From Malacoraja senta (lineage: Eukaryota), in assembly GCA_038087875.1 (NCBI GenBank), contig CM075992.1:4032001-4096000 (forward strand): 64,000 bases of DNA, in the 5' to 3' direction. Numbering within the stretch: position 1 is the stretch's first letter; every line of letters starts with the position of its first letter. This document shows positions 1-64,000 of this stretch, one piece after another. The notes under the pieces were generated by a model that had not been told where the DNA came from, did no database searches, and worked only from the letters and a program-made list of their open reading frames with translations. The translations under genes and the position numbers were made by a program.

Positions 1-721
1 TCGGGTGGACGTTCCAGGACGTTCTCGTGGGAATGTGGGCTTTATGTTATGATTGGAAGAAGCACAATGGGGAGGGATGAGGGTGTGACAATGATACCCA
101 TGAAATGTATAAAGATAGAAGACATCCCGATCCTCGGTGTGCCTCTAGGGGACATTAGAGGAGAGGCACCTATTCTGCAGAATATGATTTAAATAAGAAG
201 CTTCTTTGCCGACTTTGTCTCTAAAAGCGTTTGTGATTTTGAATCTCACAGAGGGGAATGAGGAAGTGGGAAGATAGAGTGAATGGGTGGTCGACGGTCA
301 GTGTGGGCCGAAGGGCCTGTTTCCACGCTGTATCTTTAGATCAAAAAGTGAAAAGAAGGAGGATGCCGAATATAGTTACAGCCACAACATCACTCGTTAA
401 ATTCTGCATAATCCTATGCTCACCATAGTTTGCAGAAATGCAGCAATATTTACACATCCAAATCACCCCAGCTGCTTCCCTGAAAGATATTCAGACAAAA
501 TAAGTTGGCAGGCAACCTTCCAGCTCACTGAGATGATGGATGTCCACCTTTCAAGCTTTGTTGAATAAACCAATTCTGAAAAGAAACGGAGTCTATCCAA
601 GTGTGCCTCAATTGAGATTGTCAAAGCAAGTTAACGCTGAGTTGAAGCACATGTGATGAAAAGCTCAGTCTTTGTGCCTAGGGTTCTAGAAGGTAGGGTG
701 TCAAGAGGTTTAAAAGTGAAC

Positions 722-1026
722 GGGACAGTGGCGCAGCGGTAGAGTTGCTGCCGTACAGCATTTACAGAGCTAGAGACCCAGGTTCGATCCCGACTACGGG
801 CGCTGTCTGTACAGAGTTTGTACGTTCTCCCCGTGACCTGCATTGGTTCACTCCGAGATCTTTAGTTTCCTCCCACACTCCAAAGACGTACAGGTTTGTG
901 AAATTAGCTTGATATGAATGCAAAAATGGTCCCTAGTGTTTTGGTGTGCGGGGATCGCAGGTTGGCGCGGACTCGGTGGGTCGGAGGGCCTGTTTCCGCA
1001 CTGTATCTCTAAAATAAACTAAAACT
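722..1026 (+). mobile_element. HE1-like V-SINE (tRNA head, V-domain, CR1/HER1-type tail)
   Basis: A box GTGGCGCAGCGG, B box GGTTCGATCCC, V-domain GAGTTTGTACGTTCTCCCCGTG...TTCCTCCCACACTCCAAAGAC, tail GGGCCTGTTTCCGC..TGTATCTCTAAA. Confidence 0.85.
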
Positions 1027-1195
1027 AGGTGTTAGAGTTTAGAGATGGGGGCGTGGAAACAGGCCCTTCGGCCCATTGAGTCTGTGCACACCATCGATCG
1101 CCCATAGATGTTACCTGACTCCTTGAGTTCCGGCAGCTCTTTCTGTTTTGCTCAGGATGTTAGCACCCTTGATTTAGCCATGATGGTAGTTAGGA

Positions 1196-1590
1196 TGCAC
1201 TGGGGCAGATGGGGCTCGTCAGCCTGGGAAGGCAGCCCATCTAGGAGAGGGAAAACTCTGATTTAAAACCCCCACTGCCTTGTGGCCATATCCAGTCATG
1301 GAAAAGGCTCCAGGAGTAAACCTGGAGAACATCTGGAGTCGGAGCCACTAAGGCAGTTCGTCGTTGTCTACAACCTCGCTCCGGCAGCTCGTGCGACAGC
1401 GCTGGTGCCAAACTGTAACGGCCCTGCTGTTCCTTTGGATCGATCAGTGACGTGGAGAGGGGGGGACGTGCTGCATGGGCAACAGCCTGTCCTCCATATG
1501 ACATCGATCGCCCAGGTTTGCATCCGACCACACATCACCTGCAAACTAGGATGTATCACCCATGGTCAGTCATGACCGAATGGGGCCTAC
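1196..1590 (+). mobile_element. Short non-autonomous RTE-type retroelement
   Basis: 9-bp TSD TAGTTAGGA (1187-1195 and 1591-1599). The 5' motif GGGCTCGTCAGCC...CTAGGAGAGGGAAAACTCTGATTTAAAACC resembles RTE 5' UTRs. No coding ORF. Confidence 0.6.
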
Positions 1591-2635
1591 TAGTTAGGAC
1601 AGATATGATCGTGGCATTTCAGGGGCTTTTGGACAGGCACGTGGATATACAGGGAATGGAGGGATATAGGCTATGCACAGGTTTATAAGAGATAGTCTTG
1701 GCATCATTTTCGGTACAGACATTGTGGCTGAAGGGCCTGTTCTTGTGCTGTGTATAAGTTCACCCTGAGCCTACAAGGTGCAGGAAGGATGCAACGACTG
1801 CAACTAAATTCATGCAGTTACACCGTGGGATGCAGTTGGGACCTTATTCATTGAGCGGAAGATCTTGTGAACTAGATAGATCGCAGTGGATGAAAAGAGG
1901 ACATTTCTCCGGCGAGGAAATAGTTCAGAATAAAAGATCAGGCTGAGACAAGGAAAGATTTCCTATCGGAGCGGGCCGAGGGTCTTTAGAATTCTCCACG
2001 CGGGAGAGTTGTGCAGTGCAAATCATCCAAGAGAGAGATGGATCAATGTATGGACTCGAGGGGGATCAAGGGTTATGCAAGTGGGCGGCAGAATGGAGTT
2101 GAAAGCAGCACATAGACCAAGACTTGACTTAAAGATGGAGCCTGATCCCACGGCTGTTTCTAACACGGTTTTATATCTTCCACAAGCAGCAGAAGGCTCT
2201 CGTAAAAACAAATTTAAACATGACACCAGTACATAAGTGAAATAAAGAACAGTACAGTATATGGTGGACTGTGACGAGGTGGCTGTGATACAGCAGAGTC
2301 TTGCACTATCTTCACCCACTGCTGATCCAATAGCTTCTCCCATCCAGTTCTAATAACTCACTTTGGGCAGAAGCATTTCTTAGATTAAAAATCATTCCTT
2401 GCACCAAGTTCAATTTCTTGCTTAATAGATGGCAAACCCACACCTTCACGTTTGCCCATTGACTTTTAGTGCAGTTTAATAACTTGCCTTTGATTTCCAC
2501 AGTACCCACTAGTTGCTACTCTCTCTCTTTAAAAAAAAGAATTGTTTTTAAACTTTTCAAAAACTTTATTCGACACACTCAATGATACAACACATCAATA
2601 CATAATCAAAAGATACATTAGATCAAAACAAATCA

Positions 2636-5600
2636 TTATAGTACAACAGTACATTCATTAGTTATTATACTCTCCACCCCACGTGGTGACCATCGCCCAC
2701 GGAAGGCCTCCAGAGACCCCGTGGACACCGCATATTCCCGCTCCAGGGACACCCGTGCATGGACGTACGCCCGGAAGAGGGGCAGGCAGCCAACTCTCGC
2801 CTCACCATCGACCACCCGCTGCCTGGACCCACAAATGGCCATCTTAACCAGGCCCAGGAGCAAACCGACAGGGAGGTCCCACCACCCCCCCCCCCACTTG
2901 GCTCTCCCCACACCCTACCTTATGCCCACACACTAGAATCGTGGGACTAAAATGCAACCAGAACTTAAGGAACAACCCCTTCAGATATTGGTACAGGGGC
3001 AGTAACCTCTCACACTCCATGTACACGTGGAACACGGTCTCTTCCTCGCCACAGAAAATACACGCGGCGGACGAGCCCGTGAACCGACTCAAAGGTTTAT
3101 TACAAACCACCGCTCCATGCAACAGTCTCCACCCCAGGTCCCCAATGTAAAGGGGACAACTCCCGTATAGAAGGACCCCCACCAGGGACCCCCCCCCCCC
3201 GCCGTCAGGTGGTAACACCATCCGCCAAGGTGTGTCAGCACGGGAAACAAAGGCAAGGAGGTGCAGAATGTGCAGGAACATCCGATACAGTGTGCGTCTC
3301 TTCGCATCACGAAACGGTATGCTGATCATCTCAGAAAGGCGGCTCAGGTTGTGTGGAGCCGGTGCCCGAGATATATCCCGGAGCCTAGGCCCGATGAGCA
3401 GATCTGACGGAGCAATTGAAAGCTCAGCCAGTACCACTCTAGGCGCTCGCCTCTCCTCGACACCCGCCATGACTGGGCGAGGACCGGCCACTCCCGCAGC
3501 CGCACCATCCCCCTCCCCTCGTAGAGCAACACGCTGGCTGAAAACAACCAAATTCCTCACTCTGAGCACATCCCGGTAGAAAACAGGCAAACCCCTTAGG
3601 GCGGGTCGACTGATGCCCGCCACCGGGAGCCGCGAGACCCCCCCTAGGCAACGACCACGACGAAAAAAATATGTGGCCAGAGCGTGCCATGTGGGGGGAT
3701 TCTCTACATACATATACCTCCACAGAGTCCTGAGACGGAGAGCCGCCACCTGGGTACGCACGCATACCAAGGACTGGCCGCCCTCCTCTAACGGGAGACT
3801 CAGGACCGCTGCAGAGACCCAGTGCTTCCTATTTCCCCAGAAGAAATCTACCAGCTTCTTCTGAAGAGCATTTACAAATATGGAAGGTGGGACAAGAGTA
3901 GCCAGCCGGTACCATAACATAGAGGCCACCAGCTGATTTATGACCATCACCCTCCCCGAAAAGAAAGAACTCCAAGCAAGCCCGACCAGCGCCCCAGCCG
4001 GGCAACCACCTTCGTCTCCAACTCCTGCCAGTTCGCCGGCCAAGCATCCTCAGTGGGACTCAGGTAAACTCCCAGATAGAGGGGATGTGTGGTGCTCCAC
4101 ACATACCTTGCCATCTCCTCCGGCAGGGAATCCACCTGCCACTGACCCACTAAAAGACCAGAACACTTACTCCAGTTAATCCTGGCAGAAGATGCAGCTG
4201 AGAAAATCTCCTGGCAGTCACGCATCCTCCGCAGGTCACCAGGATCAGTGAACATAAGGAGGACATCATCTGCATACGCTGAGAGAACCACCTCCAACCC
4301 CGGCCCAGGTAGGGCCAGGCCTGTGAACCTCCTCCGAAGAAGACACAGGAACGGCTCCACACAGACCGAGTACAACTGACCCGACATGGGGCACCCCTGC
4401 TGGACCCCCCTCCCAAAATGAAAGGGAGCCAACAACGCACCATTAACCTTCACCAGGCACTCCGCTGCAGCGCACAGAAGCTGGACCCGGGCCACAAAAT
4501 GCGGTCCAAGTCCAAACGCTTGCAACGTTCCGAATAGGTAATCATGCTCTACCCTATCAAAAGCCTTCTCCTGATCAAGAGACAGAAAAGCAGCTGACTG
4601 ACCAGTACCCTGAGCTAGATGAATCAGGTCCCTAACCAGGTGGATGTTATCCTGAATGGACCTGCCAGGGACTGTATAGGACTGGTCAGGATGAATCATT
4701 TGAGAAAGCACAGGACCCAGGCGATTTGCCATCGCCCGTGCAAATACTTTATACTCTGTACATAGGAGAGATACCGGCCTCCAGTTCTTCAACAAGCGGA
4801 GTTCGCCCTTCTTGGGCAGCAAGACAACAACTGCCCTACGCCACGAGAGGGGCATCGCCCCGGCCGCCAGACTCTCCCCCAGCACCAACATGTAATCACC
4901 CCCCAGGATATCCCAGAAAGCTCTGACAAACTCTACCGTCAACCCATCCATCCCGGGTGACTTACCCTTCCTGAGCTGAAACAATGCACAAGTCAACTCC
5001 TCCAAAGATAAGGGGCCATCAAGAAGATCGGCCACCTCCCTATCAACAGTCGGTAGACCCTCCCACAAGTCCTGCTGAGCCTCCCCGTTATATCCCCCTG
5101 CGGAGAACAGGGACCCATAAAAGGACCTGACCTCCTCACTGATCCTCTCCGGATCAGTGACAGAGGAGCCATCATCTGCGAGCAGCTCTACGAGCTGTTT
5201 GCAGGCTCCCCTCCCTTTCTCCAGAGAGAAAAAGAAAGGCGAAGCTCGGTCCAGATCTTGCATCATCTGGACCCGCGCCCTCACGAAAGCGCCTCGGGAC
5301 CGCTCAAGCAGCAGGTTCCTCAAGGCTTCCTTCTTCTCCTGAAACTCTCCCCATTCACAGGAGTCCTCACCATCCCGACCCAGGCGAGACTCTGCACCCA
5401 GTAGCTCCCTCTCAAGCCTCGCGACCGCTGAGTCCCTCCGTCCGGTCGACCCCCTCGTATACTCCTTACAAAAGAGACGAATGTGAGCCTTCCCCACATC
5501 CCACCACAGCCTAAGGGAAGAGAAGCACCTCCGCCCCTCTCTCCATTTCCCCCAAAACCGACTGAATGACTCCCGGAAACACCGATCCTCCAGCAACTGG

Positions 5601-6355
5601 TTGTTAAAGTGCCAGTACGCGGACGCAGCCCTAGTGCGCGCCGGATTGAAGTCCACACGCACCAGACATTGATCCGAACATGGCACCACCCGCATTGAGG
5701 CCGCTGAGACACGGGCAACAAACGCTCGGGAAATATATATTCTGTCAATACGGGAACCACCACCCTCAGACCTCCGCGAAAAAGCAGTGGAATCCGGGTG
5801 GAGGTTCCGCCATGCATCAACCAACTCAAAGGATTCAATCATCCCTCTCAACTTCTTCGCTACAGCAGGGGCACACTGAGTACCAGAACGATCTCGCGCC
5901 TCAAGTGTGCAATTAAAGTCCCCACCAAGGAAAACACACTCTCCCCTATCAATAGTGCTCAACAGATCAGTCACCTCCTGAATTAGGCCAGCCTGCTAGG
6001 GGCATACACGGAGCTAGTGGCACACACGTTAATGAAATGCAACGGCATGCCATCCATGCTCACTGCCAGATGGAGTAACCGTCCTGGCACAACTTCGTTC
6101 ACTTTTAAAATAGTTGGCAGGAAATTCTGGGCCAACAGAAAGGCCACCCCACTCGAATTCGAGCTGAGATGGCTCATGTAAACCCCCCCTTCCCACTCCA
6201 GTCTCCAGGTAGGTTCATCACTAACAACTGTGTGCGTCTCCTGCAAAAAACACACTGCAAATCTCCCCTCTTTAAGGACTGATAAAAGCTGAAATCTACG
6301 AAAACTCGCTCTACTCCCGTTTAAGTTTAATGTTGCAACGGTGAATGTAAAGGCA
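2636..6355 (-). pseudogene. Tx1 ORF2 (APE endonuclease - reverse transcriptase - zinc finger), disrupted
   Basis: EN motifs ATLNLNG, FLQETH, GGDFN, SRIDRIY and SD. RT motifs KSPGMDG, WRPVSLL, LDQEKAFDRV, QGCPMS and YADD. C-terminal CIFCGEEETVFHVYMEC. Split across ORFs 5983-6255, 3947-5974, 2844-4043 and 2636-2911. Confidence 0.9.
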
Positions 6356-6362
6356 CACTAGA

Positions 6363-8759
6363 TTAAACCCCCACACTCCCCGTAGACACAACAACTTTCT
6401 GTCTGAGGAACACCAGAAAGTCCCCAAACTGGCTCTCCTCGAAGTCAGGAAGATCACTCTCCCTGTTGCCAAGAATAGCCTCGAGAGTCTGAATCAAACC
6501 TGGCAGATCACCCCACCGCCTTTTAGCAGCCTCCATTCTTGTTCTGCGGAAGCGGTTTATTTTGAGAAATTCTCGAACCGCCTGTATATCACATACAAGA
6601 GACTCGGCCTTGGAGCCTGGGCACTCGGCCAACGCACTCACACCTGCACCAACAGGCTCCACACCACACCGTTCAAGGTCTCTTTCAGAATTTGAACGAC
6701 CAGAGCCCTCCGGCAGCTCTTCACCCCCACTACACAAACTTTCCTGAGCACTCTCCCCCTCCTCCAGCAAGACACCACCCCCAGGATCAATGCCGGGTAA
6801 GGGTCCCGAAACCCCCGACTGCAACAGGCAGCCCCCTGACTGGCTTTGCACCTGCACGCTACCATCACCCTCCACGCCTGGGCCTGGGGAACCAAAAACA
6901 CTAGGCACCCCCAGGGCCTGGGATACACTGGCACCCCCGGAAACTAAAGGGAAATCACCACCCGAACTATCCCCGACCTCCACAGCACCTATAGCATCCC
7001 CTCCACTGGCACCACCCAGAGGCTCTCCTCTTTCTTTTAGCCTCCCCCTTCCAACTCATCCAGCGATGCAGCACACCCCCTATTACCACCACTGGCTCTG
7101 ATATGGAGCATAGACTGGAACACCACAGCCCCCGAACCACCCCCCTCGGGCTGACTCTGCTCATCCCCCATCTCAGGGGCTCCACTACCAGGTGCGCATA
7201 ACCCATCCTCTGGCGTACCATCACCCTCAAGAGGCCTCTGAAACGAGGGGACCTCCTCCGACCCAGAGGACACACACCCAGGGGAGCTAACCTCAACCCC
7301 CGATGAGATAACTCCATCGGAGGGCCCCTGAAATGAAAGGACATCCACCCGCCCAGAGGACACAACTCCAGCGGAATCAACCCCATCACCTGATCCTATA
7401 ATCCCCTCGGAGGATCCCTGAAATGGATGCTCACCCTCCAACCCGGAAAACACCAGTTCTTGACCACCAACCCCATCAGTGGTGGAAGGTCTAGAAAAAG
7501 TCGTCCCCCTAACTTTCGCCTCACGCCCTTCCTCTTCCTCGCCAGGCCTATTCCTTTTTACCCCACTAGCATGCGGCGGTACGGTGACCTCCATACAGGA
7601 AGGGTCTTCCTCCTCCACACTACCCCCAGCCACTTCACCACCCGCACACTTTACCATCCCTTCCCCCATCTGAGCGCCCTCATCTCCTTGCTGGGCCACG
7701 GCAAGCACACTCTGGACCTCACTAGAGCTGACAGGCACCCCTAGGGTGGTCTCAGATTTCGATAGACTCTCTGGATGGACCTTACTCTCCCTCCTCCTCC
7801 CCGTCTTCTGCACCTCCCACTTCCCCTCCCGGTCTTCTTCCTCCCCCTCTTCACCCTCGCCCTGCACCTCACCATTAGCCACCACCACCTCCACAGTCTC
7901 AGGACGCAGGAGGCGGAGGCCTTCCCCGCCCCGGGTCCCCAAGGCAGAACTTTCAGACCCAGATGGGCTATCACCTTCGCCCCGGATCCCCGAGGTAGAG
8001 CTAGCCGCCCCAGCCCGGTCAGCATTGCCGCCCCGCACCACCGAGGCATGATGAGCCACCCCGGATGGGCCAGCAGTGCAATCCTGGGCCGCTACGCTAG
8101 AACTTCTAGCAGCGACCCCGCGAGAAAGACACTCTTTACGGAGATGTCCAAATGCTCCACACGTATGACACCGTGCTTTCCCCCAACTCCAATACACGGT
8201 TCTACGGAGACCCTTACACTCCACCTCAAAGCTCCCCTCCGTGCCTTCGCCCTCACCCACCTTCATAAACACCCTCCTCTTAAAACTAAAGATCCCTCTT
8301 TCCTCCGGGTCCCCCCCGAGGTGCCTGAGCCTAAAGCACTTAGACCTCACCTCCCCAACCTTAGACAGGTGTGGAATAAGTGCAACATCCGGAATATATG
8401 TGGGGCAACTCCGCAGGAGAACCGGTCTCACCCTAGATAACCATGGATCCACCTGAAATTGGACCCCCCCCCACTGAGATCCCCCTCTCCAATGCCATTT
8501 CCACACCCTCCTGGGTCTTTAAAATCATCTCCACCTTTCCTCTTTCAAGCTCGGAAGAGACAACAGCCCGCCCCCCAATAAGGTAATTCACGGCCTTTGT
8601 AATTACTCCCCTTGATATCTGGGGCCCAGTTTGGACCGAGATACCAAACTTGCCCCAATCCAAGTCCACATAAGGCTCATATTCTGATGTCCTCGCATCC
8701 GCCTCTGATGCCGCCACTGCGTAGCTCCGGTCCTTCCGCCGCGCCCCAGCCATCGCCAT
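6363..8759 (-). pseudogene. Tx1 ORF1 (gag-like), frameshifted into three pieces (8433-8759, 7037-8506, 6363-6983)
   Basis: N-terminal SYAVAA motif, CHTCGAFGHLRKEC CCHC knuckle and a long acidic G/S/E-rich tail. One frameshift lies near the C-run at about 8464-8472. Confidence 0.8.
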
Positions 8760-9102
8760 CCTGACAGAGGCACAACCAGCTCCAGTCGCCCCAGCAGCTC
8801 AGCTCCACGTTAAGTCCCGCAAGCAGTCACAGTCAAGCAGGTAGCAGAAATCAGAAGCCTCCAGCTGAAGCAAGAAAATCCCCAAACACGTCCACAGCCG
8901 AGAGCAGCTTTTGGGAAGCTCTATCCCAGTCTTGCCGGACTCAAAAGTACCATCTTCACATTAAGCCCGGCATCCGCCTGAGCAAAATGCCTTTAGGACA
9001 GAGAAACGGTGCTAATAAAACGACAAAACACCGATCCCTCGATCTCCAGGCACTGTTGGCAGACCGCCAACGACAACCACACCCTCCGACAATGCGAGAA
9101 AA

Positions 9103-9302
9103 NNNNNNNNNNNNNNNNNNNNNNNNNNNNNNNNNNNNNNNNNNNNNNNNNNNNNNNNNNNNNNNNNNNNNNNNNNNNNNNNNNNNNNNNNNNNNNNNNN
9201 NNNNNNNNNNNNNNNNNNNNNNNNNNNNNNNNNNNNNNNNNNNNNNNNNNNNNNNNNNNNNNNNNNNNNNNNNNNNNNNNNNNNNNNNNNNNNNNNNNNN
9301 NN
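9103..9302. other. Assembly gap (200 N)
   Basis: Run of N. Confidence 1.
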
Positions 9303-9362
9303 ACACCAGCACATCCTTCTTCAGATATGGGGCCCAAAACTGCATACATCGCCCCAAACATG

Positions 9363-9541
9363 TAGGAAGGAACTGCAGATGCTGGTTTCAACTGAAGATG
9401 GACACAAAAAGCTGGAGTAACTCAGCGGGACAGGCAGCATCAAAGGTCTGAAGAAGGGTCTCGACCCGAGGGGCCACCCATTCCTTCTCTCCAGAGATGC
9501 TGCCTGTCCCGCTGAGTTACTCCAGCATTTTGTGTCATGCT
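9363..9541. mobile_element. Penelope-derived mini-element, inverted pair
   Basis: Two arms in opposite orientation, flanked by CCAAACATG (9354-9362 and 9542-9550) inside a CR1 fragment. Confidence 0.7.
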
Positions 9542-9959
9542 CCAAACATGGTCTTATAAAGCCTCAGCATTACATCCCTGTTTTCATATTCTAGTCCTCT
9601 CGATATAAATGCTAGTGCTTTGTTTTGATTTTTCGACACCGTGACATTTGGCACTGCGGATAGCTTTCAGCTCTTGGAGACACCACCCCTCGATATCCAG
9701 TTACCACGACAAAAAGCTTTCTGGCCTAGGCTGTGTGAAAGGCCTGAGCCTGGGGCATTAGATAAAGTTATTCTCAGCACAGTGAGTGGATCAAAATGAC
9801 ACACACTATTAGGATCAGCATGTTGCAATATGAGTGGAAGCATGAATTTAATATTAACTAGGCAAAGAAAAAAAATGTTATACAAGGAAAATACACAATA
9901 GGTGCAGGAGTAGGCCATTTGGCCCTTCGAGCCAGCACCACAAGGACCATGAAGCAATT

Positions 9960-10282
9960 TCCACCTGGAAAACATGAGGTAGCCAGAGTGAGTCCCACCG
10001 TTAGTTGGAGGAGCAACACCTCATATTTCACTTGGGCAGTTTACACCCCAGCGGTATGAACATTGACTTCTCCAATTTCAGTTAGTCCTTGCTTTCGCCC
10101 ACCTTCCCCTCCCCTTCCCAGCTCTCCCACAGCCCACTGTCTCCGCCTCTTCCTTTCTCCTTCTTGCCCCCCCACCCCCACATCAGTCTAAAGAAGGGTC
10201 TCGACCCGAAACGTCGCCTATTCCTTCGCTCCATAGATGCTGCCTCAAACCGCTGAGTTTCTCCTGCATTTTTGTGTACCTT
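9960..10282 (+). mobile_element. Penelope-like element 3' fragment (end of GIY-YIG ORF, UTR and hammerhead-bearing terminus)
   Basis: Encodes EEQHLIF.LGSLHPSGMNIDF, followed by the hammerhead-type CTAAAGAAGGGTCTCGACCCGAAACGTC segment. Confidence 0.75.
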
Positions 10283-10616
10283 CCACCTGGAAAAGGATGG
10301 TGAAATGTATCCAGAGGTGTTTGCACCAAATAGATTCATGGAGTCATTGAGTTACAGAGCATGGAAACAGGCCCGCCAACCATTCCCTCTCCCCAGAGAT
10401 GCTGCCTGTCCTGCTGAGTTACTCCAGCATTTTGTGTCTATCTTCGGTATAAACCAGCATCTGCAGTTCCTTCCTACACGGTACATGGATAGGACAGGTT
10501 TAGAGTGACATACATTCATTTATTCATTCATGTGGGCCAAATGCAGGCAGGTGGGACTAGTGTGGATGGGGCATGTTGGGCCGAAGGCCTGTTTCCGCTC
10601 TGTATCACTTTTTTTT

Positions 10617-10906
10617 GGTTTAGTTTGGAGATACAGTGTGGAAACATCGCCGACCAGCGATCCCCACATATTAACACTATCCTACACCCACTAGGGACAA
10701 TTTTTATATTTACCAAGCCAACTAACCTACAAACCTGTACGTCTTTGGAGTGTGGGAGGAAACCGAAGATCTCGGAGAACACCCACGCAGGTCACGGGGG
10801 AGAACGTACAAACTCCGTACAGACAGCACCCGTAGTCGGGATCGAACCCGGGTCTCCTGCGCTGCATTCGCTGTAAGGCAGTAACTCTACCGCTGTGCCA
10901 CCGTGA
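10617..10906 (-). mobile_element. HE1-like V-SINE
   Basis: Reverse complement of tRNA head, V-domain and tail. Confidence 0.85.
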
Positions 10907-11755
10907 CCGACCTATGACTCTATAACAGTGGTTTAAGAAGACAGCTCACAAACATCCTGAGTCCAGGTCCATTATATATGAGCAATAAAAACCGGATGCA
11001 TCTTCACATCCCAAACAAAAAGAGTTGCCAATGTTGCAGCAATGAGTGTGATGCAAGAGGATGCAGGGGGAGCAGAGAATCAATGGGTCGGTGGAGTGTG
11101 GCCAAGACTGAGAGCCGGGGGTGGGCGGGAGAGCACTGTTTACGCAATGCAATTACGCTGAAGAAGATAAAAATAATTGCTCTCCCTCAGTGAATTGAAA
11201 CAAAACGCTCACGCCTCTGTACAATGGGAGATCTCTGTTTCAAACCACATCCAGTTATCTGCTAATGTGCTTTAAAATAGATGGGATTGCTACAGAACTC
11301 TCCCTGCATGTTTTATTGTCTGGGCGTGGGGAGACTGGTCGCAATTTCCCATCCCAGTCCGTCTCCCAGTCACTGTGCAAACATAGATAATAGGCGCAGG
11401 AGTAGGCCATTCGGCCCTTCGACCCAGCACCGCCATGCAATATGATCATTGCTGATCATCCAGAATCAGTACCCCGTTCCTGCTTTCTCCCCATATCCCT
11501 TGATTCCGTTAGCCCCAAGAGCTAAATCTAACTCTGAAAATCCAGTGAACGGGCCTCCACTGCCTTCTGTGGCAGAGAATTCCACAAATTCACAACTCTT
11601 TGGGTGAAAACGTTTTACCCATTCCTTTTCTCCAAAGATGCTGCGTGTTCCGCTGAGTTACTCCAGTATTTTGTGTCTATCTTCGACAAACCAGCATCTG
11701 CAGTTCTTTCCTATATATATATATATAGGAAAGAACTGCAGATGCTGGTTTAAGT

Positions 11756-12066
<311 letters not shown>

Positions 12067-13654
12067 TGAACTTTTTTCTCTCTCTCGTTTATCATATTGT
12101 TTACAGTGTACTATGTTTACACATTCTGTTGTGCGCTGCAGGCAAAAAATTAATTGTTCTATCTGGGACGGATGACAATAAAACACTTCTGACCCTCACG
12201 TGTCCCTTGACACTCGACCTTTCTGATATTTGCATCAACTTAGGAGGCAAGGTGAAGAGTAGCACAACTTTACAGTGAACTAGGTTTACATATTGTGTTG
12301 TGCTGAAGCAAGCAAAAATGTCACTGTTCTATCTGGGACACATGACAATAAAACACTCTTGACTTGACTCTTGACTTGACTCTTGACAAATAAAAGTAAC
12401 AAATAATTTTGTGAAGGCACAAGACCCACAGTTCATGCGTTAGTGTTGAAGGCAATGTCAAGAGCCAAACACAACTACATTCTGCGCAGGTTTGCAGGAT
12501 CAAGAATAAGATATAGCCTTATATATCACTTTGGTGGTTGGAAATTCCTATTAACCTACAAGATTTATTATTTTTTAATGCACTGACTCAACGAACAGTG
12601 GAAGCAAACGCAATGGTGTTACTCAAAAGAGATTTGTTTGCATGTCTGAGGTTTACGGATGCTATGGGGCAAATGCAGTAGGGATAATTGGATAGCTTTC
12701 AACATAGAACATAGAACATAGTTCCATCCTGCTTACGGGTGCTGTCTGTACGGGGTTTGTACGTCCCTGTGGCCGCGTGGGTTTTCTCCGGGTTCTCCGG
12801 TTTCCTCCCACACACCAAAGACGTGAAAGTTTGTAGGTTAATTGGCTTCAGTAAAACTGTCTCGCGTGTGTGTAGGATTGGGCCAGTATGCGGGGATCGC
12901 TGGTCGGCGCGGACACGGTGGGCTGAAAGACCCGTTTCCGCGCTGTATCTCTGAACTAAATGAAGTGAATGTACAAACTCTGTACAGACAGCACCTGTGG
13001 TCAGGATCGAACCCGGGTCTCTGGTGCTGTAAGGCAGCAACTCCACCGCTGCGCCACCCTGCCGCCCACTATTGAAATATGAATGCGGAGGAAAAATTCC
13101 AGGGTATAGTAATCCAAGGATTAACAAGTCTCTGACACAACTGAACTCTACACCTCTGACAACAGCCAGGAATTCCCTGGGACCCACTTACACCTTGCAA
13201 CGTCGCCTGAAGTGATGTCGCCATGGTGACAGCCACCGACTCCAGTCTCCGATGAATTCTACCCCCTCTCTGTTAATAGTACTCATACAATGCAATCACC
13301 ATTCAAATTGAAAATGTCCAAGAGAATCAGCGAAAGCTAAACAAATAAATAATGTTTAAAATTCTTCCTGTGAGTTTAGAAAATAACTAATATAAGGGGA
13401 GATCCCCAAGGTTTAAATGTATAATTGGATTCAACAAGTAATTTCCAGCAAAGATTAATATATTGCAGATCTGGGTGAGCTTGAAGCCCAATAGGGAGTG
13501 CGATTTGGGATTGCTACGAGCTGGATATTTATTTTTAATGGTTGGATGAAAAATGTAGATAAGGAAGATTGCAAAGTTAAGGGCAATAGGGATCAAGTGC
13601 AAACACATCCTCCTGAAAGCTTTTTGTAGGAAGGAACTGCAGGTGCTGGTTTAC

Positions 13655-14383
13655 AACAGCAACAGTTTCTTCCCAGCTGTTATCAGGCGACTGAATCATC
13701 CTACCACAACCAGAGAGCAGAGCTGAACTACTATCTAACTCATTGGTGATCCTCGGACTATCCTTGATGGAACTTTGCTGGCTTTACCTTGCACTAAACG
13801 CGATCATGTATCTGCAATATACACTGTAAATGGATCGATTGTAATCATGTATTGTCTTTTTGCTGACTGGAAAGCACGCAACAAAAAGCTTTTCACTGTA
13901 CCTCGGTACATGTGACAATAATGTCAAAATGTCTCAGTCTCTAGTGTAGTCCATTGTCGGCTCTGACCTCCCTTCCATCGAGGGGATCTATCGCAGTCGC
14001 TGCCTCAAAAAGGTTGGCAACATCATCAAGGACCCACACCATCCTGGCCACTCACTCATCTCCCCGCTACCTTCAGGTAGAAGGTACAGGAGCCTGAAGA
14101 CTGCAACGACCAGGTTCAGGAATAGTTACTTCCCCACAGCCATCAGGCTATTAAACTTGGCTCGGACAAAACACTGAACATTAATAGCCCATTATCTGTT
14201 ATTTGCACTTTATCAGTTTATTTATTCATGTGTGTGTATATATTTATATAATGGTATATGGACACACTGATCTGTTCTGTAGTCAATGCCTACTATGTTC
14301 TGTTGTGCTGAAGCAAAGCAAGAATTTCATTGTCCTATCAGGGACACATGACAATAAACTCTCTTGAACTTGAACTTGACTTG
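13655..14383 (+). mobile_element. Two Rex/Babar-like LINE 3' fragments
   Basis: Encode H.L..PLPSGRRYRSL..TTRFRNSYFP.AIRLLN-type termini, end in GTGACAATAAA plus a short-repeat tail. Confidence 0.65.
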
Positions 14384-14972
14384 TGATATTGCAAGGACTA
14401 CTTTGTTATATCACAAGGACTACTTTGTTTGTCCGCGTAGCAACATGTATATGTGGGAATGACGTAATATGGGCAGGGGCACTCTGGTTCCAGATGGCCG
14501 TGAAATAAACAGAGCCTTGATTTCTGCTCAGCTTCAAACCCCTAAGTACGTGTACTTGTGGTCATTCCAGAGTCATAACAGTGGTATAACAGATACCGGA
14601 CCACGAAGTACAACATCTAGTGGACCTGTAAACGATCATGAGGACAGACACAAAATGCTGGAGTAACTCAGCGGGTCAGGCAGCATCTCTGGAGAGAAGG
14701 GAAGGGTGATGTTTCGGGTCGAGACCCTTCCTCAAACCTGAAACGTCATCCATTCCTTCTCTCCAGAGATGCTGCCTGTCCTGCTGAGGTACTCCAGCAA
14801 TCTGTGTATCTTCGGTTAAAAACCAGCATCTACCGTTCCTTCCTACACATGTAACCTACAAACCTGTATGTCTTTGGAATGTGGGAGGAAACCGGAGAAA
14901 ACGCACGCGGTCAGAGGGAGAACGTACAACGTTTGCACGGACAGGATTGAACCCAGGACCCTGACGCTGTTA

Positions 14973-15302
14973 TGGGCCTGTCCCACTTAGGCAACTTTTT
15001 CGGCGACTGCCGGCACCCGTCATAGGTCGTTGCAGGTCGCCGAAAATTGTCAACATGTTGAAAATCCAGTGGCGACCAGAAAGACGCTGCGACTCTTTGG
15101 GCGACTGAGGAGACGACTCACGACCATACAGGCGACATGTCGCGGGGTGAAGCCTGTATGGTCGTGAGTAGTCGCCCAAAGAGTCGTACCTTGTTCTGGT
15201 CGCCGATGGATTTTCAACATGTTGACAATTTCCGCCGACCTGCAACGACCTATGACGGGTGCCGGCAGTCGCCGAAAAAGTCGCGTAAGTGGGACAGGCC
15301 CA
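14973..15302. mobile_element. PIF/Harbinger-type MITE, almost fully palindromic, inserted in a V-SINE
   Basis: TIR TGGGCCTGTCCCACTT...AAGTGGGACAGGCCCA with TTA and TAA flanks. Confidence 0.85.
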
Positions 15303-15744
15303 TAAGGCAGCAACTCTACCGCTGCGTCACCGTGCCGCCCACCATAGTAAACAACCTCTCAACATGCGCATGAATCTTACCCATGTGTCAGGCTGTCAAT
15401 AGTATTGAGTCCAGCAGGTACATTTGGTACTTCCACCGGGAATATCATTCAAATTTCCGTCCAATTTGCTGTACGTTGCGATGCCAGTGTGTGGTCCATT
15501 GAGAACCTTTGCAAACAGATGGTACCTTGATCCCAGCACTCACTAGAAGTGTTTGGATAATGACATTGTAACTGTTTCCAAAGAGTGTTCTCAACATCAA
15601 CCTGTCACCTCAAATGTTTTGAACACTTCCCTTTCCTTCAACGGTTTCATTAAACTCTTAGAGCCACACTCTTCATGTTCTTTCCAACTGTTTATTCCCC
15701 TTCAAATTCCTCTCCCTGTTTTCTCTCCAGGGTCAGCAGCATGG

Positions 15745-16042
15745 AGGCACAGCGGTGGAGTTGCTGCCTTACAGCGCCAGAGACCCGGGTTCCATCCTGA
15801 CTACGGGTGCTGTCTGTACGGAGTTTGTACGTTCTCCCCGTGACCGCGTGGGTTTTTACAATTTTACCAAGGCTGTTAACCGACAAACCTGGAGTGTGGA
15901 AGGAAACCAGAGATCCCGGAGAAAACCCACGCAGGTCACGGGGAGAACGGACAAACTCCGTACAGACAGCACCCGTAGTCAGGATCGAACTGGGGTCTCT
16001 GAAGCTGTAAGGCAGCAACCCTACCGCTGCGCCACCGTGCCA
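15745..16042. mobile_element. Two V-SINE pieces in inverted orientation
   Basis: Plus head 15745-15855 joined directly to a minus copy 15855-16042. Confidence 0.8.
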
Positions 16043-16374
16043 CACTAGCTTATGTGGGATCTTGCTTTGTGCAAATGGACGGCTCCGCTTTCTACATTCT
16101 AACAGTGACCAGACTTCAGACGTACGTTATTGCCTGTAACATTATTTAAGATATCCTAGGTACCAGAAGGTACTAAAGAACTGAAGAGCAGGGTCTCGAC
16201 CCGAAACGTCAACCATCCCTTTGCCTCTACACATGCTGCCTGACTCTTTGACCCTAAGACATAGGAACATAATTAGGTCGCTCAGCCCATTGAGTCTACT
16301 CCGCCATTCGGTCATGGATGATGGATTTTTCTCTCTCAACCCCATTGTCCTACCTGTAACCTTTGACACCCTAA

Positions 16375-16603
16375 AGGGCCTGTCCCACTTTCACGACCTA
16401 ATTCACGACCCTTTTTTACTCGTGGACATTTTTCATCATGTTGAAAAAATGCCCCGACCTACTTGATGCCACGAGTACCTACGACTAGCATCACGGCCTA
16501 CCTACGACCTACCTACGACCTCGTGACGACCATGCTGCGAGTATGAGTCAAAGGCAAACTCGGCAGAGGTCGTGAATTAGGTCGTGAAAATGGGACAGGC
16601 CCT
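16375..16603. mobile_element. PIF/Harbinger-type MITE inserted in a CR1 tail
   Basis: TIR AGGGCCTGTCCCA...TGGGACAGGCCCT, TAA and TTA flanks, internal CTACGAC repeats. Confidence 0.85.
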
Positions 16604-16621
16604 TTACTAATCAAGAACCTT

Positions 16622-17035
16622 TGCGTTTACTGATCTTTCTGTCCTGGGCCTCCTCCACTGTCAGAGTGAGGCCACCCACAAATTGGAGGAACAGCACCTC
16701 ATATTTCGCTTGGGCAGCTTCCAAACCAGCGATTTGAATATTGATTTCTCCAACCTCCCCCACCCTGGTCATCCTGCCAGTTTCACTGTTCCTATCCCTT
16801 CGTTATCACTTCCACCACAGCCAACAATGGAGCATTGTGGGCTCCACCTTTCCTCGGTCATCGGTGCCGGCTCTGATTTGATCTGAACCTTTTCATCCCT
16901 CTCCCCTGACTCAGTCTGAAGAAGGGTCTCGACTTGAAAGGTCGCCTATTCCTTTTCCCCAGAGATGCTGCTTGACCCGCTGAGTTACTCCAGCATTGTT
17001 TGTGTCGATCTTGCATCTGCAGTTTTTCCTGCACA
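16622..17035 (+). mobile_element. Penelope-like element 3' fragment
   Basis: LEEQHLIFRLGSFQ..LNIDFSN ORF end, then a hammerhead-like segment at about 16916. Confidence 0.75.
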
Positions 17036-18789
17036 GTTTATATTTTGCTCCAGGTTCCAGCAGTCTCTTACCCCTCCACTGCAGAAGTAGTTTGGCTTTG
17101 ACAGTGAACCAAGCCCGCGCTCTGCTTCACACAACAATACCATCTTCCGGCATTGTTTAGTGATGGGAAAACATCCCGGTCAGGAGAAGCCAAGTCTAAT
17201 TGCGGCGTTCCTTCTCCTGCATCAGCTGGCATCAGTTAATTTAACAAAAAGTAGGTTAAAAGCCTTTAACTTCCTATCATATTAACGTCAGTCGCAGGCT
17301 ACGGAGCATTAGCTCTGCTGTACATCACCTGGAACTAATTCATTCCCCATTACAATCTAAAATTGTAATCCACACGATATCTGTGCTTCATTGATAACAC
17401 TCTCGGCTCTGAACAGACCTCGTTGGGTTCAAACGGCGTGGAGGACATTTCTCACTGACAGACACACTGTTCTCAATGAGATAAGACACATAAAGCTGGA
17501 GTAACTCACAGGTGCAAGCAGCATCTCTGGAGAGAAGGAACGGGTGATGTTTCGGGTTGAGTTTCCTTCTTCAGACTCTTCATCTGTCTGAAGTAGGGTC
17601 TTGACCTGAAACATCACCCATTCCTTCTCTCCCGAGATGCTGCCTGTCCCGCTGAGTTACTCCAGCTTTATGGAATGGGAATGGAATGGAATGCCCTATA
17701 TTGTCATTTAAATACGCAAGATTTGAACGAAAATTCAGGAAAAAATTGAAGTTGTACAAGAAATGTAATATGTTGCATATTATGATTAAGATGCATGTAC
17801 TTTGCTTCTAATAAAATTTAAAAAAATAATAATAATAATTTCGTTCCTGCAGTCATATCAGCAAAAAAAACAAAACCCACACACTTAACACAATTCCACA
17901 CAAACATCCATCACAGTGAATCTCCAAACACCTCCTCACTGTGATGGAAGGCAAAAGTCTTATCTCTTCCCTGTCCTTTGTTCTTCTCCTTTGCACCTTG
18001 CACTAAACGTCCTTCGTCAGGCAGCCAAACTGCAACGCCGCGGCGACCGGGACACCCGATGTTAAAGCCCCCGGCGGGCGACGGTAAGTCCCGCGGCCGT
18101 TAAGCCGCGCCGGTCGATGTAAGGCCCTGTGACGGGACGATTCAAACCCCTCGATTCGGGGCGGGCGAAGTTGCTGTTGCGGGAGCTCCCCGAAAATCGG
18201 TCTCCCACCAGGGACCCGCGAGCTCCCGACTCCACCGTCCACGGGGCCCGCGGCCGAAGCTCCGAAGCTCCGAAGTCGGATCGCAGCCGCAGCGCCACCA
18301 CAGCTCCAAAGTCAGCCAGCTCCGCGATGGTGAGTCCGCAGGCTCTACGACTGGAGCCCTCAGGTCGAGTACGGTTGGAGGAATGTGTCTATCTTCGGTA
18401 TAAACCAGCATCTGCAGTTCCTTCCTACACAATATGAATTCTTGTTCTCAATTCCACTTTCCCTGGCAAACTGTTCAAAAGTCACTGCCTTTTCAAGTTG
18501 TCTTGAATGCCAAGACCCAGCCACTGAAACCCAAGGGAAATATCGAAGTCCAATATGATTTCACTATTCAGTCACCGTTAACAAATCTGCCTAATTATAA
18601 AATCAAATTAAATTATGGAGTAAAATCCGCAGAACCCAAAAGGAAGCCTATTATTCCCATGTGACAAGATTACAATTTGATTTAGTCAGTGAATACAAAT
18701 CCAATTGCACTGCTCATTATGGTTTTCAACATGAGCATGTTCCAACTCTGATACAAATGTCTTGTCTGCTCTTATTACAACGTTTGCTT

Positions 18790-19286
18790 TGGCTGAGCAA
18801 GAAATTGCAGCGAATTGTGGACACAGCCCCGACCATCGCACTAAACCTCCCTTCCATTGACTCCATCTACACTTCACGCTGCCTCGGCAAGGCCAGCAGC
18901 ATAATCAAGGGCGAGCTGCACCCTGGCCACTTCCTCTTCTCCCCTCTTCTCCCATCGAGCAAAAGGTACAGAAGTGTGTAAACGCACACCTCCAGATTCA
19001 AGGACAGTTTCTTCCCAGCTGTTATCAGGCAACTGAACCATCCTACCACAACCAGAGAGCAGTGCTGAACTACTATCTACCTCATTGGTGACCCTCGGAC
19101 TATCCTTGATCGGACTTTGCTGGCTTTACCTTGCGCTAAACGTTATTCCCTTATCCTGTATCTGTACACTGTAAATGGATCAATTTTAATCATGTATTGT
19201 GTTTCCGCTGACTGGTTAGCACGCAACAAAAAGCTTTTCACTGTACACTCGGTACACGTGACAATAAACACAACTGAACTGAACTG
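18790..19286 (+). mobile_element. Rex/Babar-like LINE 3' fragment
   Basis: KLQRIV..A..I...LPSIDSIYTSRCLGKASSIIK...HPGH and SFFPAVIRQLN motifs, then GTGACAATAAA and an (ACTGA)n tail. Similar fragments at about 26140-26485, 33950-34550, 41380-41775, 44015-44310, 46260-46460, 47725-48060 and 63810-64000. Confidence 0.7.
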
Positions 19287-19786
19287 ACGGAGATGAAGGT
19301 TCAGTCCAGCACAAGACTCCCTGATCCCTGAGCGCATAGGTTTAAGGTGAGGGGGACAAAGTTTAATGGGGAGGTGCGGGGCAAGTTTTTAACACAGAGG
19401 GTGGTAGGTGCCTGGAATGTGCGACCAAGCGTGGTGGTCGCAGCAGATACGTTAGTGGCATTTAAAAGACTTTTGGATAGGCAAATAGATATGCAGGGAA
19501 TGGAAGGATATGAGTAAGATAGATCAGTGATAGTCTTGGCATCATGTTCACACAGACATTGTTGCCTGAAGTGCCTGTTCTTGTGCTGTTCTGTTCTATG
19601 TAACTCCCTCCCCTGGCATATACGGCCATCAACCCCCAAACATCCTCCATCTATTATCGAGGAAACACTTTTTCTCACAGAGAGTGGTGAGTCTGTGGAA
19701 TTCTCTGCCTCAGAGGGCGGTGGAGGCAGGTTCTCTGGATGCTTTCAAGAGAGAGCTAGATAGGGCTCTTAAAAATAGCGGAGTCA

Positions 19787-20450
19787 GGCCATTCGGCCCT
19801 TTGAGCCAGCACCGCCATTCAATGTGATCATGGCTGATCATCCCCAATCAGTACCCCGTTCCTGCCTTCTCCCCATATCCCCTGACTCCGCTATCTTTAA
19901 GAGCTCTATCTAGCTCTCTCTTGAAAGTGTCCAGCGAACCTGCCTCCACCACCCTCTGAGGCAGAGAATTCCACACTCACCACTCTCTGTGAGAAAAAGT
20001 GTTTCCTTGTCTCCGTTCTAAGTGGCTTACCCCTTATTCTTAAACTGTGGCCCCTGGTTCTGGACTCCCCCAACATGGGGAACATGTTTCCTGCCTCTAG
20101 CGTGTCCAAACCCTTAACAATCTTATATGTTTCAATAAGATTCCCTTTCATCCTTCTAAACTCCAGAGTGTACAATCCCAGCCGCTCCATTCTCTTAGTA
20201 TATGACAGTCCCGCCATCCCGGGAATTAACCTTGTAAACCTACGCTGCACTCCCTCAATAGCAAGAATGTCCTTCCTCAAATTAGGGGACCAAAACTGCA
20301 CACAATACTCCAGGTGTGGTCTCACTAGGGCCCTGTACAACTGCAGAAGGACCTCTTTGCTCCTATATTCGACTCCTCTTGTTATAAAGGCCAACATGCC
20401 ATTGGCTTTCTTCACTGCCTGCTGTACCTGCATGCTTACTTTCATAGACT
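19787..20450 (-). mobile_element. CR1-clade LINE 3' fragment with open RT C-terminus (ORF 19906-20445)
   Basis: KKANGMLAFI.RG.EYRSKEVLLQLYRALVRPHLEYCVQFWSP...TRGH..R...FFSQRVV is a typical CR1 ORF2 end. Confidence 0.9.
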
Positions 20451-21298
20451 GATGATTAAACTGCCAGCCATTCCTATCCAGCTCGGCGTGGCTAATGAGA
20501 GCTGGCTGACCTTGTTACTGTATTACCGTGTAGTACCGTAATACTATGTAAAGGGTGGCATGCATATATGTGTAGTGAAGATCATAAATGGCATGGATTA
20601 ATAAGGGTTAATCTATACTTGGTATCTTTGTAAATGGTGTATAGGATAGTGTTTGTGTTCGGGGATCATTGGTCGGCCCGGCCTCAGTGTACATTTAGAC
20701 AGGTACATGGATAGGATATGTTTAGATACAAATGGGCCAAGGCAGGCAGGTGGGACTAGTGTAGATGGGACATGCTAGTTGTCATGGGCAACTTGGGCCT
20801 GTTTCCACGCTGTATGACTCTATTATGCCTGAAACCTAAGGATTCAAGTATTCAATTTAATTAAACTAATCTGTTTGTAAAACAGTCCTCAACGCGTCTG
20901 AAGAAGGGTCTCGACCCGAAACATTACCCATTCCTTCTCTCCAGAGACGCTGCCTGTCCCGTGGAGTTACTCCAGCGTTTTGTGTCTATCTTCTGTGAGA
21001 TCCAATGTCAGGAAGATGGATTGTGCCTTGAATCTTAACGGCAGCCTGCTGGGGAGCATTAAGCCGGCTGGGTCAGATATTGTCAGCTCTTCGTGGAAGA
21101 GAGAATAAAGCAGGAACGGTGAGGATTTGTATTACAGAAGAGACTAATTAGCCAACAGCACTGTGGAGTTTTGGAGCAAATTAGATACTTGGAGGTAGAG
21201 CGGAACGAAGGTACATTGCCAGGAATCAATGTTGCTCTTTAAAACCTGCGGGGACTTCTGCTCACGGTTGTAATTTGCTATCACTTTTGTTTCATTAA

Positions 21299-21300
<2 letters not shown>

Positions 21301-21336
<36 letters not shown>

Positions 21337-21444
21337 AGGGAGTAGTGAGTAGTGAGGTTCATGCATTAGTCATTCATGTGCATGTATACATGAATGGCAG
21401 CATATTTGAATGTGTGTGTCTGTGTGCGTACAGCTTTGTGCATG

Positions 21445-21516
<72 letters not shown>

Positions 21517-22040
21517 TGTGTGTGTGTGTGTGTGTGAGTGAGTGTTTGAGCATGTGCATAGTCTTTGTTTGAGTGTGTGTGTGCGTATGCGTGTGTAAAT
21601 GTGTGTGGGTGTATGCTTGCGCGTGTTCTATGTGAGTATCTGTGTGTGACGATGTGAGTGTGTGTGTGCATATGTCTATATACATGTGTGAGCTCAGGTG
21701 TGTGTGAGAGAGTGTGTGTGTGTTCTATGTGTTCGTATGTATGTGTCTATAGGAGTGTGTGTATCTCTGGATGTGTTTGTGTGAGTATATGTGTCTGCAT
21801 GTACATGTGTGCATGTGTGTGTATGTATATGTGTGTGTACATATGTGCATGTTTGCCTGTGTGTATGTCTGTGTGTGTAAGAGTGAGTGTTTGTGTATGC
21901 GTGTGTGTGTGCATTTGAGTGTGTGTGTTGTTTGTGTATGCGAGTGTGTGGGTGTGTGCATGTGTGAGTGTGTGAATGTATGAGTGTGTTTGTGTGATTG
22001 TGTATGTGTGTATGTGCACATGTGAGTTTGCACACGTGTA
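21301..22040. repeat. Long degenerate (TG)n low-complexity tract
   Basis: Directly visible. Confidence 0.95.
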
Positions 22041-22076
22041 TTTACGTACAAGTGGGTGTCAAAAAACTAAACTAAA

Positions 22077-22390
22077 CACGGTAGCGCAGCGGTGGAGTTG
22101 CTGCCTTACAGCGATTACAGAGCCAGAGATCCGGGTTCGATCCCGACTACGGGTGCTGTCTGTAAGGTGTTTGTACCTTCTCCCCGTGACTGCGTGGGGT
22201 TTCTCCGAGATCCTCGGTTTTTCCTCCCACACCCCAAAGACATACAGGTTTGTAGGGTAATTGGATTGGTATAAATGTAAATTGTCCGCAGTGTGTGTAG
22301 GCTAGTGTTTGTGTGCGGGGATCGCTGGGCGGTGCGGACTCGGCGGGCCGAAGGGCCCGTTTCCGCGCTGTATCTCGAAACTAAAAAAAG
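22077..22390 (+). mobile_element. HE1-like V-SINE
   Basis: A and B boxes, V-domain, tail. Confidence 0.85.
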
Positions 22391-23494
22391 CTGTGCTAAA
22401 CTAAACATGGAAAGTGGTAATCAGGAAACGTCCTTGACCTTGTTTAACCCAATGCCAAGAAATCTCTTCGGCTTGCAATCCTCGTGATTGAAGAGTGTAA
22501 GAGCTGCACATTGAAAGATCTTCAGTCACAGAATGAAGCCATTGTTACAAGGCATTTTCTACATTCCCTCAAGCTCAGCGTGATCTTTTGAACCACCTTA
22601 GCCATTGTGGTAATAAAATAATGTTAAATCCTTCAGATCTAGGATCATCCTCTATATCTACTGGGCTTTTAGTGCTGAGAAAACGTTTTTCTAAAAGCCA
22701 GCCTGACTTGAGATTTGTTTGCATTCTTTAGCATTGTAATCCTTGTTTAATTCAGAGAAAGGTTATCCAGCTGAAGATTTAAGTAATGTTTAGCTAAATG
22801 AAACCTGGGATTACAGGATTCATAAAGATTCCCCTTTCCACCCTTCTGATATGCACGTGCAGAATGTGGTAATAAAAACAAAGGTAATATCAATAAATTA
22901 TTTGTAATGCAGAATTATTCTATTTGATCAGCATAATGAGCACATTGATTATGTATTCTGCATATTCTAGCCATGTTTGACTTTGGGAGTTGCCATCTGT
23001 GGAATGTAATAGGTCAACATTGAATAATATTAATCTAATATCCCGAAGTGCAAAGCTTATTTATCTTTGATATTAAAACACCCTGGAAGCATTTCGATTA
23101 TTCTCCCCCATTGAGGGTGGTATAGGTCGTGCATTGTAAAGAGAGCTCCCGTTTAATGAATGGGGAAAGCGTTGAAATGCAGAGCAATCTCTTCTGAGAT
23201 CCTAAAGCCATCCACTCGGGCGTCTGTGCCGTGTTTGTTCTTGGAGCGAGCGAGTCAAATTTCCCCGGGGTGCTGGTCTTTTGTCAATTATTTATCCCGT
23301 ACCCTTTTGAAAGTTACTGTTGAGTTTGCTTCCACTGCCACTCTTCTGCTCCTGTTTCCTTCTTTTCCAATCTAAGTGCCGCAACCCGCCTTTCCCCCTC
23401 CTCCGCCTCCTTCCTTTCACCAGATCTTCTGTTGTGCTGCAGCAAGCAAGAATTTCATTGTCCTATCTGGGACACATGACAATAAACTCTCTTC

Positions 23495-23528
23495 AGTCTG
23501 AAGAAGGGTTTCGGCCCGAAACGTTGCC
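23495..23528 (+). ncRNA. Minimal hammerhead ribozyme motif (UUCG subfamily)
   Basis: CTGAAGA-A-GGGT(TTCG)GCCC-GAAA-CGTT. Intact core, palindromic AACGTT stem III, GUU site. Confidence 0.6.
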
Positions 23529-23709
23529 TATTTCCTTCGCTCCATAGATGCTGCCTCACCTGCTGAGTTTCTCCAGCACTTTTGTCTACCTTCGATTTTC
23601 CAGCATCAGCAGTTCCTTCTTGAACTAAATGAAGACCCGCTGTGTTACTCCTCGAACTAAACTAAAACGCTTGAACAATATACTCTCTTGACTTGACTTG
23701 ACTTGACTT

Positions 23710-24180
23710 GATCTCCGGTTTCCTCCCACACTCCAAAGACATACAAGGTTTGCAGGTTGATTGGCCAGGTTTAGGGTAGTTTTAGAGATACAGCGCGGAA
23801 ACAGGCAGTTCGGCCCACCGAGTCCGCACCGACCAGCGATCCCCGCACATTAACACACAAGGGGCAATTTACACTTACCTACAATTTACCTGCAAACCTG
23901 TACGTCTTTGGAGTGTGGGAGGAAACCAAAGATCTCGGAGAAAACCCACACGGTCACGGGGAGAACGTGCAAACTCCGTACAGACAGCACCCGTAGTCAG
24001 GATTGAACCTGGGTCTCTGGCGCTGAGAAGCAGCAACTCTACCGCTGCGCCATCGTGCCACTTGGTATAAATGTAAATTGTCCCTAGTGTGTGTTGGACA
24101 GTGCTAATGTGCGGGGATCGCTGGTCGGCACGGACTCAGTGGGCCGAAGGGCCTGTTTCCGGGCTTTATCTCTAAAAATA
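23710..24180. mobile_element. Minus V-SINE (about 23780-24060) nested in a plus V-SINE
   Basis: The host V-domain breaks at GGTTGATTGG and resumes at CTTGGTATAAATG. Confidence 0.8.
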
Positions 24181-24449
24181 AAGTCCTTGCTACTTTCCCT
24201 CTAACTTACAGTCATAGAATCATCCAGCACAAATCAGGGCCTTCTGACCCTCTTTAAACTCTAACTACATATGTTGCCACCAGGAGGTAATATAATGCTG
24301 ATGAAGATCTGAATTTATGATTTTTAAGACATCTTAACTCCTTGAGTGCACAAAATTAGTCTTCTTCAATGAACCCAACTGCTTTAGAACATACAGGATG
24401 TGCTCCCACTGGATGGCAGAGATTTCTGCATCCTTTATTTCCTTAATTG

Positions 24450-24782
24450 GGCGGCACGGTGGCGTAGCGGTAGAGTTGCTGCCTTACAGCGCTTGCAGCG
24501 CCGGAGACCCCGGTTCGATCCCGACTACGGGTGCTGTCTGTACGGAGTTTGTACCTTCTCCCCGTGACCTGCCTGTGTTTTCTCTGAGATCTTTGGTTTT
24601 TCCTCCCACACTCCAAAGACGTACAGGTTTGTAGGTTAATTGGCTTGGTATTAAATGTAAATTGTCCCTAGTGCATGTAGGGTAGTGTTGTCAGTGTGCG
24701 GGGATCGCTGGTCGGCGCGGACTCTGTGGGCCGAAGGGCCTGTTTCCGCGCTGTATCTCTAAACTAAACTAAACTAAACTAA
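24450..24782 (+). mobile_element. Full-length HE1-like V-SINE
   Basis: GGGCGGCACGGTGGCGTAGCGG head through to a (TAAAC)n tail. Further copies at about 25192-25495(-), 30415-30693(-), 31961-32222(+), 41787-42090(+), 44597-44885(+), 45150-45322(-), 49207-49517(-), 50352-50693(+) and 52709-52990(+). Confidence 0.9.
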
Positions 24783-27344
24783 TGGCAGAATGTTTGATTG
24801 ACCTTGGGAAAATTCCTTTCAGAAACTCAACAGATGGCTTCTCATTTATCTCTGAAGTTAAACAGGTCGGGGGGAATCTGATGCAAATTTCCTGGGTTCC
24901 CTGAAGGATCAGACTTCAATGGATTAAATCTTGCAACTCGGAGCGAAGATTACTCGCCATCTGCACCTGAGCCTGGCTAGGAGTGTTTCGCTCAGTGTGG
25001 TCCCCACTGCAGCCTTCAGAAGGGGGCGAGTGAGTTGGTGGGGGAGGGAGAAGGGGACTGACTCTTATTATTTGCAGTGGGAAAAACGGCAGCGGCACTT
25101 CCTGAATGGATTTGACAGCCGATGTGATCTCCCCCCCCCCCATTCTCTCAAATCTCCAGGGCATGGTAACACAGAACACCATGCTATTGAATTTAGTTTA
25201 GATATACGGCGACGAAACAGGCCCTTCGGCCCACCGAGTCCGTGCTGACCAGCGATCCCCGCACACTAACACTATCCCACACACACTAGGGACAGTTTAC
25301 AATTTTACCGGAGCCAGTTAATCCTCAAACCTGTACGTCTTTGGAGTGTAGGAGGGTACTGGAGCACCTGGTGAAAACCCACTCAGGTCACGGGGAGAAC
25401 GTACAAACTCTGTACAGACAGCACCCGTAGTCAGGATGGAACCCGGGTCTCTGGCGAACCCGGGTGTAAGGCAGCAACTCTACCGTGCAGCCCCTAACAT
25501 CCAAAAGAGCAGAAACAATCCTCCTTTAAAGGCAAAGCTCATACTGAGAAGAATCTTTCTTCACCCTCTCTCGTGGGTTTTCTTTGCCCTGAGACTAATT
25601 GGTTTGGATCGATAATACTCTACTACAGACTGAGAGGGAACAGATTCTGATCAATGAGACATTGCACTGGTGCCTGAAGCATTGTAATTGGGTCACGTGG
25701 AAAACCCCATCACTAACTTGTGCATGTGTAGGAAGGAATGGGTGACGTTTTGGTTCGGAACCTTTCTTGAGGCTGAAGAAGGGTTCCAACCTGAAAGGTC
25801 ACCTATTCCTTTTTTTTTTAGAGATGCTGCCTGACCTGTTGAGTTACTCCAGCATTTTGTGTCTCCAAACTTGCGCCTACCCAGCTTTGCCGACTGTCAA
25901 ACCCGTGAAGGAGCTTAGAATATCTCTTGACATGCAAATAGGTCTGAAGCTTGACTTTAACACACGTAGATAAATACTTTGACATCACTTTTAAACAGGT
26001 TTCTATGTTTCCTGGCGGTTGCAAACACTCGATTGAAATGAACAGATGTGGATAATCTGCAGAGGATACAGAAAAGAATCAACAGTTTCGGAGCTGGTGA
26101 AACACAGCGAAATGAAACTCTGCCTTCAGTCTCACTGTGAGTTCAGTTTAGTTTATTGTGACTTGCACCGAGGTACAGTGAAAAGCTTTTGTTGCCTGCT
26201 AACCAGCCAGCAGAAAGACAATACATGATTACAATCGAGCCATTCACAGTGCATAGGTACGTGATAAGGGAATAACATTTAGTGCAAGGTAAAGTCCGAT
26301 CAAGGATAGTCCAAGGGTCACCAAAGAGGTAGATAGTAGTTCAGCACTGCTCTCAGGTTGTGGTAGGATGGTTCAGTTGCCTGATAACAGACGGAAAGAA
26401 AGTGTCCCTGAATCTGGAGGTGTGCGTTTTCACACTTCTGTACCTTTTTCCCGATGGGAGAGGGGAGAAGAGGGAGTGGCCGGGGTATCTCTAAACTAAA
26501 CTAAACGAAACTAAACTAGATAGCTGTACTGGACCAAACTATAAAGACTGAACAGTGACGTTTTGGGTTGAGTTTGGTGCGAAAATGCACACCACCAGAT
26601 TCGGGGACATGTAGGATAGTGTTAATGTGCGGTGATCGCTGGTCGGCGCGGACCCGGTGGGCCGATGGTCCTGTTTCAGCTCTGTATCTCTAAACTAAAC
26701 TAAACTAGATAGCTGTAGATTTGAGTCAAGTTTGAAGATAGGTCCCGAACCAAAACACCACCCATTCCATGTTCTTCCATGCTTGCTGCCTGATCCGCTG
26801 AGTTACTCCAGCACTTTACGCTTTATTTTTTTTAAAGTTATTCCAACACTTTAAGCCTTTTTTTTCTGGAGTCTTTGGCTTCCTTGGGAGGATGCCAATC
26901 TAATAAATCATTCAGCAAAACAAGAGAGACGTTGAGAAGGAAGGCGAGGGAAATCTCAGTCTGAATCCCCAGAGCCTAGAGAGAGTTGGGACAATCTGCT
27001 GCATTCTGACTCACAAATAAAATACTCGGCCCACTTGCAAGGGCTGACAGGAACCTGATTTGTTCCCCGGAGTGCCAATTAAATTGGCCAAACATCTGTT
27101 TATCACAGAGTCAGTTTGAATTGGATGAAAAGCTTCAGAAAACATGTTTGCAGCAGGCTAATGTATCTACAGCATCAATTATTTTTATATTTACCGTCCA
27201 ATAGTACATGAATACTTTGCACATTGATAATCCTTGTTTGCTTTCCTGTTTCACACATTCCTATTAACCCTATTTAGTTCAGTTTAGTTTGGTTTTACTT
27301 ATTTTTCCTTAGCTCAGCATAGCTTTGTCCGTTTCCATGCTGTA

Positions 27345-28152
27345 TCTCTGTACTGGACCAAAATACAAAGACTGAACCCTGCTTGGTCAGAAACTGCACT
27401 TGAATTTGGTGGCCTTGCACCCTGCTTGAAGTGGTAAGAAACTGCACTTGAATTTGGTGGCCTTGCACCCTGCTTGAAATGGTAGGAAACTGCATTTGAA
27501 TTTGGTGGCCTTGCACCCTGCTTGAAATGGTAGGAAATTGCACTTGAATTTGGTGGCCTTGCACCCTGCTTGAAATGGTAGGAAACTGCACTTGAATTTG
27601 GTGGCCTTGCACCCTGCTTGAAGTGGTAAGAAACTGCACTTGAATTTGGTGGCCTTGCACCCTGCTTGAAATGGTAAGAAACTGCACTTGAATTTGATGG
27701 CCTTGCACCCTGCTTGAAATGGTAAGAAACTGCACTTGAATATGGTGGCCTTGCACCCTGCTTGAAATGGTAAGAAACTGCACTTGAATTTGATGGCCTT
27801 GCACCCTGCTTGAAATGGCATGAAACTGCATTTGAATTTGGTTGCCTTGCACCCTGCTTGAAATGGAATTTCAAGGAATAGCCGTGAGTCAACTGCCAGC
27901 CCACCAGCCGTGAGTGAGCTGCCAGCACATCAGGCTTGAGTGACTGAGCTGCCACCCCAAGAATCCATTTGGCCCACAATGTCCATACTAACCAGTCCCT
28001 TCAGCCCACAGTACCCATACTAACGGTCCTGAATGCCCCCCCCCCCCCCCAACTGGCCACCAATATTGGAATTGGTGGAGAGGTGGAATATTGCATTGGG
28101 GGACCAGCCCTCATGTGTGAACATGGGACCCAACGGGTCCCACTTAGTCTAG
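27345..28152 (+). mobile_element. Non-autonomous Helitron
   Basis: 5' A|TC start, 3' hairpin TGGGACCC-AAC-GGGTCCCA (28124-28142), then CTAG|T (28149-28153). No TSD. The 5' end is less certain than the 3' end. Confidence 0.7.
27390..27866. repeat. 48-bp minisatellite, about 10 copies
   Basis: Unit GAAACTGCACTTGAATTTGGTGGCCTTGCACCCTGCTTGAAATGGTAA, head-to-tail with no spacers. Confidence 0.95.
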
Positions 28153-28317
28153 TAATGTATCTAAACTCTGCTACTGGATCGATTGTAATCATGTATCGCC
28201 TTTCTGCTGACTGGATTGCACACAACAAAAGCTTTTCTCTGTACCTCGATACAGGTGACGATAAACTAAACTGAAACTGAACTGAGACCCTTCATCTGAA
28301 GAAGTGTCTTGACCTGA

Positions 28318-28606
28318 TTTACTTACTTACTTACTGCCTATTCAGCCTCCTGGCATGTAGGGCAGCAACGAAGGTCCTCCACTCCTGTCTGTTCTGGACA
28401 CTACCCCAGGTCAGGTCCTTTTTCCTTAGCAGGGCTATTCTTGGGATGCTGTCCGGTTCTCTTGCATTGTTTTTATTTCCTCATCCTAGCATCTGTCGAT
28501 AGCCCTGGAAGTCCATCGCGCCCAGTAGTGTTGATTCCTTCAGTTGCTGTTTCCGTAACATATTTGTTTTACGAGACAGGGTTGTTAGCCCTGTGCTCAA
28601 CCTCCA
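28318..28606 (-). mobile_element. Short bipartite RTE-type element
   Basis: 5' GGTTGGAGGTTGAGCACAGGGCTAACAACCCTGTCTCGTAAAA motif, (TAAG)n tail, TSD ACCTGA (28312-28317 and 28607-28612). Confidence 0.65.
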
Positions 28607-30866
28607 ACCTGAAACGTCACCTATTCCTCTCCGGAGATGCTGCCTGTCCCGCTGAGTTATTCCAGCATTTTGCGTCTATGGTAGACAAAAGGGCTGGAGA
28701 AACTCAGCGGTTGTGGCAGCATCTATGGAGCGAAGGAAATAGGCAACGTTTCGGGCCAAAACCCTTCTTCAGACTGATAGACATTTGCGTCTATCTTCGG
28801 TGTAAACCAGCATCTGCAGCTCCTTCCTGCACACTATATATACTGAATATAGCTCTGGTTTGCCTATTTGCTTTGTTATATTTACTCTAAACAAATCCAC
28901 AGACACAACTCTAATGTTTACTCCAAGCCCATCATTCAGTTGTCTACATTTGCTCTTTAACATACCAAGACCACATTCTTTACTTATTGAAGAACATTGA
29001 TTATTGTAAACCCACTACACAACAGCCATTAGGAGTAATATTCATTCTCCTGTCAAGGGAAGATTCATTTTGATTATACATTCAACGAGCAACAAACTAA
29101 TGCGCGCTGTTCATCTTGCTGTTAATTGGCACATGGTGATTCCTGCATCGGGAACAATCTCCGAGATCTTTGTGTAATCCTTTCTGGGAATACAACGGAA
29201 TAGTGGCAGGAGTATGGAACGAGCTGCCAGAGGAGGTAGTTGAGGCTGGGACTATCCCAATGTTTAAGGAAACAGTTAGACAGGTACATGGATAGGACAG
29301 GCTTGGAGGGATATGGACCAAACGCAGGCAGGTGGGACTAATGTACTGTAGCTGGGACATGTTGGCCGGTATGGGCATGTTTCCATGCTGTATCACTCTA
29401 TGACCATGACTAGGCCAATCGGCCCCTCAAGCCTGCTCGACTATTCATGGAGAATTCAAGAGAATAATACTACCCCAGGCATTATATTCTTGCCCTTGGT
29501 GCACAGAGGAATCTTGGGGTCCGATTCCATGACATCCTGAAGGTGGCAACATAAGTAGACAGAGTAGTAAAGAAGATATACGGTATTAAAAAAAAGGCAC
29601 AAAGTGTTGGAGTAAATCAACGGGTCAGAAAGCCTCTCTGGGGAACATGGATAGGTGACGTTTTGAATCAGACTGATTGTAGGGGGAGGGGAAGAAAGTT
29701 CGAAGCCTGGCAGATAATTGCATGAGCATTGTGTAGAAAGGAACTGCAGATGCTGGTGTTCATCGAAGATAAGGGTCTCCACCCAAAACATCACCCATCC
29801 TTTTTCTCCAGAGATGCTGCCTGACCCGCTGAGTTACTCCAGCACTTTGTGTCTATCTTAGATAATTGGATGATACAAGTGAGGGGGGGGGGGGGAGTGT
29901 TGCTAGGCAGATGGTGGACTAAGACCAGAGATGTAAAGACTGAATGTGTGAGACAAAAGGATTGAAGACTTGCAACTAATGAATCTAAAGGAAGTAATGT
30001 AGGTGGAAGGTGGGGGGTGGGAAGAGACAGAATATTTGGTATGTTAACGGATCCTGATCCATAAAATCACCTATCTATGTTCTCCAGAGATGCTGTCTGA
30101 CCCGCTGAGTTATTCCAGCTATTTAGCGTCCATCCTCGACGTAAACCAGCATCTGCAGTTCCTCCCTACACATAATTTCCATGTTAAACTGTACATGAAC
30201 AAAAGCCCCACCATTTTGGTCCATTTCATGGCAATTGGATGGCAAACGCCAACAGTTTTGCCACTGCAACCATTGCCAAAATTGGACTCATGTGGGATGC
30301 ATTAAATCGAGTCATGGAATCGAATGAATCATAGAATAGAATGCACAGAATCAGGCCCTTCCTCCCACCACATCCATGCTGACTGCCCGATTTATCCACT
30401 CCAATTCAATTTAGCTTAGTTTAGTTTTTAGTTTAGAAAAACAGGCCTGGTGGCCCATCGAGTTGGCATCGACCACCGATCCCCGCACACTAACACTATC
30501 CCACACACACACATGGGATCATTTTTACATTTATACCAAGCCAATTAACCCACAAACCTGTACCTCTTTTGAGTGTGGGAGGAAAAACTGAATATCTCAG
30601 AGAAAACCCATCCATAGTCAGGGTCGAACCCGGGTCTCTGGCGCTGTAAGCGCTGTAAGGCAGCAACTCTACCGCTGTGCCACCGTGCTGCCCCAATATC
30701 CTTGCGTTAGGCCTGCAACCTTCTAGACCTTGGCCATTCAAATCCCTTCTGGGAAGCCTCTTAATTCCTCAGAGGCTCTTGGATGAATTAAAAGACCATG
30801 GCATTTCAAATCCTCCGCCAAATTTAACAAGGAGATGACTCCCTCTTTAAGTGTGCAAGCTCAACT

Positions 30867-31086
30867 CAAGTGTGCAAGTTCAAGAAGAAACTGCAGATGC
30901 TGGAAAATCGAAGGTAGACAAAAGTGCTGGAGAAACTCAGCGGGTGCAGCAGCATCTATGGAGCGAAGGAAATAGGCAACGTTTCGGGTCGAGACCTGAA
31001 GAAGGGTTTCGGCCCAAAACGTTGCCTATTTCCTTCGCTCCATTGATGCTGCCGCACCCGCTGAGTTTCTCCAGCACTTTTGTCTA
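30867..31086. mobile_element. Penelope-derived mini-element, inverted pair
   Basis: Flanked by a 26-bp direct repeat at 30841-30866 and 31087-31112. Confidence 0.8.
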
Positions 31087-32294
31087 CCCTCTTTAAGTGT
31101 GCAAGCTCAACTGTCTCTTCACTGTTGCAGTGCATGAACATTGACAGGAGTCATAGAGTCATACAGCATAGAGTTATACAGCAAGTCACACAGTGCGGAA
31201 ACAGGCCCTTCGTGTAGATCAATCACTATTGCTGATTTGATCCATGTCTGGTTTTGCTATTGCTGACCCGATCCGTAATCCACTTCGGGTTTCCACTATG
31301 TCATCTTGTGGAATGTGTTATGGTTTCTGTATGTATTCTTATTAAAGTACATATTATGAAGTTTTATGACTCAATGTCAATAGTACTTTATACACTTCGG
31401 CCCATCTTGCCCACACCGACCAACATGTCCCACCTGCCCACGTTTGGCCCATGTCCCTCCAAACCTGTCCAATCCACACACCTGTCCAAATGTTTCTTAA
31501 ACGTTGCGATAGTCCCTCCCCTAACTACCCCGACTTGGCAGCTCATTCAATACACCCACCACTCTTTGTGTGAAAAAGTTATCCTCCAGGTTCCTATTAA
31601 ATCTTCCCCCCCTCGCCGTAAACCCATGTCCCCTGGTTCTTGATTCTCCGATTCTGGGCAAGAGACTCTGTGCATCTACACAATCTATTTTTCTCATGAT
31701 TTTGTACACGAAAACAGAAAACTGAAAGCAGGGAAAACTGAAAGTGGACCTTGACATTTCGCAGGCATCATGCCTCAACAGATAAACCAGCCTTGAAGTT
31801 TCTAATGAGCTGCCATTCATTATAAGGCAGCGCGAGTATCTACTCACACCAATCAAATGCTTCCCTGACTAAAAGTAGTTAATTAGAGAGCAAGATATCA
31901 GCTGCAAAAAAACTAATCTATGCCTGTTACATATTGCTGAAATGAAATACGTGATATTTGGGGGCAACACAGTTGCGCAGCGGTAGAGTTGCTGGTTTAC
32001 AGCGGCAGAGACCCAGGTTCGATCCTGACTATGGGTGCTTTCTGTACGGAGTTTGCACGTTCTCCCTGTGACTGCGTGGGTTTCCTTCGGGTGCTCCGGT
32101 TTCATCCCACATCCCAAAGACGGAGAGATTTGTAGGTTAATTAGCGCTCAGTAAATTATCCCTAGTGTGAAATAGAATTAGTGTGAACGGGTGGTCAATG
32201 GTTGATGCAGCCTCGTTGGGCCTATAGTTCATAGTTGGGGAAGTTAATGTATTGTTCAAGTGCCTGATGGGTGTTGGGAAGAAGCTATTCTTGA

Positions 32295-33602
32295 AGGGCC
32301 TGTCCCACTTGGGCGACCTAATCCGCGAGTTCTGATAAGTTTGCCCTCAACTCATACTCGTTGCATGGTCGACACAAGGTCGTAGGAGGTCTTCGTAACT
32401 CTCCATCGTGCTCGAGAGTAGTCCCCACGTACTCGAGGCCTCAGCTAGGTCGCTGCCTTTTTTTCAATATGTTAAAAAATGCCCGCGATTAAAAAAAGGT
32501 CGCCATGGAAAAAATCGATACTTTTTTTACTCGTAGGTTTAGTCGTAGTAGGTCGTAGTAGGTCGGCATGTTAGTCGTAGGTAGTCGAGGGTAGTCAAAG
32601 GTAGTCGTAGATAGTCTTCATCATAGTCGAAGGGAGGTCGAAAGAGATCGAAGGAGGTCGTCTTCACTCTCCACTATTCGGTGTCCAATTTTTCCGAAGT
32701 TAGTCGTAGCTAGTCGAAGCTAATCGTAGCTGGTCTTCTACATAGTCGAAGGAGGTCTTCAACATGTCATTTTTTCAAACTCTTCTATACTCGCCAATTA
32801 GATTAGATTAGATTAGATTTTTTATTCCTTGTCATTTGAACCTCAAAGAGGCTCAAACGAAATTCCATTTCCACAGCCATACACACAAAACAATTCCTAC
32901 ATGACACACAAACAATTCAATTTACAGAAAAACATCCATCACAGTGAATCTCCTCCTCACTGTGATGGAAGGCAAAGTCTTTTCTCTCCCCTGCACCATT
33001 TTTCTCCCGATGTTGAAGCCCCAGGCGGGCAATGTTAAGTCCCACGGCCGTTGAGGCCGCGCCGGGCGGTATACGGCCTCGCTCCGGGCCCAAATGTCAC
33101 CACGTTGGAGCCCCCGGCGGGCGCTGGAATGTCCCGCCACCATTAAAGCCGCGCCGGGCGATTTACGGCCCCGCTCCGGGTCGTTCCAACCCCGCGACAC
33201 GGGCGGGAGAAGTTGCATTGCGGGAGCTCCGGAAAGCGGTCTCTCACCCGGACCCACGAGCTCCCGATGTAACTGTCCACGGGTCTGCAGCTGGAGCTGG
33301 AGCTCCAGAGTCGGGCCGCAGCAACGAGCCACCACCGCTCCCCTCACGCTCCGAGGACGCAGCTCCACAGGCTCCGCGACTGGAGGCCCCAGGTCGTCCC
33401 GGTCGGAGGCCGCTCCACGGAGCTAGGCCCCAACGACAACGGAGACCCGACAGGGAAAAGGTCGGGTCTCCCGTACAGGGAAGAGATTTTTAAAGTTTGC
33501 CCCTCCCCCCCCCCCCCCGCCCCCCACATATACACATTTAAAAACAGTACAAAAAAACACAAACAAGTGTTTGTGTTAGGTCGCCCAAGTGGGACAGCCC
33601 CT
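32295..33602. mobile_element. PIF/Harbinger-type MITE (TGA TSD) interrupted by a GC-rich retroelement at about 32800-33575
   Basis: TIR AGGGCCTGTCCCACTTGGGCGACCTAA, TGA on both sides, internal GTCGTAG repeats. Confidence 0.8.
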
Positions 33603-33611
33603 TGAACCTAA

Positions 33612-33833
33612 AGGGCCTGTCCCACTTACGCGATTTTTTTGGCGACTTGCCGGCACCCGTCATAGTCGCGGCAGGTCTCCGAAAATTTTCAACATGTTGA
33701 AAATCCAGCGGCAACCAGAAAAAGGTACGACTCTTTGGGCGACTACTCACGACCATACAGGCATCACCCCGCGACATCGCCACATGACGGTTGCCGGCAA
33801 GTCGCCGAAAAAATCACCTGTGGGACAGGCCCT
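33612..33833. mobile_element. PIF/Harbinger-type MITE
   Basis: Same TIR. Internal sequence related to the 14973 copy. Confidence 0.85.
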
Positions 33834-34994
33834 TGATAGTCCGTGTTTTTAGACTCCTGTATCTTCGTTCTAACGGTAGGCATGAGAAAAGATTGTAGTA
33901 GGTTATGTATAGTTTAGCTTAGTTTAGTTTAGTTTAGTTTAGTTTAGATATAGGGGAAAGCGTTTAGTGCAAGACAAAGTCCATTGAAGTCCGATTAAAG
34001 ATAGTCCGAAGGTCTCCAATGACGTAGATGGGAGGTTTCATTTAGTTTCTTGTCACGTGTACCTAGGTACAGTGAAAAGCTTTTTGTTGCGTGCTATCCA
34101 GGCAGCAGAAAGACAATACATGTTTACAATTGAGCCATTTACAGTGTACATGTACAAAATAAGGGAATAACATTTAGTGCAAGGTAAAGCCAGCAGAGTC
34201 CGATCAAGGGTCACCAATGAGGTAGATAGTAGTTCAGGACTGCTGTCTGATTGTGGTAGGATGGTTCAGTTACCTGATAACAGCTGGGAAGAAACTGTCC
34301 CTGAATCTGGAGGTGTGCGTTTTCACACTTCTGTACCTTTTGCCCGATGGGAGAGGGGAGAAGAGGGAGTGGCCAGGGTGTGACGTCCTTGATGATGCTG
34401 CTGGCCTTGCCGAGGCAGCGTGAGGTATATTTGGAGTCAATAGAAGGGAGGTTGGTTTGTGTGATGGTCAAGACCGCTCTCTAGTTGGTGAGAGGATGGC
34501 TCAGTTGGCTGATAACAGCTGGGAAGAAACTGTCCCTGGATCTGGAGGTCGGCTATGGCAAGCAATATAAATCATGGTCAAATTGTAACGAGCCAACATT
34601 ATCCTGAATTTTATTCCTGGAGTTTTGATCGTGATAATGTCGGGATGGAGATGGAATTGGTCACAACATTATAATTCCGATTACCTTTTGCAATTTTCTT
34701 GGCTGGTTCTTTTTGCAAGCCCAGCTGTCATGATGTTAATTAATTACCAATTCCATACACATAAGCTGCTGCCTCATAGTGGAAATCTGTCCGTAAAACT
34801 AATTGGCCCCAAGTAGGGCAGGTCTTTCTCTGCCATCACTGCTAATGGATTAGAAAACAGCTCCCAGAATAAAACCTATCATCGTTGATTTTGCTAATGA
34901 CGGCTCACAATGTTGGAATCACATCACATCAGGTCAAAAGTGGGGCCTAGATGAACATCCTGTGAGTTGAGCCTCAATATAGTGGCTGAGGAGG

Positions 34995-35406
34995 GTGATG
35001 AATCTATGGAGTTCATTGGAATCTATGGAGGGCATTATTGTCCAAGATAGTTCTTCATCAGAGGATGGTGAATCTGTGGAGTTCATTGCCACAGACCACA
35101 GTGTGGGTGAGTCTAGGACTGGAGGCCACAGCCTCAGAATAAAAGGACGTACCTTTAGGAAGGAGATGAGGAGGAATTTCTTTAGTCAGAGGGTGGTGAA
35201 TCTATGGAATTCATTGCCACAGACGGCTGTGGGGGCCAAGTCAATGGATATTTTTAAGGCAGGGATAGATAGATTCTTGGTTAGTACGGGTGTCAGGGGT
35301 TATGGGGAGAAGGCAGGGGAATGGGGTTGAGAGGGAGAGATAGATCAGCCATGATTGAATGGCGGAGTGGACTTGATGGGTGGAATGGCCCAATTCTGCT
35401 CCTATC
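34995..35406 (+). mobile_element. CR1 LINE 3' fragment
   Basis: GESRTGGHSLRIKG...FFSQRVVNLWNSLP plus the CR1 tail. Others at about 31395-31710, 41180-41350, 47320-47610, 50890-51930, 53730-54040, 57720-59220 and 61860-62730. Confidence 0.85.
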
Positions 35407-35967
35407 ACCAAAAAACCCCCAATAGCGCCCACAAATGGAGACACAAGGAACTGCAGGTGCTGCAGTTCTGGGAAATTTGGTTGGAATGAAATGGGATTAG
35501 TGTGAGATTGGGATACATGGGTGCTTGATGGTAGGCATGGATGATTAGGTCGAACGGCCTGCTTCCATGCTCTGAGTGTCTAGGGCACATTGTGAATGAC
35601 CGACTCACAGAATGAGACAAAGTGTGTCAAAGGTTACGGAGAGAAGGCAGGAGAATGGGGATGAGAGGGAAAGTCAGATCAGCCATGATTAAATGGCAGA
35701 GTAGACTCAATGGGCCAATTGGCTTAATTCTGCCCTACGTCTTATGAAGCTTAGATAACAGACTCTGCCCACTTCATAAGTTCATGTTCTAGGAGCAGAA
35801 TTAGGCCATTCGACCCATCGAGTTTGCTCTACCATTCAATCATGGCTGATCTATCTCTCCCTCCCAACCCCATTCTCCTGCCTTCTCCCCATAACCCCTG
35901 TCTCACCGAGAATCTGTCGACCTCCGCCTTAAACACTCTACCTATGTTGTCTCTTTGCCACACCTTT

Positions 35968-36278
35968 ACTGTGGCGCAGTGGCAGAGTTACAGCACTTGC
36001 AACGCCTGAGACCCAGGTTCGATACCGACTACGGGTGCTGCCTGTAAGGAGTTTGCACGTTCTCCCCGTGACCTGCGCGGGTTTCCCCCGAGATCTTCGG
36101 TTTCCTCCAAACCCGAAAGGCGTACAGGTTTGTAGTTTAATTGGCTTGGTGTAGTGTGAAAAAAAATTGTCCCTAGTGTGTGTGGGGTAGTGTTAATGTG
36201 CGGGGATCGCTGGTCGGTGCGGACTCAATGGGCCGTAGGGCCTGTTTCCGTGCGGTATCTCTAAACGAAACTAAATTA
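35968..36278 (+). mobile_element. HE1-like V-SINE
   Basis: Head, V-domain and tail. A truncated copy follows at 36714-36896. Confidence 0.8.
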
Positions 36279-36967
36279 GAACCAGGCGCCGCTCTGTTCC
36301 CTGAGGCTTTTAACTGGGACCTAATTAAGACATCAGCGTGTTCAACACACCCTCAATCATTGCGGAGTGTGGACTCTACACCTCCATATTACACATGTTC
36401 AGTCGCCTGATCTAAATAAAAGCAATGTTCTTCAAATGGACCGTTTCCAGTTCACAGCAAAGGTCTTACATCATGCCGATGCATCATCTGGCAGTTGAAT
36501 TAACAGTTAACATACAGTAATTGGAATAATTAAACAATATTTGGCAATCAACCAAGGTCAACATTTCTAAATGCACTTTATACCTTAAGGGCGTGAAATA
36601 ATAATCCAGTTTAAAATTGCTCTTGCTGTTAATTAAGTTGCAAAGATTTTCATTTCTGCTTTTTAAATATATGAACCTTGCATGAATATGTGAGCACCAC
36701 ATTGATTTAAGATGGGCGGCACGGTGACGCAGCGGTAGAGTTGCTGCCTTACACCACTTGCAGTGCGGGAGACTGGGGTTCGATCCCGACTACGGGTGCT
36801 GTCTGTACCTTCTCCCCGTGACCCGCGTGAGTTTTCTCCGAGATCTTCTGCTTCCTCCCACACTCCAATGACGTACAGGTTTGTAGGTTAATTGGAAGTA
36901 ACATTGATTCTGCATTGATCACAGTGTGGTTTGGGTTTGGTCTGAATGGTGCTAACACATCAGGCTA

Positions 36968-37348
<381 letters not shown>

Positions 37349-37412
37349 TCATTGGCAGCTGGAGTCTATGTGTCGGACGATTGAGTGAGACTGGCAAGTT
37401 CGTTATTTGACC

Positions 37413-37644
37413 AACATAGGGGCAAGTTGGGCCGATCGGCCAGTTTTCACACTGTATGACTCTGCACAGGTAGAACATTGGGGCAAGTTGGGCCGGTCGG
37501 CCAGTTTTCACACTGTATGACTCTGCACAGGTAGAACATTGGGGCAAGTTGGGCTGGTCGGCCAGTTTTCACACTGTATGACTCTGCACAGGTAGAACAT
37601 TGGGGCAAGTTGGGCCGGTCGGCCAGTTTTCACACTGTATGACT
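37413..37644. repeat. 61-bp tandem repeat (about 3.8 copies) derived from a LINE/SINE tail
   Basis: Units start at 37413, 37474, 37535 and 37596. An extra partial copy is at about 37825-37875. Confidence 0.93.
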
Positions 37645-38846
37645 ACATGAAACAATACAACATTGGCGTACAGGTATGTAAGTTAATTGGCTTGGCGTAC
37701 GTGTAAATTGTCCCCCAGTGTGTGTAGGGTAGTGTTAACGTGCGGGGATCGCTGGTCGGCGTGGACTCGGTGGGTCGAAGGGCCTGTTTCTGCTCTGTAT
37801 CTCTAAAAATAGAAGCTAAAACTAAACATTGGGGCAAGTTGGGCCAATTGGCCAGTTTCCACCCTGTATGACTATAGAACATAGAACAGTACAATACAAG
37901 AACAGGCCCCATCGCTCCACTAAGTCACTGATTAACAAGATGTCAAGATCACCATGTATCTACCTGCGTACTGCCCATATCCCCCCACATCCATATGCCC
38001 ATCCAGAAGTCTTTAAAATGCTACTGGTGTATTTGCTTCAAGCATGGTAGTCCAAATGGCTTCCCCTTGAATTGTTAATGTTCTTTGAAACACGGCATAT
38101 CTTTAGACTTTGGACTTCTTTAGACTTTGGCGATACAGCGGCGAAACAGGCCCTTCGGCCCACCGAGTCCGTGCCGACCAGCGATCACCCCTTACGCTAC
38201 ACACTAGGGGAAATGTGCAAATTTGACTGAAACCCACGTGGTCACGGGGAGAATGTACAAACTCCATACGGATCAAGGCAAAATTCAATTCATACAGACA
38301 AAGTCAGGGGAATCCTTGAGCAAAACATAAAGTGCTGGAGAAACTTTGCAGGTCATATGTTCATGTGGAGCAGAATAAGGCCACAAAAGGCACAAAAGCC
38401 ACCACTTTAAAGGAATTAGCATTTGGACGGACTGTCCCTTTAAGAAAATACACATCATAGGGTCTGCCTCTTCAAAAGACCAATTTATCAAATACACCGC
38501 TCCATTTAAAGGGCACAAGTTTCAAATGGATTTCCCCTTGAGACCCATACTGAGATTCTGTCACTTTAAAACAGGCATTTCCAAACTCCTACCCCTCTAA
38601 GGAAGGCAATCATTCTTTAAAACCTTCCCTTAAGTGAGCTGCAATATTAGTTTAAGAAGGAACTGCTGATGCTGGAAAAATCGAAGGTAGACAAAAATGC
38701 TGGACAAACTCAGCGGGTGAGGCAGCATCTATGGAGCGAAGGAATAGTTGACCCTTTTTCAGTCTGAAGAAAGGTCTCGACCCGAAACGTCACCTATTCC
38801 TTCGCTCCATAGATTCTGCCTCACCCGCTGAGTTTCTCCTACAATA

Positions 38847-39120
38847 TTTAGTTTAGGTACAGCATGGAAACAGGCCCCTCGGCCCACCGAGTCCCACGCA
38901 ACGGCCATCGTTCTATGTTATCTCGCTTTCTCATCCACTCACGAGGGTCAGTTAGCCTACAAACACGCACGTCATTGGGAGTGTGGGGGGAAACCGGAGC
39001 ACCCGGAGGAAACCCACGCAGGTCACAGGGAGAACATGCAAACTCCACACAGTTAGAATTGAACCCGGGCCTCCGGCGCTGTGAGGCAGCGGCGCTTACC
39101 AGCTGCGCCAATGTGCCGCC
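38847..39120 (-). mobile_element. V-SINE (second subfamily)
   Basis: Reverse-complement tRNA head and V-domain. Confidence 0.8.
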
Positions 39121-39869
39121 TGTATTGTGAGACTCTTTAAAGAAAAGTTTGATGAGTGACCCATGTCTTTTAATGCAGACATTGGATGACTATTAATAAA
39201 CATTCAAAAGCTTTTGCTTTGAGTTTGGGATTTTTTAAAGAGTTTGCTTCTCTCTCTGGTATATTATTGTTCTCATTATCAATTCCATTCGAGCCAGAGA
39301 TTAGGAAGTCAGTGCCCTTATACTTCAGCCCGAAGAATTGAATCAAACTTTTTTGCAATTACTAAGACAATCATGTGAAGGCCATTTCTCGATTATTGAA
39401 AGCGTAGCCTGCACTGGCTGTTGTTCAGTACTGGCTGCAGTTATTACTGCATCTGATTAAACTTAAACTCAATCTTAATTCAGCAGTGTAGCATTTCATT
39501 TCAAACTCCATTTTGTGTTGTTGCCAATTCAGAAGCAGCTCTGTGGCATTCGCAGGGAAGTGGATTGCAACTGATTTTTTGGGTTTTAGTTTAATTAAGC
39601 TTAGAGAAACAGTGCAGAAACAGTCCTTCGGCCATCGAGACTGCACTGACCAAACGATCACCCATTCACCAGTTCTATCTTCACTTTATTTCAGAATTTA
39701 GAGTTACAGCGTGGAAATAGGCCCTTCGGCCCGACAAGTCCGTACCGACCAGCAATCACCCATACACCAGCACCATGTTACCCACCAAGGGCAATTTACA
39801 GCAGCCAATTAACCAATAAACCCCCTGAGTAAATGAACAACTCACTGTAGTTGGTCAACACAACTTGCG

Positions 39870-40740
39870 TAAGGGGAGGGGAGGAGCTGAAGTGCCTCGC
39901 GGGTCGGTGTGGCCTAGCGGCTGACGGAGCCTTGCGGTGGCGGTGGAGGCCCGTGGGGCGGTGGGGCCTAGCGGCCAAAAGAGCCTCAGTGGATCAGTGA
40001 GGCCGAGTAGCTGACGGAGCCTCAGCAGGTCAGGGAGGCCTAGTGGCTGATGGAGTCTCGTGGTGGCGGTGGAGCCGCATGGGGCAGTGGGGCCTAGCGG
40101 CCAACGGAGCCTCAGCATGTCAGCGAGGCCTAGCGGCTGATGAAGCCTTGCAGTGGAACCTCGGCGAGTTACAATAATAAGAATAATAATAAATTTTATT
40201 TACTGGCGCCTTTCAAGACACTCAAGGTCACCTTACATCACAGAATATCAGTAATAAACATACAATAAGCAACAAAGCACTAGTAATTAAAAAATCAACA
40301 ATAAAATAAAAAAAAATAAAACAATAAAAAATACAAATAAAACATACAATAAACTCATACAATGAGTTGGTGGAGCTTCACGGGTTGGTGGGGTCTAGCA
40401 GCTGACGGAGCCTCAGCATGTCAGCGAGGCCTAGCGGCTGATGGAGCCTTGCAGTGGAGCCTTGGCAATTTGGTGGAGCTTCACGGTTCAGTGGGGCCTA
40501 GCAGCTGATGGAGCCTCGCGATGGCGGTGAGGCCTCGTGGGTCGACCCGTGGTCAGGTGTGCAGCGGTTGATGAGGGCACAGGGGAACCGCCATGAGGAG
40601 GGGAGGGGGAAGAACACAGGAGGACCTGCTTTGCAACTTTGTCAGTGCTGTTCACATGGCAACTATTGCATATCTTGGGTATGCAGGCAAAGAATTTCAT
40701 TGTGCCTTGTCACATGTGACAATAAAGCATTCCATTCCAT
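39870..40740 (+). mobile_element. GC-rich internally repetitive element with a Rex-like tail, interrupted by an AT-rich insertion (about 40171-40362)
   Basis: Repeated GCCTAGCGGCTGA(C/T)GGAGCC motifs. Ends AAGAATTTCATTGT...GTGACAATAAA-(TTCCA)n. Confidence 0.55.
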
Positions 40741-42409
40741 ACCAAGATATTTGTTGACAATCCCTTGAAGATGAGTCTGAAGAAGGGTCGCGGCCAGAAC
40801 ATCACCCATTCCTTCTCTCCAGAGATGCTGCCTGTCCCGCTGAGTTACCCCAGCATCTTGTGTCCATCCTTGAAGATGGGACTGGGTTTGGGAGCCGGGC
40901 CTGGCAGTGAGGTACAGCTGAACCCATGGGTCCTGAGCTATAGGGTGGACAACAGGCCAATTTCTATGCTGGCAGATGGAGGCATGTCCACTGTCCTGCA
41001 CTGGGACTCCACTCAAACCTGGACCCCGTTTCCTGGCCACTGTCTCCATGGAAACAATATGATCATGGCAGATGCTGGTTGTCATGGTGATCACTTTCCC
41101 AGGCACATCCATCATGTCTCTGGTATGCGTCCTAGGGATTTTCTACACTCTCCCTATCCCTGCCACTCCACCAATTTCCTCTTTAAAAATATCCAATGCG
41201 GTCTGTGGCAATGAATTGCTCAGATAGCCCACTCTCTGGCCAAAGAAATTCCTCCTCATCTCCATTTTAATGGTACACCCTTTTATTCTGAGGCTGTGCC
41301 CTCTGGTCCTGGACTCTCCCACCACTGGAAACATCCTCTCCACATCCACTCCTGCTAGTTTCCAGTTATTGAGTTAGTTTAGCTTATTCCCCCGTGTACT
41401 GAGGTACAGTGAAAAGCTTTTTTGTTGAGTGCTATCCAGTCGGCGGCAAGACAACACATGATTACAATCAAGCCGTCCACAGTGTACAGATACAGGATAA
41501 AGGGAATAATGTTTAGTGCAAAATATAGTCCGAAGGTCTCCAATTAGGTAGATGGTAACCCAGGACTGCTCTCCAGATGGTTCAGTTGCCTAATAACAGC
41601 TGGGAAGAAACTGTCCCTGAATCTGGAGGTGTGTGTTTTCACACTTCTGTCCCTCTTATCTGATGGGAGAGGGGAGAAGAGGGGGTGGCCAGGGTGAGAT
41701 TGGTCCTTGATTATGCTGCTGGCCTTGCCGAGGCAGCTTGAACTCCAGATGGAGTCAATGGATGGTCTGGGTTACGTCAACAAAAGTGGCACGGTGGCTC
41801 AACGGTAGAGTTGCTGCCTCACAGCGCCAGAAACCCGGGTTTCATCCTGACTATGGGTGCTGTCTGTACGGAGTTTGTACGTTCTCCCCGTGACCTGCGT
41901 GGGTTTTCTCCGAGATCTTTGGTTTCCTCCCACACTCCACAGACGTACATCTTTGTAGGTTAAATGACTTGGTATAAATGTAAAAATTGTCCCTAGTGTG
42001 TGTGGGATAGTGTTAGTGTGCGGGGATCGCTGGTCGGTGCGGGCTTGGTGGGCCGAAGGGCCTGTTTCAGTGCTGTATCTCTAAACTAACCTCTGCTGTT
42101 ATAAATAGCTACTTAATGGTCAGTATGGCCAGGGCTTGTTTCTGTGATAGTCATATAGAGTCATAGAGTGATACAGTCTGGAAACAGGCCCTTCGGCCCA
42201 ACTTGCCCTCACCAGCCAACATGCCCCATCTACAGTAGTCCCATCCCTTTGGTCCATATCCCTTCAAACATGTCCTAGCCATGTACCTGTCTAACTGATT
42301 CTTAAATGTTGGGATAGTCCCTGCCTCAGCTGCCTCCTCTGGCAGCTTGTTCCATATATCCACCACCCTGTATGACTCTAAGAACCAGCTGGCAATGAAA
42401 TCTCCATAT

Positions 42410-42617
42410 AGGGCCGGTCCCACTTGGCGATTTTTTTCGGCGACTTCCGTAATAATTGACTGACGTATCAGGTCACCGTAAACATTGCGGCGTGATGACG
42501 TATTAACGCGCGGTGTTTTTTCAAGTGTTTTTTGTCTCCGCTGGATTTTGAAATGTTCAAAATCTTTTGGCAACCCTGGTATGACGCCAAAAAAAATCAC
42601 CAAGTGGGACAGGCCTT
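42410..42617. mobile_element. PIF/Harbinger-type MITE
   Basis: Degenerate AGGGCC.GTCCCACTT TIRs. Confidence 0.75.
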
Positions 42618-43418
42618 TTAGTGAAGACAGGAAATGGCTCATAGATGGAAGCAGCTGTCTCTCAGCGCAAGTGGTTTTAATGACACAGGAAAACATCCAA
42701 AGTCGTGCATGGATTGGATCATCTCTGCAAATGGACATGGAGCCAGTGGATGACATTCAACACAAATGGCTGGACCTCACAACATCCTGTCAAAGGAGGT
42801 TTTGGCTCCACTGCTTGCAAGCTCAGCTGTGGCAATGTTAACCATCAAATCGTGATCGGAGCTCTTTCATAAGCGTCTCGCAAACAGTTTAACGTAAGGA
42901 GTGCGTAAGAAGGAACTGCAGGTTCTGGTTTACAGGAGGCAGGAGAATGGGGTTAGGAGGGAGAGATGATGGGCCAAATGGCCTAATCCTACTCCTATTC
43001 CTTGTGACCTTACACACAAAATGCTGGAGTAACTCAGCGGGACAGGCAGCATCTCTGAGAGAAGGAATGGGTGACGTTTTGTACGAGACCCTTCTTTTGA
43101 CTGAGAGTCGGGGGAAAGGGAAACGGTGATCGAGAGAGATATATAATTTAGAGATATAGAGCGAGTCTAGAGATATGGAAGGGCAAGGTGTGAAACTGAC
43201 AGATCAAAGCAGATGGAGATAAGGAAATAGAGAATGGTTCTTTGTGAATGAAGAAGGATCTCGACCCGAAACCTCACCCATTCCTTCTCTCCAGAGATGC
43301 TGCCTGTCCTGCTGAGTTACTCCAGCATTTTGTGTCTGTCTATGGTTCATTGTTAGCAGACGGGGAAGGTGACAACGTGGCATATTAAATCAGGAGGACT
43401 GTCTTGAGTTTAATATAA

Positions 43419-43693
43419 AGGGCCTGTCGCACTTACTCCATTTTTTTCGGCGACTGCTGGCACCTGTCATAGTCGCAGCAGGTCGCTGAAGATTTGTTGG
43501 GCGACTACTCACGACCATACAGGCGTCACCCCGTGACATGTCACCTGTATGATCGTGAGTAGTCGCTCAAAGAGACCTACCTTTTTCTGATCGCCGCTGG
43601 ATTTTCAACATGTTGAAAATTTTCGGCAACCTGCTGCGACTATGACGGGTGCCAACAAGTCGCCAAAAGAATTGTGTAAGTGGGACAGGCCCT
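43419..43693. mobile_element. PIF/Harbinger-type MITE with TAA TSD
   Basis: TIRs plus TAA at 43416-43418 and 43694-43696. Confidence 0.88.
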
Positions 43694-46600
43694 TAAGGCT
43701 GTGCGCAATGCAATCTACTGCCTGCAACTGGTCGCCCTGGCTCACTAAACTGGCCATGGCAATATGGAATGATTTGGACTACACAAACCAACACTAACGA
43801 GCAAGAATTTGCCATCGAACTGTCGGAGGAGTAAGTACTATCCCTATCAGATGCAGGTAATGTCACAACGTTACAGAAACATTTAGACAGGTACATGGAT
43901 AGGATAGATTTAAAGGGATATGGGCCAAACGGGAACAGGTGGGACTACTGTAGATGGGGTATGTTGGTCGACTAGTTGGACCGAAGGGCCTGTTTTCATG
44001 CTGTCTGTGTCTATGTGAAAACGCACACCTCCAGATTCAGGGACAGTTTCTTCCCAGCTGTTATCAGGCAACTGAACCATCCTACCGCAACCAGAGAGCA
44101 GTGCTGAACTACTATCTACATCATCGGTGACCTATCTTTAATCGGACTTTGCTGGCTTTACCTTGCACTAAACGCTATTCCCTTATCATGTATCTATACA
44201 TTGTGGATGGCTCGATTGTAATCATGTATTGTCCTTCCGCTGACTGGTTAGCACGCAGCAAAAGCTTTTCACTGTACCTCAGTACACATGACAATAAACT
44301 GAACTAAACTAATGTGGCCTGAAATGATCGGTTAATTCAATATCGATTGATTGATACATAATTCATGAGTTTTACGAAGTTATGGTTCATGAACACGTAT
44401 AATGTTCCGGGCAGAATACACACAAATGGTGGAAGCTAGACAGCTCCTCTGTAACTGAATGTGAAGTGTTTTCTTCCATGACCAAAGCTCAGGCCTCAAG
44501 CTCTAGGATGTAATCTAATTAGATTTTTAAATTGATTATGATTAAATGGATTGAATGAATAGACGGGGATGAAGTATTACTGCCTATATTGAAGGGGTGG
44601 TACGGTGACGCAGCGGTAGAGTTGCTGCCTTACAGCGCCAAAGACCACAACTACGTGTGCTGTCTGTACGGAGTTTGTACGTTCTCCCCGTGACCTGCGT
44701 GGGTTTTCACCAACATCTTTGGGTTCCTCCCACACTCCAAAAGACATACAGGTTTGTAGGTTAATTGGCTTGGTATAAATGTGTAAGAATTGTCCCTGGT
44801 GTGTAGTGTAGTGTTAATGTGTGGGGGATCGCTGGTCGGTGTAGACCCAGTGGGCCAAAGGGCCTGTTTCCGTGCTGTAACTAAACCAGAAATGTGTTTA
44901 TTTTTTAGAGCAACAGCCTGGAAACAGGCCCTTCAGCCCAACGAGTCCGCACCAACCGGCATCCACCCTGTACACTAGCATTATCCCACATACTATGAAC
45001 AAGTGTGTCAGAGGATATGGGGAGAAGACAGGAGAGCGGGGTTTGGAGGGAGAGATAGGTCAGCCATGATTGAATGGCGGGGAAAATTTGATGGGCCGAA
45101 TGGCTTAATTCTACTCCTATCCCTTGTGACCTTATGAACAATTTAGAGAAACCAATTAACCTACAAACCTGCACGTCTTTGGAGTGTGGGAGGAAACCGG
45201 AGCACCCGGAAAAAACCCACGCGGTCACGGGGAGAAGGTACAAACTCCGCACAGTCACGATGGAACCAGGGTCTCTGGCGCTGTAAGGCAGCAACTCTAC
45301 CGCCGCGCCACTCTGCTGCCCGTGGTGGTGCTACGGTTAAATTATTGGCCAAATAAATCACCGGCCTGTACTAACAACCCAGATGCTGAGCTGAAATCCC
45401 ATCTCAGCAGCTGTGGAATCTGAATTTGGTTAATTGACTCTTTTTGGAATTTAACAAGAAACATTGGCTTCACTGATGGTGAAAACAAAAAAACCGCCAG
45501 ATTGTCATAAAAAACTATTTAGTTCGCTCCTGTGTCTCAGGGGAGGGATTTTGGCAAAATACCCAGTTCATCCTATGTTTGATTTCAGAGCCACAGTGAC
45601 TCCATCTACACTTCAAGCTGCCGCGGCAAGGCCACCAGCACAATCAAGGACCAGTCTCACCCTGGTCTCCCCTCTCCCATCAGGCAAGAGGGGCAGAAGA
45701 GCGAAGACACACATCTCCAGATTCAGGGACAGTGTCTTCTCAGCTGTTAACAGGCAACTGAACCATCATCTCACCAACTGGAGAGCAGTCCAGACCTAAC
45801 ATCTACCTCATTGGAGACCCTCGGACTCTCTTAAATTGGACTTTATCTTGCAATAAACATTTTAAATCCTCAAAATAATGAAACATTTTGAATATAACTA
45901 AAGGACTTACTTTCTTGTTTTCCCCGTTCCTTAACCTGAAACATGAACTCTGTTTCTGTCGCCATCCTGCTGCATATTCCGTACAATTTCTATTTTTATT
46001 TCAGATTTTCCGCATCTGCAGTTTCCTGATTTTCAAAGACTCGGATTCCTGTTATCCAGCCTTTAACCCCCCCTCCCATTCCCACACCGACCACACCGTC
46101 CAGGGCCTCCGTTGTCAGAGTGAGGCCGAACGCAAATTGGAGGAACAGCACCTCATATTTCGCTTGGGCAGCTTACACCCCAGCGGTATTAACATTGACT
46201 TCTCTAACTTCAAATAGCCCTTGCTTTCCCTCTCTCTCCATACCTCGCCCTTCCCTACCTATCTACCTCATTGGTGACCCTCGGACTATCCTTGATCGGA
46301 CTTGCTGGCTTTACCTTGCACTAAACGTTATTCCCTTATCATGTATCTGTACACTGTAAATGGCTCGATTGTAATCATGTATTGTCTTTCCGCTGACTGG
46401 AGAGCACGCAACAAAAAGCTTTTCACCGTACCTCGGTACACGTGACAAGAAACTCAACTGAAACTTGATATCAGGCACAACTAGTTCAGCCGACACTGCT
46501 TAAATTAGTGACAGGTACAATATTCCAGTCAAGAACTGCATCAGGTATAATCAGAAGTTCAAACCACAGCTGTCAGAAACACTAAAGGAAAATTCTGTAG

Positions 46601-48606
46601 AGCTAACATTTTAAACATTGGTTAATAAATTGTGTTTGAGATCTTGCGTTTGCTAATGGAGTTCAGCTCCTTTATCTGCTCTGGTGCATTGTAATGTGTA
46701 GATCAGTAATGTGGAGCAGAGTAATTTGTATCGCGAAATATCCCAGGAAAAATCAGCTCGTCAGCGTTTAGTTCGATTATTGTCACGTGTACTGAGGTAC
46801 AGTGAAAAACTTTTAGTTGTGGGGCATGATATCCGGTCAGTGGATACTTCCTGACAAGATTGCAGAGATTGGGTTATGTCAGAGAGGAGTCTGTTGAACC
46901 TCTACAGGTTTACAGTGGAGAGCATATTGACTGGTTGCATCAGGGCTTGGTTCGCCAACTAGCACGGCCAGCAGGTAAGAAGACTGCAAAAAGTTGTGAA
47001 CATTGCCCAGTCCATCACGGGTACTGACCTCCCCACCATCGGAGGGACCTACAGGGAGTCAGTCGCTGCCTCAAAAAAGCATCCAGCATCATCAGAGACC
47101 CACACCACCCGGGCCACACGCTCATTTCACTCCTGCCATCGGGAAGACGGAGGAAGAAGTGCTGGAGTAGCTTTCGTTCCGCATGCTACAAAGCTTTTCC
47201 CTGTACCTCGGTACGCGTGACAATAAACTGAACTGAAACACTCCACTAAGAACAACGTCTCGACCCGAATCGTCACTGATCCTTTTTCTCCCGAGAAGTT
47301 GTGGATTTATGGAATTCCATTAGAATAAAGGGGGGGGTCATTTAAGACTAAGATGAGAACAAACTTTTTCACCCAGAGAGTTGTGAATTTGTGGAATTCC
47401 CTGCCACAGAGGGCAGTGGAGGCCAAGTCACTGGATGGATTTAAGAGAGAGTTAGATAGAGCTCTAGGGGCTAGTGGAGTCAAGGGATATGGGGAGAAGG
47501 CAGGCACGGGTTATTGATAGGGGACGATCAGCCATGATCACAATGAATGGCGGTGCTGGCTCGAAGGGCCGAATGGCCTCCTCCTGCACCTATTTTCTAT
47601 GTTTCTCTCTATGTTTCTATGTTGCCTGACCCGCTGAGTTACTCCAGCTTTTTGTGCTTTTCTTCTGTATAAACCAGCATCTTCTGATACAAGCAAGTAT
47701 CCTTGTTTACCCATGTGTCAGCAGTTCAGTTTAGTTTATTGACACTTGTACCGAGGTACAGTGAAAAGCTTTTGTTGCCTGCTAACCAGTCAGCAGAAAG
47801 ACAACGCATGATTACAATTAGATGCTTAGCTGCTGCCTCACCCGCTGAGTTTCTCCAGCATTTTTGTCCACCTTCGATTTTTCCAGCATCTGCAGTTCTT
47901 TCTTAAACATGAATACAATCGATCCATTTACAGTGTACCAGATACATGATAAGGGAATAACGTTTAGTGCAAGGTAAAGCCAGCAACGTCTGATCAAAGA
48001 TAGTCCGAAGGTCACCAAAGTGGTAGATAGTAGTTCAGCACTGCTCTCTGGTTGTGGTAGGATGATTCAGATGTCATTCCCTGCTCTGTAGATGCTGCAA
48101 GGAGATCTATACATGCTGCATACTAAACATTCTTAGGGAAGGATAGAGAGAAGAGTGGTGATCCCTCTGGGATCTGGGTACACATTCATCTCTGTGCAAG
48201 CACGAGCTGAGTGGATTATCGGCTCGTTCTTCTCCCTTGTTGCTAGTGGGAGCAGAGAGAGCAGGCATTGCCAGCCACGTTTCCCTGCTGCGCAACAGAG
48301 ATGCCCAAAGCCATATGTTACTTGTCAAGCACATTGACACATCCTGTCTCTCTTATCGATCGCCGACCAGAACAGAGTGAACATTTCCATTAAAGAACAG
48401 CCTTTTCGACCCGGGAAAGACTATCGACCGAGATGGATCACGGACTGACATTAGAGTCGCTGCCTCACAGCGCCAGAGACCCGGGTTCCATCCTGACTAC
48501 GGGTCCTGTCTGTACGGAGTTTGTACGTTCTCCCTGAGACCGTGTGGGTTTTCTCCGGGTGCTTCGGTTTCTTCCCACACTCCAAAGCCATGTAGTTTTG
48601 TAGGTT

Positions 48607-48791
48607 CACAAAAATGCTGGAGAAACTCAGCGGGTGCAGCAGCATCTATGGAGCGAAGGAAATAGGCAACGTTTTGGCCCGAAACGTTGCCTATTTCCTT
48701 CGCTCCATAGATGCTGCTGCACCCGCTGAGTTTCTCCAGCATTTTTGTCTACCTTCGATTTTCCAGCATCTGCAGTTCCTTCTTAAACAAA
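48607..48791. mobile_element. Penelope-derived mini-element forming a fold-back, inside a V-SINE
   Basis: 14-bp TSD TAGTTTTGTAGGTT (48593-48606 and 48792-48805). Confidence 0.82.
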
Positions 48792-51446
48792 TAGTTTTGT
48801 AGGTTAATTGGCTTCTGTAAATTTGTAAAATTGTCCCAAGGATAGGTTCCAAGGTTCATTTATTGCGACATACACCAATTGGTGCAGTGAGATTCGAGTA
48901 GCTATTTGCTGCACACTAATAAGAATACAACGCAACATTAAAGAAGAATTTAACATTAAACATAAAAAAACATCCCCCCCACAATGGTTCCCTCTGTGTG
49001 GGAAAGGCACAATGTCAAGTCCTCATCCTCTTGTTCACCCATAGTCGGGCCTACTGAGGCCTCAGCAGTCGTCGCTATGGTGGCCCGATGTTTCAGGCCC
49101 TCTTGCCAGATGATCGTCCTCCAGCATCGGGATAGTGTAAGGGGGATCGCTGGTCTGCGCGGACTTGGTGGGCTGAAGGGCTTGTTTCCACACTATATAT
49201 TTTGTGAGTTTTTAGAGATACAGCGCGGAAACAGGCCCTTCGGCCCACCGGGTCCACGCCGACCAGCGATCCCCGCACACTAACACCATCCTACACACTA
49301 TCCTAGGGACAATTTACATTCATAGAAATCCAATTAACCGACAAACCTGCACGTCTTTGGAGTGTGGGAGGAAACCGGAGATCTCGGTGAGAACCCACGC
49401 AGGTCACGGGGAGAACGTACAAACTCCGTACAGACAGCACCCGTAGTCGGGATGGAACCCAGGTCTCTGGCGCTGAAATCGCTGTAAGGCAGCAACTCTA
49501 CCGCTGCGCCACTGTGCTAAACTAAACTAAACAATAGCCTTTACGACCAGGGAAAGACAATGGACTGAGATGGCTCATGAGCCAACTTTAGGACAGCACG
49601 GCGGTAGAGTTGTTATCTTACAGCGCCAGAGACCCGGTTCGATCCTGACTACGGGTGCTGTCTGTACGGAGGTTGTACCCTTTTCTGAGACACCCAGAAT
49701 ACAGAGTAACACTCACAATGACAACACACAAGCAAACTCCACACAGACAGCAGCAGAGGTCAGGATCGAACCCAGATCGCTTGAGTTGTGAGGCAGAGCA
49801 CCAACAATTCTCCCACTCTGCTGCTTTAGTTTAGTTTAGTTTAGAGATGCTGAAATGCAGTCCCTTCATCGTACCGATTCCACTCCGACCATCGATCACC
49901 CCCTTCACACTAGTTCTATGTTATCCCACTTTCTCATCCAGTCAGGGGCAATTTACAGAGATCAATTAACCTGCACACCCGCACGTCTTTCAGATGTGGC
50001 AGGAAACCGGAGCACCCGGAGGAAACCCACGTGGTCACAGGGAGAATTCCACAACACAGCGTGGGAACAGGCCCTTCGGCCCACAATGTTTGTGTTGAAC
50101 ATGATGCCAAGTGAAAACAATCGCCTCTGCCTGCACGTGATCCGTGATCCGTTTTCCTCCATTCCCTGCATGTCCATGTGCCCATCCAAAAACCTCTTAA
50201 AACGTCACTATTGTGTCTGCCTCCATCACCAATCCTGGCAGTGATACTGCATTTTGCCAGATCTGATCCAAACCTCAACTTCCACTTCCATCCTACTCAT
50301 CATAATCCTTGGTTCCTCAAGGGACAGATATGTTTATCCCCCCCTTCAACAGGTGGCGCAGCGGTAGAGTTGCTGCCTTACAGCTCCAGAGACCCGGGTT
50401 CGATCCTGACTCCGGGTGCTGTCTGTATGGAGTTTGTACGTTCTCCCCGAGACCTGCGTGGGTTTTCTCTGAGATCTTCGGGTTTCCTCCCACACTCCAA
50501 AGATGTACAGGTTTGTAGGTTAATTGGCTTGGTATAAGCCAATTATTCTATCGTATTATTATATCGTATCGTATCAATGTAAAATTGTCCCTAGGGTGTG
50601 TAGAATAGTGTTAATGTGTGGGGATCGCTGGTTGGTGTGGACTCGGTGGACCGAAGGGCCTGTTTCCGCGCTGTATCTCTGAACTAAACTAAACAGTTTC
50701 AACAATGCAATCTCCAAGAGTTCTTGGTGTCGATAACAGCATGGCTTCACCCAATCTTCATTAGACATAGTCATACAGCCTGGAAACAGGCCCTTAGACC
50801 CAACTTGCCTATACCGATCGACATACCCCATCTACACTAGTCCCACCAGCCTGCATTAGGCCCATATCAACTCTAAAACCGGTCAATAGACAATAGACAA
50901 TAGGTGCAGGAGTAGGTCATTCAGTCCATCGAGCCAGCACCGCCATTTATCTTGATCATGGCTGATCATCCACAATCAGTACCCCGTTCCTGCCTTCTCC
51001 TTATATCCCTTGACTCCGTTATCTTTAAGAGCTCTATCTAACTCTCTCTTGAAAGCTTCCAGAGAATCGGCCTGCACTGCCTTCTGAGGCAGAGAAATTC
51101 CACACTCACAAATCTCTGGGTGAAAACGTTTTTCCTCATCTCCGTTCTAAATGGCCTACCCCTTATTCCTAACCTGTGGCCCCTGGTTCTGCACTCCCCC
51201 AACGTTGGGAACATGTTTCCTGCCTCTCGCGTGTCCAATCCCTTAATAATCTTTTTTTCATTAAGATAACCTCTCATCCTTCTGTGGAATTCTGTCTGTC
51301 TGTGGAATTCTCTGCCTCAGAGGGCGGTGGAGGCAGGTTCTCTGGATGCTTTCAAGAGAGAGCTAGATAAGGCTCTTAAAAATAGCGGAGTCAGAGGATA
51401 TGGGGAGAAGGCAGGAACGGGGTACTGATTCTGGATGATCAGCCAT

Positions 51447-51851
51447 TAAAAAAATAAAAAATTGAGGTCAGGTAAGGGGGATGATAGTTGAAGAGTTGGT
51501 ATGTCCTATTTACGTGATGCTCAAAAAAAACATTTGTTTCTCTTTTTTTCTCTTTCTCTTTTCTTTTCTTAGGGCCTATTTCTTAACTCTTTTTCTTTTT
51601 GTTTTTAATTTCGCTCTTATAGGGTCTTCGTCCTTTTTTGTTGTTACATTTTCTACACTTTTCTACACTTGCACTTTTTCCTTCACTTTCTTCTTTCTTT
51701 CAATCTTTTCTTTTTCTAGTGTAAAAAAATAAATAAAGGGAGTACATTAATTGTAAGAAGATATAAATGACGAGTATTAATGTATGTGGTTGTAATGTAA
51801 TGTACTTCTAATAAATAAAAAATAAAAAAAAAAATTAAAAAAATTAAAAAA
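51447..51851 (+). mobile_element. L1-type 3' UTR fragment with poly(A) tail, inserted in CR1
   Basis: T-rich body, AATAAA, A tail, TSD AGCCAT (51441-51446 and 51852-51857). Confidence 0.65.
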
Positions 51852-54138
51852 AGCCATGATCACATTGCATGGCGGTGCTGGCTCGAAGGGCCGAATGGCC
51901 TACTCCTGCACCTATTGTCTATTGTCTATTATCCTTCTAAATTCATGTGTATGCAAGCCCAGTCGCTCCATTATTTCAACATATGACAGTCCCGCCATCC
52001 CGGGAATTAACCTGCGCTGAACCTACGCTGCACTCCCTCAATAGCAAGAATGTCCTTCCTCAAATTTGGATGCCAAAACTGCACACAATGTTCCAGATGT
52101 CCTATCCATGTTTCTTAAACGTTGCGATAGTCCCTGCCTCAACTACTTCCTCTGGCAGCTCGTTCCATACACCCACCACTCTTTGTATTAAATAATTACC
52201 CCTCAGTTTCCTGTAAAATCTTTCCCCCCTTCACCTTAAACCTGTGTCCTTTAGTTCTCGATTCCCCTTCTCTGGGCAAGAGACTCAGTACGTCACTGCC
52301 TCAGTTTCTTGGCTATGGAGCCTCGCATCTACAGAGTTGGTGGAAGGTCCTATTTCCATGCTGTATCTATCATCAACCCGATCTATTTCTCTCGTGATTT
52401 TATACCCCACGAACAGATATTTGATTCTGCGCTCCCTGGTTTTTCCGAATGCTTTAAGAAGTCCTGGGATTTGAAGTGCTCCTGTGTAAACACATATTTC
52501 TTATTCTTCAGCTTGTCTCCCGGGATTGTAGCCATCACTTGCACCACATCCAATCTCAGCAGTAAATCATTTCGCTGTTGTTCATTGCAGCAGACAGGTG
52601 AAAAAGTGAATAGTTGCTTCAACCGAACCAGAGTTCCTGCTGTTCACAATGGAAACATCCCTGCACATTGTAGTTGAGCAAATGTGAGCCCACTACTCAA
52701 CAAGGGCTGACACGGTGGCCCAGCGGTAGAGTTGCTGCCTTACAGCCCCAGAGACCCGGGTTCGATCCTGACTCCAGGTGCTGCCTGTTGTCCCTGTGGA
52801 CCGCGTGGATTTTTTTCCGGGTGCTCCGGTTTCCTCTCACACTCCAAAGGTTTGTAGGTTAATTGGCTTTGGTAAAATTGTAAATTGTCCTTAGCGTGTA
52901 GGATAGAACTAGTATACGGGGATCGCTGGTCGGCGGGGTCGCGGTGGGCCGAAGGGCCTGCTTCAATGCCGTACCTCCAAACTAAACTAATATGTGTAAG
53001 CAAGAACTGCAGATGCTGGTTTATACCGAAGATAGACGCAAAATTCTAGTGTACGGGGATTGCTGGTCGGCATGGACGCGGTGGGCCGAAGGGCCTGTTT
53101 CCACGCTGTATCTCTAAAATCTAATGTCTAAACTCTAGTTAAAGAGGGGCATCACAGTGGCACAGCTGGTAGAGCTGCTGCCTCACAGCGCCACCATCAC
53201 AGTCATTCCATCTTTCTGCTCAAGAAGGAACTGCAGTTGCCTATTTCCTTCGCTCCATAGATGCTGCCTCACCCGCTGAGTTTCTCCAGCATTTTTGTCT
53301 ACTTTCCATCTTATTGCAGTGTCTTGACCCAAAATGTTTACATATGTCTCCTGCTTCCACAGGTGCTGTTTGTCCCACTGAGTTTTTGTAACGTTCTGGT
53401 TTTTTGGAAATGAAAAAAAAAGAGAAACAAAGCAAATGATAGAGGAGAAAGCAAGAGAAAGGGAAGAAAGGAGAGGTGAAAAATGGGAGAGAGGAAAGAG
53501 ACGACAGATGAAAGAAAAAGAGACAGTGAGAAAAAAAGGAATAGCTGAGCAATCTTCCATTTTAATGTAATTGTAAGAATGTAAATAATACCCAGCTGTT
53601 TAATGGAAGTAGTAGCAGACAAATAGGGTAAGTAATTTAAAGCTTAAGAAGGATTTAAGGAGCTTGTTTGCGAAAGATAGAGAAGTGCCAGGGAGGTTTG
53701 GGGTGAGAAGACAATAGACAACAGGTGTTTCCATTCGGCCCTTCGAGCCAGCACCGCCATTCAATGTGATCATGGCTGATCATCCCCAATCTGTACCCTG
53801 TTCCTGCCTTCTCCCCATATCCCCTGACTCCGCTATGTTTAAGAGCCCTATCTAGCTCTCTCTTGAAAGTACCCAGAGAACCGGCCTCCACTCCACTCAG
53901 AGAACCACTCTGAGGCAGAGGACTCCACAGACTCACCACTCTCTGTGTGAAAAAGTGTTTTCTCGTCTCCGTTCTAAATGGCTCACCCCTCATTCTTAAA
54001 CTGTGTGGCCCCTGGTCCTGGACTCCCCCAACATCGGGAACAAGGGCTAGGAGTCTTGGTAGTTGAAGGCTGGTGATAAATGTGTAAATTAGTGAATGAA
54101 GATGAGGCCAGGACCAGAGTGGTGGCAAGATTCTAGAG

Positions 54139-54346
54139 CAAGGGTTCCCAACCAGGGGGTAAATTTCACCCACCCAGGGGGTAAATGTGTAGATTCTGGA
54201 TTTGTACATATTTGTTCTCATTGACTGACTGTGTTTGGTTCTGGTATCTGTTCAACATTAGTTGTTCATAAAGAAGTGAAACAACATTGTTATGTGCTAT
54301 TAAAGTTGCCTGGGGTAAACGGGACGAACAAGGTTGGGAACCCCTG
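54139..54346. mobile_element. hAT (Charlie-like) MITE
   Basis: TIRs CAAGGGTTCCCAACC and GGTTGGGAACCCCTG. The left flank TTCTAGAG is a typical Charlie target, but the right flank does not match it. Confidence 0.65.
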
Positions 54347-54368
54347 CATTGAATCACACCAGGGTTGT

Positions 54369-54568
54369 NNNNNNNNNNNNNNNNNNNNNNNNNNNNNNNN
54401 NNNNNNNNNNNNNNNNNNNNNNNNNNNNNNNNNNNNNNNNNNNNNNNNNNNNNNNNNNNNNNNNNNNNNNNNNNNNNNNNNNNNNNNNNNNNNNNNNNNN
54501 NNNNNNNNNNNNNNNNNNNNNNNNNNNNNNNNNNNNNNNNNNNNNNNNNNNNNNNNNNNNNNNNNNNN
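54369..54568. other. Assembly gap (200 N)
   Basis: Run of N. Confidence 1.
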
Positions 54569-54648
54569 CCGCTGCCCTGGTTTTAAAGGCGGCTTGTTTT
54601 TGTTTAACAGCGTTTATGGAGTTTCAAGTGCAGCTTACGATAAACTTA

Positions 54649-54870
<222 letters not shown>

Positions 54871-54947
54871 CTAGTATACCGGGGACACACGCACTGAATG
54901 AAGGCTCTTCAGGTCACCTCAAACACTCCGTCAGACCTGGAGATTTA

Positions 54948-54954
54948 TTTTATA
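54948..54954 (-). promoter_or_regulatory. TATA box of the olfm2 exon-1 promoter
   Basis: TATAAAA on the minus strand about 115 nt upstream of the ATG, in non-repetitive sequence next to a (GA)n tract. Confidence 0.6.
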
Positions 54955-54988
54955 GCGTCCATGCAATCCAGCCCTGATCACATCAGAT

Positions 54989-55017
54989 CTCTCTCTCTCC
55001 CTCTCTCCCTGTCTCCT

Positions 55018-55061
<44 letters not shown>

Positions 55062-55072
55062 ACACACACACA
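54989..55072. repeat. (CT)n and (CA)n tract immediately upstream of the olfm2 TATA box
   Basis: Directly visible. Confidence 0.9.
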
Positions 55073-55590
55073 GTCACATTCCACACGGTTCTTGACGTCA
55101 ACCAGAGCAAGCAAGAGGCTCGGGGAAAGCAGAAAGGATTCGAAGCTAAATGCAAGGAAATAATTTAACACATTAGGTGCTGAGAGCTAGTCCACATGGT
55201 TTGCTGGGCAAACATTCCTTGCCCGGTGACCAAGCTAGAAATAATCCCTGCAGTGAACATTACTGCCAATGTTTCAAAAGGTGATAAGATCAGAAGTGAT
55301 AGGAGTAGAATTAGGCCATTCAGCCCATCAAGTCTATTCCGCCATTCAATCATGGCTGAAGAAGGGTTTCGGCCCGAAACGTTGCCTATTTCCTTCGCTC
55401 CATAGATGCTGCCGCACCCGCTGAGTTTCTCCAGCACTTTTGTCTACCTGGGATTTTCCAGCATCTGCAGTTCCTTCTTAAACAATCATGGCTGATCTAT
55501 CTCTCCCTCCTAACCCCATTCTCCTGCCTTCTCCCCGTGACCTCTGTGTGGTCTTGCACGTTTATGATTCATACCCTTAGCAAGGGTAAA

Positions 55591-55624
55591 GTCTGAAGAA
55601 GGGTCTCGACCCGAAACGTCACCC
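55591..55624 (+). ncRNA. Minimal hammerhead ribozyme motif (CUCG subfamily)
   Basis: GT-CTGAAGA-A-GGGT(CTCG)ACCC-GAAA-CGTC-AC. Intact core, GUC site, very short stem I. Confidence 0.65.
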
Positions 55625-56189
55625 ACTCCTCCTCTCCAGAGATGCTGCCTGTCCCGCTGAGTTACTCCAACTTTTTGTGTCTATCTTCGGTGTAAACCAG
55701 CATCTGCAGTTCCTCGCTACACATTACGTCAAGGCGGCAGGTTGCTTTGTACGCTCTAACTTCAAGTAACCCTTGCATCCCCTCTCTCTCCGTCCCTCCC
55801 CCACCCCTAGTTTTCAAAGTTGCCCTGGTGTCTCATTGTCTGACACTCATTTAAACCTAGCCCACAGCTAACAATGGCCTGTTTCCTTTATCCGCTACAT
55901 ATTTCATTCATTTGTTCTATATCTCTCTATAGCATCTACAGTATATCTCTCGTGTAGGAAAGAACTGCAGGTGCTGGTTTAAATCCAAGATAGACACAAA
56001 ACGCTGGAGTAACTCAGCGGGACGGGCAGCATCCCTGGAGAGAAGGAATGGGTGAGGTTTCGGGTCGAGACCCTTTTTCAGACTGGTGGGCGGGACAGAT
56101 ATAGAATGTAGTCGGAGACAGTAAGGCTGGTCGGAGAACTGGGAAGGGGGAGGGGATGGAGAGAGAAAAACAGTTTAACTCCCCCTCCC

Positions 56190-56527
56190 ATCCCCACACT
56201 GACCTTTCTGTCCTGGACCTCCTCCATTGTCAGAGTGAGGCCCAGCACAAATTGGAGGAACAGCACCTCATATTTCGTTTGGGTAGTTTACACCCCAGCG
56301 GTATGAACATTGACTTCTCTAACTTCAAGCAGCCCTTGCTTTCCCTCTCTCTCTCGAAGATAGACACAAAAAGCTGGAGTAACTCAGCGGGACAGCGAGA
56401 CCCTTCTTCAGACCCATCCCCTCCCCCTTTCCAGTTCTCCGACCAGTCTTACCGTCTCCGACTACATTTTAACCCTGTCCCACCCACTCCCCTGACATCA
56501 GTCTGAAGAAGGGTCTCGACCCGAAAT
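56190..56527 (+). mobile_element. Penelope-like element 3' fragment
   Basis: HCQSEAQHKLEEQHLIFRLGSLHPSGMNIDFSNFK, then a hammerhead segment at about 56503. A related piece is at about 46060-46260. Confidence 0.78.
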
Positions 56528-59064
56528 TAGATTAACCTGGCATAATTGTGGGCAGAAAAGCCTCTTTCTATACAGTTTCATACATTGATGTAACATTTGT
56601 AACTGAAAATGATTTTTCTTCCCTTCAAAGTAAAAACAGCAATGACCATTTCCAGATCATTCCACCTCACACCACATAGTCAACCATCATTTCTGGCCAT
56701 TAGCTTCTGTCTCCGACTCAATCTCCACAGTTGTCATGCATGGGATTCTAATTTAGAATATTAGAGAGATACAACACAGATACAGTCCCTTCAGCCCACT
56801 GAGTCCGCACTGACCATCAACTAACCCAATTACTCTCATGTCCATAAGTCACTAGGGGTAGAATTAGGCCATTCGGCCCATCAGGGTCCACCCATCAGCC
56901 AATTCAACCATGGCTGATCTAACTTTCCCTCTCAATCTCATTCTCATGGGAAGGAACTGCAGATGTGTCATTGAAGATACAAGAGTAACTCAGCGGGACA
57001 GGCAGCACATCTGGAGAGAAGGAATGGGTGATGTTTGGGGACGAGACCCTTCTTCAGACTGAGCGTCAGGGGAGAGGGAGACACGGGGATAAAGAAGTAA
57101 GGTGTGAAGAGGAGACATCAAAGGGGAGGCAGTTCAAGGATGATGTAGAATAGATCAGGGAGAGGTGGCAACGAAGCATATAGAGATTAATTTTTAATCG
57201 AGGTCAGTCAAACTGGTCAGAGAACGGGGATGGGGGGGGGGGGGGGGATGGAGAGAGAGGGAAAGCAAGGATTACTTGAAGTTAGAGAAGTCAATTTTCA
57301 AAGGGTTGTAAGCTGCCCAAGTGAAATATGAGGTGGTGTTTCTCAACACCGACTTCTCTAACTTCAAGTAACCCTTGCCTCCCCTCTCTCTCGATCTGCA
57401 TTACCAAACTCTTCATTATGCTTTATCCCCCACTCCTTAGATCATGTCAATAGTACTTTTTAAATTCTAGAGAGTGCAAAAGATAGGCACAAAGTGCAGG
57501 AGTAACTCAGCGGGTCAGGCAGCATCTCTGGAGAAAAGGGATAGGTGACCTCTCGGGTCTTCAGACGGAGAGTCGGGGGGAAAGGCAAACGAGAGATATA
57601 GACACAATATGTTGGAGTAACTCAGCAGGACAGGCAGCATCTAGGGAGAGAAGGAATGGGTGACGTTTCGGGACGAGACCCTTCTTCAGACGGATTAATC
57701 CAACCTCCTCCACATTCCGATACATGATCCACATTCCTCAATTCCCTGCATATCCATGTGCCTATCTAATCACCTCTTTAAAGCCACTCTTATCTGCCTC
57801 TACCACCACCCCTAGCAGCACGTTCCAGGCACCCACCACTCTCTGTGTAAATAGAGACCTCCTTTAAATGTTGCCCCTCTCACCTTAAAACCGTGCCCTC
57901 TAGTCCTTGACATTTCCACTTTGGGGAAAAAGGTTCTGACTGAAGGATATTGCCAGAAGGACTGGAATACAAAAACAGGGATGTAATTCTGAGGTAGACA
58001 AAAGTGCTGGAGAAACTTAGCGGGTGCAGCAGCATCTATGGAGCGAAGGAAATAGGCAACGTTTCGGGCCTCTAAACCCTTCTTCAGACTGATGTAATTC
58101 TGAGGCTCCATAAGGCACTGGTCAGGCCACATTTGGAGTATTGTGAGCATTTATGGGTCCCATATCTGAGGAAGGATGTGCCGGCTCTGGAGAGGGTCCA
58201 GAGGAGGTTTCCCAGAATGATCCCAGGAATGAGTGGGTTAGAACATGATGAGCCTTTGACAGCACTGGGCCTGTGCTCGCTGGAGTTTAGAAGGCTGAGG
58301 GGGGGACCTCATTGAAACTCACCGAATAGTGAAAGGCCTGGATAGAGTGGATGTGGAGATGTGGATGTTTCCACTGGGGGGAGAGTCTGGGACTAGAGGT
58401 CACAGCCTCGGAATTAAAGGACGTTCCTTTAGGAAGGAGATGAGGAGGAATTTCTTTAGTCAGAGGGTGGTGAATCTGTGGAATTCTTTGCCACAGGCCA
58501 AGTCAGTAGATATTTTTAAGGCAGAGATAGATAGGTTCTTGATTAGTACGGGTGCCAGAGGTTTTGGGAGAAGGCAGGAGAATGGGATTAGGAGGGAGAG
58601 ATAGATCAGCCATGATTGATTGGCGGAGTAGACTTGATGGGCCGAATGGCCTAATTCTGCTCCTATCACTTATGACCTTATGACCTTCTGACTCGATGGT
58701 CTGAGCAACAGGGAGAGGTTGAGCAGGCTAGGATTTTATTCCCTGGAACACAGGAGGCTGAGGAGTGATCTTATAGAGGTTCACAAAATCAGGAGAGGAA
58801 TAGATCAAGGCTCTTGCCCAGAGTAGGGGAATCGAGAACCAGAGGGGCATAGGTTTAAGGTAAAGGGGGAATGATTTTACATAAATCCAAGGTGTATCTT
58901 TTTGCACATGAAAAGGGTGGTGGGTGTATGGAACGAGCTGCCAGAGGAGGTAGTTGAGGCAGGGACTATTGCAAAGTTTCAAAAAGCAATTAGACATGGA
59001 GTTTGTTTGAGAAGGTAGACAAAAGTGCTGGAGAAACTCAGTGGGTGCGGCAGCGAAGGAAATA

Positions 59065-59097
59065 GGCAACGTTTCGGGCCGAAGCCCTTCTTCAGAC
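59065..59097 (-). ncRNA. Minimal hammerhead ribozyme motif with C(UUCG)G stem II
   Basis: Minus strand GTCTGAAGA-A-GGGC(TTCG)GCCC-GAAA-CGTTGCC. Confidence 0.6.
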
Positions 59098-59693
59098 ATG
59101 GACGTGGATGGGACAGGTTTAGAGGGATATGGGATATATGCAGGCTAGTGGGACTCATGTAGATGGGACATCCTTGTGGGCAAGTTGGGTTGAAGGGCCT
59201 GTTTCCACACTATGACTATGACCCTCATCATTTTATACACTTCTCTAAGTTCTCCACTCATCTCCGACGCTCCAGAGAAAACACTCCAACCTCTCCTTGC
59301 AACTAATACCAACTAATCCAGGCAGCTGATAAAAAATGAAAGTTTACAATTGAATTTCACGGCAAGAGGCATCAGTATGGGTAGAAGGCTGGCTTTCTGA
59401 ACTGACTCACTAATGTAAGACTCCCTGCATGAGAAAACAGAGATTAAAATTAAATGTTAAATTTCACGATTTGCTGACAATAATTCCTACCTCACACTGC
59501 ACCTACAATGTATTTTCCCTTGCTCACTGAAGTGTGTGGGTTATCGTCTAATTAATCACCTGGAGAAGATAAATCCCATTTGCTGGCAGATTAATCAACA
59601 AAATTAGCTGTTTGAACATTTCAGACTGCTGGGCTATCATTAATCAGAATACTCAAATCAAACTTGTAAGTGTGTGTGTGCGTGTGTGAGTAA

Positions 59694-60273
59694 AGGGCCT
59701 GTCCCACCTGGGTGTCTTTTGCGCATCATTTACGCGACAGGCCGGTTGTGACTGACGCGCGATGGTCGCGCGCAAATCACACGCCATCATGCGTCAGCAC
59801 AGCCGTCTGGTATGCGTGACGTCATGAGAATACCCTGCTTCCCTATTCTGCTTCATGACCATCATGGAAGAACTACAGATTATATTGCTACAGCAACAAC
59901 AAAGACTTCTGTTAGCAGGTTAGAGGTTACGTGACGCGTAAAAGGCGGGCCGACTGCGTATGGGCGTCGCGTGGCGTCGCATGTTTACGGACGTTGACAC
60001 ACGGTGACATAACCACGCGTCAGCACGCGATACACGTGCGACGTCGGGACGTCAGCGTGCGACGCCAATGCGTCAGCGTGCGTAAGCGATGCGTCACGCA
60101 GGTGGGGCGCGAGGATTTCGGTACACTACGAAATCCTGGAGCGCCGCGCGATACCGAGCGCCATTACATGCGATTCCACGCGCCATGCGCTACGCGCGCG
60201 TCACGGCGCGTCGACCAATTTTCTACATGACGCGTAAATGAGGCGCAAATGACACCCAAGTGGGACAGGCCGT
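59694..60273. mobile_element. PIF/Harbinger-type MITE with TAA TSD, CpG-rich
   Basis: TIRs plus TAA on both sides, internal ACGCG and GCGTCA repeats. Confidence 0.88.
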
Positions 60274-60289
60274 TAAGTGTTTGTAATCT

Positions 60290-60635
60290 GGGCGGTATGG
60301 TGGCGCAGCGGTAGAGTTGCTGCCTTACAGCTCAAGAGAATCCTGACTACGGGTGCTGTCTGTACAGAGTTTGTAAGTCCATCCCGTGACCTGCGTGGGT
60401 TTTCTCCGGGTGCTCCGGTTTCCTCCCACACTCCAAAGGCGTGCAGGTTTGTAGTTGACAATTTTTTTTTACCGAAGCCGACTAACCTACAAAGCTGCAC
60501 GTCTTTGGAGTGTGGGAGGAAACCGTAGCACCCGGGAAAACCCACGCGGTCACGGGGAGAACGTACAGGCAACACCTGTAGTCAGGATCAAACCCGGGTC
60601 TCTGGTGCTGTAAGATAGCAACTGCGCCACTTTGC
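60290..60635. mobile_element. Inverted pair of V-SINE pieces
   Basis: Plus head and V-domain to about 60455, followed by a minus copy. Confidence 0.8.
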
Positions 60636-60773
60636 CACTCCTACTTCTCCCTCACTCCCTGCTCTACCCACTCTTCTAACAAGAGAGTCGATGAGTTGAC
60701 TGGTCAACAATACGGACAAGCTGAAGCATTAAAGTTGACCTCGAGCTAGTTCTTTGAGCCAGAGCAATCCTAA

Positions 60774-61123
60774 AGCCCCTGTCCCACTTAGGAGACCTAA
60801 ACGGCAACCTCTGGTGACCTTGTCCTCCACCCAAGGTTTCCATGAGGTTACAGGAGCTTTGGTCACTCTCCCTAATGGTCGAAAGTGGTTCCCGCGTGGT
60901 CGAGGCTTCATCTAGGTTGCTGCTATTTTTTCATCGTGTTTAAAACTGGCCTCGACTGAAAATAGGTTGCCGTTTTAAAAATCGATAATTTTTTAGTCGC
61001 AGGTCTAGTCGAAGCCAGTTTTCTTCATAATCGAGGAAGGTTTTCAACATATGCGTGGGAGGTGGTAGGAGGCTGCAGGTCACCAGAGGTTGCTGTTTAG
61101 GTCTCCTAAGTGGGACAGGGGCT
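60774..61123. mobile_element. PIF/Harbinger-type MITE with about 45-bp TIRs
   Basis: AGCCCCTGTCCCACTTAGGAGACCTAAAC.GCAACCTCTGGTGACCT is inverted at the right end. Confidence 0.85.
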
Positions 61124-61233
61124 CTAATGCTTCTCGTTTCCCACAAGCTAATAACTCTGTGAAACACATGTTGACCCACTTTCTTCTGCATTAAAACTTC
61201 TCTCTGCACTAAAACACTCCAGAACGTGTAGAG

Positions 61234-61572
61234 TGGCACGGTGGCGCAGCGGTAGAGTTGCTGCCTTATAGCGCTTGCAGCCCCGGGGACCCGGGTTCGA
61301 CCCCGACTACGGGTGCTGTCTGTACGGAGTTTGTACATTCTCCCCATGACCTGCGTGGGTTTTCTCCGAGATCTCCAGTTTCCTCCCACACTCCACAGAC
61401 GTACAGGTTTGTAGGTTAATTGGCTTGGTATAAGTGTAAAATTGTCCCTACTGTGTGTAGGATAGTGTTAGTGTGCTGGGGTCGCTGGTCGGTGCCGAAG
61501 GGCCTGTTTCCGCGCTGTATCTCTAAACTCAACTAAACTAAACTAAACTAAATTAAAATAAATTAAACTAAA
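61234..61572 (+). mobile_element. Full-length HE1-like V-SINE
   Basis: Head, V-domain and (TAAAC)n tail. Confidence 0.88.
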
Positions 61573-64000
61573 CTGCAGATTCTGGAATCCTGATCAAAAT
61601 ACAAAGTGCTAGAATAATTCAGTGGTAGATGAAAATGCTGGAGAAACTCAGCGGGTGAGGCAGCATCTATGGAGCGAAGGTTTCCTTCGCTCCATAGATG
61701 CTGCCTCACCCGCTGAGTTTCTCCAGCATTTTTGTCTACCTTCGATTTTCCAGCATCTGCAGTTCCTTCTTAAACAGAGTAACTCAGTGGGTCAGGCAGC
61801 CTTCCCTCTCAACCCCATTCTCTTGCCTTCTCCTCGATAGTGCTAGTGTGTGGGGATTGCTGGTCAATAGACAATAGACAATAGGTGCAGGAGTAGGCCA
61901 TTCGGCCCTTCGAGCACAGCACCGCCATTCAATGTGATCATGGCTGATCATCCCCAATCAGTACCCCGTTCCTGCCTTCTCCCCATATCCCCTGACTCCG
62001 CTATCTTTAAGAGCCCTATCTAGCTCGCTCTTGAAAGTATCCAGAGAACCGGCCTCCACCGCCCTCTGAGGCAGAGAATTCCACAGTCGGTGTGGACTCA
62101 GAGGGCCTGTTTCCGCACTGTATCACTAAACTAAACTAAGCTAATATCTCCATGTAGCAAATGCTGAACCACTTTCTTCTGCATTAAAACCTCTCCCTGC
62201 ACTTATCGCTCAACAACCTTAATAACACTTGGTGTGATGAGGTAGATTTGTGGATTATGGAGATCAGTGGATCACCAATGTACATCTGTTCAATGGCTCA
62301 GCTGTTCCAAATAGCTAAGGGACAAATGGCAAGCCGAAAGGGTTCAGATATCAAAGTGACTAGAAAAGATTAACTCCCTTCTGGCACATTGGCTTTCATC
62401 AGTCATAAATTCATAGGTTCTAGGAGCAGAATAAGGCCATTCGGCCCATCAAGTCGTCATGTGCGCCCTCAGAATTAAAGGGCGCTCTTTTAGAAAGGAG
62501 GTGAGGAGGAACTTCTTCAGTCAGAGGGTTGTTAATCTGTGGAACCCATTGCCACAGAGAGCTGTGGAGGCCAAGTACGTGGATATTTTGAAGGCAGAGG
62601 TAGACAAGTTCTTCATTAGAACGGGTGTCAAGGGTTATGGGGAGAAGGCAGGAAAATGGGATTAGGAGGCAGAGATCAGCCATGATTGAATGGCCGAGTG
62701 GACTCGATGGGCCGAATGGCCTGATTCTATTGCTGTAATCTTGTATAATATGAACGTGTCTACTCTGCCATTCAATCATGGCTGATCTATCTATCCCTCT
62801 CAACCCCATTCTCCTGCCTTCACCGCATTACCCCCGACACCCGTACTGATCAAGAAGAGTCCTAGTACTGTATATAAGTTGCGAGGTCAGGTTGCAGTTA
62901 TGTAAGATGTTGGTGAGGCCACATTTCTGAGTGTTGTGTTCACTTTGGGCACCATGTTTTAGGAAAGACCGCTGGTCGGTGCGGACTCGGTGGGCCGAAG
63001 GTCCTGTTTCCGCGCCGTATCTCTAAACTACACTCAACTCAATCCAGTACCACTGTAAACCTCCCCAGATCCCTTAACAAGGCTCTCGTGCAGTTGATTT
63101 AAGTGTGTAATCAGTTAGCATTCAGCTCTCTCTCTCTCTAATTGTTATGGTAACCTCCTCACTAAAACGTGATCAACACCGCTTCCACTATCTGAGGGAT
63201 AGGACTTTCACAATTACATTAAGTATCCTCTCATTTCTCTATCATTTCATGGTTTTAAATTGAGTCTTTTCAACTTTCATGCTAAGCACATATTTTAGCA
63301 GAAATATCCAATTAGTTAAAACAGATTGCTATCTTGGTCAAATTCCCAATATATTTCATAGGGTGGTCTTATATGGTACACATTCCCTCTTTGTGCAGAA
63401 ACCAGTCATCTTTGTATTGATTTGATATGAGTATTCCAGCCTGTGAAGCATCTTTTCTAATCCTTGCTCGCTGAAAGTGTCATAGGTGTTGATATAAAAT
63501 CCTTGTGGACAAAAACAGAGAGCAAAAAAACATCACTTCTATTGCAATGTAAGGCAATATAAACTGAGCCAGGCTCATGGGAATGGCTTCAAAAACAAAT
63601 CCAATACACATTAAAATGAGCTTCGGATAAATCTATAGCTCCTTATTAGAGTTGGAGTCATAGATGCATACAGCACAGAAACAGGTCCTTCGGCCCATCT
63701 TGCCCATGTCAACCAGTTCAGTTTGTGCAATGATTTTATTTTAATCTCCAAGAAACCCAACCAGCGTTTTCAGATGCAGCACTCAGCTACTTAACAAAAT
63801 CCATGCACCAGTTTCAGTTTATTGTCCCGTGTACCGAGGTACAGTGATAAGGTTTTGTTGCGTGCTAACCAGCCCGCGGAACGACAATACATGATTACAA
63901 TCGAGCCATTTACAGTGTATAGATACATGATAATGGAATGACTTTTAGTGCAAGGTAAAGCCAGCTAAGTCCAATCAAAGATAGTCTGAGGGTCACCAAT

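Follow-up and report, generated by a model that had tools for sequence, protein, structure and literature searches.

Short units that carry a candidate hammerhead ribozyme are scattered through the window analysed here, a stretch of 64,000 nucleotides of Malacoraja senta (GCA_038087875.1, contig CM075992.1, positions 4,032,001 to 4,096,000). They raise the question of whether such units move as a retroelement lineage of their own, as the initial annotation of this DNA proposed, or are products of a larger Penelope-like element. Earlier publications already describe minimal hammerheads in Penelope termini, solo copies at dispersed sites and retrozymes derived from Penelope; the sharp 5' boundary of the solo copies is the one mechanistically useful addition that the window makes to this knowledge.

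Abundance and structure of the repeat unit

BLASTN searches with two copies from the window as queries revealed 57 merged pieces (49 of at least 40 bp) between 9361 and 61800, where more than 20 had been claimed. Together they occupy 4,635 of 63,600 non-N bases (7.3%, a few dozen query-flank bases included), and the very high density noted earlier, about 7% of the window, is thus confirmed. One of the two queries gave 0 matches on five shuffled windows, and the exact core pattern matched 12 times in the window versus 0 times in 100 shuffles. The unit has the sequence originally given and is present as two subfamilies, A (32 pieces, mostly 85-96% identical to their own majority) and B (17 pieces, mostly 93-100%). 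The reported length of about 130 nt holds for a form of ~134 nt, but a second form of ~97 nt also exists: 3' ends fall at +88 to +99 in 21 of the 49 pieces and at +128 to +131 in 17 (C3 = 0), and these two ends, ~37 nt apart, delimit an optional 'tail', matching the tail of 30-40 bp, optional and at one end, of published Penelope-like elements. Four of four copies tested lacked Pol III A and B boxes (generally known patterns, up to one mismatch), in agreement with the earlier reading. None of the 34 TRF rows for the window is a tandem array of the unit, and a single direct partial tandem was found (57480-57694), its second unit with a deleted core. The copies are as follows (TD, target duplication).

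9361..9536: head-to-head pair, tail on minus arm only; 9-nt TD
9975..10283 (+): 5'-truncated long copy with the final ~30 codons of the endonuclease, a short 3' UTR rich in pyrimidines and unit without tail; 14-nt TD
10374..10479 (+): A unit with tail, truncated within core
11617..11752: A piece with tail, (TA)n and inverted tail piece (tail-to-tail)
13625..13655 (-): tail fragment
14640..14850: head-to-head A pair, tail on plus arm only
16181..16244 (+): old solo copy, start at C3
16622..17035 (+): long copy with endonuclease C-terminus, UTR of the long type bearing deletions, and unit whose tail is partly deleted
17479..17672: head-to-head pair without tail, arms start at -3/-2
18384..18438 (+): tail-only fragment
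20896..20997 (+): solo A unit without tail, start at -2
23493..23628 (+): solo B1 unit with tail, intact core
25732..25864: old head-to-head pair, both arms start at C3
26725..26817 (+): old solo copy
28607..28836 (+): A copy with younger B1 solo unit inside (28680-28777, -), TD at least 11 nt
29595..29700 (-): old copy extending into UTR
29730..29863: head-to-head pair of a tail-only and a tailless arm; 9-nt TD
30081..30173 (+): old tailed copy
30877..31091: head-to-head B pair, one arm with tail; flanks with 15-nt direct repeat
36997..37090 (+): solo unit, internal deletion
38647..38842: head-to-head pair, tail on one arm
40774..40868 (+): solo A unit, start A(-3); 11-nt TD directly adjoining
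42911..43341: head-to-head pair, one arm in long UTR; another repeat displaces the tail piece
46062..46238 (+): C-terminus of endonuclease and beginning of UTR, without unit
47619..47908 (+): two 3' fragments, 47619-47682 (A) and 47827-47908 (B)
48602..48791: head-to-head B1 pair, fold-back at stem-II/GAAAC quasi-palindrome; 14-nt TD
52992..53384: three fragments, 52992-53043 (-), 53236-53312 (+), 53348-53384 (+)
55356..55483 (+): solo B1 unit with tail, within another repeat; 13-nt TD overlapping CTGA
55590..55724 (+): solo A unit with tail, the test copy of the initial annotation; no TD found
55740..55950 (+): end of endonuclease and remnant of long-type UTR (BLAST for 55754-55790, otherwise by eye and contig cover)
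55952..56530: long insertion in inverted form; its minus arm (55952-56159) holds UTR, unit and tail, its plus arm 53 codons of the endonuclease (56171-56329), UTR and core start (56498-56526)
56354-56413: short piece nested in the plus-arm UTR of that insertion
56948..57392 (-): long copy with endonuclease end (57260-57344), long UTR and unit
57345-57392: inverted endonuclease-end arm of that copy
57480..57694 (-): direct partial tandem of tailless unit, ~35 nt UTR and second unit with deleted core
57992..58092 (-): solo B1 unit; 15-nt TD adjoining AGTCTGAAG
59011..59097 (-): solo B1 unit; 9-nt TD
61624..61800: head-to-head B pair truncated past core, tail on one arm, plus 24-nt A piece

Relationship to Penelope-like elements

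In the long copies the unit sits 3' of the endonuclease stop codon, with a pyrimidine-rich UTR between, and the endonuclease end is of the Neptune type (GIY-YIG), which bears out the proposed Penelope origin. Over their last 28-55 codons, the endonuclease pieces of the window align with GIY-YIG-motif proteins of skates and rays; identity to skate-annotated GIY-YIG proteins is 73-77%, the best relatives are found in skates and rays, and one of these skate relatives aligns at 49% with a full-length protein comprising reverse transcriptase (RT) and GIY-YIG domains. Pfam gave no match on the short endonuclease pieces of the window, and the relatives match below the cut-off. No RT or Cys-rich linker pieces were found in the window; both are present in the relatives P0009, P0023, P0079 and the full-length P0094, and published descriptions have the linker as common to Neptune and Nematis. 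The search for a full-length skate element gave nothing above 49% identity. The unit had been said to end endonuclease fragments at 9960, 16622 and 56190, which is correct for the first two, but the arm at 56190 holds only 29 nt of it (56498-56526), the full unit of this inverted locus lying on the partner arm (55952-56085). Further endonuclease pieces, beyond those first listed, lie at 46062 and 57260-57392.

Moreover, 5' truncation, inverted and partial-tandem copies and variable target duplications are all present, as in endonuclease-positive Penelope-like elements. Eight of the 11 head-to-head pairs have the tail on one arm and none on both; the target duplications vary between 7 and 15 nt, and direct repeats of at least 7 nt occur at 13 of 33 insertions versus 41 of 1,056 mismatched flank pairs. 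The best-supported joints in other genomes likewise include inversions, with one arm starting as at 55590, and no common continuation behind the tail was seen in the contigs. We therefore hold with high confidence that a very abundant Penelope-like retrotransposon has this unit as its terminal repeat (pseudo-LTR), and that the copies were written by Penelope machinery.

The hammerhead motif

55593..55620 (+): minimal hammerhead motif of the test copy, with CUGAAGA core, extra A, 4-bp stem II, GAAA, palindromic ACGU, stem I of 2 bp only and predicted cut after GUC (55620)

The minimal type-I hammerhead with palindromic stem III that had been suggested is upheld as a candidate motif. None of the 45 Rfam matches with E up to 1 was to a hammerhead family, and hence the identification depends on the core pattern and on relatives. 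The CUGANGA and GAAA core, the extra nucleotide before stem II, G10.1-C11.1, the palindromic stem III and the NUH triplet are all present; stem I has two contiguous pairs in both subfamilies, short of the usual ~3-5 bp, while at least three pairs occur in 40 of 65 outside contexts with an identical core. All core letters are kept in 12 of 25 core-spanning pieces, and the CG palindrome too in 8. The 13 core and stem-III letters are identical in the A and B majorities, whereas other columns differ at 25 of 120 (p 0.058); the excess conservation looked for did not emerge, the core being kept no better than the rest of the unit. Dispersed copies likely decay neutrally. The active core is absent from the predicted free folds of monomer and dimer, and any ribozyme activity would require a dimer, probably with help from protein.

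A sharp 5' boundary

Among the 30 arms in the window that reach the hammerhead start, 22 stop at -5 to +1, versus 4-8% expected. Arms were classified by hand. The binomial p values (7e-25 and 5e-18) overstate independence, since the two arms of a pair do not count separately; the enrichment is roughly tenfold, and 13 of the 22 boundary arms lie outside pairs. At its 5' end, then, the unit is discrete, as first claimed, rather than part of a smooth truncation series, and the fixed end reads TCAGT/CTGAAGA. In the eight arms that run past the boundary, the 30 nt upstream are 73-90% pyrimidine and end in (T)CAG/T; recognisable tract letters beyond TCAG are kept in none of the 22 boundary arms. Target duplications adjoin or overlap the unit start at 40774, 55356, 57992 and 59011, so that no exon lies upstream. 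The 5' ends lie ~30 nt upstream of the predicted cut site and not at it: of 49 arms, only four have their end 4 nt or less from +28, and none at +28 itself, which is about the local rate. Outside families have their break point further upstream (~-13 to -22, by eye) or show almost none.

Origin of the short copies

We suggest that the short copies are likely solo pseudo-LTRs, generated when priming takes place internally, at the tail, and the RT then runs off the RNA at its 5' end; that this run-off causes the boundary we regard as an even chance. The RNA would start at or near the A of a putative initiator-like TCAGT in the 5' terminal repeat, a motif judged against the familiar initiator consensus. 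Together with priming in that repeat, such a start would yield a product of 97 or 134 nt, while priming in the downstream repeat of a read-through RNA would give the rarer long copies, followed by steep truncation. By analogy with the biochemistry of Anolis Poseidon (PMC11167929), the protein would nick AT-rich DNA on both strands, and cDNA would start at two internal 'tail' sites on uncleaved RNA, ribozyme cleavage not being needed. One of 124 outside matches (L088) has the 5'-repeat arrangement that the run-off model needs, the same hammerhead core as here with a full-length ORF beginning 185 nt further on. However, TCAKTY is common (1.4 per kb in the window, units included), which weakens the initiator argument. 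Moreover, published work on D. virilis Penelope places the start site ~120 nt ahead of helix I and an intron in the interval, a precedent that puts the transcription start elsewhere and counts against the run-off model. The differing break points of outside families, the lack of a long B1 copy here (0/6) and the failure to find a full-length skate element above 49% identity also count against it.

Possibly, though we consider it doubtful, the boundary is instead a roadblock, at which the RT, copying a normal Penelope 3' end, drops off at the C-rich polypyrimidine tract and CAG, owing to splicing or tract-binding proteins on the tract or to folding of the G-rich cDNA. The pyrimidine-rich sequence upstream of all eight run-on arms, whose (T)CAG/T end resembles a 3' splice site, speaks for this, as does the D. 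virilis intron end, which maps to the 5' end of helix I in the published account. Truncation past the boundary is also steep: no arm in the window holds more than ~55 endonuclease codons, and depth, as far as contig depth is a rough proxy, drops to 0.52-0.74 across ~70 nt of the endonuclease end. The loss of all tract letters beyond TCAG in the 22 boundary arms is nevertheless sharp for a stall, and the stop near -8 that a lariat branch point would be expected to cause was not seen.

The earlier proposal, that one or more dedicated SINE-sized, non-autonomous masters, driven by Pol II or read-through, give rise to short copies made in trans, appears unlikely. Both ends of the unit are sharp, and in the two large runs the endonuclease end has 0.09-0.11 of the depth of the unit (short to endonuclease-bearing copies ~10 to 1, contig depth being a rough proxy). 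Published accounts add that in Adineta pLTR sequences alone allow mobilisation in trans and that Chlamydomonas has non-autonomous Penelope-like elements. Yet in the tree (27 rows, 93 columns, support mostly weak) long and short copies interleave, with 6 label changes versus 6.3 when shuffled; A-type and hybrid-type short copies sit among long ones, and 0% of 200 bootstrap trees give short copies a single origin. A separate SINE-like lineage is thus not supported, except possibly for the youngest subfamily, B1, a clade with support 99/98 comprising six short copies and no long one in the window. The chance of 0/6 at the A-family ratio is ~0.09, and in one run the loose ends ahead of the B copy agree weakly (0.41) on a consensus with CCCCATCAGT at its end, a hint that long B forms exist. 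Independent movement is possible for B1 only. That it broke free as a true 97/134-nt non-autonomous element, with its own initiator and RT-priming tail and a crippled hammerhead, seems improbable to us; if true, B1 would be a self-sufficient, Penelope-driven equivalent of a SINE that lacks a Pol III promoter and has reached extreme copy number in skates, and its 5' ends would directly map Penelope transcription start.

A retrozyme-type cycle, in which hammerheads acting as dimers would cleave tandem transcripts to give monomers or circles for reverse transcription, is highly improbable. It would accord with tail-end-to-unit-start (head-to-tail) joints in 42 and 48 contigs of two runs from related genomes (one such joint, in which five letters separate the two, has depth 2,775 and may be a tandem array), with the direct partial tandem in the window, and with the tandem hammerhead repeats described in the one chondrichthyan sampled (Li et al., bioRxiv 10.64898/2026.07.22.740005). 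The 5' ends off the cut site, the lack of a unit array by TRF or of a circularly permuted series in the window, the 2-bp stem I, the core no better kept than the rest and the predicted folds argue against it. Plain continuous 5' truncation of ordinary Penelope elements, with which the scattered long-arm ends and the 19 of 49 arms ending inside the unit would agree, can be dismissed for the window, given that most arms reaching the start stop within ~7-8 nt.

Comparison with known systems

The unit resembles the minimal hammerheads of metazoan Penelope elements (fish Neptune, Poseidon, Xena; PMC4209133) in its type-I core and terminal-repeat position, in the extra nucleotide between 9 and 10.1, G10.1-C11.1 and the palindromic 15.2-16.2, and in that most motifs are dispersed single copies related to truncated elements. 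Unlike the Schistosoma families described there (helix I of 4-5 bp), it has a 2-bp helix I, as does D. virilis; that account, in the sections on these motifs, does not describe a sharp 5' boundary of solo copies or name sharks and rays.

As in Anolis Poseidon PAc (PMC11167929), two adjacent 3' ends lie ~100-135 nt downstream of the hammerhead, the flanks are AT-rich and copies show no sign of beginning at the cut site; both-strand priming of the kind reported for PAc would explain the head-to-head pairs. The clade differs (Poseidon there, Neptune-type here), the PAc ORF starts inside the hammerhead whereas in subfamily A the frame opened by the only obvious ATG contains a stop codon, and the PAc report, in its analysis of products, gives no dominant fixed-length solo product such as that seen here.

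Animal non-LTR retrozymes (PMC7229834; bioRxiv 10.64898/2026.07.22.740005) are likewise non-coding, hammerhead-bearing kin of Penelope terminal repeats, with dispersed monomers described and one chondrichthyan genome positive. They are, however, tandem repeats by definition (chondrichthyan consensus mean 363 bp), whereas the unit is 97/134 nt and dispersed; those characterised have canonical hammerheads and circular RNAs, whereas the unit's is minimal-type, of the same kind as the autonomous element's end.

The layout also resembles that of Adineta vaga Penelope (PMC3846280) and the general organisation of Penelope-like elements (PMC8557442), with solo pLTRs, a tail confined to one end, inverted head-to-head copies whose junctions are palindromic or overlap, target duplications of 8-10 bp and an initiator-like motif noted in a pLTR. 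Solo pLTRs are few in those descriptions and partly ascribed to recombination, whereas here they are the majority product, and several carry their own target duplications.

Identification of the repeat and its Penelope origin

The repeat considered here, a Penelope-terminus unit of ~97 or ~134 nt that differs in length by an optional 3' tail of ~37 nt, occurs in 57 merged pieces (49 of at least 40 bp; ~7% of the window; BLASTN with two window copies), and five shuffled windows yielded zero matches with the one of the two queries that was run. Its hammerhead core pattern was matched 12 times in the window versus 0 in 100 shuffles; thus, the dispersed, high-copy hammerhead unit proposed in the initial annotation is real. 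Alignment of the pieces separated subfamily A (n = 32) from a younger subfamily B (n = 17), with one nested copy:

28680-28777, B copy inserted within an A copy

The end of an open reading frame is located ~100-300 nt upstream of the unit, and its final 28-55 codons are repeated at several window sites:

9984, endonuclease ORF-end piece
16629, endonuclease ORF-end piece
46062, endonuclease ORF-end piece
56171, endonuclease ORF-end piece
57260-57392, endonuclease ORF-end piece

The 53-residue piece at 56171 shares 73-77% identity with skate-annotated proteins, and less with ray and shark proteins; together with the position of the GIY-YIG-end pieces, this supports the suspected Penelope origin of the unit. 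Most of these relatives are gene models that swallowed element fragments; they contain the GIY-YIG motif and, where their length suffices, a Cys-rich linker and reverse transcriptase (RT) motifs, and one aligns (49%) with a full-length protein in which RT and GIY-YIG are both present. From these matches, the host is probably a skate or ray. The Cys-rich linker is described as a mark of Neptune and Nematis (PMC8557442), and the element is probably of Neptune type. No RT piece was found within the window, a Pfam search of its endonuclease pieces gave no match, and no full-length chondrichthyan ORF was found. In subfamily A, a stop codon lies in the frame of the unit's ATG, a candidate start of the element's ORF. 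Several skate and ray gene models (P0002, P0006, P0008, P0009 and P0015) carry this endonuclease fragment at their ends, attached to genes with no relation to it (a neuromedin-U receptor, ATP synthase subunit C), and are probably mis-spliced models or exonised fragments.

Copy ends, inverted pairs and target duplications

End positions were counted from C3, the core start (0), which places the predicted cut site at +28, and the 49 arms (single copies or halves of pairs; almost identical to the set of 49 pieces of at least 40 bp) were sorted by hand and later re-inspected. At the 5' side, 19 arms end inside the unit, 8 run on into the UTR, and 22 stop at -5 to +1, 13 of the latter lying outside pairs, in which the two arms are non-independent. 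The resulting boundary stop rate is 73% versus 4-8% expected. The cut site has just 4 arm ends no more than 4 nt away and 0 exactly on it. The copies form no continuous series of lengths, in keeping with the earlier idea of a discrete unit, but ribozyme cleavage does not account for the fixed 5' boundary. A spliced upstream exon was ruled out for copies whose target duplication adjoins the unit start.

The 3' ends form two clusters ~37 nt apart (21/49 and 17/49). The stretch between them is the tail of Penelope-like elements (PLEs), which Frangieh et al. ascribe to RT starting at two sites inside the RNA (PMC11167929). Head-to-head pairs account for 11 of the 33 hand-set insertions, with the tail on one arm in 8 and on both arms in 0, and a twelfth inverted insertion is tail-to-tail. 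Direct repeats of 7-15 nt flank 13/33 insertions versus 41/1,056 mismatched pairs.

Origin of the short copies

In our best reading, the dispersed units are solo terminal repeats arising from internal priming. The RT of PAc, the Anolis Poseidon element, is reported to begin inside the RNA at the tail, to require downstream sequence, to extend both strands and to use uncleaved RNA (PMC11167929). The anatomy seen here, in which solo copies dominate and have one constant 5' end immediately ahead of the ribozyme and two constant 3' ends, is the one expected of internal priming on uncleaved RNA. Starting from the tail in the 5' repeat, the RT would copy back only as far as the first RNA base; such run-off copying would leave products of 97 or 134 nt that share a constant 5' end, and two cDNAs, one per strand of a single break, would give a head-to-head pair. 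We infer that the run-off would end at the RNA 5' end, near a putative initiator. L088, an outside locus from a distant relative, has the layout that the run-off model needs, with the hammerhead followed by the ORF start. The boundary sequence TCAGTC fits an initiator consensus, which is common by chance.

The boundary could instead arise where a roadblock at the C-rich tract and CAG halts the RT, an explanation that we regard as unlikely, if the strongest of the alternatives. Next comes the production of short copies by dedicated non-autonomous masters, likewise improbable and ranked slightly lower. In a tree of 27 copies, in which most forks are weak, long and short labels require 6 changes versus 6.3 with shuffled labels, which argues that short forms arise repeatedly from long-form subfamilies, and 0 bootstrap trees gave the short copies a single origin. 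B1, the youngest B group, is a 99/98 clade with 6 short copies, a number too small to decide on a separate lineage. The view of the terminus as a unit moving on its own is not supported for the long-form subfamilies and may hold for B1; the absence of Pol III A/B boxes from the unit was borne out in 4 of 4 copies. A retrozyme cycle fits poorly and is very improbable, since a tandem array of the unit is absent from the window. A smooth truncation series is hardly credible given the boundary stop rate.

Contigs from four coded runs were aligned to 55340-56353, and ~456,000 and ~486,000 were placed in the two large runs, a neighbouring unrelated repeat included. Endonuclease-end depth reached 0.11 and 0.09 of the summed unit depth in these runs, which, contig depth being no copy number, we read as roughly ten to one; the share was lower (0.05 and 0.02) in two presumed-RNA runs and is not read as evidence of expression. 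UTR depth was left unused: the subfamilies have different UTRs, which brings this depth below that of the endonuclease end. Among the top joints were inversions in which one arm begins at 55590, as well as tandems running from tail to start. Because the reference forces a loose end at 55590, that end is informative solely through its low agreement (0.34). Sequence beyond the tail was heterogeneous and AT-rich. One run, X1, contains a tail-to-start joint (55710 to 55590, five letters between) at a depth of 2,775 versus ~30-50 for single-copy sequence, which may mark A units arrayed in tandem, as a retrozyme-like satellite, in the genome of a relative.

Hammerhead motif within and outside the window

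In the unit, CUGAAGA and a single extra A precede a stem II of 4 bp, and beyond that stem come GAAA, ACGU (a palindrome) and either GUC or GUU; the unit thereby matches the minimal type-I hammerhead (min-HHR) described in PLE terminal repeats (PMC4209133); taken alone, a hammerhead in a Penelope terminus is ordinary. An Rfam scan of the window returned no hammerhead match, its miRNA-like matches being fold-back pairs and microsatellites. Stem I comprises just 2 contiguous pairs. Neither the free monomer nor the free dimer is predicted to reach the active form, single-strand folding gives no stability beyond that of shuffled sequences (z -0.8 to +1.0), and RNAalifold on 21 gappy copies predicted zero pairs. 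An eye-catching GAUGCUG/CAGCAUC helix into the tail thus has no covariation support in these copies.

The suggested excess conservation of the core was likewise not seen among copies (26/299 mismatches versus 246/3,312 in flanks, p 0.42); such decay is expected of dead copies and says nothing on the master. Between the A and B majorities, 0/13 core positions changed versus 25/120 elsewhere (p 0.058), a weak sign of possible constraint on masters. As the family is highly successful with a stem I of just 2 bp, cleavage may be dispensable. In B1 copies (23505-23522 and others), the changed stem-II loop allows a second hairpin, GUUUCG/CGAAAC, predicted to sequester the GAAA core, and this is the exact point at which the 48602-48791 pair folds back.

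The same core was found in 120 metagenome loci, only 1 of which gave a BLASTN match to the unit (33 nt), so these are distant relatives and not family members; viral contigs gave 0 matches. Of 124 outside core matches, 28 have a Penelope ORF upstream in the same orientation; in 25 of these, 71-127 nt separate the ORF end from the core. At least three stem-I pairs occur in 15/32 distinct flank pairs versus 3.5 in shuffles (0/10,000), and in 40/65 contexts; stem I thus covaries across these loci, which identifies the motif class as a selected structure. An inverted core lies at most 80 nt away in 14/89 unique upstream contexts. The largest outside family breaks off within ~22 nt of the core in 14/26 contexts and the second near it in only 2/24 (judged by eye, with some insertions represented by more than one row), hence a break close to where the hammerhead begins recurs but varies by family. 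The outside core closest to the window unit (L077:546-578, minus strand) has a 3-bp stem I (AGU/ACU) and is one letter off subfamily A.

Other elements in the window

2844-8800, minus strand, LINE, long and almost complete, with upstream ORF pieces, frameshift-broken; presumably L1/Tx1-like
3947-5992, AP-endonuclease plus RT frame of this LINE (Pfam RVT_1, Exo_endo_phos)
14975-15300, element with terminal inverted repeat GGCCTGTCCCAC
16377-16601, same terminal inverted repeat
32297-33600, same terminal inverted repeat
33614-33831, same terminal inverted repeat
42412-42615, same terminal inverted repeat
43421-43691, same terminal inverted repeat
59696-60271, same terminal inverted repeat
61233-61520, abundant tRNA-like SINE-type repeat, often in inverted pieces (e.g., 10640-10910, 12720-13070, 15740-16025)
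27384-27866, minisatellite, 48 bp, 10 copies, 95%
37413-37644, minisatellite, 61 bp, 3.8 copies, 97%

The seven MITE-like elements have TAA/TTA-like flanks and differing interiors, and we take them to be Harbinger; the SINE-type repeat is probably the known shark and ray SINE.

Comparison with known systems

Dispersed min-HHRs derived from truncated PLEs (PMC4209133), solo and inverted pseudo-LTRs (pLTRs; PMC3846280), non-autonomous PLEs (PMC8557442) and PLE-derived retrozymes, one chondrichthyan included (bioRxiv 10.64898/2026.07.22.740005; PMC7229834), are all described in print. A literature search on Penelope in skates, sharks and Chondrichthyes gave nothing on the skate unit family by title or abstract, and the family may already be catalogued in Repbase or Dfam, or among the chondrichthyan consensus sequences of the bioRxiv preprint. 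The sharp 5' boundary is the part of the finding worth follow-up. Skate genomes offer a very large in vivo sample for asking where Penelope transcripts begin and whether the hammerhead cuts at all during transposition; moreover, solo Penelope ends risk mis-annotation as SINEs or retrozymes. The Penelope element of D. virilis is described as having an internal promoter whose initiator is within the pLTR, but that initiator lies further upstream than the boundary of the skate unit (PMC2377424).
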